Notes under the pieces: generated by a model
Told to the model about the DNA's origin: nothing
Databases searched by the model: none
The model's input: the letters and a program-made list of their open reading frames with translations, nothing else
Shown here: one piece after another, positions 1 through 64,000 of the stretch
Layout of the letters: every line of letters begins with the position of its first letter
How positions within the stretch are numbered: the stretch's first letter is position 1
Assembly (NCBI GenBank): GCA_964598655.1
Contig: CAZRCT010000002.1
Location: 67,146 to 131,145 of the forward strand
DNA: 64,000 nt
From: an uncultured Gemmatimonadaceae bacterium
GTDB taxonomy: Bacteria > Gemmatimonadota > Gemmatimonadetes > Gemmatimonadales > GWC2-71-9
Reading direction: 5' to 3'
Position numbers and translations under genes: made by a program

Positions 1-209
1 CGCGTGGCGTGGAGGTGCTGGACAAGGTCATGGCGGGCCAGGACCGCGAGGCCAACGTGGCCCTCACCCGCGACCTCTGCAACACCATGCTGTACGGCTC
101 GCTCTGCGCGCTGGGCGGCATGACGCCCTACCCCGTGCTGAGCGCCCTGAACCACTTCCCGGAAGATTTCGGGCTGCCCGCGGCCGAACCGGCCGCGGCG
201 GCCCGCTGA
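1..209 (+). CDS. 3' end of NuoF-like (FdsB-type) NAD-reducing formate dehydrogenase beta subunit; the start lies upstream of the window
   Basis: The C-terminal peptide ...LCNTMLYGSLCALGGMTPYPVLSALNHF is typical of the NuoF/FdsB 4Fe-4S region. It lies directly upstream of the fdsA-like gene. Confidence 0.6.
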   Translation, partial: RGVEVLDKVMAGQDREANVALTRDLCNTMLYGSLCALGGMTPYPVLSALNHFPEDFGLPAAEPAAAAR

Positions 210-231
210 CCAGGATCCACCTGGAGCCCTG

Positions 232-3084
232 ATGACCGCCATCCACGAGATCGACTACGGCACCCCGGCGAGCGAGAGCACCACGATGGTGAGCCTCACC
301 ATCGACGGCATCCCGGTCACCGTGCCCGCGGGCACCAGCCTGATGCGCGCCGCGGCCGAGGCCGGCATCGCGGTGCCCAAGCTCTGCGCCACCGACAGCC
401 TCAAGGCCTTCGGGTCCTGCCGCCTCTGCCTGGTGCAGGTCGACGGCCGCCGCGGCTTCCCGGCCTCCTGCACCACGCCGGCCGAGCCGGGGATGAAGGT
501 CTGGACGCAGAACAGCAAGCTGGCCGAGCTCCGCCGCGGGGTCATGGAGCTCTACATCTCCGACCACCCGCTCGACTGCCTCACCTGCTCCGCAAACGGC
601 GACTGCGAGCTGCAGGACATGGCCGGTGCGGTGGGCCTGCGCGAGGTGCGCTACGGCTACGAGGGCGCCAATCACCTGACGGCCGAGAAGGACACCTCCA
701 ACCCGTACTTCACCTTCGACCCGGCCAAGTGCATCGTCTGCTCGCGCTGCGTCCGCGCCTGCGAGGAGATCCAGGGCACCTTCGCGCTCACCATCGACGG
801 GCGCGGGTTCCAGTCGGTGGTCTCGCCCGGCCAGCTCGAGGCGTTCATGGAGTCGGAGTGCGTCTCCTGCGGCGCCTGCGTCCAGGCCTGCCCCACCGCG
901 ACGCTGATGGACAACAGCGTCATCGCGGCCGGCACGCCCGACCGCGCGGTGGTGACCACCTGCGCCTACTGCGGGGTGGGCTGCGCCTTCAAGGCGGAGA
1001 TGCGCGGCAGCGAACTGGTGCGGATGACGCCGTACAAGGACGGCAAGGCCAACCACGGCCACTCCTGCGTGAAGGGCCGCTTTGCCTGGGGCTACGCCAC
1101 GCACAAGGACCGGATCACCACGCCGATGATCCGCAAGTCCATCCGGGACCCGTGGCAGGAGGTTTCCTGGGAGGAGGCCATCGCCTACGCGGCGTCGGAG
1201 TTCAAGCGGCTGCAGGCCACGCACGGCCGTGGCTCCGTGGGCGCCATCACCTCATCGCGCTGCACCAATGAGGAGACGTACCTGGTGCAGAAGCTGGTGC
1301 GCGCCGCCTTCGGCAACAACAACGTGGACACCTGCGCCCGCGTCTGCCACTCCCCCACCGGGTACGGGCTCAAGCAGACGCTCGGCGAATCGGCCGGCAC
1401 GCAGGACTTCGACTCGATCCGCGCCACCGACGTGATGTTCGTGATCGGCGCCAACCCGACCGACGGCCACCCCGTGTTCGGCTCCGCCATGAAGCGCCGC
1501 CTCCGCGAGGGGGCCCGGCTGATCGTGGCGGACCCGCGCACCATCGACCTGGTGCGCTCGCCGCACGTCGAGGCGACGTACCACCTCAAGCTGCGCCCCG
1601 GCACCAACGTGGCGCTGCTGACCGCGCTGGCGCACGTGATCGTCACGGAGGGGCTGGTGGCGGAGGCGTTCGTCCGCGAGCGCTGCGAGATCCCGAGCTT
1701 CGAGCAGTGGCGCGAGTTCGTGGCCCGGCCGGAGCACTCGCCGGAGGCCACCGAGGCGGTCACCGGCGTGCCGGCGGCCGAGGTGCGCGGCGCCGCGCGG
1801 CTCTACGCCACCGGCGGCAACGCGGCCATCTACTACGGCCTCGGCGTCACCGAGCACAGCCAGGGCAGCACCAGCGTCATGGCCATCGCCAACCTGGCCA
1901 TGGCCACCGGCAACATCGGGCGCGAGGGCGTGGGCGTGAACCCGCTCCGCGGCCAGAACAACGTGCAGGGCTCCTGCGACATGGGCAGCTTCCCGCACGA
2001 GCTGCCGGGCTACCGCCACGTGCTCGACGAGGGGCCGCGCGCGCTCTTCGGCCAGGCCTGGGGCGTCGAGCTCGAGCCGGAGCCGGGCCTGCGCATCCCC
2101 AACATGTTCGAGGCCGCGCTCGAGGGCAGCTTCAAGGGCCTCTACCTCGAGGGCGAGGACATCGCGCAGTCGGACCCCAACACCCAGCACGTCACCGCGG
2201 CGCTCGAGGCCATGGAATGCATCGTGGTCCAGGACCTGTTCCTGAACGAGACCGCGAAGTTCGCCCACGTCTTCCTGCCGGGCTCGTCCTTCCTCGAGAA
2301 GGACGGGACGTTCACCAACGCCGAGCGCCGCATCTCGCGGGTGCGGAAGGTCATGCCGCCGCTCGCGGGCAAGGAGGACTGGCAGGTCACCATGGACCTG
2401 TCCAACGCCCTGGGCTACCCGATGCAGTACGCCCACCCGTCCGAGATCATGGACGAGATCGCGCGCCTCACGCCCACCTTCCACGGCGTGAGCTTCGATC
2501 GCATCGACGAACTGGGCAGCATCCAGTGGCCCTGCAACGACGAGCACCCCACCGGCACCCCGGTGATGCACGAGCGGGAGTTCGTCCGCGGCAAGGGCCG
2601 CTTCATCCTCACCGAGTACGTGGCCACCGAGGAGCGGGTCAACAGCCGCTTCCCGCTCATCCTCACCACCGGGCGCACCCTGTCGCAGTACAACGTGGGC
2701 GCCCAGACCCGCCGCACCGCCAACGTGCAGTGGCACGAGGAGGACCGCCTCGAGATCCATCCGCACGACGCCGAGGACCGCGGCATCAAGGACGGCGACT
2801 GGGTGGGCATCGTGAGCCGGGCCGGCGAGACCACGCTCCGCGCCCGCGTCACCGAGCGGGTGCAGCCGGGCGTGGTGTACACCACGTTTCATCACCCGGA
2901 GTCGGGCGCCAACGTCATCACCACCGAGAACTCGGACTGGGCCACCAACTGCCCCGAGTACAAGGTCACCGCCGTCCAGGTGACGCCGGTCTTCGGCACC
3001 TCCGAGTGGCAGGCCCGCTTCCGGCAGTTCACGAAGGAACAGCTGAGCCTGCTCGCGCAGGCGCACGCGGAGGGCCGTCCATGA
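232..3084 (+). CDS. fdsA: Formate dehydrogenase alpha subunit: N-terminal 2Fe-2S and 4Fe-4S clusters plus a molybdopterin oxidoreductase domain
   Basis: 950-aa ORF. It has an N-terminal ferredoxin-like segment (CRLCLV), the motifs CxxCxxCxxxC (CIVCSRCVRACEE, CVSCGACVQACP) and TTCAYCGVGC, a Cys active-site region (ARVCHSPTG), and a C-terminal molydop-binding domain. Confidence 0.9.
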   Translation: MTAIHEIDYGTPASESTTMVSLTIDGIPVTVPAGTSLMRAAAEAGIAVPKLCATDSLKAFGSCRLCLVQVDGRRGFPASCTTPAEPGMKVWTQNSKLAELRRGVMELYISDHPLDCLTCSANGDCELQDMAGAVGLREVRYGYEGANHLTAEKDTSNPYFTFDPAKCIVCSRCVRACEEIQGTFALTIDGRGFQSVVSPGQLEAFMESECVSCGACVQACPTATLMDNSVIAAGTPDRAVVTTCAYCGVGCAFKAEMRGSELVRMTPYKDGKANHGHSCVKGRFAWGYATHKDRITTPMIRKSIRDPWQEVSWEEAIAYAASEFKRLQATHGRGSVGAITSSRCTNEETYLVQKLVRAAFGNNNVDTCARVCHSPTGYGLKQTLGESAGTQDFDSIRATDVMFVIGANPTDGHPVFGSAMKRRLREGARLIVADPRTIDLVRSPHVEATYHLKLRPGTNVALLTALAHVIVTEGLVAEAFVRERCEIPSFEQWREFVARPEHSPEATEAVTGVPAAEVRGAARLYATGGNAAIYYGLGVTEHSQGSTSVMAIANLAMATGNIGREGVGVNPLRGQNNVQGSCDMGSFPHELPGYRHVLDEGPRALFGQAWGVELEPEPGLRIPNMFEAALEGSFKGLYLEGEDIAQSDPNTQHVTAALEAMECIVVQDLFLNETAKFAHVFLPGSSFLEKDGTFTNAERRISRVRKVMPPLAGKEDWQVTMDLSNALGYPMQYAHPSEIMDEIARLTPTFHGVSFDRIDELGSIQWPCNDEHPTGTPVMHEREFVRGKGRFILTEYVATEERVNSRFPLILTTGRTLSQYNVGAQTRRTANVQWHEEDRLEIHPHDAEDRGIKDGDWVGIVSRAGETTLRARVTERVQPGVVYTTFHHPESGANVITTENSDWATNCPEYKVTAVQVTPVFGTSEWQARFRQFTKEQLSLLAQAHAEGRP

Positions 3085-3323
3085 GCAGCCTCGGGCACCT
3101 GGTCCAGATGGCCAACCAGATCGCCACCTTCCACGCGGCGCTGCCCGACCACACCGAGGCGGTGAATGGGGTGGCCGCGCACCTCAGGCGCTTCTGGGAG
3201 CCCCGCATGCGGGCCACGCTCCTGGAGCACCTCGAGGACCCCGCGTGCGCCGCCCTGCACCCGCTGGTCCGTGAGGCCATCGCCACCCACGCCGACGACC
3301 TGCGACCGGCGTCCCCGCGCTGA
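3081..3323 (+). CDS. fdsD: Formate dehydrogenase delta subunit (FdsD-like)
   Basis: 80-aa ORF whose ATG overlaps the fdsA stop (ATGA). The MANQIATFH motif is typical of FdsD, and its position after fdsA fits. Confidence 0.65.
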   Translation: MSSLGHLVQMANQIATFHAALPDHTEAVNGVAAHLRRFWEPRMRATLLEHLEDPACAALHPLVREAIATHADDLRPASPR

Positions 3324-3336
3324 CCGACGCCCGCCC

Positions 3337-3369
3337 CGGCGCCCCGTCCTCGATGAGTGCGGGGCGCCG
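3337..3369 (+). terminator. Candidate stem-loop after the fds operon
   Basis: cggcgccccg (3337-3346) pairs with cggggcgccg (3360-3369) around a 13-nt loop. There is no clear T-tract. Confidence 0.3.
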
Positions 3370-3471
3370 CTTCGTTGGAATATCCGTTCACGAAGCCGCG
3401 CCGCGCCCCGAACCCCGTTGCCGATTCGGCTGGTCCGATTAGCGTTCGGGGCGCTTTCACCGGACCAGCCC

Positions 3472-5244
3472 GTGCCCGTCGCCTTTCCCCGCTTCCGTGA
3501 CCTCCGCGACTTCCTCGCCGCCCTCGAGCAGCGGGGCGACGTCCGCCGCATCACCGCCGAGGTGGATCCCTACCTCGAGGTCTCGGAGATCATCCAGCGG
3601 GTGGTCCGGCAGGACGGGCCCGCCCTCATCTTCGAGAACATCAAGGGGAGCAGGTTCCCCCTCGTGGCGGGCATCTTCAGCGCCGAGCGGCGCGTCAACC
3701 TGGCGCTGGGGCGGGACCCGAGGGAAATCGGGGAGGAACTGCTGGCGGTCATGAAGGGCCTGAATCCGCCGTCCCTCGGCGCGCTGTGGCGCTCGCGGGA
3801 GTTCATCGCGCGCGGGCGCTTCGTGCGGCCCAAGGTGGTGACCCGGGCACCGGTCCAGGAAGTGGTGGAAGACCCGAGGCTCTCGTCGTTCCCCCACATC
3901 GTCAGCTGGCCACGGGACGGCGGGCCGTTCATCACCTGGGGTCCCACCTTGACCTGCGACCCGGTGAACGGCCGCCGCAACTTCGGCCTCTACCGCCTGC
4001 AGGTCTTCGACGACCGCACCACCGGCATGCACTGGCAGAGCATGAAGGGCGGCCGCGCGCACCACTACGAGGCGGAAAAGCTCAACAAGAAGCTCCCCAC
4101 CGCCGTGGTCCTGGGCGGCGACCCGCTCACCATGATGGCCGCGATCCTCCCGCTCCCGGAGGACTTCGACGAGCTGGCCTTCGCCGGCTTCTTCCGCGGC
4201 GCCCGCACCGAGGTGGTCCGGACCATCGCCGGCGACCTCCTGGTGCCGGCCACGGCGGAGATCATCCTCGAGGGCTACGTGGCGCCCCACGAGCGCCGCA
4301 GCGAGGGCCCCTTCGGCGACCACTACGGCCACTACTCCGAGGCCGCCGACTTCCCCGTCTTCCACGTGGAGCGCGTCACCCGCCGCCGCGACGCCCTGTA
4401 CCCCGGCACCGTCGTCGGCAAGCCGCCGCAGGAGGACAAGTACCTCGGCAACGCCGTGGGGGAGATGACGGCGCCGCTCATCCGGCTCCTCAACCCCAAC
4501 GTCACCGACCTCTACGCCTACGACTCCGCCAGCTTCCACAACCTGATCGGCGTCTCCATGAAGGAGCGCCATCCCAAGGAAGTGCTGAAGACGGCGCTGG
4601 CGCTGCTCGGCACCGGGCAGCTCTCGCTCACCAAGGCGGCGGTGCTGGTGCAGGAGCACGTGCCGGTGCGGAACTTCCAGGCGCTGCTCCGCGAGATGTG
4701 GTACCGCTTCGAGCCGCGCGACCGGATGCTCCTGCTCCCGATCGGCGCCCTCGACACCCTCGACTACACCTCCTACGTGATGCACGTGGGCGCCAAGGTG
4801 GTCTTCGACGCCACCGGCGACGCGCTCACCAACGAGGCCCCGCCGTCGGAGATCGCCAATCCCGCCCAGTGCGACAGCCGAGTCCTCGGGCATCGGCTCC
4901 TCGACGGCGGCTGGCTGGTCGTGCAGGTGGAGCAGCAGCCCAAGGACGTGCTCAGGAAGCTGCTCGCCTGGCCCGGCCTCGGCCCGGTGAAGTTCGTGGT
5001 GGCGGTGAGTACCGACGTGGAGCTGGCGAGCGAGATGAGCCTGCTCTGGGGCATCTTCAACCGGTTCGATCCGGTGCTGGACATGATCTTCAGCCGGCAG
5101 GAGTTCGTCGGCGCCCGGCCCGTCTACCACGGCCCGATCGCCATCGACTCCACCATGAAGGACGGCTACCCCGTCCCGGTCACCATGCCGGACGAGGTGG
5201 TGCGGACCGTGGACCGCCGCTGGAAGGAGTACTTCCCGGGCTGA
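3472..5244 (+). CDS. UbiD-family (prenyl-FMN dependent) decarboxylase, possibly the menaquinone/futalosine-type MqnL
   Basis: The ORF is open from 3166, but UbiD-like similarity begins at ...FRDLRDFLAALEQRGDVRRITAEVDPYLEVSEI.... The start is assigned to the in-frame GTG at 3472, which is uncertain. A UbiA-family gene lies nearby. Confidence 0.8.
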   Translation: MPVAFPRFRDLRDFLAALEQRGDVRRITAEVDPYLEVSEIIQRVVRQDGPALIFENIKGSRFPLVAGIFSAERRVNLALGRDPREIGEELLAVMKGLNPPSLGALWRSREFIARGRFVRPKVVTRAPVQEVVEDPRLSSFPHIVSWPRDGGPFITWGPTLTCDPVNGRRNFGLYRLQVFDDRTTGMHWQSMKGGRAHHYEAEKLNKKLPTAVVLGGDPLTMMAAILPLPEDFDELAFAGFFRGARTEVVRTIAGDLLVPATAEIILEGYVAPHERRSEGPFGDHYGHYSEAADFPVFHVERVTRRRDALYPGTVVGKPPQEDKYLGNAVGEMTAPLIRLLNPNVTDLYAYDSASFHNLIGVSMKERHPKEVLKTALALLGTGQLSLTKAAVLVQEHVPVRNFQALLREMWYRFEPRDRMLLLPIGALDTLDYTSYVMHVGAKVVFDATGDALTNEAPPSEIANPAQCDSRVLGHRLLDGGWLVVQVEQQPKDVLRKLLAWPGLGPVKFVVAVSTDVELASEMSLLWGIFNRFDPVLDMIFSRQEFVGARPVYHGPIAIDSTMKDGYPVPVTMPDEVVRTVDRRWKEYFPG

Positions 5245-5250
5245 AACGGA

Positions 5251-5284
5251 CGGCGGGCGGGCGACCGGAGTCGCCCGCCCGCCG
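5251..5284. terminator. Bidirectional stem-loop between convergent genes
   Basis: Perfect 15-bp stem: cggcgggcgggcgac (5251-5265), loop cgga, gtcgcccgcccgccg (5270-5284). Confidence 0.6.
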
Positions 5285-5302
5285 CGTGGACCTCGAGGAA
5301 CC

Positions 5303-5833
5303 TCAGACGGCGGCGGCGATCACCGCGTCCGGGTCGTAGTTCACCAGGGTGTTGAGCCCGAACATCCGGTCCATCGCCTTCCAGAAGCTGGCGATCCAGA
5401 TGGCGGAGGCCGTCTCCGGCCCGTAGAGCAGCTCCTCGTTGAGGAACTTCATCCAGGCGGCGTCCTTCCAGCTGATGAAGCGGGCGATCGCCGCCTCACC
5501 CAGGGCCCCCGGCTGGGGCATGGCCTGCGGCATCTGGCTGTGGCGCGAGTTGAGCATCACGTTGACCCGCGGGCCGGCGCAGATGGTGTGGGTGTAGACG
5601 TTGTACTTCTTCCGCATGTCGTACAGGCAGACCATCGCCACCACGGTGCCCTCGGTCACCTCGGTCACGGTGGTCGGGAAGACCACCCGCACCACGTCGT
5701 CCTCGAGGTACTTGAAGAGGCGGGGCTCCGGCACCACCTCGTAGCCGCCCCGGTTCACGTAATAGATCTCGGACTTCCAGTTCTCGCAGCTGGTGATTTC
5801 GCGGACGATCTCCTCGCGCGACATCTTGGGCAT
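5303..5833 (-). CDS. Hypothetical cytoplasmic protein (176 aa)
   Basis: The ORF is trimmed to the ATG at 5833 (MPKMSREEIV...). Composition looks coding and there are no TM segments. I do not recognise the family. Confidence 0.55.
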   Translation of the reverse strand: MPKMSREEIVREITSCENWKSEIYYVNRGGYEVVPEPRLFKYLEDDVVRVVFPTTVTEVTEGTVVAMVCLYDMRKKYNVYTHTICAGPRVNVMLNSRHSQMPQAMPQPGALGEAAIARFISWKDAAWMKFLNEELLYGPETASAIWIASFWKAMDRMFGLNTLVNYDPDAVIAAAV

Positions 5834-5909
5834 GGGGCAAGCTCCGTCGGGGATGCGGTAGACAGGGTGAGCGGTTGCGGGCAAGATAGGGTGGAGGCAT
5901 GAAACTACC

Positions 5910-6848
5910 GTGAGGAATCCCCGAGGTGACATGGAGGAAACCCGTCCACCGGTCCCCAACCCGGACGGGCAGGTCTTGCCCGGCTCCTCGACGTTGGTGG
6001 CGTACCTCAACTTCGTCAAGTTCCCGCACACGCTCTTCGCGTTGCCGTTCGCGCTGCTCGGCGTGGTGGCCGCCTCGGCCACCACGGCCCTGCAGTGGCG
6101 GACCGTGGCCCTGGCCGTGGTGGCCTTCGCCGCCGCCCGCTGGGCGGCGCTCGGCTTCAACATGATCGTGGACCTGCGCTACGACCTGGTGAACCCCCGG
6201 AACCAGCGCCGGGAGCTCCCCCGGGGCGCCCTGACGCTCCGTCAGGCGTGGATCTCGGTGGCCCTGGCCGGCGCCATCTTCCTCGCGGCCTCGGCCGCCA
6301 TCAACCCCCTCTGTGCCCGCCTGGCCCCCATCGCCCTGGCCTGGGTGATGACCTATTCGTTCGCCAAGCGCTTCACCAACTGGCCCCACCTCTGGCTCGG
6401 GATCTCGCTCGCCATCGCCCCGGTGGGCGGCTGGCTCGCCGTGACCGGGCGCTGGAGCGAGCCGGCGTGGGCCCTCGTGGCCATCATCGTGGCGGTGGCC
6501 ACCTGGACCGCCGGCTTCGACATCTTCTACTCGCTGCCGGACGAGGAGTTCGACCGCGCCCAGGGGCTGCACAGCCTCGTGGCCCGCTTCGGCGTGCCCG
6601 CCACGCTCGCCATCGCGCGGGGACTGCATGCGCTCACCGTCCCCGCGCTCGCGCTCTTCGGCCTCGGCGTGGGCCTTGGCCCCTGGTACTTCGTGGGCGT
6701 GGCCGCCGCCGCCGTCATCCTCCTCTATGAGCACTCGCTGGTCCGGGCAGGGGACCTCTCCCGCCTCGACGCGGCGTTCTTCACCATGAACGCGGTGATG
6801 TCCGCCACGGTCCTCGGCTTCGCCCTGCTCGACCGCGTGCTCCGCTGA
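5910..6848 (+). CDS. UbiA-family aromatic prenyltransferase (4-hydroxybenzoate polyprenyltransferase-like / MqnP-like)
   Basis: Polytopic membrane protein with NMIVDLRYD (NxxxDxxxD) and a second Asp-rich motif (FDIFYSLPDEEFD). An alternative ATG lies at 5931. Confidence 0.85.
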   Translation: MRNPRGDMEETRPPVPNPDGQVLPGSSTLVAYLNFVKFPHTLFALPFALLGVVAASATTALQWRTVALAVVAFAAARWAALGFNMIVDLRYDLVNPRNQRRELPRGALTLRQAWISVALAGAIFLAASAAINPLCARLAPIALAWVMTYSFAKRFTNWPHLWLGISLAIAPVGGWLAVTGRWSEPAWALVAIIVAVATWTAGFDIFYSLPDEEFDRAQGLHSLVARFGVPATLAIARGLHALTVPALALFGLGVGLGPWYFVGVAAAAVILLYEHSLVRAGDLSRLDAAFFTMNAVMSATVLGFALLDRVLR

Positions 6849-7855
6849 TGCGCCGGGGGGACTGGCTTGCCTGGGAGGGATACGCCCCGTGGCGGGAGAC
6901 GGTGGTCGCCTGCCGCCGCGAGTTCGAGCAGGTGGTGCTGAGCTTCGGCCTCATCCCCTGGCTCATCCCGCCGCCCCGCCGCGAGGACATCGCCCTCCTC
7001 TACTGCTTCTGCCGCCGCCTCGACGATGACGTGGACGAGGCCACCGACGTGCCTGCCGCCCGCGCCGCGCTCGCGGCCGCGCGCGCGGAGCTGGCGGGGA
7101 CGGCCCCGGCCCGCCCGCTCATCGCCGCCTTCCACGCCATGGCGCGCCGCAACGCGCTCCCCCTCGAGTGCGCCGGCCACCTCCTCGATGGGATGCAGGG
7201 CGACCTCGGGCCGGTCCGCGTGGCGGACGACGCGGAGCTGATCCGGTACTCCTACCGGGTCAGCGCAGCCGTGGGCCAGCTGCTCTCGCCGCTCCTCGGG
7301 ATCGGTGACCGCGAGGCCCTGGTGCGCGCCGTGGACCTGGGCCTCGGCCTCCAGGTCAGCAACATCCTCCTCGGCGTCGTGGCCGATGCCGCCCGGGACC
7401 GGGTGTACCTGCCGGCCACCCGCCTCGCCGCCCACGGCCTCGACCACGAGGCCGTCCTGGCCGATCCGTCCTCCCCGCGCCTCACCCCGGTCAAGGCGGA
7501 GCTCGCCGCCCTGGCCGACACCCTCTACCGGAGCGCCGAACTCGGCGCGTCCCGGACGCCCTACCGCTACCGCCACGGGATCATGCTCCTGGGCCGGGTG
7601 TACGGGGGGATGGGCCGCGCCATCGTGGCCAACCCCGCGGCCCCCACCCAGCCGCTCCAGCTCCGCTGGCCCACCCGGATCGGTCGCCTGATCGAGGTGC
7701 TGGTCCGGGGATTCCATCCCGAGGTGCTGGGCCTCATCCCTCCCACCCCGCACGACCCGGCCCTCCACGCCCCCATCGCCGGCTGGCCCGGCGTGGATCC
7801 CCGGGCCGAGGCCGCCCGCGCTTACGGAACGGTCCCCGCCGGGCCATCTTTGTAG
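6848..7855 (+). CDS. Squalene/phytoene synthase family protein
   Basis: Motifs LLYCFCRRLDDDVDE and QVSNILLGVVADAARDRVYLP are the two Asp-rich motifs of trans-isoprenyl diphosphate synthases (head-to-head type). The ATG overlaps the upstream stop (TGATG). Confidence 0.8.
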   Translation: MRRGDWLAWEGYAPWRETVVACRREFEQVVLSFGLIPWLIPPPRREDIALLYCFCRRLDDDVDEATDVPAARAALAAARAELAGTAPARPLIAAFHAMARRNALPLECAGHLLDGMQGDLGPVRVADDAELIRYSYRVSAAVGQLLSPLLGIGDREALVRAVDLGLGLQVSNILLGVVADAARDRVYLPATRLAAHGLDHEAVLADPSSPRLTPVKAELAALADTLYRSAELGASRTPYRYRHGIMLLGRVYGGMGRAIVANPAAPTQPLQLRWPTRIGRLIEVLVRGFHPEVLGLIPPTPHDPALHAPIAGWPGVDPRAEAARAYGTVPAGPSL

Positions 7856-7856
7856 C

Positions 7857-8648
7857 ATGGATTTCGGACTGCGGGACCGGGTGGCCCTCGTTTGCGGGGG
7901 CTCCTCCGGGCTCGGCTACGCGATCGGGGAACTCTTCCTGGCCGAGGGCGCCATCGTCGCCCTGAACGGCCGCGACGGGACCCGGCTGGACGACGCGGTG
8001 CGCCGGCTCTCGGCGGCCGCCCCGGGGCGAGTGCACGGCTTTCCCGCCGACGTCTCGGAGGGGGACGCCGCGGGCGCACTGGTGGCACGGGTCCACGAGG
8101 CCCTCGGGGGCCCCGACATCGTCCTCTGCAACGCCGGCGGCCCGCCGTCGGGACCGCTCGAGGCGCATGACGCCGCGACCTGGCAGCGCGCGCTCGACAC
8201 CTCGCTCCTGTCCACGGTGCACCTCTGCCGCGCCGCGCTGCCGCACATGCGGGCGCGGCGCTGGGGCCGGATCCTCTGCCTCACGTCGGTGGCGGCCAAG
8301 CAGCCCACGCTGGGCCTCATCCTGTCCACCACCGCCCGCGCCGGCGTCCTCGGCTTCGCCAAGGCGCTGAGCGACGAGGTGGCGCGCGACGGGATCACGG
8401 TCAACGTGCTCTGCCCCGGGTTCTTCACCACCGACCGCCTGCGCTCCCTGGCCGAAACCCGCGGCAAGGCCGCCGGGAAGGATGCCGACACGGTGCTCAC
8501 GGAAATGGGGCAGGCGGTCCCGGCCGGCCGCCTCGGCAGCCCGGCGGAATTCGCGGCGGCGGCGGTGTTCCTGGCCTCCGAGCCCGCTCGCTACATCACC
8601 GGCACCGCCCTCTCCGTGGATGGCGGCGCCACCCGTGCCATTGCCTGA
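7857..8648 (+). CDS. Short-chain dehydrogenase/reductase (SDR)
   Basis: N-terminal ALVCGGSSGLGYAIG Rossmann motif, a classical SDR length of 263 aa, and the C-terminal ...ITGTALSVDGG. Confidence 0.85.
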   Translation: MDFGLRDRVALVCGGSSGLGYAIGELFLAEGAIVALNGRDGTRLDDAVRRLSAAAPGRVHGFPADVSEGDAAGALVARVHEALGGPDIVLCNAGGPPSGPLEAHDAATWQRALDTSLLSTVHLCRAALPHMRARRWGRILCLTSVAAKQPTLGLILSTTARAGVLGFAKALSDEVARDGITVNVLCPGFFTTDRLRSLAETRGKAAGKDADTVLTEMGQAVPAGRLGSPAEFAAAAVFLASEPARYITGTALSVDGGATRAIA

Positions 8649-8654
8649 GACCCG

Positions 8655-9269
8655 ATGAGTCATACCCTCACGCTCGCCGCCCCCGACGGCACCCACGCCG
8701 TCACGCTGGGCCGGGAATTCCAGCAGTGGACCATGGGGCCCACCGCGCTCACCATCCCCGAGGACGTGCGCGACCGCGGCTTGGCCTTCATGGCCGACGC
8801 CACCACCACCGAAAAGAAGATCCCCCGCGACGTCCTCTGGCTCTGGGTGCGCGCCCTGCGCGCGGCCTGGCGCCGGGCCCCCAAGAGCTACGTGGGCCTC
8901 TGGCGCAAGCGGCCGGACGGCCTGGAGGAGTCCACGGAGGCCTATCTCACCGACGGCAAGACGGCCTGGATGGTCGAGGCCGTCCCGGACGGGCTCAGCG
9001 TCAGCAAGCTGACCCCGACGCAGGCCGCCGATCGGCAGAAGCGCCAGAAGGCGCTGTTCCTGAAGGCCGATGCCACCGCCGCCACGGCCTGGGCCAAGGC
9101 GGGGCGCATGACCCCCGAGGAGTTCCTGCCGCTGATCGGCGAGGCGCCGCTGCGGCTGGAGCACGTGACCCCGGGCCAGCACTTCGCCGGGGAGCTTGCC
9201 GCCCTCGAGGCGCTGGTCCTCCACCTCGAGGCCACGGCGCTGCCCGCGGCCGTATGCACCGCCACCTGA
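8655..9269 (+). CDS. Hypothetical protein (204 aa)
   Basis: ORF in an operon-like arrangement. No family recognised. Confidence 0.5.
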   Translation: MSHTLTLAAPDGTHAVTLGREFQQWTMGPTALTIPEDVRDRGLAFMADATTTEKKIPRDVLWLWVRALRAAWRRAPKSYVGLWRKRPDGLEESTEAYLTDGKTAWMVEAVPDGLSVSKLTPTQAADRQKRQKALFLKADATAATAWAKAGRMTPEEFLPLIGEAPLRLEHVTPGQHFAGELAALEALVLHLEATALPAAVCTAT

Positions 9270-10051
9270 CGTGGCTCGGGGCGGTGCTCGCGCTCGGCGC
9301 GGGCGTCCCGCTCCATCTCACGGCGCAGGACAGCGCGCCGCCGGTGCAGGCCGTTCTCGCCGGCAATTACCGCTTCGCGTACATCGCGATGGGGAAGGGC
9401 CGCCCGGTGGTGCACCTGCACGCCCGCTGGCACGCGCTCGGCGAGCCCCGTTCCTTCCTCATGGAGCTGGCGGGCTCCTCGCGGGTGGTTTCCTACAGCC
9501 GCCGCTACTTCCCGCCCAACCCCGCCCGGCCAGACGACGTCCCCGCCGACCCAACCACCGATGCCGCCGACCTCGTGGCGCTGGTGCGCGCCCTGCGCCT
9601 CGACGCCGTGGTCCTCGTGGCCGAGGGCGCCGGCAGCACCGCCGCGCTCCGCGCCGCGCGCCGGGAGCCCGGACTCATCGCCGGGGTCGTCCTGATCGAG
9701 CCGATGGTCGACGGCCCCCTCGCCGTCACCGCCGACCCCGACACCAACGCCGGCCGTCGCGACGTCCGGGTGGCGCCGATGGACCAGCCCCGCCCGGCGG
9801 ACCTCGATGCGCCAGGGCGCCCGCTACGCTGCGAGGAGGTGACAGGCGTCACCCCCCCGCTCCTGCTCATCGACGGCACCACCAGTGAGCCGGAGATCGG
9901 GGCCGCCGTCGGGCGGATGGCGGCGTGCCGTCCCGGCACCGAGGTCGTGCGCGTGGATGGAGCCGTGCTCACCACCCACGACCCCACCGGAACAGCAGGG
10001 GCGGTGGCGCGGTTCATTGCCACCCTGCCCCACCCCGCCCCGGCCCGTTAG
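9254..10051 (+). CDS. Secreted alpha/beta-hydrolase-fold protein, apparently lacking the nucleophile Ser
   Basis: ATG at 9254 (MHRHLTWLGAVLALGAGV..., a signal-peptide-like start). It has the alpha/beta-hydrolase layout, but the nucleophile elbow reads VLVAEGAGS instead of GxSxG. Confidence 0.55.
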   Translation: MHRHLTWLGAVLALGAGVPLHLTAQDSAPPVQAVLAGNYRFAYIAMGKGRPVVHLHARWHALGEPRSFLMELAGSSRVVSYSRRYFPPNPARPDDVPADPTTDAADLVALVRALRLDAVVLVAEGAGSTAALRAARREPGLIAGVVLIEPMVDGPLAVTADPDTNAGRRDVRVAPMDQPRPADLDAPGRPLRCEEVTGVTPPLLLIDGTTSEPEIGAAVGRMAACRPGTEVVRVDGAVLTTHDPTGTAGAVARFIATLPHPAPAR

Positions 10052-10142
10052 CTTGCTGCCCATGCTCGCCCCCCGTCCGGCCGCGCACCTCGGCACTTCG
10101 CCGGCCGCCCGATCGTCGTCCCTCGTTCCCGCCTGATCGCTC

Positions 10143-11183
10143 ATGCGCGCCCTCGTCAAAGTCGCCGCCGGCCCCGGCATGGAAGTCCGGGATGTGCCCA
10201 TCCCCGCCTGCGGCCCGAGCGATGCCCTGATCAAGGTCCACTACGCCGGCGTCTGCGGCACGGACCTCCACATCTGGGAGTGGGACGCGTGGGCCGCGGG
10301 CCGCCTCAAGCCGCCCGTGACCATCGGCCACGAATTCGCCGGCGAGATCGTCGAACTCGGCCCCGAGGCCAAGGCCGAGGGCCTGCTGGCCATCGGGGAC
10401 CTGGTCACCGCCGAGGGCCACATCGTCTGCGGCCACTGCCTCCCCTGCCGCACCGGCGACGCGCACGTCTGCCGCCGCACCCGCATCATCGGCGTCGACC
10501 GGGATGGCGCCTTCGCCGAGTACATCACCATGCCCGCCGGCAACGTGATGAAGCTCGACGGCATCCCCACCGAGATCGGCGCCATCATGGACCCGATGGG
10601 GAACGCGGTGCACACGGTGCTCGAGGGCGGCAATGTGCCGGGCAGCGCCGTGCTGGTGCTCGGCTGCGGGCCGATCGGCTGCTTCGCGGTGGGCGTGGCG
10701 CGCGCGGCGGGCGCCTCGCTGGTGATCGCCAGCGACTACAACCCGATGCGCCTCGACCTGGCCCGGAAGATGGGCGCCCAGGTGACCCTCAACCCCGGCA
10801 GCGACGACGTCGTGGCCAAGTGCCGGGAGCTGACGGGCGGCGAGGGCGTGGACCTCGTCTGCGAGATGAGCGGGCACCCCGCCGGCCACCAGACCGCCTT
10901 CAGCGCCGCGCGGCTCGGCGGCCGGGTCAACTTCCTCGGCACGCCGGCCAAGACCACCGACGTGAACTTCGCCCGCGACGTGATCTTCAAGGGGCTCACG
11001 CTCTACGGCGTCACCGGCCGGCGCATGTACGACACCTGGCAGCAGATGTTCCGCCTGCTCCGCGCCGGGCAGCTCGACCCGCGCCCCACCGTCACCCACC
11101 GCTTCCCCCTCGAGCGGATCGCCGACGCGATCCAGGTCATCAAGGAAGGCCAGGCCGGCAAGGTCATCCTCGAGATCGCCTGA
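10143..11183 (+). CDS. tdh: L-threonine 3-dehydrogenase
   Basis: 346-aa Zn-ADH family protein with GVCGTDLHIWEWDAWA and GHEFAGEIVELG. It is followed by kbl. Confidence 0.9.
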   Translation: MRALVKVAAGPGMEVRDVPIPACGPSDALIKVHYAGVCGTDLHIWEWDAWAAGRLKPPVTIGHEFAGEIVELGPEAKAEGLLAIGDLVTAEGHIVCGHCLPCRTGDAHVCRRTRIIGVDRDGAFAEYITMPAGNVMKLDGIPTEIGAIMDPMGNAVHTVLEGGNVPGSAVLVLGCGPIGCFAVGVARAAGASLVIASDYNPMRLDLARKMGAQVTLNPGSDDVVAKCRELTGGEGVDLVCEMSGHPAGHQTAFSAARLGGRVNFLGTPAKTTDVNFARDVIFKGLTLYGVTGRRMYDTWQQMFRLLRAGQLDPRPTVTHRFPLERIADAIQVIKEGQAGKVILEIA

Positions 11184-11203
11184 GCGCCTCCCCGGAGAGC
11201 CCC

Positions 11204-12397
11204 ATGTCCCTCGTCTCGCGCCTCCAGGCCGACCTCGCGCAGTTCAAGCGGGACGGCGTCTACAAGCAGCTCCTCTACCTCGACGGCCCCCAGGGTGCCC
11301 GCGTCCGCATGGAAGGCCGGGGCGAGGTCATCGTCCTCTCCTCCAACAACTACCTCGGCCTCTGCGACGTGCCCGAGGTGGTGGCCGCCGGCAAGCGCGC
11401 CCTCGACCGGTTCGGCGCCGGCACGGCGAGCGTCCGCTTCATCTGCGGCACCTTCACCGTGCACCGCGCGCTCGAGGAGGCCTGCGCCCGCCTCGTCGGC
11501 TGCAAGGCGTCGCTCAGCTTCGTCAGCTGCTGGAACGCCAACGAGGCCGTCCCCGGCACCCTGCTCGGCGAGGACGACCTCGTCATCAGCGACCAGCTGA
11601 ACCACGCCTCCATCATCGACGGCATCCGCCTGGCCAAGGCGATCACCAAGTGCCAGACGGCGGTCTACAAGCACGCCGACCTCACCGACCTCGACCAGAA
11701 GCTCGCCGCCGCGAAGGACCGCCGCACCAAGATGGTGATCACCGACGGCGTGTTCTCCATGGAAGGGAGCATCGCCAGGCTCCCCGACATCGCCGAGGTC
11801 TGCCGGCGCCACGGCGCGGTCCTCGTCGTGGACGACTCGCACGCCACCGGCGTCCTCGGCAAGACCGGCCGCGGCACCGCCGAGCACTTCGGCATGCTGG
11901 GCGAGATCGACATCATCACCTCCACCCTCGGCAAGGCGCTCGGCGGGGCGGCCGGCGGCTTCGTGGCTGCGGATCCCGCCGTCACCGACTACCTCACCCA
12001 GCGGGCCCGGCCCCAGCTCTTCTCCAACGCGCTGCCCCCCACCGTCGCGGCGAGCGCGCTCGCCAGTGTCGAGTACCTCGAGCACCATCCCGAGCGCGTC
12101 GAGACACTCCGCCAGAACGCCCGCTACTTCCGCGAACGGCTCCTCGAGGCCGGCTTCCAGCCGCTGCCCGGCGAAACCCCCATCATCCCCGTCATCCTCG
12201 GGGAGACTTCCCGCGCCATCGAGATGAGCCGGCAGTTGCTGGAGGAGGGGGTTTTCATCACCGGGTTCGGCTATCCCGTGGTTCCACAGGGGCAGGCCCG
12301 GGTGCGCTGCCAGATCTCCGCCGCCCACACTCAGGACGATCTGGACCAGGTGCTGCATGCCATGAAGAAGGTGGGCCGCCGCCTAGGGGTTGTGTGA
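11204..12397 (+). CDS. kbl: 2-amino-3-ketobutyrate CoA ligase (glycine C-acetyltransferase)
   Basis: ATG at 11204. It shows PLP-dependent alpha-oxoamine synthase features (NNYLGL, DDSHATG, TSTLGKALGG) and lies directly after tdh. Confidence 0.9.
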   Translation: MSLVSRLQADLAQFKRDGVYKQLLYLDGPQGARVRMEGRGEVIVLSSNNYLGLCDVPEVVAAGKRALDRFGAGTASVRFICGTFTVHRALEEACARLVGCKASLSFVSCWNANEAVPGTLLGEDDLVISDQLNHASIIDGIRLAKAITKCQTAVYKHADLTDLDQKLAAAKDRRTKMVITDGVFSMEGSIARLPDIAEVCRRHGAVLVVDDSHATGVLGKTGRGTAEHFGMLGEIDIITSTLGKALGGAAGGFVAADPAVTDYLTQRARPQLFSNALPPTVAASALASVEYLEHHPERVETLRQNARYFRERLLEAGFQPLPGETPIIPVILGETSRAIEMSRQLLEEGVFITGFGYPVVPQGQARVRCQISAAHTQDDLDQVLHAMKKVGRRLGVV

Positions 12398-12408
12398 CGT
12401 AGGTCACA
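12393..12408. promoter_or_regulatory. Exact CRP-type palindrome TGTGA-N6-TCACA
   Basis: tgtga cgtagg tcaca, read directly. It overlaps the kbl stop codon and lies ~130 bp upstream of the OMP gene. A possible -35 TTGCCG (12439-12444) and -10 TAGTTT (12462-12467), with a 17-nt spacer, lie downstream. Confidence 0.3.
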
Positions 12409-12537
12409 AGTTCGGCAAATGTTCGGGCATGGGGATGCTTGCCGGAATCGGGCACCTCAAGTAGTTTGGTAACTCGACTTCCCAAGCAAAAGCCACCAAA
12501 GCCTATAGGGGCCTGAGGCCCACCTCCCGGAGGCACC

Positions 12538-13209
12538 GTGATGCGTACGCTCGGCCGCACCCTACTGGTGCTCGGGCTTGTCGGTCTCACCACCGCGTCG
12601 AGACTCGCCGCCCAGCAGACGGGCTTCGAGTCGTTCAAGTGGTATTTCGGCGCCCAGGGCGGTGTCACCATCATCGAGACCCCGACCCAGACCAAGGGCG
12701 CCATCCCCACGGTCGGGGGGCACATCCTCATCACCGCCAAGCGGACTGGCCTCCTCTTCTCCGTGGAAGAGGGCTTCAAGAAGAACCAGACCACTTCGTA
12801 CGCCGACAACACCGTGGTCGGTGGCTCGCGGCAGGTGCTGTTCAACGACATCCGGAAATACTCGGTCGCGGTGGTGTTCTTCCCCTTCCGCACCGTGGCC
12901 CAGCCGTACTTCGGCTTCGGCGCCGGTATCCTGCACACCGTGAAGGAGTACCCGCAGGGCTTCTTCGGCTCGCCCGCGGCGGCGGACACCGCCGCCAAGC
13001 TGGCCGATCGCCTGGGCGGACACGGGTTTGCGTCCTTCACTGGCGGCGTCCAGTTCCGCGTCAACCGCTTCATCGCCTTCGGACAGTACCAGCTGGCCTC
13101 GTCGCCGAGCGGTGGAAAGCTGCTCACCGGCGCGTCCCACGCCTTCACGGCGGGCCTGCGGATCGGCCTGGGCTCCTCGCGGGAAGAGACCACGGGGGGC
13201 GGGTACTAG
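12538..13209 (+). CDS. Outer-membrane beta-barrel protein (OmpA-beta/OmpW-like small porin fold)
   Basis: Signal peptide MMRTLGRTLLVLGLVGLTTASRLAAQ, alternating amphipathic strands, and an aromatic C-terminal residue (...GGGY). GGAGG lies 8 nt upstream. Confidence 0.65.
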   Translation: MMRTLGRTLLVLGLVGLTTASRLAAQQTGFESFKWYFGAQGGVTIIETPTQTKGAIPTVGGHILITAKRTGLLFSVEEGFKKNQTTSYADNTVVGGSRQVLFNDIRKYSVAVVFFPFRTVAQPYFGFGAGILHTVKEYPQGFFGSPAAADTAAKLADRLGGHGFASFTGGVQFRVNRFIAFGQYQLASSPSGGKLLTGASHAFTAGLRIGLGSSREETTGGGY

Positions 13210-13229
13210 TCCCCGTCCGACGGCAGGCT

Positions 13230-13274
13230 GCAACGATCGAGGGCGGGCCCCAGTGGCCCGCCCTCAGTCGTTGC
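13230..13274. terminator. Bidirectional stem-loop between convergent genes
   Basis: Core stem gagggcgggcc (13239-13249) pairs with ggcccgccctc (13255-13265). It is extended by gcaacga/tcgttgc across a 2-nt bulge. Confidence 0.55.
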
Positions 13275-13869
13275 TGCCCCGCGGCCCCGAGACCCAGGAA
13301 CTCCCGGCCTCGAGGAACCGGAGCGGCCAGTCCGCCGCCTTGGTGATGCCGATGCGGGGGGTGACCCGCACTCGTCTGTCAGGAACCCCGTCCCCGCCGA
13401 GCACCCGGGCCACCGACCGTCGCATCGGCCGGCCATCGAGCGTCCGGTCGATCCCCAGCGCCTGACACAGGCGCCCCGGGCCGGCGCAGAGCAGCCGGGG
13501 GATCGTGGTGCCGCGGCGCCGGCCCATGAGCTCCAGGCCCTCGAGCGGCTCCAGGGCGCGGAGCAGGACCGCCGCCCCCTGACCCGGCGGGCCGGCGACC
13601 AGGTTGGCGCACCAGTGCATCCCGTAGCTCAGGTACACGTACCAGGTCCCCGGCGGGCCGTAGATCGCCGCGTTGCGCCCGGTGCGCCGCAGGCCGGCAG
13701 CGTGCGACGCCGGATCCTCGCCGCCCAGGTACGCCTCGGTCTCCACGATCCGGCCGGCGGCCCCCTCGACCACGAGCACCTGCCCGAGGAGGTCCCGTGC
13801 CACCTCGGCGGCGGACCGGGCAAAAAAGGCGACGGGCAGCAGGGCTGCCCGTCGCGCGCGCTTGGTCAC
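13264..13869 (-). CDS. mpg: DNA-3-methyladenine glycosylase (AAG/Mpg family)
   Basis: RIVETEAYLGGEDPASHA...GTWYVYLSYGMHWCANLV is diagnostic of the Mpg family. Its GTG start overlaps the upstream stop (GTGA). Confidence 0.85.
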   Translation of the reverse strand: MTKRARRAALLPVAFFARSAAEVARDLLGQVLVVEGAAGRIVETEAYLGGEDPASHAAGLRRTGRNAAIYGPPGTWYVYLSYGMHWCANLVAGPPGQGAAVLLRALEPLEGLELMGRRRGTTIPRLLCAGPGRLCQALGIDRTLDGRPMRRSVARVLGGDGVPDRRVRVTPRIGITKAADWPLRFLEAGSSWVSGPRGSND

Positions 13870-15500
13870 TCCGCCTTCTTTTTGGCCCGGGGTCGGCTGG
13901 CCTTTTTCTTGGCCAGGGCCGGTTCCGCGGCCTCCTCCGCCGGTGCGGTCTTGGCCGCCTTCTTCTTGGAACCCCGACCCTTCTTCGGGGCCGCCTCGGA
14001 CGGCTCGGCCGCCGGCGCCTCGTCATCCAGGCTCACCACGCCGACCATCGCGATCGCCGGCGGCGCCGAGCCGAGGCGCGAGCCGCGGCGGAAGCGGATG
14101 CCGCCGCGGGCCGCCGCCGCGCCGTTGCCGCCCGGCGTGACCACCATCGGTTCCTCCGCCACGGACTCCTCCGAGGCGGCGCGCTCGCGCGGGGCCTGCG
14201 GCGCGGCCGGCTGCGGGGCCGCCTCCACGCCCCGCCCGATGACCTCGAACTCCCCCTCGCCGAGCTTGCGGACATCCGCCACCTCGGCGTCGTGCGCCTG
14301 CCGCAGGAAGCGGGCGAAGCGCTCGGCCTCGAGCAGCGCGTCCTCGCGGCCGTGCAGGGCCGCCATCCGGAGCCGGAGCGCCTCGTGCCCCACCGGGGTC
14401 GGGAGTTCGGCCAGCGCGCGGCGCATCAGGTCGAAGGCCCGCGCCAGGGTGAGGCCTTCGCTGCCGCGGGCCGCCGCCGGCGGCAGGTCGGGGGTCCGGG
14501 TTTCGGCCTCCCCGCGCGCCTCGTCGCGACCGCCGCGGCGGTCGCGGTCCCGGCCGCGGCCGCGGCCACGGCGACCCCGACCCTCGCGTCCCTCGCGACC
14601 CTCCCGGCCGCCTTCCTCCCCGCGCCCGCCCTCCCGCGCGGCCTCGGCCGGCCGGTCGGCGCCCCGCGCGGGCGCCGCCGGCGCCGCGGCGCCCTCCATC
14701 GGGGCCACCTCGTACTGGCCGTTGTCGAGCCGGGTGAGCTTGACGAGGCCCTTGTGCCCGGCCTCGAGCACGAACTTCGAGAACCGACTGTAGCCCGCGT
14801 TCTTCTCGTCGAAGTTCGGGTCGATCTGCTGCATCACCTGCTTGAGGCGGTCGGAACGCATCACGTCGCCCGAGCGCGCCATGGTGGCCACGGCCTCCTG
14901 CACCAGGTGCCACGGATCCTTCTGCGTGGAGGGGACCTCGGCTTCCTTGGTGAGGCCGGCGAGGTCCGAGTACGAGTAGTACTCGTCGCAGTTCTGGATC
15001 AGCAGGTCGCTCGCCGACTCGCGGATGCCGACGCCGATCACGTACTTGCCGTACTCCTTCAGCTTGATCACCAGCATCGAGAAGTCGCTGTCACCCGAGA
15101 GCAGGATGAAGGTGCCGATCTCGGGGCGCGTGAACACCAGCTCCATCGCGTCGATGGCCAGGCGGATGTCCGTCGCGTTCTTCTTGTTGGTGCCGAAGGC
15201 GGGGGCGAAGATCAGGTCGATCGAGGACTCCGACAGCGGCACAATGTACTGGTGGTACCGCCGCCAGTCGGCATAGGCGCGGGAGACCGCGACCTTGCCC
15301 TTGATGATGTCGCTGTTGAGGAGGTGCTTCAGTTCCTTCGTGAGGTCCGAGCGGATGCCGAGCGTGACGTTGTCGAAGTCGATCAGCAGCGCGGCGTTGG
15401 GCGCGTGCAGGGGCGGATCCCCCGCGCGCAGGTGGCGAAGGTGAGGCTGGGTCACTGGTTGGTTGGCTCCACGCGCGACCCCTCCGGCCGTCCCCGCCAA
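13866..15500 (-). CDS. NYN-domain (LabA-like) protein with two OST-HTH/LOTUS domains, an RG-rich linker and a Lys/Ala-rich tail
   Basis: The N-terminal LLIDFDNV...NATDIRLAIDAMELV...ILLSGDSDF matches NYN/LabA. The OST-HTH-like segments are ...DEKNAGYSRFSKFVLEAGHKGLVKL... and ...FARFLRQAHDAEVADVRKL.... The maximal ORF starts at a TTG at 15500; an alternative GTG at 15455 is preceded by GGAG. Confidence 0.8.
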   Translation of the reverse strand: MAGTAGGVARGANQPVTQPHLRHLRAGDPPLHAPNAALLIDFDNVTLGIRSDLTKELKHLLNSDIIKGKVAVSRAYADWRRYHQYIVPLSESSIDLIFAPAFGTNKKNATDIRLAIDAMELVFTRPEIGTFILLSGDSDFSMLVIKLKEYGKYVIGVGIRESASDLLIQNCDEYYSYSDLAGLTKEAEVPSTQKDPWHLVQEAVATMARSGDVMRSDRLKQVMQQIDPNFDEKNAGYSRFSKFVLEAGHKGLVKLTRLDNGQYEVAPMEGAAAPAAPARGADRPAEAAREGGRGEEGGREGREGREGRGRRGRGRGRDRDRRGGRDEARGEAETRTPDLPPAAARGSEGLTLARAFDLMRRALAELPTPVGHEALRLRMAALHGREDALLEAERFARFLRQAHDAEVADVRKLGEGEFEVIGRGVEAAPQPAAPQAPRERAASEESVAEEPMVVTPGGNGAAAARGGIRFRRGSRLGSAPPAIAMVGVVSLDDEAPAAEPSEAAPKKGRGSKKKAAKTAPAEEAAEPALAKKKASRPRAKKKAE

Positions 15501-15773
15501 CCTGCCCGGACCCGGCGCCGGGAAGTCAGGCGAGGCGCACCGTCAGGGCCGCGCACTCTACTGCTCAAATGGATGCGGGAGCCACAGTGGCCCGCCGCGG
15601 GGTCGCCGCGCCGTCCCGGCCCGGCTTCCCTTCCTCGCCTCACCGCCAGCGATTGCCGGATGGTCGAGGCTTGGGGTCCCCGCCGACCGGGTCAGGTCAG
15701 GGGACAATCAGGAAGCACGGCCGGGGCCGCACAGCGACGGAAAGGTAGGCAGGGACGGCAGATACGGGTAGGG

Positions 15774-16865
15774 TCAATCTCCAGCGAGGGCGGCGACGAT
15801 CCGTTCGCCCGCCCGGCCGTCCCACCCTTCCGGCCGGCCCGGCTTGAAGTGGCCCCCCGCCCGCTGGGCGAGCACCTGCTCCACCGCCGCCAGGATCCCG
15901 GCCCGCTCCGAGGGGATCAGCCGGTTGGTGCCCTCGGTGATGGTCACCGGCCGCTCGGTGTTGGGCCGCGCGGTGAGGCACGGGACGCCGAGCACGGTGG
16001 TCTCCTCCTGGAGCCCGCCGCTGTCGGTGAGCACCAGGGTGGCCTGGTCCACCAGCGACACGGTGTCGAGGTAGCTCAGCGGGTCGAGGAGGGTCACGCG
16101 CTGCGCCAGATGCTGCAGCCCGAACTCGCCGATCCGCGCCCGGGTGCGCGGGTGGATGGCGAAGATGACCGGCATCCGGCCCGCCAGGTCATCGAGCGCC
16201 CCCAGGATCTCCTGCAGGGTGGCCGCGTGGTCCACATTGCTCGGCCGGTGGAAGGTGCAGAAGGCGTACGGCTTCCCCGTGAGCCCGTGCCGCGCCGGCG
16301 TCCCGAGGGCCTGGGCCGTGGCACGGAGCGAGAGCAGCGTGTCCACCATGACGTTGCCGACGAACACGATGCGCGCCTCGGGAATCCCCTCGGCCCGCAG
16401 GTTGGCATCCCCATCGCGGCTCGGCGTCAGGAGCACGTCGGCGAGCTGGTCGGTGAGGAGCCGGTTGATCTCCTCGGGCATGGTGCGGTCACGGCTCCGG
16501 AGCCCCGCCTCCACGTGCGCCACCTTGATGCCCTTCTTGCTGGCCACCAGCGCCGTGGCCACCGTCGAGTTCACGTCGCCGTAGACCACCACCCAGTCGG
16601 GCTTGAGCCGGTCCAGGACGGGCTCGAACTCCATCATGATCTTCGCCGTCTGCACCGCGTGCGAGGCGGAGCCGACGTTCAGGTTCACGTCCGGCTCGGG
16701 GAGCCCGAGGTCCTGAAAGAAGCGGTCGCTCATGGCGGCGTCGTAGTGCTGCCCGGTGTGCACCAGGTACTGCACCACGCCGGGCCGGGCGCGGCCCGCG
16801 CGGAGCACCGGGGCCACCTTCATGAAGTTCGGGCGGGCCCCCACGACGTGCAGCAGGCTGGTCAT
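15774..16865 (-). CDS. wecB: UDP-N-acetylglucosamine 2-epimerase (non-hydrolysing)
   Basis: 363-aa protein: HVVGARPNFMKVAPV...VHTGQHYD...DSGGLQEE. It overlaps the histidine kinase stop by 4 nt. Confidence 0.9.
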   Translation of the reverse strand: MTSLLHVVGARPNFMKVAPVLRAGRARPGVVQYLVHTGQHYDAAMSDRFFQDLGLPEPDVNLNVGSASHAVQTAKIMMEFEPVLDRLKPDWVVVYGDVNSTVATALVASKKGIKVAHVEAGLRSRDRTMPEEINRLLTDQLADVLLTPSRDGDANLRAEGIPEARIVFVGNVMVDTLLSLRATAQALGTPARHGLTGKPYAFCTFHRPSNVDHAATLQEILGALDDLAGRMPVIFAIHPRTRARIGEFGLQHLAQRVTLLDPLSYLDTVSLVDQATLVLTDSGGLQEETTVLGVPCLTARPNTERPVTITEGTNRLIPSERAGILAAVEQVLAQRAGGHFKPGRPEGWDGRAGERIVAALAGD

Positions 16866-17962
16866 AACCGTTCGGAAGCGAGCGGAAGGTCGAGCTCGAA
16901 GAAGAACCGCGTGCCCGCGTCCGGCGAGGTGTCCACCTTGAGGGAGGAATGCATGGCCTCGACGAGCTTGCGGCAGATGGAGAGGCCGAGCCCCGCGCCC
17001 GAGAAGGCGTACTCGCCCTGCTTCTGGCGGCGGCGGAAGGGCTCGAACAGCGTGAGCATGGCGTGCGGCGGGATGCCGCGGCCGGTGTCGCGGACCGAGA
17101 ACTCGACGCGGGTGCCCTCGCGCTGGTCGCTGCGCACCTCCACGAACCCCTCGGAGGTGAACTTGAGGGCGTTGGTGGTGAGGTTGAGCAGCACCCGCGA
17201 CAGGGCCACCGGGTGGCCGACGCGGAAGTCCTCGCTGGGCATGGCGAGCTTGACCTGCAGGCCCTTCTCCTCCGCGATCGGCTGGACGATGTCGCGCACC
17301 GACTCGAGGATGTCGGAAATGGAGAACGGCAGCGGGTCGAGGTCGACGAGGCGATCGCCGCCCCGCGCCAGCTCGATCACGTCGCTCGCCAGCGAGGACA
17401 GCCCGAAGGCGGCGGAGTAGATGAGCCCGAGCTGCCGCTCCTGCACCGAGTTGATGGTCCCGGACCGGCCTCGCTGCAGCGTCTCGGCCAGGAACAGGAT
17501 GGAGGTGAGCGGCGAGCGGAGGTCGTGGGCCACCTCCACCACCAGCTCCATGCCGTCGGGCCCGGACAGCCGGTCGGCGAAGTGCTGCGCCCAGTCGGGC
17601 TCGATGGCGCGGTGGGTGGCCTCGAGACGCGCCAGCAGCGCCAGCACCTCGGCCGCGCTCGGCGCCGGCTCGAGGCGGCCCACCCGCACCAGCACCGCGC
17701 GCCGCACCAGCTCCATGAGGCGGCGCACCAGCACCGTGCGCGCGAGGCCGTCGCCGCCGGGGTGGTCGTGGTCGCGGTCGGCGCGGATCGCCCGGCCGAG
17801 GGCCACCAGGTGCTGGCGCACCTCGTCCTGGGACGGGCTGTCCTCGGCCACCTGCTGCCAGGCGGCCCCGACATCGGCCAGCGCCTCATCGAAGCAGTCC
17901 CACAACCGGGGCGGCACCGTCCCGGACACCGGGACCGGGCCGCTGTCACGCGCCACGGTCAC
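16862..17962 (-). CDS. Soluble sensor histidine kinase (HisKA + HATPase_c, no TM segments)
   Basis: H-box VAHDLRSPLTS, N-box LLNLTTNALKFT, G1 VRDTGRGIP and G2 GAGLGLSI. The ~130-aa N-terminal domain is unrecognised. Confidence 0.85.
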   Translation of the reverse strand: MTVARDSGPVPVSGTVPPRLWDCFDEALADVGAAWQQVAEDSPSQDEVRQHLVALGRAIRADRDHDHPGGDGLARTVLVRRLMELVRRAVLVRVGRLEPAPSAAEVLALLARLEATHRAIEPDWAQHFADRLSGPDGMELVVEVAHDLRSPLTSILFLAETLQRGRSGTINSVQERQLGLIYSAAFGLSSLASDVIELARGGDRLVDLDPLPFSISDILESVRDIVQPIAEEKGLQVKLAMPSEDFRVGHPVALSRVLLNLTTNALKFTSEGFVEVRSDQREGTRVEFSVRDTGRGIPPHAMLTLFEPFRRRQKQGEYAFSGAGLGLSICRKLVEAMHSSLKVDTSPDAGTRFFFELDLPLASERL

Positions 17963-19485
17963 TCAGGCGTCCCCGACAGCTCATCGCGCTGGAAGTTGTG
18001 TTTGTCCATCAGCCGGTAGAGGGTGGTGCGGTCGATGTTGGCGAGCCGCGCCGCCTTGGACATGTTGCCGCCCGCCCGCCCGATGAGGCGCGACAGGTAC
18101 TCCTTCTCGAACGACGCCACCACCCGGTCCTTGGCCACGTGGTACGCCTCGTCCAGCACCGGGGCCGCCATGGCGCCCTCGGTGGGGAACTCGGTGCCGT
18201 CCTCGTAGATCGGGATGTCGTTGGGCTGGATGATCTGGTCCGGCTCCGCCAGCACGGCGCAATGCTCGATGACGTTCTGCAACTCGCGCACGTTGCCGCG
18301 CCAGGGCCGCGACCGCAGGAACGCGATGCTCGCGTCCGAGAGCCGGGGCAGCCGGTCGCTCATCTGGCGGTGGCGGTTCCAGTAATAGGTCAGGAAGTGG
18401 TTGGCGAGGAGGGGAATGTCCTCGGGCCGCTTCCGAAGCGGCGGCAGCTTGATCGGCACCACCCGGAGGCGGTAGAAGAGATCGCCGCGCAGGATGCCCT
18501 GATTCACGGCATCCTGCGGGTCCCGGTTGGTGGCAGCGATGTAGCGGACGTCCACCACGGCATCGTGGGTCTCGCTGCCCACCCGCCGCACCACGCCGTC
18601 CTGGATGACGCGGAGCAGCTTGGCCTGGAGCGGCATGGACATCTCGGTGAGCTCGTCCAGGAAGAGCGTGCCGCCGTTGGCCGTCTCCAGCAGGCCCGGC
18701 TTGTCGCGGTCGGCGCCGGTGAAGGCGCCCTTGCGGTGCCCGAACATCTCCGACTCGAGCAGGGGCTCCGGCAGCGCGGCGCAGTTGATGGGCACCATGC
18801 CGCGGCTGGTGCGCCGGCTGTGCTGGTGGATGAACTGCGCGATCACTTCCTTGCCCGTGCCGCTCTCGCCCGAGATGAACACCGAGGCATCGGTGGCCGC
18901 CACCTTCCGGGCCAGGTCCACGGCCTTGCGGAACAGGGGCGAGATCCCGATGAGCGAGAGCTTGTCGCTCTGCCCGCCCTGCTTGGCCAGCTGCTGCTTG
19001 AGGTCCCGCGTCTCGCGCGCCACCATGACGGCATGCGAGGCCCGGCCGATCAGCACCTGCAGGTGGGTGGCCGAGAAGGGCTTCGGCAGGTAGTCCCAGG
19101 CGCCGGCCCGCAGGGCCTCAATGCTGCTCGTGACGCTCGGGTTGCCCGTCATCACCACCACGATGGTGTCGCGGTTGAACTCGAGGGCGCTCCGCAGGAT
19201 GTCCATGCCGGACGTCTGCGACATGTAGAGGTCCACGAGGATCACGTCGAACTTGCGACGCTTCACCGTGTCGAGGGCCTCTTCCCCCCGGCCGATCAGC
19301 GTGACATTGTAGCCGTCCATCTGCAGCACGCTGGCGCAGCTCTCGCGCAGCGTCCGCTCATCATCGACGATGAGGATGCGGATGCTGGCCTTCACCTCGG
19401 CGGGGATCGACAACGGATCGCGGCCCCCGGCATCAGGAGGAACGCCATCCGGCCGACGGGCAGTGTGCACCAGCGAGGAACCCAT
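17959..19485 (-). CDS. Sigma-54-dependent (NtrC-family) response regulator / enhancer-binding protein
   Basis: Domains are REC (ILIVDDE...VILVDLYM), an AAA+ module with Walker A GESGTGKEV and the sigma-54 contact loop GAFTGA, and a C-terminal Fis-type HTH (AARLANIDRTTLYRLM). The start is trimmed to the ATG at 19485 (MGSSLVH...). Confidence 0.9.
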   Translation of the reverse strand: MGSSLVHTARRPDGVPPDAGGRDPLSIPAEVKASIRILIVDDERTLRESCASVLQMDGYNVTLIGRGEEALDTVKRRKFDVILVDLYMSQTSGMDILRSALEFNRDTIVVVMTGNPSVTSSIEALRAGAWDYLPKPFSATHLQVLIGRASHAVMVARETRDLKQQLAKQGGQSDKLSLIGISPLFRKAVDLARKVAATDASVFISGESGTGKEVIAQFIHQHSRRTSRGMVPINCAALPEPLLESEMFGHRKGAFTGADRDKPGLLETANGGTLFLDELTEMSMPLQAKLLRVIQDGVVRRVGSETHDAVVDVRYIAATNRDPQDAVNQGILRGDLFYRLRVVPIKLPPLRKRPEDIPLLANHFLTYYWNRHRQMSDRLPRLSDASIAFLRSRPWRGNVRELQNVIEHCAVLAEPDQIIQPNDIPIYEDGTEFPTEGAMAAPVLDEAYHVAKDRVVASFEKEYLSRLIGRAGGNMSKAARLANIDRTTLYRLMDKHNFQRDELSGTPE

Positions 19486-19571
19486 GGTCCAGCTCCCGGG
19501 CCACCCCCGGACCGGGGCGCGGCCACCCTGCGATGAAAGTGGGGTCCGACGTGACGAACGACCGCCACTAG

Positions 19572-19587
19572 TGCATCTTTGATACCA
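19572..19587 (-). promoter_or_regulatory. Candidate -24/-12 (sigma-54) promoter for the RR-HK-wecB operon
   Basis: The minus strand reads TGGTAT-CAAAG-ATGCA, with GG and GC at consensus spacing. It sits in a locally AT-richer patch ~87 nt upstream of the RR start. Confidence 0.3.
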
Positions 19588-19649
19588 CAGGTCGGCACGG
19601 CGCAACCGCACCCGGGTGTTGCGTTCCGGGGCATCAGGTGCGCCGAGTC

Positions 19650-19664
19650 TGCTACAATGTAGCA
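19650..19664. promoter_or_regulatory. Perfect 7-1-7 palindrome TGCTACA-A-TGTAGCA (candidate regulator or enhancer site)
   Basis: Read directly. It is centred between the two divergent -24/-12-like elements, about 70-100 bp from each. Confidence 0.3.
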
Positions 19665-19757
19665 TCTTCGCAACAGAGAGCCAGCCCGGAACGGGGGCTT
19701 TCGGGCCCCCGGACCGGTGCAACCGGTCCTCGGCCGGGCGTCCGTCGGTCAGGGTCG

Positions 19758-19773
19758 CGGTACTGACCTTGCA
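19758..19773 (+). promoter_or_regulatory. Candidate -24/-12 (sigma-54) promoter for the chain-length/tyrosine-kinase gene
   Basis: CGGTAC-TGACC-TTGCA against the consensus TGGCAC-N5-TTGCA. GG and TTGCA are correctly spaced, and it lies 65 nt upstream of the ATG at 19838. Confidence 0.4.
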
Positions 19774-19837
19774 AAGGAAGTTGCGAATCGCGGGCTGCCG
19801 GGGTCCGGCAGCCTCCACCCAAGCCGCTCAGGCAGCC

Positions 19838-22276
19838 ATGGCCGGTCACCTCGTCTCCTCGCAGCCCCAGGGGCTGCCGCCCGACCCGCACGTCAACATC
19901 ACGCCCCACCTGGGCACCATGGCCCCGATGGAGTCGCCGGAGGCGCGGGAGGCGGGGGTGAACTGGGGGCGCTACGTGTCCGCCCTGCGCCGCTACCGCT
20001 GGCTGATGCTCGGCATCATCCTGCTGGGCAGCGCCCTCGGGGTGGTGGCCACCAAGTTCATGCCGCCCGAATACTCGGCCATGACCACCATCTGGGTCGA
20101 GAACCGCAACGTCGGCGCCGGCCCCATCCGGCCCGGCAGCATCCTCGACAATGCCGGCTGGACCCAGCTGCTCCAGACCCCGATCATCTACGAACCGGTG
20201 GTGCGGAAGCTCCGGCTCTACATCAAGCCCACCGACGCCGCCGATTCCACCGTCTTCAGCACCTTCGAGGTGGACAAGCGCTTCAAGACCGGCGTGTTCA
20301 TGCTCAAGGTCAGCGCCGACGGCAAGCAGTGGAGTCTCCTCGACGGTGACGTGCTGATCGACGACGGCCTGGTGGGGGACTCCATCGGCAACGGCGACCT
20401 CGGCACCAACGGCAAGGACCCGGGCGCGCTGGGCTGGCTCTGGGCGCCGTCCACCGCCGAGCTGGGGCGGGACCGCCAGATCGAGTTCGCGCTGACCGAC
20501 CCCCGCCAGGTCGTGGCACAGATCTCCAAGAGCCTGAACGTGGCGCTGCCGGAAGACGGCACCTTCATGCGGGTGACCTACTCCAGCACCGAGCAGGACG
20601 AGGTCGCGCCGATCGTCAACGCGGTCTCGACCGAGTTCGTCGAGACGGCGGCCGACCTCAAGAAGCGCAAGCTCACCGAGCTCCGCATGGCGCTCGACTC
20701 GCAGGTCACCATTGCGTACCAGAACCTGCGCAATGCGGAAGCGGCGCTGAAGACCTTCCAGATCAACACCGTCACCAAGCCCCGGCCCCAGGCGGTCCTG
20801 ACCGCGCCCGGGCTGCAGCAGACCACCAACTCGGCCACGGCCCAGTACTTCGCGCAGCGGCAGGCGCGGGACGGCATCCGGCAGGACCGCGAGCAGCTGG
20901 AGCAGGTCTTTGCCCGGAGCCTGTCGGGGCCCATCACGGTGGACGCGTTCCAGACCATCCCGTCGGTGGCCAACGCCCCGCAGCTGCAGCAGGCCCTGCG
21001 CGACCTGACCGCCCGCGAGGCGGAGCTCACCGCACTGCTGGCCCGCTACACCCCCGAGCACCCGCTGGTGAAGCAGACCCAGCAGGATCTCGACCGCATC
21101 CGCAACGAGCTGGTCCCGCGCTACGTGCAGGCGCTCATCGGGCAGCTCAAGGCGCAGGAGCAGGACCTCGACGGCCGCCTGTCGATCGCCGAGAGCCAGA
21201 TGCGGGAGATCCCCACGGTCGCCATCGAGGAAGGGCGGCTGACCCGGGAACTCGGCGCGGCGGACGAGCTCTACAAGATGCTGAGCGCCCGCCTCGAGGA
21301 GGCCAAGCTCTCCGAGCTCTCGGCCATCCCCGACGTGCGGGTGCTCGACTGGGCCGTCACCCCGAAGAAGCCCTCGAGCAACACCGCGCCCAAGATCATC
21401 TTCATGGCCGTGGCGGCGAGCATCGGCGCCGCCATCGCGCTGGCGCTGCTCCTCGACCAGCTCGACCGCCGCTTCCGCTATCCGGAGCAGGTATCGAGCG
21501 AGCTCGGGCTGCCCATCCTCGGCGCCATCCCGGCCATCCGGAAGACGCGCCGCGGCGAGCTGGCCCCGGAACAGGCGGCGCAGGTCATCGAGGCGTTCCG
21601 CACGGTCCGCCTCAACCTGGCCCATTCCTACGGCAGCGCCGGCCCCGTGATGCTCACCATCTCGAGCCCCGGCGCGGGCGACGGCAAGTCGCTCGTCTCC
21701 TCGAACCTCGCGGTCTCCTTCGCGGAGGCCGGCTACCGCACCGTGCTCGTGGACGGCGACATCCGCCGCGGCGAGATCCATCGCATGTTCGGCGTGGATC
21801 GCCGGCCGGGCCTCCTGGACCACCTGACGGGCGGCGCGCCCTTCGACGAGATCATCCGCCCCACCAGCCAGCGCAATCTCTCGGTGGTGCCCTGCGGCAC
21901 GCGCCGGCACCACGGACCGGAGCTCCTGGGCTCCGCCGCCATGGCCGAGGCCATGGCGCTCTTCAAGACGCGCTTCGACGTCATCATCGTGGACAGCCCG
22001 CCGCTCGGCGCCGGCATCGACCCGTTCGTGCTCGGCACCACCACGGGCCACCTGATGCTGGTCTTCCGCACCGGCGAGACCGACCGCCAGATGGCCGAGG
22101 CCAAGCTCCGGCTGCTCGACCGCCTGCCGGTCCGCGTGCTCGGGGCGGTGCTCAACGAGATCGAGGCGGAGGGGAGCTACCGGTACTACTCCTACCTGTA
22201 CGGCTACACCGCCGACGAGGAGCCGGCGCAGATCCCGGCGGAGACCGGCGGCAGCACCAGCGGCGCCGGGGCCTGA
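19838..22276 (+). CDS. Polysaccharide co-polymerase (Wzz-type chain-length determinant) fused to a BY-kinase (tyrosine autokinase)
   Basis: N-terminal TM segment plus a long coiled-coil periplasmic region. The C-terminal P-loop is ISSPGAGDGKSLVSSNLA...VLVDGDIRR, and the tail is Tyr-rich (YRYYSYLYGY). The start is uncertain; alternative ATGs lie at 19918 and 19927. Confidence 0.85.
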   Translation: MAGHLVSSQPQGLPPDPHVNITPHLGTMAPMESPEAREAGVNWGRYVSALRRYRWLMLGIILLGSALGVVATKFMPPEYSAMTTIWVENRNVGAGPIRPGSILDNAGWTQLLQTPIIYEPVVRKLRLYIKPTDAADSTVFSTFEVDKRFKTGVFMLKVSADGKQWSLLDGDVLIDDGLVGDSIGNGDLGTNGKDPGALGWLWAPSTAELGRDRQIEFALTDPRQVVAQISKSLNVALPEDGTFMRVTYSSTEQDEVAPIVNAVSTEFVETAADLKKRKLTELRMALDSQVTIAYQNLRNAEAALKTFQINTVTKPRPQAVLTAPGLQQTTNSATAQYFAQRQARDGIRQDREQLEQVFARSLSGPITVDAFQTIPSVANAPQLQQALRDLTAREAELTALLARYTPEHPLVKQTQQDLDRIRNELVPRYVQALIGQLKAQEQDLDGRLSIAESQMREIPTVAIEEGRLTRELGAADELYKMLSARLEEAKLSELSAIPDVRVLDWAVTPKKPSSNTAPKIIFMAVAASIGAAIALALLLDQLDRRFRYPEQVSSELGLPILGAIPAIRKTRRGELAPEQAAQVIEAFRTVRLNLAHSYGSAGPVMLTISSPGAGDGKSLVSSNLAVSFAEAGYRTVLVDGDIRRGEIHRMFGVDRRPGLLDHLTGGAPFDEIIRPTSQRNLSVVPCGTRRHHGPELLGSAAMAEAMALFKTRFDVIIVDSPPLGAGIDPFVLGTTTGHLMLVFRTGETDRQMAEAKLRLLDRLPVRVLGAVLNEIEAEGSYRYYSYLYGYTADEEPAQIPAETGGSTSGAGA

Positions 22277-22290
22277 GCGGCCTCGCGCCG

Positions 22291-22336
22291 GCAACGACAG
22301 CGGCGGGGAGCCTGGGCTCCCCGCCGCTGTCGTTGC
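22291..22336. terminator. Strong bidirectional stem-loop between convergent genes
   Basis: Perfect 21-bp stem: gcaacgacagcggcggggagc (22291-22311), loop ctgg, gctccccgccgctgtcgttgc (22316-22336). Confidence 0.7.
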
Positions 22337-22345
22337 TGCCTGGGC

Positions 22346-23257
22346 TCAGTTGACCGGGGCGGTAGGTGCGACGGGCACGGCGCGGATGCGCTCGGCGGCG
22401 GGGGTGCTCATGAGCTCGCGCAGGGTGGAGGTGGCGCGGAGCAGCATCTCCACGGCATCCATGGGCGAGGCGGCGTAGTCCGGCACCGCACAGTAGCCGA
22501 CCCGCAGCGCCGGACGGGCCGCGGGACCGCCCAGCAGGTCCTCGAGCCGCTCCACCATGCGCTGGACGCCATTGGGCCCGGTGGCGGGGGCGATGACGGC
22601 GAATTCGTGCTCGCCGAGCCGGCCGATGGCGTCCGAGGAGCGCCCCTTCTCGCGGAGCAGGCGGCTCAGCTGGGCGCTGGCCTCCTCACTGTCCGCTGTG
22701 GTCGGCGCCCCAGCCGCGAAGACCACGCAGGCGAGCGCCTGATGGCTCCGGTACACCTCGGCCGCAATTTCCCGGGCCCGACGCGAGAGGCCGCGCATGT
22801 TGTAGAGGCCCGAGGTGGGATCGAGCAGGCTCTCCTCGCGGAAGCGGTCGGTCTCCAGCTTGGCCGCGAGGAAGGTGCGCAGCTTGAGCAGCAGGCTTTC
22901 CCCGTCGAGCGGCTGGCCGAGGAATTCCCACGCCCCCGCCTGGTACGCCTCGAGACGCTGGGCGCGCCCGGACGGGCCGGCGGTGGTGATCAGGATCGGG
23001 GTGGTGGCGCTGAAGCGCGGATCGGCGCGGAGCTGGCGGCAGACCTCGATGCCGTGCAGGTCCGGCATCTGGGCGTCGAGGATGATCAGGTCGGGACGCG
23101 CGGAACGAGCCCGGTCGAGCGCCTGCTGCCCCGTGTAGGCGCGCAGCACGGCGTACCCGTTCGGGGCGAGGATGCTCTCGAGCGACCGCGCGGACCACTC
23201 CTGGTCGTTGGCGATCAGCACGAGGGGCGGCCGCTGGGGCACCTCGGGTTCGGTCAT
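22346..23257 (-). CDS. Response regulator: REC domain plus a degenerate GGDEF domain (A-site GEHEF, I-site RSSD retained)
   Basis: The start is trimmed to the ATG at 23257 (MTEPEV...). REC reads LIANDQ...LIILDAQMPD. The GGDEF-fold entry is DPTSGLYNMRGL, and ...RSSDAIGRLGEHEF replaces RxxD-x5-GGDEF. Confidence 0.8.
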   Translation of the reverse strand: MTEPEVPQRPPLVLIANDQEWSARSLESILAPNGYAVLRAYTGQQALDRARSARPDLIILDAQMPDLHGIEVCRQLRADPRFSATTPILITTAGPSGRAQRLEAYQAGAWEFLGQPLDGESLLLKLRTFLAAKLETDRFREESLLDPTSGLYNMRGLSRRAREIAAEVYRSHQALACVVFAAGAPTTADSEEASAQLSRLLREKGRSSDAIGRLGEHEFAVIAPATGPNGVQRMVERLEDLLGGPAARPALRVGYCAVPDYAASPMDAVEMLLRATSTLRELMSTPAAERIRAVPVAPTAPVN

Positions 23258-23330
23258 GCGTCCCCGGACGGGTGAACCCGCCGCCCAGAATGGCGGAGGG
23301 AGGAAAGGTCCTGATCGTTGAACGAGATCC

Positions 23331-23345
23331 CGCAAGAATCTTGCG
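23331..23345. promoter_or_regulatory. Perfect 7-1-7 palindrome CGCAAGA-A-TCTTGCG in the divergent control region
   Basis: Read directly. It lies ~75 bp upstream of the REC-GGDEF start in the 437-bp intergenic region. Confidence 0.2.
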
Positions 23346-23694
23346 ACCGCGGGGAGTGAGGCTGCCGGGTGGACGGGCGCCACGATCGGCTGGTGGTAGG
23401 ATACGAAATGCCGGTACCCAAGGCAATACAAGTAGGCGATTTGCCAGAAGTTGACTCGGTTCGCCATCGCGACCGGCATCACCGCGCGCCGTGGCGGCCT
23501 GCGCCGGGTGATGCTTCCCGTGTGGCGCGACCGCGACTGGGAGTGTAGCCTTCCAGCCACATCACGCCGCCCCAAGGGGTTGTCCGTCGCCCTCCAGGGA
23601 GGGCAGGTGGCGGTGTGCCAGCAGGTTCGGCGTTCGCGGCCCGGGGTGGTCCCGGGCCACTTCCTAGCACGGCCTGTGCAATAGGACCCCGGCG

Positions 23695-24528
23695 ATGACC
23701 CAGTTTCTTGCATCCCTTCGTCCCCAGTCCCGGCGGCTGGCAGGTCTGGGCTTGGCGCTTGGCCTCATGGCCGCCCCGTCCGGCCTCCGGGCGCAGGACC
23801 AGCCGGTGGACGCCCAGCGCCCGCTGGCCACCCGGGCCCAGCTGCAGGCCAGCCTGACCGAGGCGGAACAGGTGGCCAACGGCGGCGGCTTCAGTGCCTC
23901 CTTCCGGGAGGCCAAGCGGGACGAGGCGGCGATGATCCGGGAACGGCTCACCGAGGGCGACTTCTATGTGGGCGACCAGATCACGATCACCGTGGTGGGC
24001 GCCGACACGAGCCTGGGCGGGCTGGGCGGGACCCATTCGGTGTCGTACGGCCGGGTGCTCATCCTGCCGAGCATCGGCGAGGTGCCCCTGCGGGGGGTGC
24101 TCCGCTCGGAGATCCAGACGTACCTCACGGAGCAGATCGGGCGCTTCGTGCGGAACCCCGACATCCGGGTGCGGCCGTCCCTCCGGCTCACGTTCATGGG
24201 GGGCGTGAACACGCCCGGATTCCACCAGGTGGACGCGGACATGCTGGTGAGCGACGCGCTCACGCTGGCCGGCGGCATCAACAACAGCACCGTCCTCAAG
24301 GACACCAAGATCCTGCGGGGCGAGGAGGAGATCGTCGACGGCGAGACGTTCGCCAAGGCGGTGACCTCCGGCCTGACGATCGACCAGTTGAACCTGCGCG
24401 CGGGTGACGAGATCAACGTGGGGGTGCAGAACCGGCGGGATTGGTTCACGACCCTGCGGACCTTCGCGGCAATCCCGGCCCTTATCCTGAGCACGTATGG
24501 CCTTGGGCGGCTCTTCGGCATCTTCTAG
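23695..24528 (+). CDS. Polysaccharide export protein (Wza-like: Poly_export + SLBB)
   Basis: Signal peptide, then GDFYVGDQITITV...LPSIGEVPLRGVLRSEIQTYL...NPDIRVRP...GGVNTPGFHQV...LTLAGGI. It has an unusual hydrophobic C-terminal segment. Confidence 0.75.
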   Translation: MTQFLASLRPQSRRLAGLGLALGLMAAPSGLRAQDQPVDAQRPLATRAQLQASLTEAEQVANGGGFSASFREAKRDEAAMIRERLTEGDFYVGDQITITVVGADTSLGGLGGTHSVSYGRVLILPSIGEVPLRGVLRSEIQTYLTEQIGRFVRNPDIRVRPSLRLTFMGGVNTPGFHQVDADMLVSDALTLAGGINNSTVLKDTKILRGEEEIVDGETFAKAVTSGLTIDQLNLRAGDEINVGVQNRRDWFTTLRTFAAIPALILSTYGLGRLFGIF

Positions 24529-24547
24529 TCCCCGGCGAGACCCGGAG

Positions 24548-25309
24548 ATGGAACGCAACATGGCATCGGCAACCGGTCCCCGTCCCACCCGCCAGCCGCC
24601 CGCGCGTGAGCGCCGGCTGCGGCTGGTCGAGGACGTGGACCCGCCGCTGGTGCCGCGGGAGCGTTCCGAGGCGGCGGCGCGCGTGCTCAACTTCACGCTC
24701 GCGCTCCTCGCGCTCCTCCTGCTGGCGCCGCTCTTCCTGCTCATCGCCGTCGTGGTGAAGGTCACGAGCCGGGGCCCGGTGTTCTACACCCAGACCCGCA
24801 TCGGGCTGGACCGGCGCTGGAGCCGGACCCCGGACGACCCCGACGCGCGGCGGCGCGCCTACGACCTGGGCGGGCGGGTGTTCACCATCTACAAGTTCCG
24901 CACGATGTGCGTGAACGCGGAGCACCTCTCGGGCGCCGTGTGGGCGGCCAAGGAGGACCCGCGCGTCACCCCGATCGGGCGGCTGCTGCGCCAGTACCGC
25001 CTCGACGAGCTGCCGCAGCTCTACAACGTGCTGCGCGGCGACATGAACATCGTGGGCCCGCGGCCCGAGCGGCCGAGCATCTTCGCCCAGTTGCGGCAGA
25101 ACATCCCGAACTACGAGTATCGCCAGCGCGTGAAGCCCGGCATCACCGGGCTGGCGCAGGTGAACCAGCAGTACGACCAGTGCCTCGACGACGTCCGGAA
25201 CAAGCTCGAGTTCGACCTGCAGTACCTCCGGCGCCAGGGCTTCTGGGAGGACATCCGGATCATGCTCAAGACGATCCCGGTCATCCTCTTCAAGAAGGGC
25301 GGTTGGTGA
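24548..25309 (+). CDS. Bacterial sugar transferase (polyprenyl-phosphate hexose-1-phosphate transferase, priming enzyme)
   Basis: One TM segment, then SRGPVFYTQTRIG...IYKFRTM...DELPQLYNVLRGDMNIVGPRPERP...KPGITG, which are PF02397-type motifs. An alternative upstream start lies at 24497. Confidence 0.85.
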   Translation: MERNMASATGPRPTRQPPARERRLRLVEDVDPPLVPRERSEAAARVLNFTLALLALLLLAPLFLLIAVVVKVTSRGPVFYTQTRIGLDRRWSRTPDDPDARRRAYDLGGRVFTIYKFRTMCVNAEHLSGAVWAAKEDPRVTPIGRLLRQYRLDELPQLYNVLRGDMNIVGPRPERPSIFAQLRQNIPNYEYRQRVKPGITGLAQVNQQYDQCLDDVRNKLEFDLQYLRRQGFWEDIRIMLKTIPVILFKKGGW

Positions 25310-25313
25310 GCCG

Positions 25314-26219
25314 GTGACCGCATCCCCGCCGCTCCCGCGCCCCGGGGCGCGGGAGCTCGCGCCGTTCCTCGCCGCCGCCGCCTGCTTCGTCCTCCTCTTC
25401 AGCCATCCCTTCCGGCTCCTCGTCCTGGACTGGTGGAACGACCCGGACGCGGGCCACGGCCTGCTGCTCGCGCCCGTGGCGGTCTGGATCGGGTGGCAGC
25501 GGGGCCTGGTGCCCGCGGTCCCGGCGCGCGTGACCGGGCTGCTGGTCCTCGCCAGCGGCGTGGTGCTCCGCTACCTCGCGGGACTCGCCGCCGAGCTCTT
25601 CACCATGCGGTTCTCCATGGTGCTGGCCGGCGTGGGACTCGTGCTCTTCTTCCGCGGCTGGCGCCAGGCGCGGCAGTGGTGGCTCCCCATCCTGCTCTTC
25701 GCGCTCTCGATCCCGATCCCCGCCGTGCTGACGAGCTCGCTGGCGCTGCCGCTGCAGCTGCAGGCGTCGCGCTGGGGCGCGGCGCTGCTCGAGGCGCGCC
25801 ACGTGCCCGTCCTGCTGTCGGGCAACATCATCCGGCTGCCGGGGCGGGACCTGTTCGTCACCGAGGCGTGCAGCGGGCTCCGGTCGCTCACGGCGCTGCT
25901 CTCCCTCGGGGTGCTGGTGGGCGGGCTCTGGCTCCGCCACCCGGTGAGCCGGATCGTCCTCGTGCTGCTGGCCCTGCCCGTGGCCATGGTGGTCAACGCC
26001 GTCCGGGTGTTCCTCACCGGGTTCCTGGTGCACTGGGTGGACCCGGCGCTGGGCGAAGGCTTCATGCACCTGAGCGAGGGGTGGCTGCTGTTCGTCATCG
26101 CGTTCCTGATCCTCGGGGCGTTCACCTGGGTGGTGAGCGGCCTCGAGACCCGCCTCCTCGGGCCCGCGCCCGGAGCCGCCGTGGGCCAGCCCTCAGGGGA
26201 GCCGACGCATGCCGCGTGA
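25314..26219 (+). CDS. Exosortase (EpsH/Xrt family transpeptidase)
   Basis: GTG start. Eight TM segments, with the catalytic-type motifs FVTEACSGLRSL (Cys), NAVRV (Arg) and FMHLSEGW (His). Confidence 0.8.
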   Translation: MTASPPLPRPGARELAPFLAAAACFVLLFSHPFRLLVLDWWNDPDAGHGLLLAPVAVWIGWQRGLVPAVPARVTGLLVLASGVVLRYLAGLAAELFTMRFSMVLAGVGLVLFFRGWRQARQWWLPILLFALSIPIPAVLTSSLALPLQLQASRWGAALLEARHVPVLLSGNIIRLPGRDLFVTEACSGLRSLTALLSLGVLVGGLWLRHPVSRIVLVLLALPVAMVVNAVRVFLTGFLVHWVDPALGEGFMHLSEGWLLFVIAFLILGAFTWVVSGLETRLLGPAPGAAVGQPSGEPTHAA

Positions 26220-26847
26220 GCTGACCAACTGGCTGCCGGCGGGATGCCTGGCGCTCGGCTGCGTGTTCACCCTGGCGGTGGACCGGCAGGTGAAGGCGGA
26301 GCTGCGCGCGCCGCTCGACTCGATCCCGGTGGTCCTGGCCGGCCGCGCGGGCGAGGATCGCGTCATTCCCGATGACCAGCGGCTCGCGGCCGGCATGTCG
26401 CACTACATCAACCGGGTCTTTCCCGGGGACACCGCGCCGTTCGAGATCTACGTCGGCTACTACGACCAGCAGACGCAGGGCAAGACCATCCACTCGCCCA
26501 AGAACTGCCTGCCCGGCTCGGGGTGGGAAGCGCTGCAGCAGCAGACCACGACGGTGCCCACCGCCGCCGGCCCGGTGGTGGTGAACCGCTACCTGCTGCA
26601 GAACAAGGAGGCGCGCGCGCTGGTCTTCTACTGGTACCAGGGGCGCGGCCGGGTGGAGTCGAACGAGTACCGCGTGAAGTGGGAGCTCCTGCGCGACTCG
26701 GCGCTGCGGGGCCGCAGCGAGGAGTCGCTTGTGCGCATCGTGGTGCACCTCAATCCGGCCACCTCCGAGGAACGCGCCGCCGAGGTGGCCACCCAGGTGG
26801 CGCAGGCCCTGGTGCCGGCCGTCGCCGAGGCGATGCCGGCCTGGTAG
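26209..26847 (+). CDS. EpsI-family exosortase-associated protein
   Basis: N-terminal TM segment, the IHSPKNCLPGSGWE motif characteristic of EpsI, and an overlap with the exosortase gene. Confidence 0.75.
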   Translation: MPRELTNWLPAGCLALGCVFTLAVDRQVKAELRAPLDSIPVVLAGRAGEDRVIPDDQRLAAGMSHYINRVFPGDTAPFEIYVGYYDQQTQGKTIHSPKNCLPGSGWEALQQQTTTVPTAAGPVVVNRYLLQNKEARALVFYWYQGRGRVESNEYRVKWELLRDSALRGRSEESLVRIVVHLNPATSEERAAEVATQVAQALVPAVAEAMPAW

Positions 26848-26961
26848 GGCGGCGCCCGGCGCCCCCAGGTCCCGTCCAGCATCCCGCCGCGTGCCCGCGG
26901 CGGTTGCCATCCCTTCACCGAGGTTGCCCATGCGTCGCCACGACACCGGTCGCGCGCCGGC

Positions 26962-28815
26962 ATGCCGGGCTCCCACCGCCGCCCCACTGGGGCCGGGGGC
27001 GGCATGAGCGCGCCGGGACGCCTCGATCCCTGGGCCGAGCTGCGGCTCGCGGCATGCGCCGGCCTCGTGGCCGGCTACCTCGACGTGCTGGCCACGGCGT
27101 GGCGCCGCCTGTTCGTGGAGCCAATCGTCTTCGTGGGCCGCCACCAGGTGTGGACGGCGCCGGTTGCCGACCTGGTGCTCTTCCTGACCGTGGGCGCCGG
27201 GCTGGTGCTGCTGCTGGCGCTGGTCCGCCTCCCCGCGCTGCGAGGCCTGCCGGTGGTGGTGTACACGGCGCTCGCCGTGCTCGGGGCGCTCTACTCCTTC
27301 CCCTCGATCCACCGCGTGGCGGCCCTCCTCCTGGCGCTCGGCGTGGGGGTGCAGGTGGCGCGCTGGGCCGGCCCACGCCGCGCCGGCGTGGACCATGGCA
27401 CCCGGCGACTGCTGCCGTGGCTCGCGGGAGCCACGGCGCTGGTGGCCGCCGGGATGATCGGCTGGCAATCGCTGGCGGAGCGACGGGCCCTGGCGCGCCT
27501 GCCGGCGGCGGGGCGGACGCCGAACGTGCTGCTCATCGTGCTCGACACGGTGCGGGCGATGAACCTGAGCCTCTACGGCTACGGCCGTCCCACCACGCCC
27601 GAATTGGACCGCCGCGCGCCACAGGCCGTGCGCTTCACGCGCGCCATCGCGCCCGGCCCGTGGACGCTGCCCTCCCACGCGGGGATCTTCACCGGGCGTC
27701 CGGTCCCCGAACTCTCCGCCGACTGGATGGTGCCGCTCGACGCCGCGCACCCCGTGCTGGCCGAGGTGCTGGGCCGCGCGGGGTACCGGAGCGCCGGCTT
27801 CGTGGGGAACACCGACTACTGCAGCGAGGAAGTGGGCCTGGCCCGCGGCTTCACGCACTACGAGGACTACGTGCTGACGCCGGGGCAGGTCGCGCGGAGC
27901 GCGGCGCTGTGGCGGATGATCGCGCGGGTGCGCCTGCTGCGGACGCTCGTGGGGTCCCAGGACAATCTGGGGCGCCGCACGGCGCCGGTGCTCATCGACC
28001 GCTTCCTCGGCTGGCTGGGCCGGGATCCCGGCCGGCCGTGGTTTGCCTTCCTCAACCTGTACGACGCCCACCGGCCCTACCTCCCCCCGGCGCCCTTCGA
28101 CACGCTGTTCCAGACGCCCGGCGTGCCCAAGGTGCCGCGCATCGGGCGGGAACAGCCGGGGGAGCCGCGCGACCCGCGGCGGGCCCGCGGCGCCGAGGAC
28201 GCGTACGACAGCGCCATCGCGGCGCTCGACGCGGCGCTGGGCGGGCTCTTCCGCGAGCTCGAGGCGCGGGGGGCGCTGGCCAACACCATCGTGGTCGTCA
28301 CGGCCGACCACGGCGAGGAGTTCCTGGAGCACGGCGTCTGGGACCACGGCAACACGCTCTACCTCACGGCGGTCCACGTCCCGCTCCTCATCTTCACCCC
28401 CGACGGCGACGGCGCCGGCACCACCGTGACGGCGCCGGTGGCGCTCACCGACCTGCCGGCCACCATCATGGAGCTGGCGGGCCTCCCCGGCGGCGCCTTC
28501 CCCGGCCGCTCGCTGCGGCGCCACTGGGCGTCGACCGCGGCGGTGGCGCCCGACACCATCCTCTCCGCAGTGCGCCAGGTGCCGCGCCAGGCCATCCAGT
28601 ACCCGGTGAGCCAGGGCAACATGGCGAGCCTCATGACCGGCGACCTCCGCTACATCCGCAACCTCGGCAGCGAGCGCGAGGAGCTCTACGCCGTGACCGC
28701 GGACCCGCTGGAGCAGCACGACCTGGGCGGCACGCCCGCAGGCCTGGCCGCGCGCGACAGCCTGCGCGCCCGCACCCTGCACCTCTTCCCGCCCGCCGCC
28801 ACCCCGGCCGACTGA
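26962..28815 (+). CDS. Membrane-anchored alkaline-phosphatase-superfamily ('sulfatase-fold') protein, paralog A; lacks the fGly motif
   Basis: 4-5 N-terminal TM segments, then NVLLIVLDTVR...APGPWTLPSHAGIFTGR...GFVGNTDY...TADHGEEFLEHG. An alternative ATG lies at 27004. Confidence 0.8.
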   Translation: MPGSHRRPTGAGGGMSAPGRLDPWAELRLAACAGLVAGYLDVLATAWRRLFVEPIVFVGRHQVWTAPVADLVLFLTVGAGLVLLLALVRLPALRGLPVVVYTALAVLGALYSFPSIHRVAALLLALGVGVQVARWAGPRRAGVDHGTRRLLPWLAGATALVAAGMIGWQSLAERRALARLPAAGRTPNVLLIVLDTVRAMNLSLYGYGRPTTPELDRRAPQAVRFTRAIAPGPWTLPSHAGIFTGRPVPELSADWMVPLDAAHPVLAEVLGRAGYRSAGFVGNTDYCSEEVGLARGFTHYEDYVLTPGQVARSAALWRMIARVRLLRTLVGSQDNLGRRTAPVLIDRFLGWLGRDPGRPWFAFLNLYDAHRPYLPPAPFDTLFQTPGVPKVPRIGREQPGEPRDPRRARGAEDAYDSAIAALDAALGGLFRELEARGALANTIVVVTADHGEEFLEHGVWDHGNTLYLTAVHVPLLIFTPDGDGAGTTVTAPVALTDLPATIMELAGLPGGAFPGRSLRRHWASTAAVAPDTILSAVRQVPRQAIQYPVSQGNMASLMTGDLRYIRNLGSEREELYAVTADPLEQHDLGGTPAGLAARDSLRARTLHLFPPAATPAD

Positions 28816-28833
28816 GCGGCACCCCCCGGCACG

Positions 28834-28870
28834 CCACCGCCCCCGGGAGCGCGGCTCCCGGGGGCGGTGG
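28834..28870. terminator. Bidirectional stem-loop between convergent genes
   Basis: Perfect 17-bp stem: ccaccgcccccgggagc (28834-28850), loop gcg, gctcccgggggcggtgg (28854-28870). Confidence 0.6.
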
Positions 28871-28887
28871 GCCTTGGCACACGCCGC

Positions 28888-30060
28888 TCAGACGGGCCGG
28901 CGCGTCGGCTCCCAGATGGGGTTGAGCTCCCCCCGCAGCGCCTTGGTCCAGGCGATGAACCCCGCGAGGTGCGAGGCCAGCGCAAATCCGCAGAGCGCGG
29001 TGAGCCGCGGCAGCGGCCGGCCCTCGGGCGCCCGCATGGCCACGATGCCGAGCGCAAAGCCGAGCAGCGTGCAGGCCAGCGCGACCGCCGCGAGCCACGA
29101 GGAGAGCGCCAGGAGGGCCAGGCCCACCACCGCCGCCGGCCACACCAGGAACACCAGCCAGCGCACCAGCTTGTGGCTCCACAGCATGAAGGCGAAGCGC
29201 CCGTAGCGGAACGGGTTGAGCAGGTGGCGCTTGAACCAGAGCGTCTCGAGGCCGCGGGCCATGGTGCGGATCTTCCGCTTGTACTCCCGCTGCAGCGACG
29301 CGGTCCGGGGCACCAGGCAGACGGCCTCGTCCACCGACACGGCGCGCAGCCCATGCTCCTGCGCCGTGAGCGCCGAGGCGAAGTCGCGCGAGAGGGCGGC
29401 GGGGACCAGCACCTCGTGCAGCTCGCGGCGGATGGCGTAGAAGCAGCCGCTCGCGCCCACGATGGAGCCGACGATGGTCTCGAGCGAGCGCACCCACATC
29501 TCGTAGCCCACGTAGCCCGACTCGCCCTGGTTGCCCTCCACGGTGATGTCGCCCACGCTCACGTCCCGGCCGGAGGCGACGCCGATGCCGGGGTCCTGGA
29601 ACACCCGCATGAGGGGCTTGAGCGAGCCGGGGAGGATGCGGATGGTGGCGTCGGTGTTGACGATGATCTCGCCGTCGAGGCGCGCCAGCGCCGCGTTCTC
29701 CGCCGCCGTCTTCCCCCCGCGGACCGGCAGGCGCAGCAGCTCCACGCCGCGCTCGGCGTACTCGCCCACGATGGCGTCGGTCTCGTCCTCGGAGGCGTCG
29801 GAGACGATGAGGATCTGGCGCCGGTCCGCCGGGTAGTCGAGGGCCAGCAGCGACTCGATGGTGCGACGGATGGCGCGGGCCTCGTTGTAGGCCGGCACCA
29901 CGATGCTCACCCGCGGCCAGACGGCAGGATCGCCGAGCGGCGGGCGCGGGGGGCGCAGGCTCCCCCACAGGCGCAGGATCGCCGGGTAGAGGAAATACGC
30001 GTACGTGCCGAGCAGGCCCGGCAGCAGGAACAGGAACAGCTCGAGATCCGTGGCGATCAT
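28888..30060 (-). CDS. Membrane-embedded family-2 glycosyltransferase (synthase-like topology)
   Basis: N-terminal TM segment, then VSIVVPAYNEA...ILIVSDASEDETD...IVNTDAT, and a C-terminal bundle of 3-4 TM helices. I did not see a clear QxxRW motif. Confidence 0.8.
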   Translation of the reverse strand: MIATDLELFLFLLPGLLGTYAYFLYPAILRLWGSLRPPRPPLGDPAVWPRVSIVVPAYNEARAIRRTIESLLALDYPADRRQILIVSDASEDETDAIVGEYAERGVELLRLPVRGGKTAAENAALARLDGEIIVNTDATIRILPGSLKPLMRVFQDPGIGVASGRDVSVGDITVEGNQGESGYVGYEMWVRSLETIVGSIVGASGCFYAIRRELHEVLVPAALSRDFASALTAQEHGLRAVSVDEAVCLVPRTASLQREYKRKIRTMARGLETLWFKRHLLNPFRYGRFAFMLWSHKLVRWLVFLVWPAAVVGLALLALSSWLAAVALACTLLGFALGIVAMRAPEGRPLPRLTALCGFALASHLAGFIAWTKALRGELNPIWEPTRRPV

Positions 30061-31217
30061 CAGGGCGTCCGTCCCCGGCGGCCGGGGAGCGAGGTGTAGA
30101 GCGAACGATGCCGCTCGAGCCAGGGCCCGAGCGCGTATTCCGAGGCCAGCCGCGTGTGCGCGCGCGCGACGCGCGCGGCCGCGGCCGGCGGATCATCGAG
30201 GCACCGCCCGAGGGCCATGGCCAGCGCGGCGGGGTCCTCCGGCGGCACCAGCAGCGCCTCGGCGTCGTGGGCCACCACCTGCGGCACCCCGCCGACCTCG
30301 GTGGCCACGATCGGCACGCCGGCCGCCATGGCCTCGAACAGCGCGATCGGGGTGCCCTCGGTGCGGGAACTCAGCACGAACGCATCGAACGCCCCCACGA
30401 AGCGCCCCGCCCCGGCCACCAGCCCGAGCCACCGCACCCGATCGGCGATGCCGAGGCGCGCCGCCTCCGCCTCGAGGGCGGCGCGCTCACGGCCCTCCCC
30501 CACCAGCACGGCGTGCACGTTGGCCCGCGCGAGTCGCGCCACCGCCGCGAGGAAGACGTCCGCCCCCTTCTCCGGCGAGAGCCGCCCGACCCACCCGAGC
30601 AGCGTGGCCCCCGCCGGGAGGCCGAGCGCGGCGCGCGCCTCGGCCGGCGGGAGCGGCGCGGCGTGCGGCGCCCAGGCATTGGGGATGAGGGCGACCTGCT
30701 CCCGGGCAAAGCCCAGCGTGGCGAGCCGTTCCACGATCGGGGCGGAGACCGCCACCACCGCATCGTAGCGCCGCAGGGCCCGGAGTTGCAGGCGTTCGTA
30801 GAGGCGGTTCTTCCAGTCGCCGCCGGTGAAGCCGTGGAGCGTGCTCACCCGCACGGCGCCCCGGCGCCGCGCCACGCTCCCCGCCATCAGGTCCGCCCGG
30901 TAGCCGTGCGTGTGCACCACCTCCGGCCGGAAGCGCTCCATGACGGCGTCCACGGCCCGGCGCTCGGCCAGATACGCCCGAGGCGGCAACTCCAGCGGGA
31001 AGAGCTCGACGCCGAGCCCTTCGAGTTCCCGGAAGGCCGGCGCCAGCACCGCCCCGCGATCCAGCGTGAGCGCGAGCCCCACCCGTCCCCCCAACTCCAC
31101 CCAGCCCCGCGCCAGCAGCTGCACCACGCTCTCGAGCCCGCCAGCAGGCCCGGGGGCCAGGGCATGGAGGACGCTCGGAAGGGGAGGCCGGGGGGCCTGG
31201 GGGGTCGGCATAGGCAT
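30060..31217 (-). CDS. Family-4 (GT-B, 'group 1') glycosyltransferase
   Basis: N-terminal Glyco_trans_4-like region and the C-terminal SSRTEGTPIALFEAMAAGVPIVATEVGGVPQVV (E-x7-E). It overlaps the downstream GT2 start by 1 nt. Confidence 0.85.
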   Translation of the reverse strand: MPMPTPQAPRPPLPSVLHALAPGPAGGLESVVQLLARGWVELGGRVGLALTLDRGAVLAPAFRELEGLGVELFPLELPPRAYLAERRAVDAVMERFRPEVVHTHGYRADLMAGSVARRRGAVRVSTLHGFTGGDWKNRLYERLQLRALRRYDAVVAVSAPIVERLATLGFAREQVALIPNAWAPHAAPLPPAEARAALGLPAGATLLGWVGRLSPEKGADVFLAAVARLARANVHAVLVGEGRERAALEAEAARLGIADRVRWLGLVAGAGRFVGAFDAFVLSSRTEGTPIALFEAMAAGVPIVATEVGGVPQVVAHDAEALLVPPEDPAALAMALGRCLDDPPAAAARVARAHTRLASEYALGPWLERHRSLYTSLPGRRGRTP

Positions 31218-31501
31218 CTTGGTCGATCAACTGCGGCAAGCAAGACCCATACTTGTTTGGCCCGAGCAACGGAACGCGGCCGGGGCGGCAGGGAAGCTAC
31301 AAGACTGTTGCGTCACCGCAACGGAACCGGCCTCCCCTTCGCCCGGAGAATCCGCCTCGCCAGATTGTGGGGAGTCCCGCAGGGCATCCTCCGCCACCTC
31401 GAGGTAAAGATGTCGCTCCGCCGCCCGCCCGGCGTACCGGGCAGAGGCACGCCGGTCTGCCCGGCGTTTTGCCGTACGCCAGAGGCCGGGGAGGGCACCC
31501 G

Positions 31502-33328
31502 ATGACGGCGGCGCCTCCCACCCGGGTCGGAATGCCCGGAGTCCTGCGGCTCGCGGCCGGGTTCGGCCTGGTCGGCGGGCTGCTGGAATCGCTGGCCAAC
31601 GTGGTGCGGTGGGAGTTCGAGTCGGTCCCACTCCGGCTCGGGCTGTACCTGACGTGGATGCCGGCGGCGGCCAACCTGCTGTTCTTCCTGGCGGTCGGAC
31701 TCCTGGTGGCCGGCCTGCACGCCGCCTGGCCCCGGGTGGTGACCCCGGCCCGGATGCTCGGCCTGTTCGGCACGCTGGCCGGGATGGCCGCCCTGCGGGA
31801 ATTTGACGGCCACCTCGGCGTCATCACGGTGGACCTCCTGGCTCTAGGTCTCGGGGTGCAGGCGGCGCAGCGCCTCGGCGGTCGCTGGCCCGCCGTCGAC
31901 CGGTTCCTGAGGACGGCGGTGCCGGCGCTGCTCGGCGTGCTCGCGCTCACGGCGGTGGGCATCGAGGTGCGCTATCGTGTGGGTGAGCGCCGCGCCCTCG
32001 CCGGGCTGCCGCCCGCCGCGGCCGGCGCCCCGAACGTCCTGCTGCTGATCCTCGACACGGTCCGGGCCCAGAGCCTCAGTGCCTACGGCTACCGCGTGCC
32101 GACGACCCCGGTGCTCGCGGGGCTCGCCGCCGAGGGGGTGCGGTTTGCGCGGGCGTACGCCCCGGCGCCGTGGACGCTGGCGTCGCATGCGTCGATCATG
32201 ACGGGGCGGTGGCCGCACCAGCTGTCGGCGGACTGGGAAGTGCCGCTGGATGCGGCGGACTCGACGCTCGCGGAAGCGCTGGCGGCCCGCGGCTACCGCA
32301 CCGGCGCCATGGTGGCCAACCTGAGCTACACGGGGCGCTGGACCGGCCTCGACCGGGGCTTCCAGCACTATGCCGGGCACCCCCTGAGCCTCGCCCAGGT
32401 GCTCCGCACCTCGGCGTTCACCAGCAAGCTGTACGATCTGGCGCCGCTCGCGCGCTGGCTGCCGCCGGCGCGGCTCGACTACCGGCGCAAGACCGCGCGG
32501 GAGGTGAACGCGGAGCTGCTGGCGTGGCTGGACCGCGGGGGAGACCGGCCGTTCTTCGCGTTCCTGAACTATCTGGACGCGCACCGCGAGTACCTGCCGC
32601 TGCCGCCGTTCGACACGGCGTTCGCGGCGATCGAGTACCCCCCGCTCCCCCCGGCCGCGCACGGCGGGCTGTACAAGGACGACCGCCCCCGCCCGATGCG
32701 CCCCTACGACCAGGCCATCGCGTCGATCGACCACGAGATCGGCCGGCTGCTTGCGGACCTCGAGGCGCGCGGGCTGCTCCGCAATACGCTCGTGATCGTG
32801 ACGTCGGACCACGGCGAGGAGTTCGGCGAGCACGGCTTCTACGGGCACGGGCACACGCTCTACCTGCCCGCGGTGGCGGTCCCGCTGGTGCTGGCCTGGC
32901 CGGGCCGGGTGCCCGCCGACACGGTGGTCGAGGCCCGCGCCACCCTGCGGGACCTCGCGGCCACGGTGCTCGACCTCGCGGCACCGGCCGGGAACCGGCC
33001 ATTGCCCGGCCGCTCGCTGGCGCGCTTCTGGCAGCCGGGGACTCCGTCAGCCTCACTGTCGGATTCCGACACCCTGCTCCTCGGGGTCCGCTGGGCCCGC
33101 AACCGCCCGGAATGGGATGCCACCAGCCGGGGTGACGTCCAGGGCGTGGTGACCCAGGCGCTGTCGCTGGTGCGCGACGTGGACCAGCACGTGGAGCTGT
33201 ACGACCTCGCGGCGGACTCGGCGCAGCAGCGGAACCTCGCGCCCGACTCCGCGTGGGCCCCGGCGACGGCGGCCCTGCAGTCTCATCTCGATCGTGAGGC
33301 GGGCCCGCCGCGGCGGGGCCCGCGGTGA
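31502..33328 (+). CDS. Membrane-anchored alkaline-phosphatase-superfamily ('sulfatase-fold') protein, paralog B
   Basis: The start is trimmed to the ATG at 31502 (MTAAPPTRV...). TM module, then NVLLLILDTVR...APAPWTLASHASIMTGR...AMVANLSY...TSDHGEEFGEHG. Confidence 0.8.
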   Translation: MTAAPPTRVGMPGVLRLAAGFGLVGGLLESLANVVRWEFESVPLRLGLYLTWMPAAANLLFFLAVGLLVAGLHAAWPRVVTPARMLGLFGTLAGMAALREFDGHLGVITVDLLALGLGVQAAQRLGGRWPAVDRFLRTAVPALLGVLALTAVGIEVRYRVGERRALAGLPPAAAGAPNVLLLILDTVRAQSLSAYGYRVPTTPVLAGLAAEGVRFARAYAPAPWTLASHASIMTGRWPHQLSADWEVPLDAADSTLAEALAARGYRTGAMVANLSYTGRWTGLDRGFQHYAGHPLSLAQVLRTSAFTSKLYDLAPLARWLPPARLDYRRKTAREVNAELLAWLDRGGDRPFFAFLNYLDAHREYLPLPPFDTAFAAIEYPPLPPAAHGGLYKDDRPRPMRPYDQAIASIDHEIGRLLADLEARGLLRNTLVIVTSDHGEEFGEHGFYGHGHTLYLPAVAVPLVLAWPGRVPADTVVEARATLRDLAATVLDLAAPAGNRPLPGRSLARFWQPGTPSASLSDSDTLLLGVRWARNRPEWDATSRGDVQGVVTQALSLVRDVDQHVELYDLAADSAQQRNLAPDSAWAPATAALQSHLDREAGPPRRGPR

Positions 33329-35246
33329 CCTGATGCCCCACCCCGCGCCCCGCGCCCCCCTCCCCGCCCCGTCCACCGGGGCGGTGCTCTTGGTGGCCGG
33401 CACCGTGGGACTCGGGCTCGGGCTGGCTGAGTTCGGCGCGCTCTGGGTCCGGCGCCTGCTGGTCCACCGGTGGATGGGCGTGGGACCCGACGCGCTCTGG
33501 ATGGCGCCGCTGGCCTATGCCTCACTCTTCGTGGTGGTGAGCGGGCTGCTGGTCATGTTCGGCCGGTGGGTGACCTCGCGCGAACGAGCCGCGGTGCTGG
33601 CCGTCGGCAGCGTGGTGTTCCTCGGAAGCTGGGCCGGGCTGCACATCTTCCACCCGCTGCTGCACAAGGCCGCCATCCTGCTGCTCGCCCTTGGCCTCGC
33701 CCGGCTGGGGACGGAGCCGCTGCTCCGCGCGCGCCCGGGCGTGGCACGCGGGATGGCGCTCGTGCTCGCCCTTCTGGTGGGCGCCGCCGGCCTCCTAGTG
33801 TCCGCCGGCCGCCGGCTCGCGGCGCGCTACCACGCCTCCGAGGTGGCCGACCGGCCGGCGGCCGCGGCCACGGCCCCCAACGTCCTGCTGCTGGTGCTCG
33901 ACACCGTCCGCGGCGCCAACCTGAGCCTCTACGGCTACGGGCGGCCGACCACACCCGTGCTGACGCGCCTCGCCGAGCGCGGCGTGACATTCGAGCGGGC
34001 CTACAGCACCGCGCCGTGGACCCTGCCATCGCACGTGACCCTGCTGACGGGGCGGCACCCGCACGCCTTCCGCGCCGACTGGTGGCAACCCTACCAGGGC
34101 AACGTGCCCTCGGTGGCGGAGGTGCTCGCCGCGGCCGGGTACACCACCGGCGGCTTCGTGGGGAACACCATCAACTGCGCGGTGGAGACCGGGCTCGGGC
34201 GCGGCTTCGACGTGTACCGCGACCACGCCGTGACGCTCGGGGAGGCGGTCGAGGCCACCTCGCTCGGGCGCCTGCTGTCCGGCAACCGCATCGTGCGTCG
34301 CTGGCTGGCCACCGAGGAGCTGCCCGCCCGTCGCCACGCCGCCGACGTGAATCGGGAGGTGCTCACCTGGGTCCGGGCGCAGGGCGAGCGGCCCTGGTTT
34401 GCGTTCGTGAACTACTTCGACGCGCACCAGCCCTACGTGCCCCCGCCCGACCTGGCGAATGCGTTCGGGCCGGCCCCCGCCGCGCCGCCGCTCGCCGAGC
34501 GGGTCTGGAACGGCGGGCGCCCATGGGCGAGAACCCCCGCGTTCAACGACGACACCGCGCGCATGATCGCGGCCTACGACGCCAGCATCGCCGGGCTCGA
34601 CCGGGCCGTCGGCGCCCTGCTCGACAGTCTCCCGCGCGGGCGCCCCACGGTGATCGTCGTGACGGCCGACCACGGCGAGGAGTTCGGCGAGCACGGCTGG
34701 TTTGAGCACGGGCTCACGCTCTATCCGCTGGCGCTGCACGTCCCGCTGGTCATCGTCGCGGAGGGCCGGGCGCCGGCCGGCCTCCGCATCCGGGAGACGG
34801 TGAGCCTGCGCGACGTCATGGCCACGGTTCTCGACCTCGCGACCGTGGAGCCCCCGGTGGCCCCCCGCGGCCGGACGCTCGCCCGGTACTGGCAGGAGGG
34901 GGCAGAGCCGGGCGTCGCGCTGGCCGAACTGAGCTGGGTGCCACGCGCCCCGCGGGGCTCGCCGGCGCAACTCGGGGACGCCCGCGCCCTGATCGTGGAC
35001 GACCACGAATTCATCCTGCGCGGCGACAGCACGGCGGAGCTCCTGGCGCTCGCCGACACGCCCGCCGGCCGCCGGGTTTGGGGCGGTGACGTCCGCCAGA
35101 CCGACTCGGCCGACTGGTACGTCCAGGCGCTGCGGCGGATCGTCCCGGACAGTCTCTGGGAGCATCCCAAGCAGACCGGCTTCACCACCGGCCTCCTGCC
35201 TCCGGCTCCACCAGTGAGTGCATCCCCGCCCGACTCCGTGCCCTGA
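33294..35246 (+). CDS. Membrane-anchored alkaline-phosphatase-superfamily ('sulfatase-fold') protein, paralog C
   Basis: TM module, then NVLLLVLDTVR...STAPWTLPSHVTLLTGR...GFVGNTIN...TADHGEEFGEHG. It overlaps the end of paralog B; an alternative ATG lies at 33333. Confidence 0.8.
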   Translation: MRRARRGGARGDLMPHPAPRAPLPAPSTGAVLLVAGTVGLGLGLAEFGALWVRRLLVHRWMGVGPDALWMAPLAYASLFVVVSGLLVMFGRWVTSRERAAVLAVGSVVFLGSWAGLHIFHPLLHKAAILLLALGLARLGTEPLLRARPGVARGMALVLALLVGAAGLLVSAGRRLAARYHASEVADRPAAAATAPNVLLLVLDTVRGANLSLYGYGRPTTPVLTRLAERGVTFERAYSTAPWTLPSHVTLLTGRHPHAFRADWWQPYQGNVPSVAEVLAAAGYTTGGFVGNTINCAVETGLGRGFDVYRDHAVTLGEAVEATSLGRLLSGNRIVRRWLATEELPARRHAADVNREVLTWVRAQGERPWFAFVNYFDAHQPYVPPPDLANAFGPAPAAPPLAERVWNGGRPWARTPAFNDDTARMIAAYDASIAGLDRAVGALLDSLPRGRPTVIVVTADHGEEFGEHGWFEHGLTLYPLALHVPLVIVAEGRAPAGLRIRETVSLRDVMATVLDLATVEPPVAPRGRTLARYWQEGAEPGVALAELSWVPRAPRGSPAQLGDARALIVDDHEFILRGDSTAELLALADTPAGRRVWGGDVRQTDSADWYVQALRRIVPDSLWEHPKQTGFTTGLLPPAPPVSASPPDSVP

Positions 35247-35530
35247 CGCAATCGGCGGGTGGCCGCTGGCCCTCGCACGGCCGACCCCGCGCGAGGGTTC
35301 AGGCGTCCCGCCGGGTCCCTCTCAAGCTCCCATACCCCCAAGCAGCCCCAGAGCGACGGCGAGGGTTCGGCGCGTCCCGGGGGGACGGTGGCGCCCGCTC
35401 ACCCGGCACCGACAATGACTCTCTAACCTGTTTCACCACATCGTGTTACAGCGACACGCCCTGGCCGCATCGGCGCCGACCGAAGGAACCCACTTCCCTG
35501 GGACTCCTGGCCCCTGGAACCGAGCGCCGC

Positions 35531-35546
35531 TGGCACGGGAATGGCA
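35531..35546 (+). promoter_or_regulatory. Candidate -24/-12 (sigma-54) promoter heading the 35.7-46.8 kb operon
   Basis: TGGCAC-GGGAA-TGGCA has one mismatch to TGGCAC-N5-TTGCA. It lies in a 476-bp intergenic region, 177 nt upstream of the ATG at 35723. Confidence 0.45.
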
Positions 35547-35722
35547 CGGGGAAGTGACGCCATTTTGGCCCCGAAGGCCCCGTCTGCCCGACCCCGGGAG
35601 GCGGCCCCCTCCCGGGATGGACTCCCCCGATCCAGGACAACCCCGGTGGGCGCCCCGCGACCACGCGACCGCCCGCCGCTTCGTGGACCAACCGTGATGA
35701 CCTCGCTCGCCCCGGCACTCGC

Positions 35723-37519
35723 ATGACCGCACCCCTGACCCCGACCGAGCGCGCGGCCCCCGGGCTGGCCGTCGCCGGCATCCTTGGGGGCGTGGCGTTC
35801 TTCCTCGTGGTGGCCAAGGGCGCGGGGACGGCGCCCTTCGGGGCCGCGCTGCCGGCGGCCCTGGCCCTGCTCGCCGTCGGTGGCGCCCTGGTGACGCGCG
35901 AGCTCCGCCGCCCCGCGCCGGCGCGGGCGCCGGAGTGGCCGCTGGTGCTGGTGGTGGCGCTGGCCACCGGCCTGGCGCTCTCCACGCTCTGGGGCCTCTC
36001 GTTCTACCTGCGCTTCCCGGCCGACTTCCTGGGCTTCTGGGAAGGCGACTACCTGAATGACCTCCTCCAGTTCCACAAGGGCGTGCCGCTCTACGGCGAC
36101 GTGCTCGACAACATCGACTCGGTGTACACGCCGGGGGCGCAGCTGCTCACCTACGGGATCGCGCGGCTCTTCGGCGTGGAGTTTTCCGTGGTGCCGCTCC
36201 GGCTGATCCAGTTCTCCTACGTGCTGGTGGCGGCCGCCGTGGCCACGAGCACCGCCGACCACCTGGCGCGCCGCTTCCTGGCGCCGGGCGAGTACGCGGC
36301 CCGGCCGCTCTGGCTCGCCGCCTGGTTCCCGCTGCTGGTGCTGGTGGGGGTGGAGCCGCGCTTCAACCTCAACGTGCACACGCTGCACCCCGACAGCTTC
36401 ACGCTGCTCCTCTCGGCCTGCGGCTTCTGGCTGCTCGCGCGGCACCTGCTGCGGCCCGGCCTCGGCGTCACCGTCGGGATGGCGCTCCTGCCGGCGGTGG
36501 GCTTCTGGTCCAAGCAGAGCCTGGTGATCTGGCTGGTGCTCTTCGGCGGGTACCTGGTGGTGAGCGGGCGACGGGCCCGGGAAATCGTGACCTTCAGCGT
36601 GCTGGGCGCGCTCTTCCTGGCGCTGAGCCTCTGGCTGCTCTTCCGCGTCGGGGGCCCGCAGACCGGCTACTGGATCTTCGGCGTGCTCGGCGACAAGTCC
36701 GTGGGACTCGGCCGGAGCCTGCAGGCCTTCGTGCTGGCGGGCGGCTACGTCGGAATGCTCCTCCTGGCGCTCTGGGAGCTCGTGCTCCGCGACCGGAGCG
36801 TGCCGGCACTGCTGGCCTGGCTGGTGCCGGCGGGCCTGCTGCTCCTCGAGTGCTACACCACCGGCATCGGCTGGCAGAAGAATCACCTGGGGCCCGGCGT
36901 GCTCATGGCCGCCACCTTCGGCCTGGCGACGTTGCCGCGCCTGTGGCAGCGGCTGCTCGCCACGCCCGAGCCGCAGGTCCGGCTGGTGGGGCAGCTCGGG
37001 TTTGCGCTCGGGATCGGCCTCCTGCCGCCGGCGCTGGGCCTGGTGCGCGAGCCGGTCAACAAGGTGCCCGAGGAGGCGCTGGCGCAGGTGGCCGCCATCG
37101 AGGCCGAGTTCCGGGGGATGGACCCCCACAAGGTGCTGCTCGATCGTGGCAGCTGGGTGTACCTGCCTGACACCACGCTGCAGAAGGACCGCGCCTCGGC
37201 GGTGCAGCTCCATCTGGGCGCCAACTCGCCCCGGATGGACCTCGACGCCATCCAGGGCACCCTCGCGCGGATCCGCGCCGAGACGTACGACAAGTTGCTG
37301 ATCCACACCTTCCCGAAGGGCAACCCCTACGACTGGCACTCGCGCGGCTCGGGGATCCCGGAGGCCATCGACTCGCACTACGTGGCGGTGCGGGTGATCC
37401 CGGGCGCCACCGAGCTCGACGAGTGGTGGCCCAAGCGGCTGCTCACGCCGGTGACGGTGTACGTGGCGCGCTCGCGCCTGCCGGCCGGGGCCACCGGTCC
37501 TGCACCGGTGGCGCCATGA
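35723..37519 (+). CDS. Polytopic membrane protein, GT-C-like (DUF2029/GT87-like polyprenol-phosphate-sugar-dependent glycosyltransferase candidate)
   Basis: About 10 or more TM segments. The first-loop pattern FWEGDYLNDLLQFHKGVPLYGD...SVYTPGAQLL resembles the GT87/PimE-type motif. There is a soluble C-terminal domain. Confidence 0.55.
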   Translation: MTAPLTPTERAAPGLAVAGILGGVAFFLVVAKGAGTAPFGAALPAALALLAVGGALVTRELRRPAPARAPEWPLVLVVALATGLALSTLWGLSFYLRFPADFLGFWEGDYLNDLLQFHKGVPLYGDVLDNIDSVYTPGAQLLTYGIARLFGVEFSVVPLRLIQFSYVLVAAAVATSTADHLARRFLAPGEYAARPLWLAAWFPLLVLVGVEPRFNLNVHTLHPDSFTLLLSACGFWLLARHLLRPGLGVTVGMALLPAVGFWSKQSLVIWLVLFGGYLVVSGRRAREIVTFSVLGALFLALSLWLLFRVGGPQTGYWIFGVLGDKSVGLGRSLQAFVLAGGYVGMLLLALWELVLRDRSVPALLAWLVPAGLLLLECYTTGIGWQKNHLGPGVLMAATFGLATLPRLWQRLLATPEPQVRLVGQLGFALGIGLLPPALGLVREPVNKVPEEALAQVAAIEAEFRGMDPHKVLLDRGSWVYLPDTTLQKDRASAVQLHLGANSPRMDLDAIQGTLARIRAETYDKLLIHTFPKGNPYDWHSRGSGIPEAIDSHYVAVRVIPGATELDEWWPKRLLTPVTVYVARSRLPAGATGPAPVAP

Positions 37520-39243
37520 GCCGCGGCCCCGCCCCGCTCAAGGACCTCCTCACCAGCGCCACCTGGGCGGCCGTGCTGTTCGGGCTGCTGGAGGGGGCGC
37601 TCGACATCGTGCTGCGGGGGTACCCGGTCCTGCAGGCCGCCCACAAGCTCGGGCCGGCCGCGCTCTGGATCACACCGCTCGGGAACCTGCTCATCCTGCT
37701 GCCGGTGGCCGTGGTGCTGGCGCTGCTGGCCCGGTCGTGGCCCGCGGCGGGCACCGCCCCCGCCGCGTGGGGCGTCTTCGGGGCGCTCGGCGCCATGGCC
37801 GTGCTCCGCGCGCCCGAGGTGCTGCATCCGGTCACGGTGGCGCTGCTCGGGCTCGGGGTCGGCACCATGGTCTCGCGGGCGGTGCGGGCGCAGGGCGCGG
37901 GGTTCGTCCCCATGCTCCGGCGACGCCTGCTCGTGCTGCCGGCGCTGCTGCTCCTGGCCCTGGGCGGCACGCAGCTGGAACAGCGCCTGACGGAACAGCG
38001 CCGGGTCGCCGCGCTCCCCGCGGCCCCCGCCGGCCGGCCGGACGTCCTCATCCTGATCCTCGACACCGTCCGGCGCGACCGCTTCACCGGCGCCCGCTCG
38101 CTCACGCCCACCCTCGACAGCCTGGCCATGAGCGGCACCGACTTCGCCAACGCGTGGGCGCCGTCGTCGTGGTCACTGCCGTCGCACGCGTCGATCCTGA
38201 CGGGGCGCCCCATCACGGTGCACGGCGCCAACTGGCCGGGGCTCCGGCTCGGGGACAGCATCCCGAGCGTCGCCGAGGCGTTCCGGGATGCGGGGTACGC
38301 GACGGGCGCCTTCTCCAGCAACCACGCGTGGGTCACGCCGGAGTACCTTGGCCGCGGCTTCACGCGCTTCCGGGTGTACGAGCAGCTCGACCTGTGGGAG
38401 CGGACCAGCGCCGGGCGCATCGGCTCGCGGGTGCTCGCGCTCTTCGGCTGGCGGCCGGGACAGCCGGTGGTGCCGGCCACCCGGACCATCCGGCACTACC
38501 TCGACTTCGTCGATGCCCACCCGGGGCGGCCGACGTTCGGCTACATCTGCTTCATGGACGTGAACCGGGCCTTCTACAACCAGCTGCACGGCAAGAAGGC
38601 GTGGGAGCCGAAGCACAGCATGGCCTCGGCCATCGCGGCGTACGACGCCGCCCTCGCCCGCCTCGACGGCGACGTGGCCCAGCTCCTCGACGCCCTGCGC
38701 CGGCGGGGCCGCTTGGCCAACACCGTGATCGTGGTGGCCTCCGATCACGGCGAGTCCTTCGGCCCTGACGACGCGTCCGACCACCTGCCGCGCGGCCACG
38801 GCACCAGCCTGTATCCCGAGCAGGTGCGGGTCCCGTTCTTCGTGACCGGGCCCGGCGTCCCGGCGGGCCCCATCATTCCCGCCGCCACCTCCCTGGTGGA
38901 CGTTCCCGGCCTGGTCCTCGGTCTCGCCGGCCTCCCCGATGCGCGGTTCGCCCCGGGGCGCGCGCTCGCCGCGGTGCGTGCCCCCGCGCAGGCGGACAGT
39001 GTCGGGGAGGTCTTCACCGCGCTCGACTACGACAAGTGGAGCGCCCGCAGCGCCATCCAGGGCACCACCCAGTACATCGCGACGCACGCCCCCGCGCCGG
39101 GGGGCGAGGAGCTCTTCGACCTGTCCGCCGACTCCACGGCGCAGACGAGCCTGCCGGCCGCCGACCCGCGCTGGGGGCCCCTCAAGGCCCTGCTGCAGCA
39201 GTTCGACCCGGCCAGCCCCGCCCCCCGTGCTCCAAGCCGCTAG
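37516..39243 (+). CDS. Membrane-anchored alkaline-phosphatase-superfamily ('sulfatase-fold') protein, paralog D (Ser at the nucleophile position)
   Basis: The ATG at 37516 overlaps the upstream stop (ATGA). TM module, then DVLILILDTVR...APSSWSLPSHASILTGR...AFSSNHAW...ASDHGESFG. Confidence 0.8.
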   Translation: MSRGPAPLKDLLTSATWAAVLFGLLEGALDIVLRGYPVLQAAHKLGPAALWITPLGNLLILLPVAVVLALLARSWPAAGTAPAAWGVFGALGAMAVLRAPEVLHPVTVALLGLGVGTMVSRAVRAQGAGFVPMLRRRLLVLPALLLLALGGTQLEQRLTEQRRVAALPAAPAGRPDVLILILDTVRRDRFTGARSLTPTLDSLAMSGTDFANAWAPSSWSLPSHASILTGRPITVHGANWPGLRLGDSIPSVAEAFRDAGYATGAFSSNHAWVTPEYLGRGFTRFRVYEQLDLWERTSAGRIGSRVLALFGWRPGQPVVPATRTIRHYLDFVDAHPGRPTFGYICFMDVNRAFYNQLHGKKAWEPKHSMASAIAAYDAALARLDGDVAQLLDALRRRGRLANTVIVVASDHGESFGPDDASDHLPRGHGTSLYPEQVRVPFFVTGPGVPAGPIIPAATSLVDVPGLVLGLAGLPDARFAPGRALAAVRAPAQADSVGEVFTALDYDKWSARSAIQGTTQYIATHAPAPGGEELFDLSADSTAQTSLPAADPRWGPLKALLQQFDPASPAPRAPSR

Positions 39244-41332
39244 CCCGGGGGCGCTGCCCCCGCTGGCCACCCCTAACACGGCGGTGGTGGCACCGGTCTT
39301 CTGGGTGGCGCTCGCCATCGCCGGGATCGGCGCCCTGCTCCTGCACCGGGGCGATGGCGCGCGCACGGCGCGCTGGCTCGCACTGCTCGCGGCGGGCACC
39401 GCCGCGATGCTGCAGCTCACCGCGGCGGGCCCGCTGATCCGCTACCAGCACTTCCTGCCGCTCGCCGGGGGCTGGACCACCACCCAGCTGGCCGCCCTCA
39501 CGGTGCTCGGCCTGCAGGCCGCCCTGGTGCTCAGTGCTGTGGTGCGCCGGGGCGGCGGATTGCTGGGCTGGGTGCGGGCACGGTGGTCGGGCGGCAAGGT
39601 GGCGGTGCTGGGGCTGGCCCTGGTGGGGATGTCCGCCACGCTGAGCGCATCGCCGCGGGCCTATGGGCAGGAGCTGCTGCTGGCGGGGCTGGCGCAGCTG
39701 CTGCAGCTCATCACGCTCGGCATGGCGCTCGAGGCGCTGCCGGCGCGTTGGGCGGCGCGCGCGGCCGCCTGGTTCGACGGGGCCGAGGCGGGGCGGGATC
39801 CCGTCCCGCTCCTCATGGCCGCGCTCAGCGTGGGGCTGTCGGCGCTCCTCGCCGTGCTGGTGTACGAGCGGCATCCCCACATCCCCGACGAGGCCGCGTA
39901 CCTGCTGCAGGCGCGGACCTTCGCGCGCGGGGCGCTCACGCTGCCCACGCCGCCGGTGCTGCCCGCGTTCGACGTGGACATCACCCTCAACGACCACGGC
40001 CGCTGGTTCTCCGCCTTCCCGCCCGGCTGGCCGGCCATCCTCGCGCTCGGGGCGCTGGTGCGCGCCGAGTGGCTGGTGAACCCGCTGCTCGGCGGCCTCA
40101 ACGTGCTGCTGGCCTACGCCGTGACCCGGCGGCTCTACGACCGCCGCACGGCGCGCGTGGCTGCGCTGCTGCTGGCCGCCTCGCCCTGGCACCTGTTCCT
40201 GGCCATGAGCTTCATGAGCCAGACGGTGACCCTCACGGTGGGCCTCCTCGCCGCGCTGGGGGTGGTCCGCTGGCGGCAGGGCGACTCGCCGGCGTGGCTG
40301 GTGCTGGCGGGCGCGGCGGCGGGCTGGGCCGGCCTCACGCGCCCGCTCGACGGCGTCCTCGTGGCCGGCGCCACCGGCCTGTGGCTCCTCCTGCCCGGCG
40401 ACGGGGTGAACGCCGCCCGCGCGCGCCTCACCGGCGCGGTCGCCTACGGCACCGGCATGGGGCTGACGGGCGCGCTGACGCTGCTGTACAACCGCGCCCT
40501 CACCGGCTCGCCGCTCAAGTTCCCCGTGATGCTCTGGTCCGACCGGGTGTACGGCCCGGGGAAGAATGCGCTCGGCTTCGGCCCGGATCGCGGCTTCGGC
40601 TGGACCTCGCTCGATCCCTTTCCGGGTCACGGCTGGAAGGACGTGCTGGTCAACGCCAACCTCAACACCTTCCAGGTCAACACGGAACTGCTGGGCTGGG
40701 GCACGGGGTCGCTGCTCCTCGTGGTGGCGTACTGCCTCCTCCGCCGCATCGAGCGCCGGGACCTGGGACTCCTGCTGGCCACCTTCCTGGTGGTGGGGCT
40801 CCACGCATTCTACTGGTTCAGCGGCGGGCCGGACTTCGGCGCGCGCTACTGGTTCCTGGTGATCTACCCGCTCGTGGCCCTCGCCGCGCGCGCGGTGCTG
40901 GCCTTCGAGGCGGGCTCCTCCCTGCCCGGGCGACCCCTCGCGGCCGTCCTGCTGCTGTCGGTGGTGACCCTGCTGGTCTTCCTGCCCTGGCGCGCCCTCG
41001 ACAAGTACTGGCACTATCGCCGCATGCGGCCCGGCGTGGCCGCCCTCGCCGATTCGGCCGGCTTTGGCCGGAGCCTGGTGCTGGTGCAGGGGATCCGGTT
41101 CCCCGATTACGCCGGCGCGGCCACCTTCAACCCGCTCGACCTCCAGGCCAACCAGCCCCTGTACGCCTTCGACGCCGACTCGACGCTCCGCGCTGGAGTG
41201 CTGGCCGCGTATCCCGAGCGCCCGGTGTGGGTCATCGAGGGCCCGAGCCGCACCGGCGGACCGTACCGCATCGTGGCAGGACCCTTCCCGCCGGGCGCGC
41301 CCGTGACCACGCCGATCCCGCGGCGCCCGTGA
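39227..41332 (+). CDS. GT-C glycosyltransferase (ArnT/PMT-like, GT39/GT83-type) with an extra N-terminal polytopic extension
   Basis: ERHPHIPDEAAYLLQARTFARG is the DE/loop-1 motif of ArnT/PMT-type enzymes. There are many TM helices. The start is uncertain (GTG at 39227, or at 39284/39287). Confidence 0.65.
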   Translation: MLQAASPGALPPLATPNTAVVAPVFWVALAIAGIGALLLHRGDGARTARWLALLAAGTAAMLQLTAAGPLIRYQHFLPLAGGWTTTQLAALTVLGLQAALVLSAVVRRGGGLLGWVRARWSGGKVAVLGLALVGMSATLSASPRAYGQELLLAGLAQLLQLITLGMALEALPARWAARAAAWFDGAEAGRDPVPLLMAALSVGLSALLAVLVYERHPHIPDEAAYLLQARTFARGALTLPTPPVLPAFDVDITLNDHGRWFSAFPPGWPAILALGALVRAEWLVNPLLGGLNVLLAYAVTRRLYDRRTARVAALLLAASPWHLFLAMSFMSQTVTLTVGLLAALGVVRWRQGDSPAWLVLAGAAAGWAGLTRPLDGVLVAGATGLWLLLPGDGVNAARARLTGAVAYGTGMGLTGALTLLYNRALTGSPLKFPVMLWSDRVYGPGKNALGFGPDRGFGWTSLDPFPGHGWKDVLVNANLNTFQVNTELLGWGTGSLLLVVAYCLLRRIERRDLGLLLATFLVVGLHAFYWFSGGPDFGARYWFLVIYPLVALAARAVLAFEAGSSLPGRPLAAVLLLSVVTLLVFLPWRALDKYWHYRRMRPGVAALADSAGFGRSLVLVQGIRFPDYAGAATFNPLDLQANQPLYAFDADSTLRAGVLAAYPERPVWVIEGPSRTGGPYRIVAGPFPPGAPVTTPIPRRP

Positions 41333-42321
41333 ACCTCGCCGCCCTCGCGCCCTACCGGGGCCTCCGCGTGCTGGTGCTCGGTGGGGATGGATTCATCGGC
41401 CGGTGGGTGGCACGCCTGCTGACGGCGGCCGGCGCCGAGGTGCACGTGAGCGTGCTCGACCGCGCCGCCGCCGAGCCCGTGCTGGCCGCCTGGGAGGTGC
41501 AGGCCACCGTCCAGGTGGCGGACCTCACCGACCCCGCCGCCCTCGCCATGCTGCTCGGCGCGGTGGCGCCCGCCCTGGTGATCAACGCGGTGGGCTATGG
41601 CGTGGCCCCGGCGGAGAAGCGCGCCGAGAACCTGGCGCTGGCCGAGGCCATCAATCGCGACCTGCCCCGCCGGCTCGTGGAGGTGCTGGCCGAGTGCCCC
41701 GCCCCGGCGGGGTGGCATGGCCGCCGCCTGGTGCACGTGGGCTCCATCCTGGAGTACGGCAACATCGGCGGTCACCTCCCGGAGTCGGCCGCCGCGGCGC
41801 CCTTCGGCGTCTACGGCGTGACCAAGCACGCCGGCACCGAGGCGGTCCGCCGGGAGGCGGCGGCCCGTGGGGTTCCCGCCCTCACCGCCCGGATCTGTCA
41901 GGTGTACGGCCCGGGGGAGCACCCGGGCCGGCTGCTCCCGCTGTTGCTTGCCGCGAAGCAGACCGGTACCCTCCCGGTGCTGTCCCGGGGGACCCAGCGG
42001 AAGGACTTCACCTATGTGGAAGAGACCGCCGAGGGGCTGCTCCGGCTAGGGCTGACGGCGGGGGTCCCCGGGGAGATCGTGAACCTCGCCAGCGGCCGGC
42101 TGACCTCGGTGGCCAAGTTCATCCGGGAGGCGGCACAGCTCTTGCAACTTCCGCCAGCGATCGTAAGACTCGAAAACCCGTTGCCGGACAATGAGTTAGC
42201 ACACGACGAGGTGTGCAACGACCGGCTCCGGGAGCTCACCGCATGGGTGCCAGGGCTGGACATCCGCGGTGGACTCCGCCGTACGCTCGCCTTTGGCGCG
42301 CGCCCCCTTAGCCGCGGGTAG
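41329..42321 (+). CDS. NAD-dependent epimerase/dehydratase family protein (candidate NDP-4-keto-sugar reductase/epimerase)
   Basis: The GTG start overlaps the upstream stop. It carries VLVLGGDGFIGRWVARLL (Rossmann) and YGVTKHAG (YxxxK). Confidence 0.75.
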   Translation: MNLAALAPYRGLRVLVLGGDGFIGRWVARLLTAAGAEVHVSVLDRAAAEPVLAAWEVQATVQVADLTDPAALAMLLGAVAPALVINAVGYGVAPAEKRAENLALAEAINRDLPRRLVEVLAECPAPAGWHGRRLVHVGSILEYGNIGGHLPESAAAAPFGVYGVTKHAGTEAVRREAAARGVPALTARICQVYGPGEHPGRLLPLLLAAKQTGTLPVLSRGTQRKDFTYVEETAEGLLRLGLTAGVPGEIVNLASGRLTSVAKFIREAAQLLQLPPAIVRLENPLPDNELAHDEVCNDRLRELTAWVPGLDIRGGLRRTLAFGARPLSRG

Positions 42322-42324
42322 ACC

Positions 42325-43107
42325 ATGACCCAGGTCCTGACCGAGACCACCGACCGGCTCCTGTCGCTGGCCGTGCCGTGCTACAACGAGGAGGAATCGG
42401 TCCGGAACACCACCGTCCGGCTGGTGCAGGCGTTCCGGGAGCGGGGCCTCGAGGTGGAGCTGGTGCTGGTGGACAACGGGTCCAAGGACCGCACCGGGGC
42501 CATCATCGACGAGCTCGTGGCCGAGGGCCTGCCGGTGGTCAAGGAAGTGGTGCCCGTGAACCAGGGTTACGGCTACGGGGTGCTCCGCGGGCTGGCGCGC
42601 TGCCGGGGCAGGTTCGTGGGGTTCATCTGCGCCGACGGGCAGGTGGAGGCGACGGACGTGGCCAAGCTGTACGAGGTGCTGCTGAACGCGAAGACCCCGA
42701 AGCTGGTGAAGGTGCGCCGGCGGTTCCGCATGGACGGGTTCAAGCGGAAGATCGTCTCGATCATCTACAACGGCTTCGCCAACGTGCTCTTCGGCGGCCT
42801 CGGCACCATCGACATCAACGGCAACCCGAAGCTCTTCCCGCGGGCCTACTACGAGCGGATGAACCTCGCGAGCCGGGACTGGTTCCTGGACGCCGAGGTG
42901 ATGATCAAGGCCCGGCGGCTGGGCCTGCCGGTGTTCGAGCTCAACGTGCTGGGCCAGATGCGCGAGGGCGGCGCCTCGAACGTGCGGGGCAGCACCATCT
43001 GGGAATTCCTCGTGAACCTGGCGCGCGCGCGCTTCGGCCGCCTCGGCCCCGCCGGGGCCCCGGCCGAGCTTCCCGTCTCCGGCGGTGCCCCCGCCGCCCG
43101 TCCCTGA
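42325..43107 (+). CDS. Family-2 glycosyltransferase, DPM1/ArnC-like polyprenyl-phosphate sugar synthase type (soluble)
   Basis: LSLAVPCYNEEES...LVDNGSKDRTG...GYGYGVLRGL...ICADGQ...DAEVMIKARRLG. Confidence 0.8.
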   Translation: MTQVLTETTDRLLSLAVPCYNEEESVRNTTVRLVQAFRERGLEVELVLVDNGSKDRTGAIIDELVAEGLPVVKEVVPVNQGYGYGVLRGLARCRGRFVGFICADGQVEATDVAKLYEVLLNAKTPKLVKVRRRFRMDGFKRKIVSIIYNGFANVLFGGLGTIDINGNPKLFPRAYYERMNLASRDWFLDAEVMIKARRLGLPVFELNVLGQMREGGASNVRGSTIWEFLVNLARARFGRLGPAGAPAELPVSGGAPAARP

Positions 43108-43112
43108 GGATC

Positions 43113-44351
43113 ATGGCGCACCACCTGCGGACCACCTGCCGCGCCTGCGGCGGCACCAAGCTCACGGCGTTCCTGGCCCTCGGGCCCCAGCCGCTGGCCA
43201 ACGCCTTCCTGCGCACGCCGGCGGAGTTCGCCGCCGAGGCGCGCTACCCGCTCGACGTCTACCTCTGCGAGACCTGCAGCCTGGTGCAGCTGCTCGACGT
43301 GATCGACCCGGAGGTCCTCTTCCGGGATTACATCTACGTGACGGGCACCTCGAGCACCATCGCCGCGCACAACCAGGCCTACGCCCGCACCGTGATCGAC
43401 CACCTCGGCCTCGACGCGGGGGACCTGGTGGTGGAGGCCGCGAGCAACGACGGCAGCCTGCTGAAGTGCTTCAAGGCGGGCGGGGTGCGCACCCTCGGCG
43501 TGGAGCCGGCGCGCAACATCGCCCAGATGGCGCGGGAGGCGGGCATCGACACTGTGGCCGAGTTCTTCAGCACCGCCACCGCGCGCGAGCTCCGCGCCCG
43601 CTACGGGCCGGCCCGCGCCGTGATCGGCAACAACGTGCTGGCCCACGTGGACGACACGCGGGACTTCCTGCAGGGTGGCGCCGAGTGGATCGCCGACGAC
43701 GGGCTCATGATCACCGAGGTGCCCTACATCCGGGAGTTCATGGAGCGGCTGGAGTACGACACCGTCTACCACGAGCACCTCTGCTACTTCTCGGTGACGG
43801 CGCTCATGCGCCTCTGTGAGGCCGTGGGGCTCCGCATCGTGCGGACCGACCATCACCCGGTGCACGGCGGCACGCTGCGGATGTACGCCGGCAAGGTGGG
43901 CACCCACCCCGACCACGCCCCCGCCGTGAAGGCGCTGGCCGAGGAGGAGCGGAAGTGCGGCTTCACCACCCTGCCTCGCTTCCTCCAGTACGGGCAGGAC
44001 GTGAAGAAGAACCGCGAGCGGGTGCGCGGGCTGCTCGAGGAGCTCAAGGCCGAGGGGAAGACGGTGGCCGGCTACGGCGCGCCGGCCAAGGGCAACACCC
44101 TGCTCAATTACTGCGGCATCGGCACCGACCTGCTGCCCTACACGGTGGACAAGTCCCCGCTCAAGGTGGGCAAGTACACCCCGGGGATGCACATCCCCGT
44201 GCTCCCGGTGGAGACGCTGCTCGAACGCCAGCCCGACTTCGTGCTCATCCTGGCCTGGAACTTCGCGGGCGAGATCATGGCGCAGCAGCAGGAATACCGG
44301 AACCGCGGCGGCAAGTTCATCGTCCCCATCCCCGACCCCCTCATCTGTTAG
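43113..44351 (+). CDS. NDP-hexose C-methyltransferase (TylCIII-like; Zn-ribbon + SAM MTase + C-methyltransferase C-terminal domain)
   Basis: CRACGG...CETCSLVQL is the Zn-binding N-terminus, followed by EAASNDGSLL...VIGNNVLAHVDD...YHEHLCYFS...GYGAPAKGNTLLNY. Confidence 0.8.
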   Translation: MAHHLRTTCRACGGTKLTAFLALGPQPLANAFLRTPAEFAAEARYPLDVYLCETCSLVQLLDVIDPEVLFRDYIYVTGTSSTIAAHNQAYARTVIDHLGLDAGDLVVEAASNDGSLLKCFKAGGVRTLGVEPARNIAQMAREAGIDTVAEFFSTATARELRARYGPARAVIGNNVLAHVDDTRDFLQGGAEWIADDGLMITEVPYIREFMERLEYDTVYHEHLCYFSVTALMRLCEAVGLRIVRTDHHPVHGGTLRMYAGKVGTHPDHAPAVKALAEEERKCGFTTLPRFLQYGQDVKKNRERVRGLLEELKAEGKTVAGYGAPAKGNTLLNYCGIGTDLLPYTVDKSPLKVGKYTPGMHIPVLPVETLLERQPDFVLILAWNFAGEIMAQQQEYRNRGGKFIVPIPDPLIC

Positions 44352-44358
44352 GCGACGC

Positions 44359-45129
44359 ATGGAAGTGATCATCCTGGCGGGCGGCCGGGGCACCCGGATC
44401 GCGGAGGAGTCGGCCACCCGCCCCAAGCCCATGGTGGAGATCGGCGGCCGGCCGATCCTCTGGCACATCCTGAACATCTACGCCGCCCACGGGCACAGCG
44501 ACTTCCTGGTGGCCTGCGGCTACAAGAGCGAGATCATCAAGGAGTACTTCCACAACTTCATCGTCCACAACACCGACTACGTCATCGACTTCGCCACGGG
44601 CACGCTCGAGTACCTGTCGCCCAAGCGGCTGGGGTGGAAGGTGGCGGTGGTGGACACCGGGCTCGACACCATGACGGGCGGCCGGATCAAGCGGCTGGAG
44701 CCGCTGGTGAAGGGCGGCACCTTCATGGCCACCTACGGCGACGGCGTCGGCAACGTGGACATCACGGCGCTCGTCGCCTTCCACCGCGCCCACGGGAGGC
44801 TCGCCACGGTCACGGCGGTGCGGCCGCCGTCGCGCTTCGGCGGGCTCAACCTGGTGGGCGACCAGGTGGGCGAGTTCTCCGAGAAGCCCCAGACCGGCGA
44901 GGGCTGGATCAACGGCGGCTTCTTCGTCTTCGAGCGCGGCGTCTTCGACTACCTCGGCGACGACACCACCATCCTCGAGCGCGAGCCGCTCGAGCGGCTC
45001 GCCGCGGCGGGCCAGCTCATGGCGTTCCGGCATCCCGGCTTCTGGCAGCCGATGGACACCCTGCGGGAAAAACAGCTGCTCGAGTCGCTCTGGGCGGACG
45101 GGCGGGCACCCTGGAAGGTCTGGTCATGA
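44359..45129 (+). CDS. rfbF: Glucose-1-phosphate cytidylyltransferase
   Basis: MEVIILAGGRGTRIAEES..RPKPMVEIGGRPILWHILNIY...GGRIKR...INGGFFVFE, which is a typical RfbF. Confidence 0.9.
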   Translation: MEVIILAGGRGTRIAEESATRPKPMVEIGGRPILWHILNIYAAHGHSDFLVACGYKSEIIKEYFHNFIVHNTDYVIDFATGTLEYLSPKRLGWKVAVVDTGLDTMTGGRIKRLEPLVKGGTFMATYGDGVGNVDITALVAFHRAHGRLATVTAVRPPSRFGGLNLVGDQVGEFSEKPQTGEGWINGGFFVFERGVFDYLGDDTTILEREPLERLAAAGQLMAFRHPGFWQPMDTLREKQLLESLWADGRAPWKVWS

Positions 45130-46121
45130 CGAGCTGGAAGCAGAAGAACGTCTTCGTGACGGGGGCCAGCGGCCTCCTCGGCTCCTGGATGACGCAGGAG
45201 CTGGTGGCGCGCGGGGCCAACGTCGTGGTCCTGCTCCGCGACTGGGTGCCGGCCAGCCGGCTCGTCACCTCGGGCGTGATCGACCGGGTCACCGCCGTGC
45301 GCGGCGAGCTCGAGGACCTGGAGCTCCTCCTCCGCGCGCTCAACGAGCACGAGATCGACACCGTCTTCCACCTCGGCGCCCAGACCATCGTGGGCACCGC
45401 GAGCCGCTCGCCGCTGAGCACCTTCGAGGCGAACATCCGCGGCACCTGGAACCTGCTCGAAGCCTGCCGCCTCAACCCGAAGCTGCTCCGGCGGGTCCTG
45501 GTGGCCTCGAGCGACAAGGCCTACGGCGAGCACGCGGTGCTCCCCTACCAGGAGGACGCGCCGCTCCAGGGCAAGTGGCCGTACGACGTGTCGAAGAGCT
45601 GCACCGACCTCATCACGCTCTCGTACTGGCACACTTACAAGCTGCCCGTGGCGGTGACCCGCTGCGGCAACCTCTTCGGCGGTGGCGACCTCAACTTCAA
45701 CCGCCTCATCCCCGGCACCATCCGCGCGGCGCTCCAGGGCGAGCGCCCGGTGATCCGGAGCGACGGCACCTTCATCCGCGACTACTTCTACGTGCGCGAC
45801 GCGGTGGACGCCTACCTCCAGCTCGCCGAGCGGATGGACGACCCCCGCTTCCACGGCCAGGCCTTCAACTTCGGCACCGAGACGCCGATGTCCGTGGTGG
45901 AGATGGTGAAGGCCATCCTCGCCCGGATGGGCAAGGCGGGCCTCGAGCCGCTCATCATGAACGAGGCGAGCCACGAGATCCCCAAGCAGTACCTCGATTG
46001 CACCAAGGCGCGGACGTTCATGAACTGGCGGCCGGCCTTCACCCTCGAGCAGGGCCTCGACGAGGCCATTGCCTGGTACACCGAATGGCTGCGGCAGCGC
46101 AGCGAGCACACCGTCCCATGA
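45126..46121 (+). CDS. rfbG: CDP-glucose 4,6-dehydratase-like SDR
   Basis: VFVTGASGLLGSWM...PYDVSKSCTDLITLSYWHTY (YxxxK), with the start translationally coupled (ATGA) to rfbF. The exact nucleotide-sugar specificity is inferred from context. Confidence 0.65.
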   Translation: MTSWKQKNVFVTGASGLLGSWMTQELVARGANVVVLLRDWVPASRLVTSGVIDRVTAVRGELEDLELLLRALNEHEIDTVFHLGAQTIVGTASRSPLSTFEANIRGTWNLLEACRLNPKLLRRVLVASSDKAYGEHAVLPYQEDAPLQGKWPYDVSKSCTDLITLSYWHTYKLPVAVTRCGNLFGGGDLNFNRLIPGTIRAALQGERPVIRSDGTFIRDYFYVRDAVDAYLQLAERMDDPRFHGQAFNFGTETPMSVVEMVKAILARMGKAGLEPLIMNEASHEIPKQYLDCTKARTFMNWRPAFTLEQGLDEAIAWYTEWLRQRSEHTVP

Positions 46122-46831
46122 CCCGTCTCTTCCTCAGCGTCCACAAGTGGGTGGGCATCGCCCTCGGCGTCCTCCTCTTCATCTGGCTGGCCAGCGGCGT
46201 GGTGATGGTGCTGCCGATGACGCTCGTGGCCCGGAACGCCAAGCCCGGCGACGTGGCCGTCGCCGGCGTCACGCTCTCCCCCGCCGCCGCCGCCGAGCTG
46301 GTGCGCACCCGCGACGGCGACACCTCGGCCGTGAAGGACTGGAGCCTCGAGATCCTCGGCAACCAGGCCTACTACCGGATCGTCACCGCGGCGAGGGGAA
46401 ATTTCCTGATCAATGGGAGCACCGGCGCCCGGCTGGAGGTCACCCGGGCCGTGGCGGAGACCCTGGCCACGGCGCGGCTGCCGAAGCCGCTGCCCGTGGC
46501 GTCGGTCACCGAGGTGAAGAAGTTCTCGCTGGGCTATCCTGCGGGGCCGCTGCCCGCGTGGCGCGTGGAGTTCGCGGACGGGGCCCACACGGTGGCCTAC
46601 GTGGGCAAGCGGGACGGCAGCGTCGGGCTCAGCACGGGGCTGCACCGGGTGCGGTTCTTCATTGCGCAGATGCACACCTTCGACCAGATCCGCACCCTCG
46701 GCCTCTCCCGCGCCATGCAGCACGGGGTGTTGGCGGTCACCAGCGCCGTTGCCCTGCTGCTGGTGTTCACGGGTTACTACCTGGTGCTGCCCCGTCGCTG
46801 GCGACGGCGCTGGGAGCAGCGTCCCGCCTGA
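46118..46831 (+). CDS. PepSY-domain membrane protein
   Basis: N-terminal SVHKWVGIALGVLLFIWLASGVVMVLP (a PepSY_TM-like helix), a second TM segment at the C-terminus, and an ATGA overlap with the upstream gene. Confidence 0.55.
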   Translation: MTRLFLSVHKWVGIALGVLLFIWLASGVVMVLPMTLVARNAKPGDVAVAGVTLSPAAAAELVRTRDGDTSAVKDWSLEILGNQAYYRIVTAARGNFLINGSTGARLEVTRAVAETLATARLPKPLPVASVTEVKKFSLGYPAGPLPAWRVEFADGAHTVAYVGKRDGSVGLSTGLHRVRFFIAQMHTFDQIRTLGLSRAMQHGVLAVTSAVALLLVFTGYYLVLPRRWRRRWEQRPA

Positions 46832-48335
46832 GCTGGGCCAGCACCTCCCGCACGCCCTCGAGGCGGCGGTCCAGTTCCTCCCGCGAGTAGTACCGCCCCC
46901 CCGCCACCACCGCGCGCACCGACCGGAGCGCGCCCAGGCTGGCGAGGGGGTTTTCGTCCACCAGGACCAGGTCCGCCACCTTGCCCGGCGTCACTGTGCC
47001 GAGGGAATCGCTCATCCTCATGAAGCGGGCGGGCGCGATGGTGGCGGCCTGGAGCGCCTCCAGGTTCGTGAGACCGGCCTCCACCAGCAGCTCGAGCTCA
47101 TCCACCAGGCTCATCCCCGGCACGCGGCGGGTGCCCGGGCTGTCGGTGCCGGCCAGGATCGGCACGCCGGCGCGCTGCATCATCCGGGTCACGCGCATCT
47201 GCAGCGCGAACTGGTTGACGAAGATCTGCTCCCGCCACGGGCCCACGGCCTTGTCGGTGGTGTCGGTGCGGAGGATCTTGGGCGGCAGCCAGGCCAGACG
47301 CGCGGGCGGGATCTCGGGCTGGATCCGCTGGATGTCACGGAGCGCCGAGAGCGTGGGCGTCTGCTCGGTGTGGTTGCGGACCAGGACCTCGATGGTTCGC
47401 GCCTCGGTGACGCTGTCCCACGTCACGAGCATCCGCTCGGCGCGCTGCCGGCGGCGCCGGGCGTGATCCCACCAGCCGATGCGCACCAAGCGCTCCCCCC
47501 ACCAGGAGAACTCGCGATCCGCAGACTCCGCCAGAGCATCGTCCTCGGCGGAGCCGGCGGCCACACCCTGGTGCAGGTGCTCCACCCCGTCCAGCCCCAG
47601 TTCCGAGGCGGTGCGCAGCGTCATCCACGGCCCGACGTGACCGACCACCTGCAATCCGCGCTTGTGGGCCTCCTCCGCCACGACGCGCAGCTCCTCCGGC
47701 TGCAGCGTCTCCACCTTGATGAAATCGACGCCAGCGTCCGCCGCGAGAGCCACCGCGCGGCGCAGGTCCGACTCTGTGTGGGGATCCCGTGGCGCGCGCG
47801 GCACCACCGGCTCGGCGGCGCCGATCTTCCAGCCGGTGTGCACGATCCTGGGCCCGGCGCGCTCGCCGCTCGCGATCTGGTCGCGCCAGGTGCGCAGCAT
47901 CCGGAAGTTGCCGGCCATGTCGCGGACCCCCGTGACCCCGTGCGCGAGGAACAACGGGAGGTGCCAGCTGGCGTTGATCTCGTAGTTGCCGGGACGGTTC
48001 CCCAGCCGGTCGATGGCCACCGCCGCCAGGTGCACGTGCATGTCCCAGAGGCCGGGCAGCAGGTAGCGCCCCCGCGCCGGGATCACCGTGGTACCCGGCG
48101 GCAGCGCCCGGTGCGACTCCTCCACCCGTTCGATCCGCCCCCCCGCCACCACCACCGTCTGGTTGGGCAGGAGCGTCCCGTGCTCCACGTCCACCACCGT
48201 CACCCCCACGAACGCCACGGGCGCGAGCGGCGGGGCGGGCACACCCTGGGCAGGCAGCGTCCCGGGCAGGAACAGCGCGACTGCGGCAAAAGCCCTACTC
48301 AAGTTGCAGAATCCCAACATGGGTAGCATCCTCAT
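46767..48335 (-). CDS. Secreted metal-dependent amidohydrolase family protein
   Basis: The start is trimmed to the ATG at 48335 (MRMLPMLGF..., a signal peptide). It carries GLWDMHVHL (HxH metal site) and a C-terminal ...GTDSPG.... It overlaps the PepSY gene 3' end convergently by 65 nt. Confidence 0.75.
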   Translation of the reverse strand: MRMLPMLGFCNLSRAFAAVALFLPGTLPAQGVPAPPLAPVAFVGVTVVDVEHGTLLPNQTVVVAGGRIERVEESHRALPPGTTVIPARGRYLLPGLWDMHVHLAAVAIDRLGNRPGNYEINASWHLPLFLAHGVTGVRDMAGNFRMLRTWRDQIASGERAGPRIVHTGWKIGAAEPVVPRAPRDPHTESDLRRAVALAADAGVDFIKVETLQPEELRVVAEEAHKRGLQVVGHVGPWMTLRTASELGLDGVEHLHQGVAAGSAEDDALAESADREFSWWGERLVRIGWWDHARRRRQRAERMLVTWDSVTEARTIEVLVRNHTEQTPTLSALRDIQRIQPEIPPARLAWLPPKILRTDTTDKAVGPWREQIFVNQFALQMRVTRMMQRAGVPILAGTDSPGTRRVPGMSLVDELELLVEAGLTNLEALQAATIAPARFMRMSDSLGTVTPGKVADLVLVDENPLASLGALRSVRAVVAGGRYYSREELDRRLEGVREVLAQLRRDAAPSAVASDGAAPGSNP

Positions 48336-48555
48336 GTCGCGCCCAGGCAACACCCGGGGGTGCACGACCGGCAGGTTTGACTGGTCTGGGGCCGGTCCCA
48401 GTGGCTGTCTGCCGAGGCTAACCCCTTGTCTCGGCATGATTTCAGCAAAAAATGCTGCTTCAGGTATCCTTGGCTCGCCCGGAACCGGGCGGAACGGCCC
48501 TGGAGGCCCTCCCGGGGCGACCTGATCCATTTCATGGCAAGGCCTAGACCGGCTC

Positions 48556-48570
48556 TGGAACGGGGATTGC
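48556..48570 (+). promoter_or_regulatory. Candidate -24/-12 (sigma-54) promoter heading the 48.6-54.9 kb operon
   Basis: TGGAAC-GGGGA-TTGC, with GG and TTGC at consensus spacing, 42 nt upstream of the ATG at 48612. Confidence 0.45.
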
Positions 48571-48611
48571 CCAACACCGGGCGTCCCTGACGGCCCCCGA
48601 ACCCCGAGTCC

Positions 48612-50129
48612 ATGACCACCGCCGCCCCCGACGCCTCCTCCCCCCCGCCGGTGCCCCCGGCGCGTGCGCGGGCCGGGACAGCGGCTGCCGGCCTGACGGG
48701 GCCGGAATGGGCCGCCCTCGGACTCCTGGTGCTGGTGGCGCTGGCGCTCCGCCTGCCGCACCTGGGCGAGGGGCTCTGGTACGACGAGATCGAGACGCTG
48801 GTGGACTATGCACGTCGCCCGCTGGGCGAGCTTCTCACCACCTTCGGCAGCAAGAACCAGCACCCCCTCTTCACCCTGCTGGCGCACCTGAGCACGAGCG
48901 CCCTCGGCGAATCGGCGTGGGCGCTCCGGCTGCCGGCGGCGCTCTTCGGGGCGGCGGGGCCGGCGGCCGTCTACCTCCTGGGCCGCCACGTGGCGTCCCG
49001 GGCCGAGGCGTTCACGGCGGCCGCGCTGCTGGCGGTGTCGTCGCACCACATCTGGTTCTCGCAGAACGCGCGCGGGTACACCGGGCTGCTCTTCCTGGCC
49101 ACGCTGGCCACCCTGGCCTTCGTGCGACTGCTGCGGGATCCCGCGGCGGGACGCGGCATGGTGGCGCTTTACGCGGTGACCACGGCGCTGGCGCTCTACA
49201 CGCACCTCACGGCGGCCTTCCAGGTGGTGGCGCACGGGCTGGTGTGGCTGGTGGCGTTCCGGGGCGCGCCCGACCGCGGCCGGAAGGCCTTCGTGGCGCT
49301 GCTGCTTGGCGGGCTCGGCGGCGTGCTGCTGTATGCCCCCGTGCTGCCGAGCCTGGTGCCCATCATGCTCGCCTCGGCGCAGCCGCCGGCGGCCACGGCG
49401 CCGCCGCCCACGGCGTGGAAGAGCCCGTTCTGGCTCGTCACCGAGATGCTCGCGGTGCTGGCCCGCGGCATCCCGGGCGGCTACCTCGGGCTCGCGGTGG
49501 TGGCGGGCATCGGCCTAACGGGGGTGGTGCGCTACGCGAAGGAGAAGCCGGTGGCGCTCGGGCTCTTCGTGCTGCCGGGCGTGGTGACGGTGGCGGCGAT
49601 CGTGGCGCTCAAGCACAACCTGTGGCCGCGGTTCTTCTTCTTCCTCGCGGGGTTCATCCTGCTGGTGGGGGTGCGCGGCTGGTTCGCGGTGGCAGGGTGG
49701 GCCGGGAAGTACGCGCGGCCACTGCAGCTGGCGGGTGCGGCGGTGGCGGTGCTGGCCCTGGGCAGCACGGCCGGTCGCGCCTGGGGGCCCAAGCAGCAGT
49801 ATGAGGAGGCGGTGGCCTTCGTGGAGGCGCAGGCGGCGCCCGGCGACGTGGCGGCCACGGTGGACCTGACCAACTACCCGGTGCACCGGTGGCTGGGCCG
49901 CGACTGGCCCGAGCTCACCACCGACACGAGCCTCGCGGCGCTGGAGCGGCCGGGCCGGCGCACCTGGGTGCTCACGACCTTCCCCATCCGCCTCGTGGCG
50001 GAAGCGCCGGGCGTGGTGACCCGCCTGGCGGAGCGGTACGACACGGTGCGGGTGTTCCCCGGCACCATCAGTGGTGGCGACATCGTGGTGCTGGGCTCCC
50101 GCCCCGCCCCGACCCCGACGACGGAGTGA
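48612..50129 (+). CDS. GT-C glycosyltransferase (GT39/ArnT-like)
   Basis: LRLPHLGEGLWYDEIETLVDYA is a loop-1 acidic motif after TM1. About 10 TM helices follow, then a soluble C-terminal domain. Confidence 0.65.
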   Translation: MTTAAPDASSPPPVPPARARAGTAAAGLTGPEWAALGLLVLVALALRLPHLGEGLWYDEIETLVDYARRPLGELLTTFGSKNQHPLFTLLAHLSTSALGESAWALRLPAALFGAAGPAAVYLLGRHVASRAEAFTAAALLAVSSHHIWFSQNARGYTGLLFLATLATLAFVRLLRDPAAGRGMVALYAVTTALALYTHLTAAFQVVAHGLVWLVAFRGAPDRGRKAFVALLLGGLGGVLLYAPVLPSLVPIMLASAQPPAATAPPPTAWKSPFWLVTEMLAVLARGIPGGYLGLAVVAGIGLTGVVRYAKEKPVALGLFVLPGVVTVAAIVALKHNLWPRFFFFLAGFILLVGVRGWFAVAGWAGKYARPLQLAGAAVAVLALGSTAGRAWGPKQQYEEAVAFVEAQAAPGDVAATVDLTNYPVHRWLGRDWPELTTDTSLAALERPGRRTWVLTTFPIRLVAEAPGVVTRLAERYDTVRVFPGTISGGDIVVLGSRPAPTPTTE

Positions 50130-50133
50130 CGGA

Positions 50134-51027
50134 GTGATCGAAGAGATCCAGGACGACGGCGGCGTCGCGCTGCCCGATGCGGTCAGCGTCGTGATCCCGG
50201 CCTACAACGAGGGCGCCCACGTGGCGGCCCAGGTGCGGGACGTCGAGCGCGTCATGCAGGGCACCGGCTGGACCTACGAGATCATCGTCGTGGACGACGG
50301 CTCGAGGGACAACACGGCCGCCGAGGCGGACACCACCGGCGCCCGGGTGCTCCGGCGGAAGAAGAACCGCGGCTACGGCGCCGGCCTCAAGCTCGGCATC
50401 CGCCGCGCCAGGTACGACTACATCCTGATCACCGACGCGGACGGCACCTACCCCGTCGAGGCCATCCCCGCGATGCTCGCGGCCGCGCACCGGAACGCCA
50501 TGGTGGTGGGCGCCCGCACCGGCCAGACCGTGCAGATCCCGCTGGTGCGCCGGCCCGCCAAGGCCTTCATCCGCTGGCTCGCGAGCTACCTCTCGGGCCA
50601 CGAGATCCCCGACATCAACTCGGGGCTCCGCCTGATGCGCAAGGACCTGGTGCAGCGCTACGAGCACCTGCTGCCCGACGGCTTCTCCTTCACCACCACC
50701 ATCACGCTGGCCTCGCTCTGCAACGGCTACGCGGTGGAGTACCAGGCCATCAACTACCACGCGCGCCTCGGCGAGTCGAAGATCCGGCCGCGGCACGCCT
50801 ACGACTTCACGCTGCTGGTGCTCCGCGTCATCACCTACTTCAACCCGCTCAAGATCTTCATCCCGGTGGGGGCGTGGCTGGCGCTGGCGGGCCTCGGCAA
50901 GCTCGGGTACGACATCTACAAGGACAACCTCTCCGAGAGCGCGGTGCTGGCGCTCCTCGGCGCGCTCATCATCTGGTGCGTGGGCCTCCTCGCCGACCAG
51001 AACGCGCGCATGGCGATGCGGCCGTGA
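50134..51027 (+). CDS. Family-2 glycosyltransferase, GtrB-like polyprenyl-phosphate sugar synthase (two C-terminal TM helices)
   Basis: VSVVIPAYNEGAH...IVVDDGSRDNT...NRGYGAGLK...ITDADGTYP, plus a C-terminal TM pair. The GTG start at 50134 is uncertain. Confidence 0.8.
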   Translation: MIEEIQDDGGVALPDAVSVVIPAYNEGAHVAAQVRDVERVMQGTGWTYEIIVVDDGSRDNTAAEADTTGARVLRRKKNRGYGAGLKLGIRRARYDYILITDADGTYPVEAIPAMLAAAHRNAMVVGARTGQTVQIPLVRRPAKAFIRWLASYLSGHEIPDINSGLRLMRKDLVQRYEHLLPDGFSFTTTITLASLCNGYAVEYQAINYHARLGESKIRPRHAYDFTLLVLRVITYFNPLKIFIPVGAWLALAGLGKLGYDIYKDNLSESAVLALLGALIIWCVGLLADQNARMAMRP

Positions 51028-51983
51028 AGCTCTGGCTCCGGATCCTCGTCAGCGCGGGGCTCTTCGTCCTGCTCTTCCTGCTCCTCCCCTGGGCGCAGGT
51101 CCGCGACGCGCTGCTCAAGCTGCCCCCGGGGACCTGGGCCTTCGTGCTCGCGGGCTTCGTGGCAGGCCACGGGGTGGGCGTCTTCAAATGGCGGCTCTTC
51201 GTCAACGCGGGCCGCGCCAGCCTCCGGGTGCGGGACGCGGTCCAGTGCTACGCCGCCGGCCTCTTCGCCAACCTCTGCCTGCCGAGCATCGTGGGCGGGG
51301 ACGTGCTGCGGGCGGCGATGGCCGCGAAATTCACCAAGCGGCCGGAGGCCACCTTCCTCGGCGGGGTCATCGACCGGCTCACCGACATGATCGCCATGGT
51401 GATCCTGATCGTGGCCGGCGGGCTCTTCGCGCACTCGGCGCTCGACGGCTGGCTGCAGGGCGCCATGACGGCGGCCATGATCCTCGGCGCGGTGGCGGTG
51501 GCGCTCTTCATCCCGCTCGTCTTCCGGCGGCCGCTGGCCCGGTGGCCGCGCAAGTTCCGCCGGCCCATCGGGCGGAGCCTCGTGGCGCTCCGCCGCATGC
51601 TCCGCAATCCCGGCACCGCGGCGGTGGCGCTTGGCCTCTCGCTCACCATCCAGGGGAGCTTCGTGCTGCTCAACGCGGCGCTCGGGCACGCGGTCGGCAT
51701 CACGGTGCCGCTCGCGGTGTGGTTCCTCGTGTGGCCGCTGGCCAAGATCGCCGGCCTCATGCCCATCAGCCTGGGCGGCCTCGCCGTGCGGGAGGCGACG
51801 CTCGCCGGCCTGCTCGCGCCCTTCGGGGTGCCGTTCGCCGTGGGCGTGGTGTGCTCGCTCCTCTGGCAGACGGTGCTCATCGTCGGCGGCCTCATCGGCG
51901 GCCTCGCCTGGCTGGTGCTCGGCCGACTCCGTTCCACCCCGCTCGATGGCGGCGACCCCGCCACCCTCGTGACCCATGCCTGA
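51024..51983 (+). CDS. Flippase-like polytopic membrane protein (UPF0104 / LPG_synthase_TM family)
   Basis: The GTG overlaps the upstream stop. N-terminal KLWLRILVSAGLFVLLFLLLPW and ~8 TM helices typical of this family. It lies adjacent to the GtrB-like GT2. Confidence 0.6.
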   Translation: MKLWLRILVSAGLFVLLFLLLPWAQVRDALLKLPPGTWAFVLAGFVAGHGVGVFKWRLFVNAGRASLRVRDAVQCYAAGLFANLCLPSIVGGDVLRAAMAAKFTKRPEATFLGGVIDRLTDMIAMVILIVAGGLFAHSALDGWLQGAMTAAMILGAVAVALFIPLVFRRPLARWPRKFRRPIGRSLVALRRMLRNPGTAAVALGLSLTIQGSFVLLNAALGHAVGITVPLAVWFLVWPLAKIAGLMPISLGGLAVREATLAGLLAPFGVPFAVGVVCSLLWQTVLIVGGLIGGLAWLVLGRLRSTPLDGGDPATLVTHA

Positions 51984-53394
51984 GCCGCGCGTCGTCATCC
52001 TGGGAGGCGGCCCCGCCGGTGTCGGCGCCGCGTGGAAGCTCCGCACCACGGGCAAGGCGCAGGTGACGCTGCTCGAGCGGCAGGAGGTGGTCGGCGGCAA
52101 CGCCGGCAGCTTCACGCTCGAGGGGCTTCGCGTGGACTACGGCAGCCACCGGCTCCATCCCGCCACCGATCCCGCGATCCTGGCCGACCTCCAGCGGCTC
52201 CTCGGCGGCGACCTCCTCGACCGCCCGCGCCACGGCCGCATCGGGCTGCTGGGCCGCTGGATCCACTTCCCGCTCAAGCCGGTGGACCTGATGCTCCGCA
52301 TGCCGCCGGGCTTTGCGCTCGGCGCCACGAAGGATGCGGCCACCAAGAAGTTCCGCGTCATCGAGCAGGACACCTTCGCGGCGGTGCTCCGGAAGAACCT
52401 GGGCCCCACCATCTGCGAGCACTTCTACTTTCCCTACGCCCGGAAGATCTGGGGCCGGGCCCCGGAGACGCTCTCCGGCATCCAGGCGCGCCGCCGCGTC
52501 TCGGCGGGCTCGTTCGGGAAGCTGGTGAAGAAGGTCCTGTCGGCGGTCCCGGGCCTGAAGCCGCCGGGCGCCGGGCGCTTCTACTACCCGCGGCAGGGCT
52601 TCGGCCAGATCACCGAGGCGCTCGCGGGTGCGGCCGTGCAGGCCGGCGCGGACCTCCGGCTCGGCGCCGAGGTCACGGGCCTGGCGCCGCCGGCCGGCGC
52701 GGATGCGCCGTGGATCGTGGAGGGTCGGCGCGGGGGCGAACCGTTCCGCCTCGAGGCCGACTACGTGTGGAGCACCATCCCGATCCCGGTCCTCGCCCGC
52801 CTGGTGCGGGGCGCGCTCACCGAGCCGGTGATGCGCGCCACGGGCGCCATCCACTACCGCGCCATGCTGCTGGTGTACCTGGTGCTCGACCTGGACCAGT
52901 TCACCGAGTACGACGCGCACTACCTCCCCGCGGCCGACGTGTCCATCACGCGCCTCTCGGAGCCCAAGAACTACTCGGCCAGCACCGAGCCGCGCGGCCG
53001 GACCATCCTCTGCGCCGAACTCCCCTGTGACGCCGACGACGCCACCTGGCAGAAGAGCGACGCCGAGCTGGGCGCGCAGGTGACCGCGGACCTGGCGCGC
53101 GCCGGCATCCCCCTCCCGCGCCCCGCCATCGGCGTGCACGTGCGGCGCCTGCGCCAGGCCTATCCCATCTACCTCACCGGCTACGAGAAGCCCTTCGGGG
53201 TGCTGGACCAGTGGGCGAGCGGCCTGCCGCGGCTCGTCAACTACGGCCGCCAGGGGCTCTTTGCGCACGACAACACCCACCACGCCCTGGCCATGGCCTA
53301 CGCCGCGGTGGACGCCCTCGAGCCGGCCGGCTGGAACGCCGGCAAGTGGGCGGCGAGCCGCCGGGTCTTCGACACCTTCGTGGTGGAGGACTGA
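51976..53394 (+). CDS. FAD-dependent oxidoreductase (amine-oxidase / protoporphyrinogen-oxidase-like fold)
   Basis: VVILGGGPAGVGAAWKL...LERQEVVGGN is a dinucleotide-binding motif. The protein is 472 aa. Confidence 0.7.
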   Translation: MPEPRVVILGGGPAGVGAAWKLRTTGKAQVTLLERQEVVGGNAGSFTLEGLRVDYGSHRLHPATDPAILADLQRLLGGDLLDRPRHGRIGLLGRWIHFPLKPVDLMLRMPPGFALGATKDAATKKFRVIEQDTFAAVLRKNLGPTICEHFYFPYARKIWGRAPETLSGIQARRRVSAGSFGKLVKKVLSAVPGLKPPGAGRFYYPRQGFGQITEALAGAAVQAGADLRLGAEVTGLAPPAGADAPWIVEGRRGGEPFRLEADYVWSTIPIPVLARLVRGALTEPVMRATGAIHYRAMLLVYLVLDLDQFTEYDAHYLPAADVSITRLSEPKNYSASTEPRGRTILCAELPCDADDATWQKSDAELGAQVTADLARAGIPLPRPAIGVHVRRLRQAYPIYLTGYEKPFGVLDQWASGLPRLVNYGRQGLFAHDNTHHALAMAYAAVDALEPAGWNAGKWAASRRVFDTFVVED

Positions 53395-53399
53395 CCCCC

Positions 53400-54923
53400 A
53401 TGCCACGCTCCGGGATCGGGTTGCGCATCTTCCTGACGTGCTGGATGGTGTACTGCCTGCACTACGCCACCGACTTCATGCGGGAGCATTTCCTGGTGGC
53501 GTCGATCGTGGAGCGGCACACCTTCACGCTCGATCCCTACGCCGGCCGCCACGCCGACCTCTTCCAGTTCCAGGGCCACACCTACCACGGTGCCAACCCC
53601 GGCATCTCGATGCTCGGCGCGGTCCCCTACTTCGTGCTGCACCCGCTGGTGGAGCGCGTGGTCCAGGGCGAGCTGGCGAAGCGCCGCGCCACCGGCGACA
53701 CCGGCGCCGTCTACAACGACCCGCGCCCCGCGCGCCAGGCTTTCTATGCCTGGGCCCGCGCCAACGGCTACGACATCCGCTTCGGGCTCATCGGGCTCAT
53801 CACCATGGTCTTCTGCATGGCGCCGCTCGCGGCGGCCGGCGGGGTGGTGATGTTCAAGACCCTCCGCGGCGCCGGGCTCAGCGACAAGCTCGCCGTCGGC
53901 GGCACGCTCCTCTACGCCTTCGGCACGCCGCTCTTCTTCCGGAGCGCGTACCTGAACCAGAACCTGGCCGTCACCCATTTCATCTTTGCGGCCTTCGCGG
54001 TGCTCTGGAACCCGGGCGACTGGACCGGCCTCACGGAGAAGAAGCGCGAGCTCCTCGCCGGCTTCCTCGGCGGCATGGCGCTGCTCTGCGACTACACCGG
54101 CGCCGTGCTGCTGGCCGGCATCGGCCTCTACGCGCTGGTGCGGGCGTGGCCGGCCGGCGGGGCGCGCGGGGCCATCCAGGCCGGCGTGCGCATCACCCTC
54201 GGCGCGCTCGGGCCCATGGTGGTGCTCTGGTGGTACCAGTACGAGTGCTTCGGCAACGCCTTCATGCCGCCGCAGAAGTGGATGCCGCCCACGCAGGCGC
54301 TCTCCGACAAGGGCTGGAAGGGCGTCATGGGTCCCGACCCGGCCCTCTTCAAGATGCTGCTCTTCGACCCGCGCTTCGGGCTCTTCGTCACCGGGCCGCT
54401 GCTCATGCTCGGGCTGCTGGCGCCGCTGGCGCGGCGCCGGAGCACCTTCCAGCCCGCCCCGCGCGAGCTGTGGGCGTTGCTCCTCTTCCCGGCCCTGGTG
54501 CTGCTCTTCTTCTCGAGCCTGAGCTACACCCAGCTCCAGTACATCCACGGCATCCGTTACGTGGTGCCGGCGATCCCGTTCCTCCTCGTGGCCACGCTGG
54601 TGGTGCTGCTGGCGCTGCCGCGCTGGATCAGCCTCTCCCTCGGCATCCTCTCACTGGCGCTCGGCTGGGGACTGGCCATGGGGCGGCTCGAAGAGCAGCA
54701 CCGGAGCATCCTGGTGGGGCTCAAGTCGGTGTACCTGGGCGGCCTCCGGCTGCCGGCCCTGACCACCCTGGGCCGGATGTCCGCCCAGTATGCCCCGGAG
54801 CTGGGCGGGATGATCTCGCCGCTCCCTGCGTTCCTGGTGGCCGGGGCCTTCCTGTGGCTCGTCTGGCGGGTAGAATGGCCGTCCCGCCGCCTCGGGGATG
54901 ACCCGGCTCCCGGCGGTACCTGA
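53400..54923 (+). CDS. Polytopic membrane protein (candidate GT-C-like transferase or polymerase)
   Basis: ATG at 53400. About 12 TM helices, with an N-terminal loop containing ATDFMREHF...HTYHGANPGISML. The family is not securely recognised. Confidence 0.55.
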   Translation: MPRSGIGLRIFLTCWMVYCLHYATDFMREHFLVASIVERHTFTLDPYAGRHADLFQFQGHTYHGANPGISMLGAVPYFVLHPLVERVVQGELAKRRATGDTGAVYNDPRPARQAFYAWARANGYDIRFGLIGLITMVFCMAPLAAAGGVVMFKTLRGAGLSDKLAVGGTLLYAFGTPLFFRSAYLNQNLAVTHFIFAAFAVLWNPGDWTGLTEKKRELLAGFLGGMALLCDYTGAVLLAGIGLYALVRAWPAGGARGAIQAGVRITLGALGPMVVLWWYQYECFGNAFMPPQKWMPPTQALSDKGWKGVMGPDPALFKMLLFDPRFGLFVTGPLLMLGLLAPLARRRSTFQPAPRELWALLLFPALVLLFFSSLSYTQLQYIHGIRYVVPAIPFLLVATLVVLLALPRWISLSLGILSLALGWGLAMGRLEEQHRSILVGLKSVYLGGLRLPALTTLGRMSAQYAPELGGMISPLPAFLVAGAFLWLVWRVEWPSRRLGDDPAPGGT

Positions 54924-54934
54924 CCCCCCGGGGG

Positions 54935-54950
54935 TGGCACCAAGCTTGCA
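54935..54950 (+). promoter_or_regulatory. Exact-consensus sigma-54 promoter (TGGCAC-N5-TTGCA)
   Basis: tggcac caagc ttgca, read directly. It lies in the intergenic region 12 nt after the upstream stop, ~170 nt upstream of the ATG at 55121. The downstream leader is locally AT-richer. Confidence 0.6.
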
Positions 54951-55120
54951 CGTTTGCGGGGTCGTTTGTTTTCGCTAACCCATTGCTGTTCAGTACGTTA
55001 CGAGACAGGTGCCGGCTCCAGTGAGCGCCGCGTCACCTCCTCCGGGGCAAGGCTGTTGGCAGGGTGCGACACTCGGTGCCGCGTCCGCCCGGCTTCCCCC
55101 ACCCCAACCCGAGGTACCGC

Positions 55121-55918
55121 ATGTCGGCGACTCCCGGTTCTCCCCGCCCTACCCCGCTCCGGGTGGACGTGGTCATCCCGGTGCTCAACGAGGCCCACGT
55201 CCTCGAGAAGAGCGTCACCGAGGTGCGCGCCTTCCTGGCGGCCAACACCGACTGGGCCTGGCGGGTGGTGGTGGTGGACAACGGCTCCACCGACGGCACC
55301 GACCGTGTGGCGAAGATGCTGGTGGAGCGGCACGGCGACGTGCAGTTCCTGCAGCTGCCGCAGCGCGGCCGCGGGCGGGCGCTCCGGCATGCGTGGACGC
55401 AGAGCGACGCCGACATCATGAGCTACACCGACGTGGACCTCTCCACCGAGCTCGCGGCACTCCCCCGGCTGGTCAACGGCGTGGCCGGCGGGCAGTACGA
55501 CCTCGGCACCGGCTCGCGCCTCCTGCCCGCCTCGCAGACCACGCGGTCCTTCAAGCGTGAGTTCATCTCCCGCTGCTACAACCTGATGATCAAGGCCGTG
55601 CTCTGGACCAGCTTCAGCGACGCCCAGTGCGGCTTCAAGGTGGTGAGCCGGCGCGTGGTGCAGGAGATCGTGCCCAACATCAAGGACCAGGCGTGGTTCT
55701 TCGACACCGAGCTCCTGGTGCTGGCCGAGAAGCACGGCTACAAGATCATGGACATCCCGGTCCGCTGGATCGAGGACGACGACAGCCGCGTGAAGATCGT
55801 CAAGACCGCCTGGGACGACATCAAGGGCGTGGCGCGGCTCCGCTGGACGCTCTGGTTCGGCACCTTCCAGCCGGCGTCGGCGTCGCTGCCGGTCTCGAGC
55901 CGCGCGCCGGGCGCCTGA
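55121..55918 (+). CDS. Family-2 glycosyltransferase, DPM1/Alg5-like polyprenyl-phosphate sugar synthase type
   Basis: The ATG at 55121 is preceded by GAGG. It carries VDVVIPVLNEAH...VVVDNGSTDGTD...RGRGRAL...YTDVDLS...DTELLVLAEKHGY. An alternative GTG lies at 55064. Confidence 0.8.
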   Translation: MSATPGSPRPTPLRVDVVIPVLNEAHVLEKSVTEVRAFLAANTDWAWRVVVVDNGSTDGTDRVAKMLVERHGDVQFLQLPQRGRGRALRHAWTQSDADIMSYTDVDLSTELAALPRLVNGVAGGQYDLGTGSRLLPASQTTRSFKREFISRCYNLMIKAVLWTSFSDAQCGFKVVSRRVVQEIVPNIKDQAWFFDTELLVLAEKHGYKIMDIPVRWIEDDDSRVKIVKTAWDDIKGVARLRWTLWFGTFQPASASLPVSSRAPGA

Positions 55919-55952
55919 GGCGTCCCATGCCGCGCGTCCGCAGGATGCCCAC

Positions 55953-56864
55953 ATGGACATGACAGGGCCCATCGCCCTGACCGGAGCGGGCGGCTTCGTG
56001 GGCCGTCGGCTCCTCGCCCAGCTCTCTCCCGACCGCTATCCCGACGTCCGCTGTCTCATCCGCGAGCCCGCCCGGCTCGCGGCGTCGCTTCCGGCGCCGG
56101 GGTGGCGCGCGGTGGCGGGGACCCTCGCCGACGAGCAGGCGCTCGCCACGCTGGTGGCCGGCGCCCATACCGTGGTGCACCTGGCCGCCACCACCGGGAA
56201 GGCGCGGCCGGCGGAGTACACCGCCACCAACGTGGAGGGCACCCGGCGCCTCGTGGCCGCCGCCCGCGCGGCGGGCGTCCGGCGCATCATCGCGCTGTCG
56301 AGCGTGGCGGCGGGCTTCGCCGACCAGCGGCACTATCCCTACGCCGCCAGCAAGCGCGCCATGGAGCAGGTGCTCCGGGAGTGCGGCATCCCCTCGCTGA
56401 TCCTTCGCCCCACCATGATCCTGGGCGAGGGCAGTCCCGTCCTGACGGGCCTCCGGACCCTGGCCTGCGCTCCCGTCGGCATCTGCTTCGGCCCCGGCAC
56501 CCTGCCGGTGCAACCCGTCCACGTGGACGACGTGGCCGAAGTGCTGGCCGGCGCGCCGGCAGTGCCTGACGCGACCGGCCTCGTGGGCCTCGGCGGTCCC
56601 GAGGTGCTCGCCTTTCTCGACCTGCTCCGCGCCATCCGCACCCGGGGGCGCGGGCGACCAGGTCCCTTCCTGCACGTTCCGCTCGGTCCCGTGCGCGCCG
56701 CGCTGGCGCTGGCCGAGCCGCTGCTCTTTCCTGTCCTGCCGCTCACCGCGGGCCAGCTCGCATCGTTCGCGAATCCCGGCACCGTACCGGCCGAACCCTG
56801 GCCGAGCGGGCTCCGTCGCCCGACCCGGCCGCTGGCGGCAATGCTCTCCTCGCTCCATGCCTGA
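55953..56864 (+). CDS. NAD(P)-dependent SDR (extended / NmrA-like epimerase-reductase)
   Basis: IALTGAGGFVGRRLL is a Rossmann motif and YAASKRAME is YxxxK. Confidence 0.7.
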   Translation: MDMTGPIALTGAGGFVGRRLLAQLSPDRYPDVRCLIREPARLAASLPAPGWRAVAGTLADEQALATLVAGAHTVVHLAATTGKARPAEYTATNVEGTRRLVAAARAAGVRRIIALSSVAAGFADQRHYPYAASKRAMEQVLRECGIPSLILRPTMILGEGSPVLTGLRTLACAPVGICFGPGTLPVQPVHVDDVAEVLAGAPAVPDATGLVGLGGPEVLAFLDLLRAIRTRGRGRPGPFLHVPLGPVRAALALAEPLLFPVLPLTAGQLASFANPGTVPAEPWPSGLRRPTRPLAAMLSSLHA

Positions 56865-57306
56865 CTCCCCAGCCGCCCTCGCGCGGGAAAGCGCCGTCTT
56901 CGCGCGCTACCTCGCCGGCGTCACCACGACGCCCTACGTCACCCAGGCGTACGCCCGCTGCCACCCCACCATGCCCGCCCTGGCCAAGGGCGTGCCCGAC
57001 CGCTTCGACCGCTTCCTCGTGCGCGTGGCCACCGCCGGGGGCCCGTTCCCCCGCATCGCCGACGCCTACGCGCGCCGGGTGCGGCCCACGGGCCTGCTGC
57101 GGCAGAAGCTGGTGCTCATGTGCGCCGTGCTCGAGTCGAGCCCGCCCGCGCACGACTACCTCAACACCGCCGCCGCCGGCTCCCTCGCGGGGACGGTGGT
57201 CCGCATCGGCCTGGCGGGCCTGACGAGTGTCCTCGCCACCCTGGCCGGCGTCGTGCTGCTCGGCCCGGCGCACCTGGCGCTCCGCGGGAAGGGGGCGGCC
57301 GCATGA
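56857..57306 (+). CDS. Hypothetical small protein with a C-terminal hydrophobic segment
   Basis: 149-aa ORF overlapping both neighbouring genes. The segment SLAGTVVRIGLAGLTSVLATLAGVVLLG looks like a TM helix. Confidence 0.45.
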   Translation: MPDSPAALARESAVFARYLAGVTTTPYVTQAYARCHPTMPALAKGVPDRFDRFLVRVATAGGPFPRIADAYARRVRPTGLLRQKLVLMCAVLESSPPAHDYLNTAAAGSLAGTVVRIGLAGLTSVLATLAGVVLLGPAHLALRGKGAAA

Positions 57307-58913
57307 CCCACGTCGTGGTGGTGGGCTCCGGGGCCTCGGGGGTGCACTTCGCGCTCACCGCGCTGGAGCGCGGGCACGACGTGACGATGGTGGACGTAGG
57401 GATCGAGCGGCCGGCCCCGGTGGAGCGGGGCGCGAGCATCGAAGGAATGAAGGACCGGCTGGCCGATCCCGCCGCCTGGTTCCTGGGCGAGGACGGCCGC
57501 AACGTGGTGTACCCCGCCACCAAGGCCAGCTACTACGGCTTCCCGCCCAGCAAGGAATACGTCTTCCGCACGCCGGGCGCGTTCCGCTCCCGGGCGGAGC
57601 AGATGGTGCCGGTGTTCTCGTTTGCGCAGGGTGGCCTGGCCGAGGCGTGGACCGGCGGCGCCTACGCCTTCGGGCCCACGGACCTGGCCGAGTTTCCCTT
57701 CGGCTACGACGACATCGCGCCGTTCTACGCGCAGGTGGCGGAGCGGATCGGCGTCGGCGCCGAGCCGGACGATTTGGCGCAGTTCATTCCCTGCGACGCA
57801 CCGTACCTCCCGCCGCTCCCCTTCGACCCGCATTCGGCGCACCTCGTGGCGCGCTACCAGCGGGTGCGCCCGGCGCTGCAGCAGGACCTCGGCTTCTTCC
57901 TCGGCCGCTCCCGCGTGGCCACGCTGAGCCGCGGGCACCGCGGCCGCCAGGGCTGCGGGCAGCTCGGCCGCTGCTTCTGGGGCTGCCCCAACGAGTCGCT
58001 CTACACCCCGTCGTACACCCTGCGCGAGCTGCGGCAACATCCGCGCTTCACCTACATGCCCGGCCTCCTGGCCACGCACCTCGAGCAGGATGCCGGCGCC
58101 CGGATCACCGCGGTGGTGGCCCGACCGCTGGCCGGGGGCGACCCGGTGCGCGTCCCGGGCGAGGCCTTCGCCCTCGCGGCGGGCGCCCTGCCGTCCTCGG
58201 CGCTGGTGCTGGCCACCCACCACGCCCACAGCGGCGAGGTGGCGAGCCTCGAGGGGCTGATGGACAACCGGCAGGTGCACGTGCCCTTCCTCACCCCAGC
58301 CATGATGGGGAAGGAAGTGCGCACGGCGAGCTACCAGTTCCACCTCCTGGCCTTCGGCCTCACGGAGCGGAACCCGGCCGAGTACGTGCACGCGCAGATC
58401 ACCACCCTCAAGGCGGCGGCGGTGCACCCCATCGTGCAGGGCCTGCCGCTCGACCTGGCCGGCAGCCTCGGCATCTTCCGGGCCCTCCGCACCGGGCTCG
58501 CGCTGGCCAACGTCAACTTCCACGACCGGCGCCGGACCGAGAGCCGAGTGACCATCGTGCCGCGCACCGACGGGCCGGCGGAACTGCGCATCCACTACGT
58601 GGACGACCCGCAGGAAGAGGCACTCGTGGCGCGCACGCTGGGCCGGGTCAAGAAGGCCCTGGGCCGGCTGGGCTGCGTGGTCCCGCCCGGCATGACGCGG
58701 GTGCTCCCGAAGGGCACCAGCGTGCACTACTCCGGCACGCTGCCCATGACCCGCACCGACGCGGGCCGCTTCAGCTGCACCCCCGAGGGCCGGCTCCGGG
58801 GCTGGGCCAACCTCTACGTGGCCGACGGGGCGGGCTTCGCGTTCCTCCCGGCCAAGAACCTGACCTTCACGCTGATGGCCAACGCCTCACGGATCGCGAC
58901 GGCGCTGGCGTGA
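57303..58913 (+). CDS. GMC-family FAD-dependent oxidoreductase
   Basis: The ATG at 57303 overlaps the upstream stop. N-terminal VVVVGSGASGVHFA is the FAD-binding motif, and the C-terminal LYVADGAGFAFLPAKNLTFTLMANASRIA matches GMC_oxred_C. Confidence 0.7.
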   Translation: MTHVVVVGSGASGVHFALTALERGHDVTMVDVGIERPAPVERGASIEGMKDRLADPAAWFLGEDGRNVVYPATKASYYGFPPSKEYVFRTPGAFRSRAEQMVPVFSFAQGGLAEAWTGGAYAFGPTDLAEFPFGYDDIAPFYAQVAERIGVGAEPDDLAQFIPCDAPYLPPLPFDPHSAHLVARYQRVRPALQQDLGFFLGRSRVATLSRGHRGRQGCGQLGRCFWGCPNESLYTPSYTLRELRQHPRFTYMPGLLATHLEQDAGARITAVVARPLAGGDPVRVPGEAFALAAGALPSSALVLATHHAHSGEVASLEGLMDNRQVHVPFLTPAMMGKEVRTASYQFHLLAFGLTERNPAEYVHAQITTLKAAAVHPIVQGLPLDLAGSLGIFRALRTGLALANVNFHDRRRTESRVTIVPRTDGPAELRIHYVDDPQEEALVARTLGRVKKALGRLGCVVPPGMTRVLPKGTSVHYSGTLPMTRTDAGRFSCTPEGRLRGWANLYVADGAGFAFLPAKNLTFTLMANASRIATALA

Positions 58914-59030
58914 TGGAGATCACACCCCGTGCGTCCGGGCCCGCGAGGATCGTCACTCCCGTGGCCGGGGTCGCTCCATAGATTTAGGGGTCCACTGCTG
59001 CCCGTGCCTGTCCCGTGCTGGAGGAGTCCG

Positions 59031-60812
59031 ATGGTCCGGATCCGCCCCGTCGTCTCGCTGGTGTCCATGGTCGCCGCCCTCGCCGCCTGCGGCGGGAGCG
59101 GCGGGGACGGGGGCGGCACCAACCCCACGCCCACCGCGCCCAAGACCGTCACCATCACCCCGTCCCCGATCAGCCTGTTCGTGGGGGATTCGCTGCAGCT
59201 CACCGCGGTGGTCCGGGACTCCAACAACAACATCCTGGCCAACAGCACGGTCACCTGGGGGAGCGGCAACGGCGGCACGGCCACCGTGACGGCCGGCGGC
59301 CGGATCAAGGGCATCGCGGCCGGCGCCACGCAGGTCACCGCCTCGGCGAGCCCCGCCTCCGCGCAGGCCGCGGTGACCGTGTCCGCCAAGCCGGCCGGCA
59401 ACGCGTTCCATCCCAACCTGAGCACCTACATCGCCGGCAACGACATCGAGCTGGCCCGCGACGTCACGGTGGACGCCCAGGGCAACGTGATCGTGGTGGG
59501 CAACACCTACTCGGACAACTTCCCGGTGACCCCGGGCGCGTACGACGTGACCCACGCCACCGGCTTCGACCCGCCGGCGGACGCGTTCATCATGAAGATC
59601 TCGCCGGGTGGCGCGCTGGTGGCCTCCACCTTCCTGGGCGGGCCCAACTACGAGCGCATCTACGGCGTCGAGACCGACGCGCAGGGATTCATTTACGTGA
59701 GCGGGCGCGCCGGGGCCTCGTTCCCCGTGACCAACGGCGCCTTCCAGACCACCTTCGGCGGCGGCAGCACCGCCAACTTCTACGGGCCGCAGGATGCGCT
59801 GGTCTGCAAGATGCAGCCCGACCTCTCCGCCCGCGTCTGGTGCAGCTACCTCGGCGTGGGCGACGACGGCATCTCGCGCGACCTGACCATCGACGCCCAG
59901 GGCAACGTGTACGTGGTGGCGTGGACCACGGCCGGCGGGTTCCCGGCGGGCTGGTTCACCAACGCCTACCAGCCCACCAAGGGCGCCGGCGAGGACGTGC
60001 TCGTGGCCAAGATCAAGAGCGACGGCAGCCAGGTGCTCTGGGCCACCTACCTCGGCGCCTCGGGAGACGACGGCGGCACCCCCGCCATCCGGCTGGACCC
60101 GAACGGCAACGTGATCGTCCTGCTGCAGACCACCTCCCCGGACCTCCCCACCCCGGGCAGCGGCGACCACACCTACGGCGGCGGCGCCACCGACCAGTAC
60201 CTGGCCAAGCTGAGCCCCGACGGCTCGCAACTCCTGTACGGCACCTACCTGGGCGGCAACGGCGGCGAGGCCTCCGAGACCCACGGCCTCGCGGTGGATG
60301 GCAGCGGAAATGCCTACGTGGCCGTGGCCACGAGCTCCACCAACCTGACCTTCCCCTCCGGCAACTACCAGTCGCAGTTCGGCGGCGGCCAGATGGACGG
60401 GGTGCTCTGGAAGGTGGGGACCAACGGCGCGATCCTGGCCGGGACGTATTACGGCGGCAACGCGCTCGAGGGCATCCAGGGCGTCTCCACCGACGCCAAC
60501 GGCGATGTGTACTTCTCGGCCACCACCAAGTCGGCCAGCGTGCCCACCACGGTGGCCGGCGGCGGCAACGCCAATGGCCAGGGGGACGCGGTGGCCGTCA
60601 AGATGTCCTCCAGCCTGAGCCAGCTGCTCTACGCGCAGCGCTTCGGCGGCAGCGGGGACGAGACCGCGCGCGCCTCGTGGATCGGCAGCAACGGGGCGTT
60701 CGTGATCGTGGGCCAGACCGACTCCAACAACTTCCCCCTCGTCAACGCCCTCCAGTCGCAGGCGGGCGGCAGCGGCCTCGACGACGCCTGGCTGATCCGC
60801 CTGATCCCATGA
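59031..60812 (+). CDS. Lipoprotein with a Big_2 Ig-like domain and SBBP beta-propeller repeats
   Basis: GGAGGA lies 5 nt upstream of the ATG. Lipobox ...MVAALAAC. Big_2 reads ITPSPISLFVGDSLQLTAVV...VTWGS...GRIKGIAAG.ATQVTA. There are repeated units of the form D..GN.YV.G.T.S.NFP.T.GA.Q. Confidence 0.75.
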   Translation: MVRIRPVVSLVSMVAALAACGGSGGDGGGTNPTPTAPKTVTITPSPISLFVGDSLQLTAVVRDSNNNILANSTVTWGSGNGGTATVTAGGRIKGIAAGATQVTASASPASAQAAVTVSAKPAGNAFHPNLSTYIAGNDIELARDVTVDAQGNVIVVGNTYSDNFPVTPGAYDVTHATGFDPPADAFIMKISPGGALVASTFLGGPNYERIYGVETDAQGFIYVSGRAGASFPVTNGAFQTTFGGGSTANFYGPQDALVCKMQPDLSARVWCSYLGVGDDGISRDLTIDAQGNVYVVAWTTAGGFPAGWFTNAYQPTKGAGEDVLVAKIKSDGSQVLWATYLGASGDDGGTPAIRLDPNGNVIVLLQTTSPDLPTPGSGDHTYGGGATDQYLAKLSPDGSQLLYGTYLGGNGGEASETHGLAVDGSGNAYVAVATSSTNLTFPSGNYQSQFGGGQMDGVLWKVGTNGAILAGTYYGGNALEGIQGVSTDANGDVYFSATTKSASVPTTVAGGGNANGQGDAVAVKMSSSLSQLLYAQRFGGSGDETARASWIGSNGAFVIVGQTDSNNFPLVNALQSQAGGSGLDDAWLIRLIP

Positions 60813-62308
60813 TCCGACCCGCCCTCCTGCTGGTCCTGGGCGCGCTGGCCTGCGCGCCCCGGACCGGCGGCGACGCGCCCGCCGTCACCGACGCCACCGG
60901 CGCCACCATCGCCTTCTCCGCCGTGCTCGGCGGCACCCACCGCGACATGGACATGGCCCGCGACGTCCTCACCGACAGCGCGGGCGTGGTGTTCGTGGTG
61001 GGGAACGCCGCCTCCCCCGACTTCCCCGTCACCCCGGGCGCGCTCGACACCGTGCCGGGCGGCGGCCAGTTCCCAAGCGACGCCTTCGTAGCGGCGCTCG
61101 GCCCCGACGGCGCGCTCCGCTGGTCCACCGTGCTCGGCGGCCCCGGCTTCGAGCGGGCCTACGCCCTGGAGCGCCGGGCCGACGGCGACCTGGTCATCGC
61201 CGGCCGCGCGGGCGACGGGCTCCCCACCACGCCGGGCGTGGTCCAGCCCACCTTCGGCGGCGACCAGAAGAACCGCGCCCCCTACGGCCGGCAGGACGGC
61301 TTCGTCTGCCGCCTGAGCGGCGACGGCGCCACGCTCCGCTTCTGCACCTACCTCGGCGGCGCCGACAACGGCTTCATCCGCGACATGGACCTCGACGCCG
61401 AGGGCAACATCGTCGTGGTGCTGGGCTCCACCCTGGGCGACCTCCCGGCCGGGTGGTTTGCCCGCGCCGCCCAGCCGCGCCACGGCGGCGACGAGGACGT
61501 GGTAGTGGCCAAGCTCGCGGCCGACGGGACGCGGGTCCTCTGGGCCACCTATCTCGGCGGCCCGGGCAAGGAACTCGGCGCCCCCACCGTGCGCGTGGCG
61601 CCGGACGGCACGGTGCTGGTGCTCCTCAGCACCCAGTCGGCCGGGCTCCCGACGCCCGGCGGCTTCGACAGCACCCTCGGCGGGACGCAGGACCTCTACC
61701 TGGCGCGGCTGGCGCCCGACGGGTCGCGGATCGTGATGGGCACCTACGTCGGCGGCAGCGGCGTCGAGGCCATCGAGACCCACGGCCTGGCCATCGGCCC
61801 CGACAGTTCCATCTACGTCACCGGCGGCAGCGATTCGCCCGACTTCCCCACCACCCCCGGGAGCTGGCGCCCCGCGCTCGCGGACGCGCGCAACGGCTTC
61901 GTGGTGCGGGTGAGCCCGGCGGGCCGCCTGCTCGCGGGCTCGCTGGTGGGCGGGGCGGGCTGGGACTATGGGGAAGGGATTGCCACCGACGGGGCGGGCC
62001 GGGTGCTGGTCACGGGCTACACCGAGTCACCGGTGCTGGGCGGGGACTCCGCCAGCGCGGCGCTCACCGACCACGGAGACGTGATGGTGGCGCTCTTCTC
62101 GCCCGACCTGTCGCAGCTGCTCTACGGGACCCGGGTGGGCGGCAGCGACCGGGACATGGGCCGCGCCGCGGCCGTGGACCGGGACGGCTGGCTCGTGGTG
62201 GTGGGCCACACCTCGTCCGACGACTGGCCGGCCCACGGCGCCCTGCCCCGCCCGGGGGGCGGCGGGCTCGACGCCATCGTCCTCCGGCTCAGGCCCCAGG
62301 CGCCCTGA
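60809..62308 (+). CDS. SBBP beta-propeller repeat protein (probable lipoprotein), tandem paralog
   Basis: The ATG overlaps the upstream stop (ATGA). It has a signal peptide ending ...GALAC and the same repeat architecture (DSAGVVFVVGNAASPDFPVTPGA...). Confidence 0.75.
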   Translation: MIRPALLLVLGALACAPRTGGDAPAVTDATGATIAFSAVLGGTHRDMDMARDVLTDSAGVVFVVGNAASPDFPVTPGALDTVPGGGQFPSDAFVAALGPDGALRWSTVLGGPGFERAYALERRADGDLVIAGRAGDGLPTTPGVVQPTFGGDQKNRAPYGRQDGFVCRLSGDGATLRFCTYLGGADNGFIRDMDLDAEGNIVVVLGSTLGDLPAGWFARAAQPRHGGDEDVVVAKLAADGTRVLWATYLGGPGKELGAPTVRVAPDGTVLVLLSTQSAGLPTPGGFDSTLGGTQDLYLARLAPDGSRIVMGTYVGGSGVEAIETHGLAIGPDSSIYVTGGSDSPDFPTTPGSWRPALADARNGFVVRVSPAGRLLAGSLVGGAGWDYGEGIATDGAGRVLVTGYTESPVLGGDSASAALTDHGDVMVALFSPDLSQLLYGTRVGGSDRDMGRAAAVDRDGWLVVVGHTSSDDWPAHGALPRPGGGGLDAIVLRLRPQAP

Positions 62309-62320
62309 GGCGCCCGCGGC

Positions 62321-63358
62321 TCAGCGGCGCCGGCGCCCGAGCACCACGCCCACGAAGAACGCCGCCCCCGCGAGCGCCAGCGCGTACGCCAGGCGCCGCT
62401 TCCCGCCCGTCTTCTCCAGGACCCGGTCGAGCAGCGTGGGCGCGGGACGCGCCGGCTGGTTGATGTCGCGCCAGCGCTGCGGCGTGAACTCCCCCGAACT
62501 CTCCTCCGCGACGGTGTGCACCACGTAGCGCACCGAGTCGCCGGTCACGCGGACCTCGAGGTAGTTGTCGAACTGGCTCGAGAGGAGCCGGCTACCCAGG
62601 TTGTTCTGCAGCAGCGGCAGCTTCACGGGGAGCTCGATCGAGTTCTGGTAGTAGTGCACCCCGTCGCGCACCAGCGAGGAGAACTTGAGCGGCCCGTAGT
62701 CGCCGGAGAAAACGGCGCTGACGTGGGCGTCGCGGAGCAGCGGGTGGACCTCGCGCCAGAAGGCGGTGGTGTCCGGCTCCCACCAGAGCAGGTGGTGCAT
62801 CACCAGGAAGGTCTGCCGCACCCCGCCCGCCGCCGGGAGGGAGTCCCGCAGGAAACCGACCTGCGCGGGGGTGAGCGACACGCCGCGGATATAGGCGCGG
62901 CGGGCCGAGACGCTGTCGCCATCCCCCGGGATCCAGGCGCTCGAGACGCTGATGAAGCGGACCGGCCCCACCCGGGTGACCAGCGGCAGGGGGCCGTAGC
63001 GGCGGAACCAGGCGTCGCGGGTGACGGGGTCGTTGATGTCGTGGTTGCCGGGCGCGCGGATCACCGGCACGCCCAGCGTGGCGAGCGCCGAGTCCAACGC
63101 GTTCCACTGCGCCTCGATCTTCGCGGGATCCACCGGGACCGTCTGCACCTCGCCCCAGATGATGTCGCCCGGGAGCACCACCGCCTGGGGCTTGAGCTCG
63201 CGCACCCGCTCCAGCAGCTCGGCGAGGCGGGGGCTCAGGTCGCCCTCGACGCCGCCGCGGATGTGGCCCAGCACCACGAAGCAGAAGGTACTGTCGGGCG
63301 GGGGCGCAGACGGGGCAGGCGCGGCGAGGAGCGTGGCAGCCAGGAGCGTGGCGAACAT
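62321..63358 (-). CDS. Calcineurin-like metallophosphoesterase with a signal peptide and a C-terminal TM anchor plus RRRR tail
   Basis: VVLGHIRGG...VVLPGDIIWGE...APGNHD...MHHLLW are metallophosphoesterase motifs. The C-terminus reads ...LAYALALAGAAFFVGVVLGRRRR. Confidence 0.75.
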   Translation of the reverse strand: MFATLLAATLLAAPAPSAPPPDSTFCFVVLGHIRGGVEGDLSPRLAELLERVRELKPQAVVLPGDIIWGEVQTVPVDPAKIEAQWNALDSALATLGVPVIRAPGNHDINDPVTRDAWFRRYGPLPLVTRVGPVRFISVSSAWIPGDGDSVSARRAYIRGVSLTPAQVGFLRDSLPAAGGVRQTFLVMHHLLWWEPDTTAFWREVHPLLRDAHVSAVFSGDYGPLKFSSLVRDGVHYYQNSIELPVKLPLLQNNLGSRLLSSQFDNYLEVRVTGDSVRYVVHTVAEESSGEFTPQRWRDINQPARPAPTLLDRVLEKTGGKRRLAYALALAGAAFFVGVVLGRRRR

Positions 63359-63365
63359 CGGGGCC

Positions 63366-63992
63366 TCAGCGGGAGGGAAAGACGGCGTAGCGGCGCAGGT
63401 CGAGCCGGGCGCCCACGAGGACGCGAAGCCCGGTGGCGCGATCGATCTCGGTGAGCCCCGGCACCGGCGTCAGCTCGAGGGCCACCGCCACGTACCGGCC
63501 GGCGGGCAGCTCCAGCTCCGTGAAGCGCGACTGGTGCGCCTCCGGCCCGATGCGGATCGGCGCCTGGTGCACCACGCCATCGTCGCCGGTCACCAGCACG
63601 CGCGCCCCCGCCATGGTCTCGCCCGCGGCCTCGAGCACCAGGGTGCCGCCCTGCGGCAGGTCCCAGCGCACGGGCCTGGTGGCGGTGCCGGGGGTGCGCT
63701 CCACCTCCATGACCAGGGCATCGCGCCGCTTCTCCAGGCGGCGGGTGCCGCTGGCCGCCACCCAGCCGTCACTCACCGGGCCGAAGTCGTCGGCAAACCG
63801 GCCCTCGTCCACCGGCACGAGCGGCGGCACCTCGCGCCACGCCGTCACCCGGCCGGGCGCCCCCGGGCCGTCCACCTGCACGCCGTGCTCGGCGTAGAGC
63901 CACGTCAGGTCGCCACTGCCGGTGGTGTCGGGCGGGAGGGTGTCGAGGCCCACCACGTCCACGAGCGTGATCCGCGAGAAGGGATCCTGCAC
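63366..63992 (-). CDS. Hypothetical protein (may extend beyond the window edge)
   Basis: 208-aa ORF lying 8 nt upstream of the metallophosphoesterase gene on the same strand. There is no in-frame stop between its first ATG and the window end. No family recognised. Confidence 0.45.
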   Translation of the reverse strand: MQDPFSRITLVDVVGLDTLPPDTTGSGDLTWLYAEHGVQVDGPGAPGRVTAWREVPPLVPVDEGRFADDFGPVSDGWVAASGTRRLEKRRDALVMEVERTPGTATRPVRWDLPQGGTLVLEAAGETMAGARVLVTGDDGVVHQAPIRIGPEAHQSRFTELELPAGRYVAVALELTPVPGLTEIDRATGLRVLVGARLDLRRYAVFPSR

Positions 63993-64000
63993 CCAGCGCT

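Follow-up and report, generated by a model that had tools for sequence, protein, structure and literature searches.

Four paralogous membrane-bound alkaline-phosphatase-fold proteins without sulfatase hallmarks in a Gemmatimonadota exosortase island: predicted phosphoryl transferases of envelope glycans

The analyzed window is a 64,000-nucleotide stretch of DNA from an uncultured Gemmatimonadaceae bacterium. It carries an exosortase/EPS island in which four paralogous genes, here termed S1 to S4, adjoin GT2, GT4 and two GT-C genes (Table 1). The island setting given in the initial annotation was confirmed, as epsH and epsI both scored above their TIGRFAM cutoffs; a priming sugar transferase, a Poly_export protein and a Wzz/tyrosine-kinase protein are also encoded there. 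S2 to S4 form one co-directional run, which ends in GT-C, epimerase and GT2 genes. The highly hydrophobic product of the gene preceding S4 showed no matches in Pfam or NCBIfam.

Table 1. Features of the locus, with positions counted from the first nucleotide of the window
Feature	Position	Strand	Remarks
EpsH exosortase	25314-26219	+	PF09721 E 2e-61; TIGR02602 150.9 bits (cutoff 105.6)
EpsI	26209-26847	+	PF11984 E 3e-42; TIGR02914 101.9 bits (cutoff 42.8); directly upstream of S1
S1	26962..28815	+	617 aa; ORF, translation, PF00884 E 5e-42 at aa 187-507
S1 membrane module	26962-27519	+	aa 1-186; sulfatase-fold domain from 27520
S1 Thr235 codon	27664..27666	+	predicted nucleophile, W-T-L-P-S-H; formylglycine column of sulfatases and catalytic-Thr column of EptA
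GT2	28888-30060	-	divergently transcribed, between S1 and S2
GT4	30060-31217	-	divergently transcribed, between S1 and S2
S2	31502..33328	+	608 aa; translation, PF00884 E 1e-46, PF16347 E 3e-8
S2 membrane module	31502-32029	+	
S2 catalytic domain	32030-33328	+	includes C-terminal SGSH_C-like subdomain
S2 Thr225 codon	32174..32176	+	predicted nucleophile, W-T-L-A-S-H; alignments to sulfatases and EptA
S3	33333..35246	+	637 aa from ATG 33333; 4 nt beyond S2 stop
S3 Thr230 codon	34020..34022	+	predicted nucleophile, W-T-L-P-S-H; residue conservation and computed position
Polytopic membrane protein	35723..37519	+	598 aa; stop shares 4 nt with S4 ATG
S4	37516..39243	+	575 aa; most divergent paralog
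S4 Ser220 codon	38173..38175	+	nucleophile position, W-S-L-P-S-H; residue conservation and computed position
PMT_2 (GT-C), epimerase and short GT2	38939..43107	+	3' of S4, same strand
Epimerase	41344-42303	+	downstream of S4
Short GT2	42325-43107	+	downstream of S4

ORF and translation checks showed that the four ORFs are present, all on the plus strand, and their GC3 of 0.89-0.95 is typical of coding sequence in a window of ~72% GC. S1 starts 115 nt downstream of the epsI stop, with an alternative ATG at 27004, and a GGGGAGGG stretch lies just before the S2 ATG. For S3, the previously assigned GTG at 33294 is a possible start, but ATG 33333 agreed better with the homolog alignment; the assigned end was retained. 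The AF2 model of S2 reached a pLDDT of 95.1 and a pTM of 0.94. As had been proposed, the four genes share one architecture, namely ~175 aa of N-terminal membrane helices followed by a PF00884 domain (E 8e-33 to 1e-46, from ~aa 175 to 505). A partial PF01663 match was also obtained for S3 (aa 184-244, E 4e-9).

Next, we analyzed the membrane module. The first ~175 aa of S1 to S4 had no Pfam match, PF08019 included, and Foldseek found no fold match in the PDB. Homologs of the module were found in 1,841 clusters at E ≤1e-10 and 2,705 at ≤1e-3 from several phyla, where it was without exception N-terminal in proteins of ~600 aa, and G26, E29, W52 and G116 (S2 numbering) were invariant or nearly so across phyla. 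This constant fusion and cross-phylum conservation argue for more than an anchoring role. Three landmarks had been noted for the module: G-L-L-E/D was present in helix 1, W-x-x-P reads W-M-P in S2, and ALG(L/V)GVQ applied to S1 and S2 only. The DSSP string of the S2 model showed a single unbroken helix at residues 107-167, so the membrane crossings were put at four or five. Relatives without the module start with lipoprotein or Tat-type signal peptides, indicating that the catalytic domain is extracytoplasmic. Together with a K/R-rich segment (residues 121-139) upstream of the last membrane helix, these signal peptides predict the suggested arrangement of an extracytoplasmic AP-fold domain behind a polytopic membrane module.

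The motifs of the catalytic domain were then compared with those of sulfatases. N/DVL(L/I)(I/L)(V/I)LDTVR was found in all four paralogs, as was DHGE, although the '.FG.HG' extension described for the latter fails in S4. The reported substitutions were all observed: C/S-x-P-x-R is replaced by T-L-P/A-S-H in three copies and by S-L-P-S-H in S4, the second Asp of the DD metal motif by Thr (D-T on D-D in sulfatase alignments), and the place of GKWH is occupied by GFVGN, AMVAN or AFSSN. In HMMER and hhalign alignments with PDB 7stt, 3ed4 and E. coli AslA, the Thr/Ser fell exactly on the formylglycine Cys/Ser column and the His on the sulfatase Arg column. The cationic sulfate-binding Arg, Lys and Lys correspond to His229, a small residue and His449 (S2 numbering). 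Sulfatase hallmarks are absent from S1 to S4. In the hhalign alignment of S2 with E. coli EptA, SDHGEEFGEHGFYGHG stood opposite SDHGESLGENGIYLHG, and D185, T225, H361, D436, H437 and H449 fell on E, T, H, D, H and H, the catalytic residues of EptA/MCR. The predicted metal site comprises Asp185, Thr225, Asp436 and His437, with His361 and His449 alongside, and this putative active site is the constellation of phosphoethanolamine transferases.

Conservation was examined in two homolog sets. Among 119 full-length S2 matches, D185, W224, H229, N273, H361, D436, H437 and H449 were 100% conserved, and the nucleophile column held Thr in 115 and Ser in 4. In 96 full-length proteins found via the membrane module alone, D185, N273, H361, D436, H437 and H449 were likewise 100% conserved, with 94 Thr and 2 Ser as nucleophile. 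Cys was absent from this column in all 119 and 96 proteins, and in all 130 ORFs with a residue there from 80 genomic loci. The Arg position of C/S-x-P-x-R was His in 4/4 paralogs, 119/119 S2 matches and 95/96 module matches; rare Gln, Phe, Ile or Val were seen in distant locus ORFs. It is extremely improbable that the proteins are genuine sulfatases whose nucleophile is unconventional or whose formylglycine site is cryptic, even though sulfatases are their best database similarity, S4 has Ser on the formylglycine column, and Ser-type sulfatases exist. Besides the missing Arg, several features speak against that reading: neither the Lys and His of GKWH nor the second Lys is conserved, the metal is predicted to be bound by D/T/D/H-type ligands, S2 is free of Cys, the catalytic core contains none of the other [CS]x[PA]xR matches, which the paralogs do not have in common, and no FGE or anSME gene was found in the 64-kb window.

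All 15 key residues are conserved in S1, and S4 has Asn where the D-A-H motif has His. Over more than 200 diverse homologs, the metal and nucleophile positions were 98-100% conserved, the pattern left by selection for catalytic activity. It is therefore very improbable that S1 to S4 are scaffolds or regulators that have lost catalysis, a role debated for YejM/PbgA, despite the active-site His lost in S4 and its relatives and the weak, partial matches to YejM.

Full-length identity to S1 was 42% for S2, 38% for S3 and 33% for S4, and the mutual identities ranged from 33 to 42%. The 'fourfold amplification' proposed initially was not borne out. The tree has long branches, joins every copy to its own counterpart from the syntenic MAG locus L006 and places S1, S2 and S4 with genes of other genomes, which shows ancient paralogy and no recent duplication. 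S4 groups with an Anaerolineales gene (locus L070) that has the same Asn; a homolog of the 598-aa membrane protein adjoins this S4-type gene.

The gene neighbourhood was compared across related loci. Of 80 such loci, only two, both syntenic Gemmatimonadota, had EpsH no more than 10 kb away, so the exosortase link does not hold as a family property; the association is lineage-specific. GT2, GT4, epimerase or PMT_2 neighbours were present in 20 of the 54 loci at least 15 kb long, and glycosyltransferases and tandem paralogs were the recurrent neighbours. Homologs of the GT2/GT4 pair flank family members in L001, L005, L006 and L016; the PMT_2/epimerase/short-GT2 trio recurs in L012, and a PMT_2 homolog alone in L001. 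In other phyla the commonest neighbours were PF01663 proteins of the cytoplasm, a setting that points to no evident role and counts against the transferase reading set out below. The initial annotation knew of no description of such a module for exosortase loci; 'sulfatase' genes are in fact already listed, though not characterised, in PEP-CTERM EPS clusters of Rubrivivax and Thauera (PMC3684757).

The rarity of nearby EpsH bears on the acceptor. The proteins may be phospho-transferases acting on lipid A or the LPS core, another glycolipid, periplasmic glucans or protein, with the adjacency to epsH-epsI incidental; EptA/B/C, OpgB/E and PptA are precedents for such acceptors. The family does occur in phyla and loci without a nearby exosortase, and its recurrent partners, GT-C (PMT_2), short GT2 and epimerases/dehydratases, are the toolkit of ArnT/ArnC/ArnA-type lipid A modification. 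However, the first copy directly follows epsI in the window, L006 and L005, where the remaining copies are scattered among the glycosyltransferase genes of the cluster, and the 64-kb window showed no recognisable lipid A or LPS core genes. We regard this alternative as unlikely.

S1 to S4 belong to a large family whose most likely role is to attach phosphate-linked groups to sugars of the cell envelope or to remove them. Our preferred reading, at a probability of roughly 0.45, is that they are metallo-phosphoryl transferases that face the periplasm, use Thr as nucleophile and would act on envelope glycans. It builds on the architecture, the residue identities and their conservation, the closest folds, the extracytoplasmic placement and the gene neighbourhood. 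From these we infer which donor and acceptor are used, that the chemistry is phosphoryl and not sulfuryl, and that the reaction is transfer and not hydrolysis. The proteins would be inner-membrane enzymes whose four or five N-terminal helices hold an AP-superfamily domain on the periplasmic side. This domain would derive from the arylsulfatase/phosphonate-monoester-hydrolase branch and have lost that branch's chemistry, with Thr225 (S2 numbering) replacing the formylglycine residue. The metal-activated Thr would attack a phosphodiester, most plausibly of a membrane phospholipid head group or other lipid-linked phosphate that the membrane module would present. A covalent phospho-Thr intermediate would follow, from which the phospho-substituent would be handed to an envelope-glycan hydroxyl. 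The glycan is here most likely the polymer that the neighbouring GT2, GT4, GT-C, Wzz and export genes produce. Acceptor position or substituent would be what sets the four old paralogs apart.

Several points weigh against the transferase reading. The phospho-substituent might go to LPS or another glycolipid and not to EPS, S4 is without one active-site His, and the nearest relatives by sequence and fold, S1-family sulfatases and phosphonate monoester hydrolases (PMHs), are hydrolases. Moreover, the same active site occurs in soluble lipoprotein relatives, which cannot use the membrane module and are more naturally hydrolases. It is possible, if rather doubtful, that S1 to S4 are themselves membrane-tethered periplasmic phosphodiesterases or phosphatases, with the active site and location described above. 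They might then trim phospho-substituents, process or release polyprenyl-(pyro)phosphate-linked glycan intermediates, or scavenge phosphate. The family motif T-[LF]-P-[SN]-H-x4-T-G resembles the NPP-type phosphodiesterase nucleophile motif, partial PF01663 matches such as that of S3 were obtained, and the catalytic residues are the same in lipoprotein or secreted relatives lacking the module. However, the conserved polytopic module with its invariant intramembrane E29 and G116 goes beyond what anchoring requires, relatives manage with single-helix or lipid anchors, and the copies sit in a glycan-biosynthesis cluster, not in a catabolic or Pho-type one.

Finally, S1 to S4 were compared with known families. 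They do not belong to the LtaS, BcsG or EptA families, to which they had initially been likened: hhalign probabilities were 98.6% for AslA, an S1-family sulfatase (E 5e-16), 95.6% for EptA (E 1e-8, 20% identity, catalytic domain only), 29.5% for E. coli OpgB and 1% for BcsG. The catalytic domain is nearest to S1-family sulfatases and PMHs in sequence and predicted fold, EptA is further away, OpgB (LtaS-type) marginal and BcsG unrelated. The sulfatase similarity reached E 2e-24 in phmmer and E 5e-22 in Foldseek (TM 0.6-0.7 on the target), and the best 50 Foldseek matches in the PDB were all sulfatases or PMHs. Like these (PDB 9fo1, 7stt, 3ed4, 4uph, 2vqr; AslA), the S1 to S4 domain is laid out in two subdomains, with an SGSH_C-like sheet at the C-terminal end, and it keeps the mid-domain His, the first metal Asp and the D-H/N pair. 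In contrast, S1 to S4 have a Thr/Ser nucleophile not convertible by known machinery, lack C/S-x-P-x-R (Arg to His), read D-T for D-D, lack the Lys and His of GKWH, carry His for the distal Lys, and have a polytopic membrane module in place of a signal peptide.

The LtaS/EptA-like design itself was supported: the EptA residue set aligns one-to-one, and the predictions place the domain outside the cytoplasm. EptA/MCR-1 (PDB 5fgn) likewise combines a polytopic N-terminal membrane domain with a periplasmic AP-fold domain and a Thr nucleophile, and shares the E/D, T, H, D-H, H constellation residue by residue and SDHGE..GE.G.Y.HG. However, EptA and S1 to S4 have unrelated membrane modules (Foldseek to 5fgn E 3.5, TM 0.32; no PF08019), S1 to S4 have a sulfatase-type C-terminal subdomain, and their NCBIfam scores in this comparison were 30-46 bits against cutoffs of 500-660. 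In LtaS, OpgB and GacH, a lipid head group passes through a phospho-Thr intermediate onto a glycopolymer outside the cytoplasm, a general design and mechanism class like that proposed for S1 to S4, although their membrane domains are unlike and only S4 matched the LtaS NCBIfam model (15.7 bits, cutoff 970). GacH decorates a cell-wall polysaccharide (bioRxiv 10.1101/337519). Homology with BcsG is undetectable beyond the superfamily. BcsG, which has a Ser nucleophile and belongs to a different Pfam family, offers the functional analogy put forward initially, namely an exported polysaccharide decorated by a membrane-anchored AP-fold enzyme.

GC3 values of 0.89-0.95, at ~72% GC across the window, marked four plus-strand ORFs as coding, and these are referred to here as the paralogs S1 to S4 (table). 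Full-length identity to S1 was 42% for S2, 38% for S3, and 33% for S4. Pfam detected PF00884 ("Sulfatase"), an alkaline-phosphatase (AP)-superfamily domain, in each of them at approximately residues 175-505 (E 8e-33 to 1e-46), and in S2 also PF16347, a C-terminal subdomain of the sulfatase type. The single architecture that the initial annotation had ascribed to the four genes was recovered in all of them together with its quoted motifs, small exceptions aside. The closest database protein (92% identity) came from a Gemmatimonadota metagenome-assembled genome (MAG), and the database names of homologs went no further than "sulfatase", "arylsulfatase A-like enzyme" or "sulfatase-like hydrolase/transferase".

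Coordinates of S1-S4 and of the genes discussed with them (positions in the window unless a locus handle, L, precedes them)
Feature	Position	Strand	Remark
S1	26962-28815	+	ORF
S2	31502-33328	+	ORF
S3	33333-35246	+	GTG start at 33294 possible; ATG at 33333 fits the homolog alignment better
S4	37516-39243	+	ORF
598-aa polytopic membrane protein	35723-37519	+	no Pfam or NCBIfam match; stop overlaps S4 start codon
Histidine kinase, sigma-54 response regulator, REC + degenerate GGDEF protein	16862-19827 and 22346-23713	-	REC/GGDEF protein flanks the EPS genes
Gene set after S4	38939-58913		2 PMT_2 (GT-C), 3 short GT2, 3 epimerase/dehydratases, sugar-nucleotidyltransferase, FAD amine-oxidase-like protein, GMC oxidoreductase
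Big_2 + SBBP beta-propeller repeat protein	58914-60812	+	probably secreted or surface-located
Molybdopterin oxidoreductase/formate-dehydrogenase-like protein, UbiD and UbiA homologs, squalene/phytoene synthase	151-7855		unrelated to S1-S4
S4-type genes of other genomes	L006:16890-19352; L070:16262-18109		L006, syntenic Gemmatimonadota MAG; L070, Anaerolineales MAG
Homolog of the 598-aa protein	L070:14700-16361		adjoins the S4-type gene
PF01663 gene pair	L008:6568-9890; L013:12013-15408; L027:12726-16095; L012:2353-5654		also at 14 more loci

The key sulfatase columns were mapped with HMMER alignments to the sulfatases 7stt and 3ed4 and with hhalign to E. coli AslA, all of which agreed. The Thr of W-T-L-P/A-S-H (Ser in S4) was found on the column of the formylglycine (fGly) Cys/Ser, and the motif at this site reads T/S-L-P/A-S-H, not C/S-x-P/A-x-R. 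The Arg of C/S-x-P-x-R is replaced by His and the D-D metal motif by D-T, while GKWH gives way to GFVGN, AMVAN or AFSSN, leaving the sulfate-binding Lys/His without a counterpart; the distal sulfatase Lys column aligned at most one residue from the invariant His449 (S2 numbering throughout). The Arg column held His in 119/119 full-length matches to S2 and in 95/96 full-length proteins retrieved with the N-terminal membrane module alone. Cys was found at the nucleophile column in none of these 119 and 96 proteins, nor in any of 130 ORFs with a residue there from 80 related loci, and S2 lacks Cys altogether. Other [CS]x[PA]xR matches in the paralogs were few, lay outside the catalytic core and were not common to them, and no fGly maturation enzyme (FGE or anSME) was present among the 49 window ORFs scanned with Pfam, 45 of them besides S1-S4. 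Thus, the reported loss of the fGly motif, the second metal Asp and GKWH was borne out, and a search for an fGly site elsewhere, with a maturase encoded in the window, found neither. Judged from these alignments, the S1-S4 family cannot be fGly sulfatases; that they are true sulfatases after all, as their database names have it, is exceedingly improbable. EfAS (PDB 9koq), a Mn-dependent arylsulfatase, was weighed as a possible relative of the Thr type but discarded, since its nucleophile is Cys/fGly.

The fold was analyzed with an AlphaFold2 model of S2 built from 57 homologs (pLDDT 95.1, pTM 0.94). The best 50 Foldseek matches in the PDB were all S1-class sulfatases or phosphonate monoester hydrolases (PMHs), at 16-24% identity, and the likeness to S1-class sulfatases comprised the alpha/beta sulfatase fold and the C-terminal subdomain (PF00884, PF16347, Foldseek). 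In hhalign profile comparisons with E. coli proteins, the S1-class sulfatase AslA scored highest (probability 98.6%, E 5e-16), followed by EptA over its catalytic domain only (95.6%, E 1e-8), a marginal OpgB (29.5%, E 6e-4), and BcsG (1.0% over 29 columns, E 0.05). Because of the Foldseek matches and this order of AslA, EptA, OpgB and BcsG, the catalytic scaffold, as modelled and aligned, is placed in the sulfatase/PMH branch.

No NCBIfam model matched S1-S4 at its own cutoff, and in Pfam the superfamily-level PF00884 was the only naming family. The best partial NCBIfam matches were arylsulfatase and choline sulfatase, with EptA, MCR and YejM weaker and LtaS barely detectable. Membership in the EptA family was rejected, given a match of the catalytic domain only and 15-46 bits against EptA/MCR cutoffs of 500-1250. 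YejM/PbgA/LapC (NF038282) stayed at 16-37 bits, the cutoff being 825, and LtaS matched S4 alone, with 15.7 bits against 970; BcsG was rejected by its hhalign probability of 1.0% and the lack of any BcsG Pfam match. The idea of LtaS/BcsG/EptA-like enzymes survives at the level of the EptA-type catalytic residues, which do align, but not as membership in the BcsG or EptA families nor, going by the marginal OpgB and LtaS scores, probably in that of LtaS.

In the hhalign alignment with E. coli EptA, D185, T225, H361, D436, H437 and H449 of S2 fell on the E, T, H, D, H and H columns, whose residues bind metal and substrate in EptA/MCR-1; the S2 stretch SDHGEEFGEHGFYGHG paired with SDHGESLGENGIYLHG of EptA. 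D185, W224, H229, N273, H361, D436, H437 and H449 were invariant in the 119 S2 matches, as were D185, N273, H361, D436, H437 and H449 in the 96 module-retrieved proteins. The nucleophile was Thr in 115 and Ser in 4 of the former, and Thr in 94 and Ser in 2 of the latter; the EptA-type catalytic set was conserved at 98-100%. Such extreme residue conservation argues for an active enzyme in which a Thr alkoxide acts at a metal site of the D/T/D/H type, and this site would point to phosphoryl-transfer chemistry, not to fGly sulfate-ester hydrolysis. An inactive scaffold is, with this conservation, very improbable for the family. The subclade formed by S4 and its relatives in L006 and L070 departs from the pattern: the otherwise invariant His of the D-A-H motif (H361) is Asn in all three, the nucleophile is Ser in S4 and its L006 ortholog, and the L070 gene keeps Thr but changes the motif His to Gln (W-T-L-P-S-Q). 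This subclade may be functionally distinct or partly disabled.

The membrane module, i.e. the first ~175 residues of S1-S4, showed no Pfam match, PF08019 included. Modelled in isolation it reached a pLDDT of 95.8, and Foldseek against the PDB found no match better than E 0.6, with EptA (5fgn) ranked 45th at E 3.5. EptA thus differs in this part: its own N-terminal five-TM domain (PF08019) was not matched by the module, and the hhalign alignment stops short of the N-terminus. A profile search with the module returned 2,705 clusters (50% identity) at E <=1e-3 and 1,841 at E <=1e-10; among the profile matches it was always N-terminal, in full-length proteins of ~600 aa, and G26, E29, W52 and G116 were invariant or nearly so. 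Relatives without the module begin with lipoprotein or Tat-type signal peptides. Such conservation of the module, where a lipid anchor is enough for relatives, suggests that it has a binding partner in the membrane. That the enzymes are hydrolases built on this active site, a reading favoured by the sulfatases and PMHs among the structural matches but not by the conserved module, is in our view rather unlikely.

Family-averaged hydropathy gave five hydrophobic segments (15-33, 55-72, 84-99, 108-119 and 140-153), and the richest K/R stretch (121-139) directly precedes the last of them, from which an extracytoplasmic position of the domain that follows is predicted. In the DSSP string of the model, residues 107-167 form a single helix, so the crossings number four or five; under the positive-inside rule the modelled C-terminal domain would be external either way. 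The K/R-rich loop and the signal peptides of the module-less relatives together predict an extracytoplasmic catalytic domain, as had been supposed.

Upstream of S1-S4 lie genes for a histidine kinase, a sigma-54 response regulator, a REC/GGDEF-like protein, a Wzz/tyrosine-kinase chain-length protein, Poly_export, a priming sugar transferase, and the exosortase EpsH with EpsI, both of which exceed their own NCBIfam cutoffs; 115 nt separate epsI from S1. A GT2 and a GT4 gene follow S1 on the opposite strand. S2, S3, the 598-aa membrane protein, S4, a PMT_2 (GT-C) protein, an epimerase and a short GT2 then follow one another in the same direction, closely spaced or overlapping, with additional GT-C, GT2, epimerase and oxidoreductase genes farther downstream. 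The make-up of the gene set after S4 resembles that of a system for periplasmic glycosylation dependent on polyprenyl-phosphate sugars. The histidine kinase, sigma-54 response regulator and REC/GGDEF-like protein are likely regulators of the island; the kinase and response regulator resemble the PEP-CTERM-box regulator, TIGR02915 scoring 377 bits without reaching its cutoff of 503. A regex search of the whole window for a PEP-CTERM tail or substrate matched only a spurious antisense ORF, and none of the PEP-CTERM-associated NCBIfam models matched S1-S4. Among the 80 loci, homologs of the 598-aa protein occurred only in the syntenic MAG and in L070 (the latter with 41% identity, E 3e-103). Its adjacency to an S4-type gene (the His to Asn variant) in both the window and L070 hints that the two work as a pair that has been conserved.

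These 80 loci, all from MAGs, came from a search limited to a single genome of each species and span Gemmatimonadota, Acidobacteriota, Planctomycetota (Isosphaeraceae), Chloroflexota and Myxococcota-like MAGs. EpsH and EpsI homologs lay within ±10 kb at 2/80 loci (L005 and L006, both Gemmatimonadota and syntenic with the window), as counted by single-query tblastn on loci of which some are short. Co-occurrence of the architecture with exosortases across genomes was therefore not seen beyond the syntenic Gemmatimonadota loci. Transfer to LPS or another acceptor instead of exopolysaccharide, which partly overlaps with the reading preferred below, has this narrow exosortase link in its favor and the EPS genes around S1-S4 against it; we regard it as unlikely. 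By locus count, the commonest neighbors were PF01663 pairs (18), GT2 (17), GT4 and FG-GAP/ASPIC (10 each), epimerases (9) and PMT_2 (5). The PF01663 (type I phosphodiesterase/NPP) pair, of ~620 and ~500 aa, stands beside the family gene in Acidobacteriota and Anaerolineae and has no homolog in the window; its proteins start directly with MKKVIVIGLDG, without a signal peptide, and are thus probably cytoplasmic.

Tandem paralogs were common, with up to 7 in L005, 6 in L021, and 4 each in L001 and L018. In a neighbor-joining tree, branches were long and S1, S2 and S4 clustered with genes of other genomes, S4 with an Anaerolineales gene, indicating that the fourfold set is an old paralogy. The four copies noted in the initial annotation are real, but the tree does not read as a recent duplication.

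From the observed architecture, residues, conservation, location and gene context of S1-S4, we infer chemistry, transfer direction, donor and acceptor as, most likely, a ping-pong transfer, at a probability of roughly 0.45. Metal-activated Thr225 would attack a phosphodiester that is linked to a lipid and offered to it by the membrane module, a phospho-Thr intermediate would form, and the phospho-substituent would be handed to a hydroxyl of an envelope glycan whose synthesis the neighboring genes encode; S1-S4 would differ in acceptor site or substituent. A wider proposal is more tentative, possible but with the odds against it: that the family is an unrecognised class of lipid-dependent phospho-substituent transferases, derived from the fGly-sulfatase lineage by an fGly to Thr switch, active-site convergence on EptA and recruitment of a module without known structural relative, and that in Gemmatimonadota arrays of 4-7 paralogs write a combinatorial phospho-decoration on exosortase-associated exopolysaccharide.

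Sulfatase counts are a frequent basis of ecological inference in soil and sediment phyla such as Gemmatimonadota and Acidobacteriota. The main value of the finding lies in a systematic misannotation, a case of nucleophile switching, and a hint of unknown envelope decorations. Annotation as "sulfatase" or "arylsulfatase A-like" affects 1,841 clusters at the stricter module threshold (2,705 at the looser one) in soil and sediment Gemmatimonadota, Acidobacteriota, Planctomycetota, Chloroflexota and Myxococcota. By setting a phosphoethanolamine-transferase-type site on a sulfatase-branch scaffold, nature has in effect run a nucleophile-switching experiment in the alkaline phosphatase superfamily. 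Should these proteins prove to be transferases, they would be a sign of unknown phospho-substituents on envelope glycans, with possible effects on charge, aggregation, metal binding, and resistance to phages or antimicrobials in mostly uncultured, little-studied phyla.

A polytopic anchor with an extracytoplasmic AP-fold domain and a Thr/Ser nucleophile is a known design (EptA, LtaS, OpgB, GacH and BcsG). In the literature searched on exosortase/PEP-CTERM systems, sulfatases and membrane phospho-transferases, we found no description of the S1-S4 family. The claim that such a module had not been described for exosortase loci holds in this sense, but an uncharacterised "sulfatase" is listed without comment in a table of PEP-CTERM EPS clusters (Rubrivivax gelatinosus RGS1_10427 and Thauera MZ1T Tmz1t_3253; PMC3684757). 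What we did not find described is the combination: a scaffold of the sulfatase/PMH branch that keeps the C-terminal subdomain, catalytic residues of the EptA kind, and a membrane module without known relatives.

Follow-up and report, generated by a model that had tools for sequence, protein, structure and literature searches.

The gene content of the 64-kb window, the whole stretch of DNA analyzed, was determined by third-position GC calling together with Pfam and NCBIfam scans. We called 49 ORFs, and all genes named in the initial annotation were recovered with the same coordinates. Using a synteny sample of about 100 species-level genomes, we resolved three cassettes. Cassette A (39227-46121) comprises GTC2, the reductase Epi1, GT2a, and a predicted pathway from CDP-glucose to a 3-C-methyl-6-deoxyhexose. 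Cassette B (48612-53394) contains GTC3, the GtrB-like GT2b, an MprF-type flippase-like protein, and a UDP-galactopyranose-mutase (UGM)-like flavoenzyme, and cassette C (53400-58913) contains GTC4, GT2c, a short-chain dehydrogenase/reductase (SDR), a 149-aa membrane protein, and a GMC sugar oxidoreductase. Upstream, the Pfam and NCBIfam scans identified exosortase-linked polysaccharide genes (19616-35246) encoding a Wzc-like co-polymerase/kinase, a response regulator, a Wza-like exporter, an initiating phosphoglycosyl transferase, an exosortase, EpsI, three membrane sulfatase-family proteins, a 390-aa GT2, and a GT4. Their gene order recurs in two other genomes (L003 and L090).

Four genes on the + strand encode polytopic proteins that had been described as GT-C-like: GTC1 (35723-37519; 598 aa, with a C-terminal soluble domain of ~150 aa), GTC2 (39227-41332; ~700 aa), GTC3 (48612-50129; 505 aa), and GTC4 (53400-54923; 507 aa), the anchor gene of cassette C. 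GTC2 and GTC3 belong to the PMT_2 family, with scores of 42.6 and 39.7 bits versus the Pfam cut-off of 26.1 (PF13231). GTC1 and GTC4 showed no match in the Pfam or NCBIfam scans, and neither family profile matched any PDB sequence; judged by sequence, GTC1 lies outside every described family, and GTC4 likewise represents an undescribed one. The GT-C assignment of these two was obtained from Foldseek searches of the PDB with AlphaFold models (pLDDT 83 and pTM 0.87 for GTC1; pLDDT 88 and pTM 0.90 for GTC4). The best 31 matches of GTC1 were all GT-C enzymes (STT3/OST at 1e-5, followed by PglB, AglB, Pmt4, ALG9/12, AftA, and PimE), as were the best 30 of GTC4 (Pmt4, ArnT, AglB, ALG9, and EmbC), with modest TM-scores of 0.44-0.49 for both proteins and E-values of just ~1e-3 for GTC4. 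The sub-threshold Pfam matches of the GTC1 and GTC4 family members fell exclusively in the GT-C clan (PMT_2, PMT, and DUF2079). An assignment of the polytopic proteins to transporter families was supported neither by Pfam nor by Foldseek, in which transporters appeared only at a probability of <0.15. By sequence or model, GTC1-4 are all GT-C-type membrane glycosyltransferases, not transporters.

The acidic first-loop motifs previously quoted for these proteins are all present and conserved. In GTC1, D101, E107, and D113 are invariant, as are H222/D224 and K264-Q265-S266. A word-indexed search yielded 12 homologues of this protein, and 515 were obtained when 1.84 billion representatives were scanned in full with an HMM. 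In the GTC2 motif, H-x-P-D-E-x-x-Y, all 18 of 18 homologues retain D and Y, and 17 of the 18 retain E; W-x-D-E of GTC3 is kept in all 37 of 37. The motif of GTC4 had been called weaker, but this protein carries an invariant A-T-D-F-x-R-E-H directly after TM1. GTC4 has >350 homologues, mainly from Gemmatimonadota, with members in 220 GTDB species genomes.

We also identified the three small GT2s, all on the + strand: GT2a (42325-43107; 260 aa; PF00535, E 3e-19), GT2b (50134-51027; 297 aa; Pfam Glycos_transf_2, E 1e-27), and GT2c (55121-55918; 265 aa; Glycos_transf_2, E 4e-22). Their proposed polyprenyl-phosphate-sugar-synthase type was borne out by their nearest characterized relatives, namely ArnC, Pyrococcus dolichol-phosphate-mannose synthase (DPMS), GtrB, AglJ, and PpgS, with ArnC and the archaeal DPMS as the closest solved ones. 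None of the three reached an NCBIfam equivalog cut-off (ArnC, AglJ, PpgS, or Dol-P-hexose transferase), the scores being far below. GT2b, of GtrB/ArnC/DPMS type, gave near full-length alignments with DPMS (2e-16), ArnC (2.5e-16), and GtrB (3e-7) in the PDB, and its best NCBIfam matches, all sub-cut-off, were Dol-P-hexose transferase, AglJ, PpgS, and ArnC. It carries D-A-D and G-E-S-K, the latter found only in GT2b among the three. It is also the only one with two C-terminal hydrophobic helices, predicted at residues ~225-257 and 269-287, in agreement with the initial annotation, and this type of membrane anchor is shared with GtrB. The DPM1-like GT2c matched DPMS (6e-8) and ArnC (7e-8) over residues 13-217, corresponding to the whole catalytic domain; its G-E-S-K region is degenerate, and its best NCBIfam matches (Dol-P-hexose transferase, AglJ, ArnC, and PgfS) were all sub-cut-off. 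The best PDB matches of GT2a were ArnC (8e-8; alignment ending at residue 152) and DPMS (1e-6; residues 13-234, covering the catalytic domain). No TM helix was found in GT2a or GT2c. GT2a is the weakest of the three cases: besides lacking a TM helix, it carries C-A-D at the D-x-D position and G-A-S-N at the G-E-S-K position.

GTC1 is followed by Sulf4 (37423-39243, + strand; Pfam Sulfatase, E 1e-32), a membrane-anchored alkaline-phosphatase/sulfatase-superfamily protein whose real start is probably near 37516. Its N-terminus forms four to five hydrophobic helices, and S-L-P-S-H stands where sulfatases have C-x-P-x-R. The GTC1-Sulf pair is kept in L001, L003, L090, L093, and L094. In cassette A, Epi1 (41329-42321, + strand; Pfam Epimerase, E 2e-34), an NAD-dependent SDR of the RmlD/4,6-dehydratase type, overlaps the GTC2 stop codon by 4 bp. 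Its NCBIfam matches, dTDP-glucose dehydratase and RmlD, were all below cut-off, and it is likely to act as a 4-ketoreductase or epimerase. Downstream of GT2a, the + strand encodes an NDP-hexose 3-C-methyltransferase (CMT, 43113-44351; Pfam Methyltransf_13, _23, and _14), with full-length PDB matches to D-mycarose 3-C-methyltransferase (4e-100) and TcaB9 (6e-82). It is followed by a glucose-1-phosphate cytidylyltransferase (CytT, 44359-45129; TIGR02623 equivalog, 363.6 bits versus a cut-off of 300) and an NDP-glucose 4,6-dehydratase (Dehy, 45126-46121; Pfam GDP_Man_Dehyd and Epimerase), whose best match is of the CDP-glucose type (TIGR02622, 206 bits, under the cut-off of 278). GTC2 adjoins Epi1 and/or cassette A genes in L001, L036, L066, L080, L090, L096, and L098. 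GT2a adjoins CMT-CytT-Dehy in every related locus, and 12/35 loci carry the full GT2a-CMT-CytT set. Between cassettes A and B, Pfam identified a PepSY_TM protein (46118-46831, + strand) and an amidohydrolase (46767-48335, - strand). The closest genome (L008/L089) also carries this pair, which is missing between Dehy and GTC3 in L005, L006, L024, and L031; the pair looks like a lineage-specific insertion, probably outside the glycosylation system.

In cassette B, GTC3 is syntenic with GT2b and two further genes on the + strand, and the four are complete in 20/35 loci. The first encodes the UPF0104/MprF-type membrane protein (51024-51983; PF03706, E 5e-32), which was rightly annotated as flippase-like and lies barely above the TIGR00374 "flippase-like domain" cut-off (43.5 versus 43.2 bits). 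We regard it as the candidate flippase of the cassette. A precedent is archaeal AglD, in which the same domain is fused to a GT2 domain (PMC5898192). The second (FAD, 51976-53394) encodes the UGM-like flavoprotein, assigned to the cytoplasm, in which no signal peptide was detected. Its family profile matched eukaryote-type UGMs in the PDB (3e-21 to 1e-18, residues 3-350), with PPOX as the next family (8e-10), and its matches to Pfam GLF and TIGR00031 were sub-threshold (residues 288-354). A G-S-H loop, P-Y-x-x-K-x-W, and R-R-R-V are conserved.

Cassette C continues on the + strand beyond GT2c with an NAD(P)-binding extended SDR (55953-56864; Pfam NAD_binding_10 and Epimerase), in which no signal peptide was found. 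Next is P149 (56857-57306), a conserved 149-aa membrane protein of no described family, with a C-terminal hydrophobic helix, the conserved segment A-D-x-Y-A-R...L-R-x-K-L-x-L...L-E, and no match in Pfam or NCBIfam; at both its start and its stop codon, the gene overlaps its neighbors. The last gene encodes a cytoplasmic GMC-family flavoprotein (57303-58913; Pfam GMC_oxred_C). The closest PDB matches of the GMC protein oxidize sugars: the FAD-glucose dehydrogenase alpha subunit (6e-10), pyranose oxidase (1e-9), 6'''-hydroxyparomomycin C oxidase, and the fructose dehydrogenase large subunit. It has no signal peptide, because the FAD-binding fold forms the N-terminus. In 55 species genomes, the flank downstream of GTC4 was long enough for comparison; of these, we found a GT2c homologue in 37 (any GT2 in 40), SDR in 43, GMC in 43, and P149 in 36, with GT2, SDR, and GMC together in 37/55. 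One GTC4-GT2c fusion protein (P0040) was also detected; its contig spans 2.7 kb, and the fusion might stem from misassembly or read-through.

The GT2/GT-C pairing suggested for each GT2 operon is strongly conserved in related genomes, but GTC4 goes with GT2c, not GT2b, and GTC1 has no GT2 of its own in this window, while its distant homologues are followed by an SDR and a GT2 in 8 loci. The view that one system was multiplied three times did not hold. No BLAST similarity was detectable between GTC1, GTC2, GTC3, and GTC4, and GT2a, GT2b, and GT2c share just 25-32% pairwise identity; the array consists of distinct cassettes and did not arise by recent triplication.

The reported absence of assembly genes was confirmed: none of the 49 ORFs in the 64-kb window matched Wzx/MOP, Wzy/O-antigen ligase, or ABC-transporter families, and the 4.9 kb past its 3' end were likewise devoid of visible Wzx, Wzy, O-antigen-ligase, and ABC-transporter genes. 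Six uncalled gaps of at least 150 bp (the largest 665 bp) harbored no hidden multi-TM ORF and were too small to contain such a gene. The array has one flippase candidate, that of cassette B, and offers no GtrA/SMR, MATE, or Wzx-like protein for cassettes A and C. Upstream lie the genes for the Wzc-like co-polymerase, the Wza-like exporter, and the initiating phosphoglycosyl transferase, and Wzx and Wzy may be encoded elsewhere in the genome.

Family and fold assignments, conserved motifs, and synteny are direct observations, and on these we consider it fairly probable that the 35.7-58.9 kb region represents an array, conserved in Gemmatimonadota, in which three extracytoplasmic glycosylation cassettes of the "three-component type" are joined by an additional GT-C (GTC1). 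The cassettes most likely load unusual sugars on a membrane lipid carrier and transfer them to an envelope target outside the cytoplasm. At the cytoplasmic face, a DPM1/GtrB/ArnC-type GT2 would move a tailored sugar from its nucleotide donor to polyprenyl phosphate; the lipid-monophosphate sugar would then be flipped across the membrane, and, on its periplasmic face, a dedicated GT-C would pass the sugar to an acceptor in the envelope. We infer the lipid carrier, the sugar identities, the order of steps, the topology, the acceptor, and all biochemistry. Precedents are the GtrA/B/Gtr* systems and the three-component pentofuranose systems, in which auxiliary epimerases act on the undecaprenyl-phosphate-linked sugar (PMC11127046).

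In cassette A, CytT, the 4,6-dehydratase, the 3-C-methyltransferase, and Epi1 would generate a CDP-activated 6-deoxy-3-C-methylhexose, which GT2a, a candidate polyprenyl-phosphate 6-deoxy-3-C-methylhexose synthase, would put on the lipid for GTC2 and possibly also for GTC1. In cassette B, the UGM-like flavoenzyme would supply a furanose donor, and the furanose would be loaded by GT2b, flipped by the UPF0104 protein, and transferred by GTC3. In cassette C, GT2c would form a polyprenyl-phosphate hexose, and the cytoplasmic GMC and SDR would remodel it by oxidation followed by reduction, an epimerization analogous to that of the DprE1/DprE2 pair. P149 may anchor these soluble enzymes, probably keeping GMC and SDR at the membrane. 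Alternatively, the substrate of the latter two could be a nucleotide sugar or the finished glycan; in the lipid-linked route, GTC4 would use the remodeled sugar.

Outside a small subclade of Gemmatimonadales, the attachment of the array to an exosortase locus is not conserved, and no exosortase was found within 10 kb in any of 35 well-flanked loci holding the GTC4 family, although the initial annotation had treated it as part of the arrangement. The cassettes shift as units with varying relative orientation. Co-variation with the exosortase locus is shown by GTC1, cassette A, and the sulfatase-type transferases. By contrast, cassettes B and C occur widely with no neighboring exosortase; their acceptor is therefore more likely to be a conserved glycoconjugate of the envelope (an LPS-like or other cell-surface glycan, or envelope proteins) than the exosortase-linked exopolysaccharide. 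The two adjacent downstream SBBP beta-propeller lipoproteins (58929-62308, + strand; Pfam SBBP, the first also with Big_2; lipoboxes LAAC and GALAC) are possible acceptors, and lie near GTC4 in only 6/35 loci.

The principle of periplasmic three-component glycosylation is already known, and the cassettes form a dense array of systems of this known type. Its new features include two membrane transferase families that are unclassified, those of GTC1 and GTC4, as well as sugar-tailoring partners of an unusual kind.

The GT-C region consists of two tight same-strand gene runs (35723–46831 and 48612–62308), in which stop and start codons overlap by 4–8 bp, separated by a single minus-strand amidohydrolase gene. 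Gene calling by GC content at the third codon position (at least 0.9 in real genes of the window, which has ~72% GC overall) yielded 49 genes, and assignments were made from Pfam and NCBIfam. The nearest public relative was the Gemmatimonadetes MAG contig JADJPD010000010.1, with 92–94% protein identity in the two genes tested. We distinguished cassette A (39227–46121), comprising the polytopic protein GTC2, Epi1, the glycosyltransferase GT2a, a 3-C-methyltransferase (CMT), a cytidylyltransferase (CytT) and a dehydratase (Dehy); cassette B (48612–53394), comprising GTC3, GT2b, a UPF0104 protein and a flavoprotein resembling UDP-galactopyranose mutase (UGM), termed FAD; and cassette C (53400–58913), comprising GTC4, GT2c, an SDR, a 149-aa membrane protein (P149) and a GMC oxidoreductase. 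A fourth polytopic protein, GTC1, is encoded at 35723–37519.

By hydropathy and AlphaFold helices, all four polytopic proteins fall in the range of 8–13 TM helices expected of GT-C_A glycosyltransferases. GTC2 (39227–41332) and GTC3 (48612–50129) exceeded the gathering threshold of PMT_2 (PF13231). GTC1 and GTC4 (53400–54923) did not reach this threshold and had no match in Pfam or NCBIfam, and their family profiles found no match among PDB sequences even at E-values up to 1. For these two, we built homologue alignments, predicted structures with AlphaFold (pLDDT 83 for GTC1 and 88 for GTC4) and searched the PDB by fold with Foldseek. The best ~30 matches were exclusively GT-C_A enzymes (STT3, PglB, AglB, Pmt4, ArnT, ALG9/12, AftA, PimE and Emb), at probability 1.0 and TM-scores of 0.44–0.49, with best E-values of 1e-5 for GTC1 and 1e-3 for GTC4. 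STT3, PglB and AglB were the best structural matches of GTC1; Pmt4 and ArnT ranked first and second for GTC4. Sub-threshold PMT_2 similarity was seen in one of 13 GTC1-family members and weak PMT similarity in two of 40 GTC4-family members, and every stray Pfam match of the two families was sub-threshold and to families of the GT-C clan. The PMT_2 assignments and the fold search agree with the initial annotation, which described the four proteins as GT-C-like, and we assign all four to the GT-Cs, which would use polyprenyl-phosphate- or -diphosphate-linked donors.

The initial annotation would have been overturned had these proteins been transporters. Some GTC4 homologues are labelled ‘MFS family permease’ by JGI, but MFS and other transporters appeared in the Foldseek searches only at probabilities below 0.15 and TM-scores of ~0.1, and this identity was rejected, as was a Wzy, WaaL or SEDS-type identity, no such structures being among the Foldseek matches. 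GTC1 was rejected as a canonical oligosaccharyltransferase because it lacks W-W-D-Y-G, and indeed any W-W-D-[YWF]-G; its sole W-W lies in D-E-W-W-P-K, which is unconserved in distant homologues.

The acidic first-loop motifs listed previously were present and kept in homologues. D101, E107 and D113 are invariant in GTC1; the first-loop D and E of GTC2 occur in 18 of 18 and 17 of 18 homologues, respectively, and the D-E pair of GTC3 is conserved in 37/37. The motif of GTC4 had been called weaker; this protein in fact carries an invariant A-T-D-F-x-R-E-H containing the invariant D25 and E29. From the positive-inside rule only, we infer that these loops are periplasmic.

The three small GT2s, GT2a (42325–43107), GT2b (50134–51027) and GT2c (55121–55918), were found where they had been placed. 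GT2b has the two C-terminal helices ascribed to it, and GT2a and GT2c are TM-less. Lipid-phosphate sugar synthases without TM helices exist, as exemplified by human DPM1 and PpgS. The best PDB-sequence matches of each GT2 were ArnC and the Pyrococcus dolichol-phosphate-mannose synthase (DPMS); the alignments covered the entire catalytic domain of GT2b and GT2c, while in GT2a only the DPMS alignment spanned it and the ArnC match stopped at residue 152. GT2b additionally matched GtrB. In the NCBIfam ranking, GT2b and GT2c were closest to the Dol-P-hexose transferase, AglJ, PpgS or ArnC, followed by PgfS, all of which describe makers of lipid-monophosphate sugars. No GT2 reached the curated equivalog cut-off of any of these models, the best score being that of GT2b (100.7 bits vs a cut-off of 375). 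Since all scores were far below the curated cut-offs, the three GT2s stand outside every named orthologous group. GT2b contains D-A-D, G-E-S-K and the two-helix anchor; GT2c contains D-A-D and D-V-D, with D-D-D-S-R-V-K replacing the G-E-S-K region; and GT2a has C-A-D in place of D-x-D and G-A-S-N in place of G-E-S-K. Judged by sequence, the three are DPM1/GtrB/ArnC-like, GT2a least securely, and their nearest characterised relatives agree with the earlier proposal that they are of the polyprenyl-phosphate-sugar synthase type.

A polysaccharide/exosortase block (15774–35246) lies directly before the GT-C region. It encodes, in order, a UDP-GlcNAc 2-epimerase, a histidine kinase, a sigma-54 regulator, a Wzc-like co-polymerase/kinase, a response regulator, a Wza-like exporter, a Bac_transf phosphoglycosyl transferase (24497), an exosortase, EpsI, a membrane sulfatase-family protein, a 390-aa GT2 (−), a GT4 (−) and two further sulfatase-family proteins. 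The exosortase passes the generic 8TM_EpsH model (150.9 bits vs a cut-off of 105.6) and is below the XrtA (152 vs 208) and XrtD (190 vs 400) cut-offs. The regulators flanking the Wzc-like gene (16862–23713), a histidine kinase with a sigma-54 response regulator (−) and a response regulator with a degenerate GGDEF-like domain, resemble PrsK/PrsR of PEP-CTERM systems. Unrelated metabolism and repair genes occupy 232–15500. An isoprenoid/quinone-type cluster at 3166–8648, consisting of a UbiD-like decarboxylase, a UbiA prenyltransferase, a squalene/phytoene synthase-like protein and an SDR, appears unrelated to the glycosylation cassettes. At 5245–6163, the biggest uncalled gap (665 bp) overlaps a 286-aa minus-strand ORF (5303–6163) with a GC3 of 0.93, atypical GC1 (0.55) and GC2 (0.50) and no Pfam match, which also runs into the 5′ end of the UbiA reading frame.

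The set for Wzx/Wzy-dependent assembly is incomplete in the window: the phosphoglycosyl transferase and the Wzc-like and Wza-like proteins are present, and Wzx and Wzy are absent. As the initial annotation had reported, no ORF of the window matched the Wzx, Wzy, ligase or ABC families in Pfam and NCBIfam scans, and none was seen in the 4.9 kb past its 3′ end on the extending contig, where the sole additional genes encode a CotH/NosD beta-helix protein and a single-pass protein of TPR-like type. The window ends within the former (1072 aa, CotH + NosD + beta-helix; 63366–63998 (−); L087:1649–4867), and the TPR-like protein that comes after it has 388 aa. A search of gaps and alternative frames likewise found no hidden small GtrA-like or other membrane ORF, multi-TM ones included. 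The 390-aa GT2 (28888–30060 (−)) carries a single TM helix at its N-terminus and two at its C-terminus, aligns in part to PgaC/NodC-like proteins and reads H-K-L-V-R-W at the position of the Q-x-x-R-W of processive synthases; if processive, it could account for exopolysaccharide synthesis without Wzx or Wzy.

These genes bear on an alternative reading, conventional repeat-unit assembly, in which the GT2s would be Leloir transferases extending an undecaprenyl-diphosphate-linked unit begun by the Bac_transf protein and the GT-Cs would replace Wzy, a ligase or an en-bloc transferase for the exosortase-linked exopolysaccharide. The phosphoglycosyl transferase, Wzc-like and Wza-like genes without a Wzx or Wzy, the resemblance of GTC1 to en-bloc movers of diphosphate-linked glycans and the scores of the GT2s below all curated lipid-phosphate sugar synthase cut-offs are consistent with it. 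However, the nearest relatives of the GT2s are specifically lipid-monophosphate sugar synthases, the four GT-Cs match GT-C_A enzymes (ArnT, PMT, STT3, ALG) and none is of the Wzy/WaaL/SEDS type, GTC1 is without the oligosaccharyltransferase motif, and an en-bloc route needs a Wzx- or PglK-type flippase, none of which is in the window. Moreover, dozens of genomes carry cassettes B and C without a phosphoglycosyl transferase, co-polymerase or exosortase nearby: within 10 kb of GTC4, a phosphoglycosyl transferase was found in 1/35 loci and an exosortase in 0/35. We consider repeat-unit assembly improbable.

The cassettes were also compared across genomes. Every window protein was mapped onto species-representative loci, 80 of them surrounding GTC4 homologues and 18 surrounding GTC1 homologues. 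Cassettes A, B and C emerged as three recurring units that shift and invert relative to one another as blocks. Among the 55 loci with at least 5.5 kb 3′ of GTC4, the cassette C genes for the SDR and GMC were each present in 43, the GT2 in 40 and all three in 37. Cassette B (GTC3-GT2b-UPF0104-FAD) was complete in 20 of 35 well-flanked loci. The GT2a-CMT-CytT-Dehy part of cassette A occurred in 12/35, usually with Epi1 directly upstream, and a GTC2 homologue adjoins cassette A in several loci (L066, L080, L090, L096 and L098). Close GTC1 homologues accompany sulfatase-family genes, GTC2 and Epi1 (L001, L003 and L090); distant ones (~30–35% identity) have their own SDR and GT2 downstream in eight loci and often CMT-CytT-Dehy upstream. 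By this synteny, each of the four GT-C families shows conserved pairing with a GT2. The pairing noted initially therefore extends across genomes, except that GTC4, which had been grouped with GT2b, belongs with GT2c. A recent triplication of the cassettes was rejected because the paralogues are 25–32% identical or without detectable similarity.

A 779-aa protein on a 2674-bp JGI metagenome contig (P0040) is a GTC4 homologue fused to a GT2c homologue. It could be a genuine fusion, in which case it backs functional coupling, or it could have arisen by read-through or misassembly; coming from a short contig, it lends weak support. Between cassettes A and B, 46118–48335 encodes a PepSY_TM protein and a divergent secreted amidohydrolase. 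These two are missing from the A–B junction in most other genomes with both cassettes (e.g., L005, L006, L024 and L031), and the junction is occupied in the closest genome (L008/L089); they are probably a lineage-specific insertion.

Cassette C was also found in Acidobacteriota and Gammaproteobacteria, and cassettes B and C are kept across Gemmatimonadota, and also in Acidobacteriota and Methylococcales, whether or not exopolysaccharide genes are present. The GTC4 family also occurs in Gemmatimonas MAGs, one example being chromosome OZ257156.1. Conservation of the whole island with its exosortase was seen in L003 and the contigs behind L090+L006 and L089+L008, which makes the exosortase link a subclade-level feature. 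Attachment to an exosortase locus, as first described, thus holds for this genome and a small subclade but is not general for cassettes B and C.

The sugar-tailoring partners differ between cassettes. In cassette A, CytT exceeds the equivalog cut-off for glucose-1-phosphate cytidylyltransferase, from which we take the nucleotide to be CDP, and Dehy is nearest to CDP-glucose 4,6-dehydratase. CMT matches the PDB sequences of D-mycarose 3-C-methyltransferase (4e-100) and TcaB9 (6e-82) over its full length, and it shows Pfam Methyltransf_13, _23 and _14, corresponding to the TylC3/TcaB9 architecture of Zn-finger, SAM methyltransferase and C-terminal domains. With an Epi1 reductase, cassette A is predicted to produce a CDP-6-deoxy-3-C-methylhexose. 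As in the TylC3/TcaB9 pathways, a 4,6-dehydratase, a 3-C-methyltransferase and a ketoreductase would give a 3-C-methyl-6-deoxyhexose; those pathways, however, use dTDP-sugars for antibiotics via GT1 enzymes, whereas here a CDP pathway is tied to a DPM1-like GT2 and a GT-C. CDP-linked 3-C-methyl-6-deoxyhexoses are represented by CDP-vinelose of Azotobacter and virenose of Coxiella.

In cassette B, the FAD-family profile matches eukaryote-type UDP-galactopyranose mutases (3e-21 to 1e-18, residues 3–350); the next family is PPOX (8e-10), and the C-terminal third is unmatched. The family has an invariant His-loop G-S-H, P-Y-x-x-K-x-W and an Arg-rich flap R-R-R-V. FAD scores below the Pfam GLF and TIGR00031 UGM cut-offs, and at this level of similarity it is predicted to supply a furanose donor. 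HpnE and CrtI matches and the SQS_PSY gene at 6848 had prompted a reading of FAD as a carotenoid/squalene desaturase. The HpnE and CrtI matches cover the N-terminal dinucleotide fold only, and this reading, together with that of an amine oxidase, was rejected because the profile favours UGMs by 11 orders of magnitude. The protein at 51024 was confirmed as a flippase-like UPF0104 protein, being above both the PF03706 (112 bits vs 33.4) and TIGR00374 (43.5 vs 43.2) cut-offs. A hopanoid reading, with GT2 + UPF0104 as an HpnI/HpnL-type pair, was rejected: HpnI-, HpnJ- and HpnK-type partners are not present, and the HpnB and HpnA matches are weak and partial.

In cassette C, the solved relatives of GMC all oxidise sugar hydroxyls (FAD-glucose dehydrogenase, pyranose oxidase, paromomycin 6′′′-oxidase and fructose dehydrogenase). 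The SDR and P149 are its regular companions, with P149 always between SDR and GMC. P149 (56857–57306), a small membrane protein outside all described families, has a C-terminal helix and an amphipathic segment that is conserved; the homologue alignment shows A-D-x-Y-A-R-x-x-R-P...L-R-x-K-L-x-L-x-x-A-I-L-E and, in the C-terminal helix, G-P-x-H-L. FAD, GMC and SDR begin directly with dinucleotide-binding folds and are therefore assigned to the cytoplasm. Compared with DprE1/DprE2, the SDR is as expected, and the flavoprotein is of the GMC family rather than the VAO/FAD_binding_4 type, which makes the GMC/SDR pair an analogue of DprE1/DprE2 at most, not a member.

Cassettes B and C occur widely where genes for exopolysaccharide, exosortase and SBBP proteins are lacking, which favours a conserved envelope component as the acceptor. 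GTC1, cassette A and the sulfatase-type proteins, on the other hand, follow the exosortase locus within the subclade and may decorate an exosortase-linked polysaccharide. Four paralogous membrane proteins of the sulfatase superfamily (26962–28815, 31253–33328, 33294–35246 and 37423–39243; 32–43% mutual identity) accompany the GTC1 family. All four carry a TM bundle at the N-terminus and L-D-T-V-R in the first strand, and their formylglycine motif C-x-P-x-R is replaced by W-T/S-L-P/A-S-H. These features suggest transferases of the LtaS/EptA type instead of sulfatases, which would fit periplasmic transfer of phospho-substituents.

Such proteins beside ArnT-like GT-Cs might instead form an outer-membrane remodelling toolkit for LPS or lipid A-core that merely happens to adjoin the exosortase genes. 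All three GT2s have ArnC among their best matches, and ArnT is the second structural match of GTC4; the sulfatase-family proteins combine a TM bundle and a periplasmic domain with Thr/Ser for the formylglycine Cys and match EptA and CptA weakly; and the conservation of cassettes B and C in Gemmatimonadota, Acidobacteriota and Methylococcales independently of exopolysaccharide genes would suit an LPS acceptor. Against this, lipid A/core biosynthesis genes are absent from the window, the sulfatase-family catalytic domains score higher against arylsulfatase/choline-sulfatase than against EptA models, and genes of the sulfatase type vary together with the exosortase locus, as does GTC1. To our knowledge, nothing is known of Gemmatimonadota LPS. 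We regard LPS decoration as possible, if doubtful.

The same chemistry could also serve protein O-glycosylation, as in actinobacterial Ppm1/Pmt, with SBBP/Big_2 lipoproteins or exosortase-sorted PEP-CTERM proteins as acceptors. Two SBBP beta-propeller lipoproteins (58929–62308; lipoboxes LAAC and GALAC) are encoded directly 3′ of cassette C, and in the first the lipobox is followed by a linker rich in Gly and Thr/Pro, and a Big_2 domain is present. This linker and the position of the lipoprotein genes point toward such acceptors, as do the PMT_2 membership of GTC2 and GTC3 and the top match of GTC4 to Pmt4. PMT_2, however, is broad and also includes ArnT-like lipid and glycan transferases; the SBBP genes are kept 3′ of cassette C in close relatives only and occur near GTC4 in just 6/35 loci; a search of the window found no PEP-CTERM substrate gene; and none of GTC1–4 has the MIR or TPR domains (Pfam) typical of protein O-mannosyltransferases. 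Protein acceptors are thus unlikely.

With envelope glycosylation by lipid-monophosphate donors as the preferred reading, each cassette would make or remodel its sugar at the cytoplasmic face and place it on polyprenyl phosphate by its GT2; the lipid-linked sugar would then be flipped and presented to the GT-C of the cassette. We infer all biochemical steps (lipid loading, flipping, transfer and epimerisation). The principle of a lipid-monophosphate sugar synthase, a flippase and a GT-C is already well known. The island resembles GtrA/GtrB/Gtr(type) of Shigella and Salmonella and ArnC/ArnEF/ArnT in the DPM1/GtrB/ArnC catalytic domain of the GT2s, the two-helix anchor and G-E-S-K of GT2b, the dedicated GT-Cs with acidic first periplasmic loops paired with GT2 genes, and the presumed polyprenyl monophosphate sugar donor. 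Unlike in the Gtr systems, there is no GtrA/SMR-type flippase; an MprF-type UPF0104 protein takes its place in cassette B, and the window contains no candidate flippase for cassettes A and C, which is the main hole in the mechanism. Two of the GT2s lack a membrane anchor, two of the GT-Cs are outside described sequence families, and each of the three contiguous cassettes has its own sugar-tailoring enzymes, features that also set the island apart from both the Gtr and Arn systems.

In cassette C, the oxidase/reductase pair beside a lipid-sugar synthase is best explained by oxidation-reduction epimerisation at the membrane, following the DprE1/DprE2 logic. A polyprenyl-phosphate hexose made by the GT2 might be remodelled on the lipid by the GMC oxidase and SDR reductase, with P149 keeping both at the membrane; the two enzymes would then be functional counterparts of DprE1/DprE2 for hexoses without being homologous to them. 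In Citrobacter youngae O1/O2 (GT136) and in mycobacterial DPA synthesis with DprE1/DprE2, a lipid-linked sugar is redox-epimerised before flipping and GT-C transfer; in Citrobacter, an SDR epimerase acts on undecaprenyl-phosphate ribofuranose, and the authors of that 2024 study were aware of no further epimerases acting in side-chain glycosylation (PMC11127046). Cassette C likewise places a flavoprotein oxidase and an SDR, neither with a signal peptide, beside a lipid-sugar synthase and a GT-C. It departs from the pentofuranose/DPA systems in that the putative synthase is a GT2 using an NDP-hexose instead of a UbiA-type PRPP-dependent phosphoribosyl transferase and P149 is an extra component, and from DPA in that the flavoprotein belongs to the GMC family rather than being of the VAO type of DprE1.

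Cassette B, also unlike the pentofuranose systems, has a UGM-like mutase, implying a hexofuranose; the paper on those systems mentions neither galactofuranose nor a mutase (PMC11127046). A hexofuranose such as galactofuranose would be carried on a lipid monophosphate, flipped by the MprF-type protein and transferred by the GT-C, in place of the route through cytoplasmic Leloir galactofuranosyltransferases. MprF-type domains have been proposed as general lipid translocators (bioRxiv 10.1101/2022.03.11.483950), and the fusion of GT2 and UPF0104 in archaeal AglD is a direct precedent for the adjacency (PMC5898192). In Haloferax volcanii AglD/AglR/AglS, which serve Dol-P-mannose-dependent N-glycosylation, a GT2 likewise comes with a UPF0104 domain and the GT-C AglS uses the product; the parts fused in AglD are here adjoining separate genes in a bacterium, with an additional UGM-like enzyme. 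The actinobacterial Ppm1/Pmt, PimE, MptA/B, Emb and Aft systems share TM-less DPM1-like domains that feed several GT-Cs, PMT_2/PMT-like folds and many GT-Cs for one envelope, but the present genes form tight clusters with their own donor pathways in a diderm Gemmatimonadota host, and the sugars, judged by the tailoring enzymes, are not mannose or arabinose. GTC1, with its STT3-like overall build, lies beside putative Thr-nucleophile sulfatase-superfamily transferases in exosortase loci.

A literature search for Gemmatimonadota exosortases with glycosyltransferases, or for a three-component galactofuranose system, found nothing relevant. GTC1 and GTC4, as two GT-C families without sequence-family assignment, appear new or at least undescribed. 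The same holds for the conserved association of the GMC/SDR/P149 trio with a GT2 and a GT-C, the joining of a UGM-like enzyme to a GtrB-like GT2, an MprF-type protein and a GT-C, the joining of a CDP-branched-sugar pathway to a DPM1-like GT2, and the contiguity of all these elements. That on-lipid remodelling by cassette C, a lipid-linked hexofuranose from cassette B and two new GT-C families should all hold jointly is a tentative proposal. The two sequence-orphan GT-C families are candidates for CAZy-type classification, and cassette C may represent a second way, of independent evolutionary origin, to remodel lipid-linked sugars by redox chemistry. Compact modules that combine a donor pathway with a lipid-sugar synthase and a GT-C would be of use in glycoengineering; if the biochemistry proves conventional, the analysis still gives a clean annotation of ~20 genes now called ‘hypothetical’. 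Gemmatimonadota are abundant in soil, and their envelope chemistry is essentially unknown. For this lineage, the locus predicts unusual envelope sugars added outside the cytoplasm, namely a CDP-derived 3-C-methyl-6-deoxyhexose, a hexofuranose and an epimerised hexose.

Follow-up and report, generated by a model that had tools for sequence, protein, structure and literature searches.

Canonical sigma-54 promoters such as E. coli glnAp2, Klebsiella nifH and Pseudomonas putida Pu are served by an enhancer and an IHF site, both situated upstream. Activator sites may also lie 3' of the start of transcription; Caulobacter flaN and flbG have downstream ftr elements bound by FlbD, and the enhancer of rocG in B. 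subtilis is found beyond the gene, about 1.5 kb away. The rocG/RocR case is described as a natural downstream enhancer for sigma-54 (Belitsky and Sonenshein 1999, PNAS 96:10290, in the account given in PMC4348106). Sigma-54 control of exopolysaccharide and cell-envelope genes is known, and Gemmatimonas aurantiaca T-27 is listed with a sigma-54 protein and enhancer-binding proteins (EBPs) (Francke et al. 2011, PMC3162934, and its supplementary file 1).

The locus considered here lies in a stretch of 64,000 nucleotides, with a G+C content of about 72%, from an uncultured Gemmatimonadaceae bacterium, and this whole stretch is referred to below as the window. The likeness to glnAp2, nifH and Pu consists of a -24 GG and -12 GC consensus, a nearby gene for a GAFTGA-containing EBP, a candidate activator site of dyad symmetry at a distance of about 100-115 nt and, between this site and the promoter, an AT-rich candidate site that has the IHF core CAA-N4-TTR in part of the clade. 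The difference is that the order is mirrored, the candidate sites being in the transcribed leader at about +27 and about +102, and that the arrangement is known here from sequence alone. With rocG and the ftr elements the locus shares the position of its candidate activator site 3' of the predicted transcription start. Those examples show that such a geometry can work, and since they exist a downstream enhancer here would be a variant of a known theme. The candidate site differs from that of rocG in its place within the 5' leader, some 100 nt from the start, and from both examples in that a phased AT-rich site separates it from the promoter and a whole clade has kept this arrangement. A further comparison is with the envelope genes of PMC3162934 and the PEP-CTERM PrsK/PrsR system, which the locus resembles in having a promoter ahead of glycosyltransferase and sugar-modifying genes, the island around them containing a two-component EBP gene as well as genes of the Wza-like, Wzc-like, GT2 and GT-C (PMT_2) types. 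In this case the EBP scored 378.2 bits against TIGR02915 (PEP_resp_reg), below the cut-off of 502.6, no exosortase was identified in the scanned parts of the window, and the target cassette has no described function.

The probable promoter motif and its conservation

As an earlier note on this DNA had claimed, all 11 specified positions of TGGCAC-N5-TTGCA are matched by TGGCACCAAGCTTGCA; it is on the + strand, with GG at 54936-54937 and GC at 54948-54949 separated by exactly 10 nt. The note had also put the chance of such a match well below one per 64 kb, and the figures bear this out: the mean number of exact matches in 100 dinucleotide-preserving shuffles was 0.01 (a single shuffle contained one), and the motif is the only exact match in the window on either strand, with three matches against 0.76 expected when up to one mismatch is allowed. 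It is located in a non-coding gap of 197 nt, bounded by a stop at 54923 and an ATG at 55121, and has the same orientation as the GT2 gene that follows. The TGA of the preceding gene (54921-54923) is separated from the motif by 11 nt, and the ATG, with a Shine-Dalgarno GAGG at 55111-55114, comes 170 nt past it, distances that agree with the earlier placement of the motif just past one stop and about 170 nt ahead of the next start. The AT-richer leader described at the same time is real and is clearest at 54951-55005. Transcription is predicted to start near 54960, and a scan of 54600-55300 found no sigma-70 promoter.

That the motif fronts a GT2-SDR-GMC operon was likewise upheld by family scans of the genes at 55121-58913 (Table 1), with matches of the GT2 protein to DPM1-like enzymes, AglJ, ArnC and PpgS that were weak and all below cut-off; every NCBIfam equivalog for the operon genes scored below its cut-off. 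The start and 265-aa length of the GT2 protein are shared by the public gene calls for four metagenome contigs encoding an identical protein, and its closest relatives are nearly all from Gemmatimonadota metagenome-assembled genomes, the best of them 95% identical. The stop of the upstream gene is only 11 nt ahead of the promoter, which is thus internal to a co-directional array. This starts near 48612 and comprises, upstream of the promoter, genes for a PMT_2 (GT-C) protein, a second GT2, an LPG_synthase_TM protein, an amine-oxidase-like flavoprotein and the membrane protein. The part of the island upstream of these genes codes for Wza-like and Wzc-like proteins, members of the sulfatase family and a UDP-GlcNAc 2-epimerase, along with a histidine kinase and one EBP. 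The order membrane protein-GT2-SDR-149-aa ORF-GMC is kept in at least 60 of 80 loci examined and the cassette is also found in Acidobacteriota, Planctomycetota and Myxococcota; it is a widely conserved envelope cassette that is uncharacterised in function. It is proposed that the promoter would give the GT2, SDR, 149-aa ORF and GMC genes an input of their own, apart from the genes upstream, and SBBP/Big_2 genes that come after the GMC oxidoreductase gene are possibly under the same promoter.

Table 1. Positions of the predicted promoter, the leader dyads, the neighbouring genes and the candidate island activator in the 64,000-nt window
Feature	Position	Strand	Remarks
Histidine kinase gene	16862-17962	-	Same strand as the EBP gene, after it
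NtrC/AtoC-family EBP	17959-19485	-	Response_reg, Sigma54_activat, AAA_lid_14 and HTH_8 domains; intact GAFTGA
Sigma-54-like promoter of EBP gene, TGGTATCAAAGATGCA	19572-19587	-	Read on the - strand; conserved in relatives
Candidate shared enhancer between divergent EBP and wzc-like promoters	19601-19676		Half-site enrichment
Sigma-54-like promoter CGGTACTGACCTTGCA	19758-19773	+	65 nt ahead of ATG 19839 of Wzc-like chain-length/tyrosine-kinase gene
Membrane-protein gene	53400-54923	+	507 aa in public gene calls; faint DUF2079 similarity
Predicted sigma-54 type -24/-12 promoter TGGCACCAAGCTTGCA	54935-54950	+	Exact match; conserved ahead of GT2 gene
AT-rich dyad TAACCCATTGCTGTTCAGTACGTTA	54976-55000		Clade consensus yAA-N3-ATTG-N5-CAAT-N3-TTAc
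GC-rich dyad TGTTGGCAGGGTGCGACA, candidate enhancer	55054-55071		Clade consensus TGTKGC-N6-GCMACA
GT2	55121-55918	+	Family scan; akin to DPM1/ArnC-type polyprenyl-phosphate sugar transferases
SDR	55953-56864	+	Family scan; NAD-dependent epimerase/dehydratase type
149-aa ORF	56857-57306	+	No family match
GMC-type FAD oxidoreductase	57120-58913	+	Longest ORF; relatives align from about residue 60

Conservation was assessed in a comparison set of 80 loci around GT2 orthologues, about 55 of them from Gemmatimonadota, with others from further phyla, using a strict pattern, TGG[CT]A[CTG]-N5-T[TC]GC[ATC]. The + strand immediately ahead of GT2, 37.7 kb over the 80 loci, contained 20 matches, compared to three in 1.2 Mb, counting both strands, elsewhere in the same loci, a density more than 200-fold greater upstream of GT2. 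A position weight matrix built from the strict sites recovered further loci in which the element ends in TTGCG or TTGA, a variant CGGCAC-N5-CTGC[AT] accounted for another 13 loci in gaps that had looked empty, and two loci had TGGCCG-N5-TTGCT. With all variants counted, a GG-N10-GC element is present in the gap ahead of GT2 in about 40 of the roughly 55 Gemmatimonadota loci, in the forms TGGYAY-N5-TTGC or CGGCAC-N5-CTGC, and in none of the loci from other phyla. About a quarter of the related Gemmatimonadota loci are without it, mainly where GT2 directly adjoins the preceding gene. Its absence from these loci and from every locus of another phylum means that expression of the cassette is possible without it.

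The alignment of 23 loci with long leaders, which have a mean identity of 41%, shows that the invariant columns of the promoter are TGG, A and TTG, and that the 5-nt spacer varies in sequence and is fixed in length. In locus L002 (85% protein identity) 15 of the 16 bases of the 16-mer are kept and both flanks have diverged, the coding sequence ahead of it exhibiting ordinary third-position change. L025, L040 and L047 have another gene (LPG_synthase_TM-like) in the upstream position, and the element is still found ahead of GT2. This is the pattern of conservation that a sigma-54 promoter predicts and that a terminator or chance does not. The earlier reading of the motif as a sigma-54 promoter is thus supported by some 40 Gemmatimonadota loci, and it is highly probable that TGGCACCAAGCTTGCA is a functional sigma-54 (RpoN) dependent promoter inside an envelope-glycosylation array.

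The leader dyads and the candidate island activator

Two dyad-symmetric elements, one AT-rich and one GC-rich, follow the motif in the leader. The centre of the AT dyad is 39 nt past the -12 C in the window; of the 23 aligned loci 20 have it at 38-39 nt and the other three at 59-60 nt, and L043, which is outside the alignment, has its AT dyad at 59 nt, making four loci with the longer spacing. The variant corresponds to the addition of 21 nt, or two helical turns, and is the only length variant. The centre of the GC dyad lies about 114 nt past the -12 C and about 58 nt ahead of the ATG, and the two dyads are 75 +/- 2 nt apart in 22 of the 23 loci (78 in L031). The spacings are tightly held though the sequence between the dyads is not. 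Such constancy, with a variant that differs by whole helical turns, argues that the geometry of the DNA is constrained. No conserved small ORF was found in the leader.

The IHF consensus is WATCAANNNNTTR. The AT dyad is a symmetrised version of the IHF core, YAA-N4-TTG-N5-CAA-N4-TTR, in which AA and TT are invariant in the 23 loci; CAA-N4-TTR is present in 13 of the 23 leaders and TTR in all of them, and the copy in the window reads CAG-N4-TTA. It is proposed that a dimeric DNA-binding protein, architectural (IHF-like) or of another kind, binds the AT dyad. Similar AT dyads are scattered widely over Gemmatimonadota contigs and most have no sigma-54 site beside them, a distribution more easily reconciled with a general architectural protein or a global regulator than with a dedicated one. 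The idea that AT dyads form a module with sigma-54 sites at +39 was dropped, as it is true only of the GT2 leaders and of one other pair in the window, in which an AT dyad centred at 42186 comes 41 nt after CGGCACAGCTCTTGCA at 42131 (one mismatch). Both members of this pair are inside the 3' end of an SDR gene (41329-42321), 178 nt ahead of another GT2 gene, and the position within coding sequence removes 42131 as an intergenic promoter. An ECF-type promoter (AAC-N16-CGT) fits the copy of the AT dyad in the window, but relatives do not retain the C of AAC and the motif has two-fold symmetry. The GC dyad was similarly considered as a second sigma-54 promoter and rejected; GG-N10-GC fits it in L003, L004 and L048 but not in the window or most other loci.

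The activator that the earlier note had pointed out, of NtrC type with an intact GAFTGA loop, is confirmed by its domains (Sigma54_activat at 3.7e-64) and by the loop itself, near 18729. It is the only EBP in the window and scored below the cut-offs of AtoC, NtrC and other equivalogs, and orthologues with 74-91% identity are found in 80 metagenome contigs. No rpoN gene is present in the window and its six-frame translation contains no RpoN-box motif; because the EBP has an intact GAFTGA loop a sigma-54 system is implied. At the level of the phylum the listing for G. aurantiaca T-27 points the same way, and within the island so do further sigma-54-like sites.

The EBP gene has a sigma-54-like promoter of its own, TGGTAYCAAAGATGCW being located 93-136 nt ahead of the EBP start in the closest relatives. 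At the position of the divergent wzc-like promoter CGGTAY-N5-TTGC, or GGGTAC and TGGTAT variants of it, recur in about 20 EBP loci. In the candidate enhancer that these two promoters may share are found GCAAC-N11-GTTGC (19601-19623), a palindrome, TGCTACAATGTAGCA (19651-19665), and a dyad, TGTAGCATCTTCGCAACA (19658-19675). The half-site GCAACA/TGTTGC is enriched tenfold in the regions ahead of 74 EBP orthologues, where it reaches 4.47 per kb, often in two or three copies, compared to 0.45 per kb elsewhere in the loci. An EBP gene with its own sigma-54 promoter and motif repeats ahead of it is the usual signature of autoregulation. In the window as a whole TGTNGC-N6-GCNACA has nine matches with one mismatch or fewer against 2.04 expected, a number that was reached in none of 100 shuffles. 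The three exact copies are all intergenic: that at 19658 is about 105 nt from the wzc -12 element, that at 23544 is in tandem with a copy at 23521 ahead of the Wza-like gene, and that at 48335 is about 225 nt ahead of 48556, which is, with 35531, one of two weaker sigma-54-like candidates and precedes the PMT_2 gene. The GT2 leader has just one GC dyad, which departs from TGTNGC-N6-GCNACA at one position, and this weighs against its being an enhancer. As the GT2 leader shares the motif found upstream of EBP orthologues, the island EBP is the best candidate for the activator, and it is moderately likely that it activates the GT2 promoter.

The order of the three elements differs between lineages. 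In the clade of the window (23 loci) it is promoter, AT dyad, GC dyad. L010 and L018 have the classical order of GC dyad, 97 nt, AT dyad, 105 nt and GGGCACCGTCGTTGCC; in these loci GT2 adjoins the membrane-protein gene and the three elements are all upstream of the latter. The AT dyad is between the promoter and the GC dyad in both orders. L025 and L040, which have a real intergenic region ahead of the promoter, lack an AT dyad but possess dyads in tandem (TGTGGC... and CGTGGC-N6-GCGACA), which precede the -12 element by 116-169 nt. Outside coding DNA there is no room for an enhancer upstream of the promoter in the window, and inverted repeats in the preceding coding region (54753-54808), which were considered as an enhancer, are not conserved in L002, so that this comparison yielded no conserved enhancer upstream.

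The sequence of events that would connect these elements begins with the sigma-54 holoenzyme binding to 54935-54950, with GG at -24 and GC at -12, as a closed complex that, to judge from the class of promoter, would fire only on remodelling by an AAA+ EBP, transcription then starting near 54960. The phosphorylated island EBP would probably occupy the GC dyad (TGTKGC-N6-GCMACA), which lies downstream of the -12 element at a distance of about 114 nt. The AT-rich, IHF-like dyad would probably bend the DNA so as to bring the activator back to the closed complex, after which ATP hydrolysis would open the promoter and lead to transcription of the GT2, SDR, 149-aa ORF and GMC genes. The motif and its conservation, the conserved dyads with their fixed spacing and the EBP are directly observed, and from there on we infer sigma-54 dependence, the identity of the activator and the roles of both dyads. 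An enhancer downstream of its promoter, in mirrored geometry, is quite possible and is put forward tentatively. The same tentativeness attaches to the evolutionary version of the claim, which is that in one Gemmatimonadota clade a complete sigma-54 module may have been turned round, placing the promoter against the stop of the preceding gene and an IHF-like site at about +27 and an EBP dyad at about +102 in the leader, at conserved and helically phased distances, with the classical order seen in sister lineages.

Alternative explanations

An important consideration is whether the dyads belong to the sigma-54 module at all. The promoter could be real and the dyads could be operators of other regulators, with a repressor or roadblock at +27 and an island-wide factor at +102, the EBP then acting from the upstream coding region, from afar or without specific DNA binding. 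Near +27 a bound protein would be close to the downstream edge of an open complex and could equally be a repressor, +27 being a typical position for the centre of a repressor site. The scarcity of sigma-54 sites beside the widespread AT dyads is in keeping with this, as are GC dyads in intergenic regions without a recognisable sigma-54 element (23521/23544 and 31306) and, in L020, L021, L026 and L042, just upstream of the membrane-protein gene, again without such an element. The failure to find a conserved site upstream of the promoter is a point against it. The enhancer-bend-promoter order of all three elements in L010 and L018, the upstream dyads of L025 and L040, the fixed spacing with +21 nt as its sole length variant and the half-site common to the upstream region of the EBP itself also argue against other regulators, and we regard this explanation as plausible if somewhat doubtful.

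A second possibility is that the 16-mer is the binding site of another protein or a 3'-end element of the membrane-protein gene, concerned with termination or processing. It begins 11 nt past the stop codon, and a weak terminator-like hairpin with a T-rich tail at 54945-54960 overlaps the -12 element and the 3' half of the motif. This hairpin is not conserved, L001 and L002 diverging directly past the -12 element; the invariant positions are exactly the sigma-54 contact bases around a variable 5-nt spacer, the element is kept behind a different upstream gene, and the CGGCAC-N5-CTGCA variants retain only GG-N10-GC and its neighbours. The explanation is very improbable.

The conserved length of the leader and spacing of its elements, and the self-complementarity of both motifs, could also suggest a cis-regulatory RNA such as a riboswitch or attenuator, in which the dyads would be RNA hairpins. 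Folding z-scores for eight leaders were 0.54, -0.73, 0.15, 1.69, -2.44, -0.19, 0.72 and -1.83, and whilst two of them (-2.44 and -1.83) indicate better folding than shuffles, the mean is approximately zero. A scan of the whole window against Rfam gave no matches and RNAalifold found no structure in the leader. In the putative hairpins of the two dyads 69.3% of cells were paired, compared to 69.9% when partners were shuffled, with fewer compensatory pairs than in the shuffles and no covariation beyond column composition. The same motifs are upstream of the promoters in L010, L018, L025 and L040, in DNA that would lie outside the transcript of this promoter. The leader signals are at the DNA level and do not behave as RNA structure, and a regulatory RNA is very improbable. 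That the motif is a chance match without function is scarcely credible, for loose GG-N10-GC elements are common in GC-rich genomes (a relaxed scan gave 663 matches outside the upstream windows) but 0.01 exact matches were expected, the strict pattern is concentrated at the orthologous position and the motif persists amid diverged flanks.

Implications for Gemmatimonadota

Gemmatimonadota are a widespread soil phylum in which, to our knowledge, there is no experimentally established control of transcription. The locus provides a well-supported sigma-54 promoter for the phylum, with the phylum consensus TGGYAY-N5-TTGC and CGGCAC-N5-CTGC, together with a candidate EBP and a candidate binding motif, and it ties a conserved and uncharacterised envelope cassette to signal-dependent control. 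Such control of the cassette fits the view that sigma-54 governs the cell exterior (PMC3162934). A sigma-54 promoter ahead of envelope-sugar genes is an ordinary type of bacterial switch, and it is the candidate activator site downstream that seems unusual. If the mirrored enhancer is true, sigma-54 would have here a natural enhancer downstream of its promoter that evolution has conserved, and the two forms, mirrored and classical, would be directly comparable as a natural pair of constructs for the effects of enhancer position and DNA bending on the sigma-54 holoenzyme.

Candidate regulatory elements at the EBP/Wzc-like and PMT_2 gene starts

The gene for the enhancer-binding protein (EBP) of the NtrC/AtoC family and the Wzc-like gene are preceded by sigma-54-like promoters that point away from each other, and both promoters were found again in metagenomic relatives. 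Four GTTGCG/CGCAAC hexamers lie in the stretch between them (19601-19676), which also carries the perfect palindrome TGCTACAATGTAGCA and one exact match to the dyad TGTNGC-N6-GCNACA.

Sigma-54-like promoters and associated elements in the two regions
Feature	Position	Strand	Sequence or remark
Promoter of EBP gene	19572-19587	-	TGGTATCAAAGATGCA
Promoter of Wzc-like gene	19758-19773	+	CGGTACTGACCTTGCA; divergent from EBP promoter
Exact GC dyad (TGTNGC-N6-GCNACA)	48335-48352		upstream of PMT_2 gene (ATG 48612)
Most AT-rich 30-mer of the window	48436-48465		contains CAGCA-N5-TGCTG; between GC dyad and TGGAACGGGGATTGCC
TGGAACGGGGATTGCC	48556-48571		downstream of the 30-mer, before PMT_2 ATG

The three elements at 48335-48571 look like the classical layout of enhancer, bend and promoter, here for the first gene of the co-directional array. 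On the - strand, the amidohydrolase gene taken as its longest ORF (46767-49235) shares about 600 nt with the PMT_2 gene, and because every one of its Pfam domains is C-terminal the true start probably lies near 48300-48500, which would make 48300-48611 a divergent intergenic region.

Further dyads in the window and in EBP loci

In many metagenomic contigs that encode EBP orthologues (L087-L120), strongly palindromic copies of the AT-rich, IHF-like motif of the GT2 leader, the AT dyad (e.g. CTAAGCTATTGTTCCATAGAACGTTAGC), recur at comparable places, roughly 1.5 kb before the start of the EBP gene. The motif is therefore widespread in Gemmatimonadota, and an abundant protein probably binds it.

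The 3'-terminal part of the SDR coding sequence (41329-42321), 178 nt upstream of a second GT2 gene (ATG 42325), contains CGGCACAGCTCTTGCA (42131-42146) and, 41 nt further on, the AT dyad AAACCCGTTGCCGGACAATGAGTTA (42174-42198). This is the same spacing as in the GT2 leader, and the pair may represent a promoter located within the gene. The 476-nt gap preceding the gene at 35723 contains a third copy of the AT dyad, CTAACC-N16-GTTAC (35423-35449), in the same frame as that at 54975 and about 109 nt upstream of the weaker sigma-54-like site TGGCACGGGAATGGCA (35531-35546). Where a response-regulator/GGDEF-like gene and a Wza-like export gene (ATG 23695) diverge, the DNA separating them holds a tandem pair of GC dyads (23521-23561), TGTGGCGCGACCGCGACT and TGTAGCCTTCCAGCCACA, 23 nt apart, with no clear sigma-54 element nearby.

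The GT2 cassette and the genes downstream

The + strand downstream of the cassette holds two long overlapping ORFs in different frames (58929-60812 and 59015-62308), both with SBBP beta-propeller repeats, which are either two tandem genes, the second starting near 60800, or the result of a frameshift. The cassette itself (53400-58913) comprises a membrane protein, GT2, SDR, a 149-aa ORF and a GMC oxidoreductase, in a gene order conserved in most of the loci carrying GT2 relatives (L001-L080) and common to Gemmatimonadota, Acidobacteriota, Planctomycetota, Myxococcota and others. No curated family was found for either the membrane protein or the 149-aa ORF. An FAD oxidase and an SDR occur as a pair beside a GT2 of the polyprenyl-phosphate type and GT-C-like membrane proteins, an arrangement which, by analogy only, suggests that a lipid-linked sugar is oxidised and reduced (epimerised).
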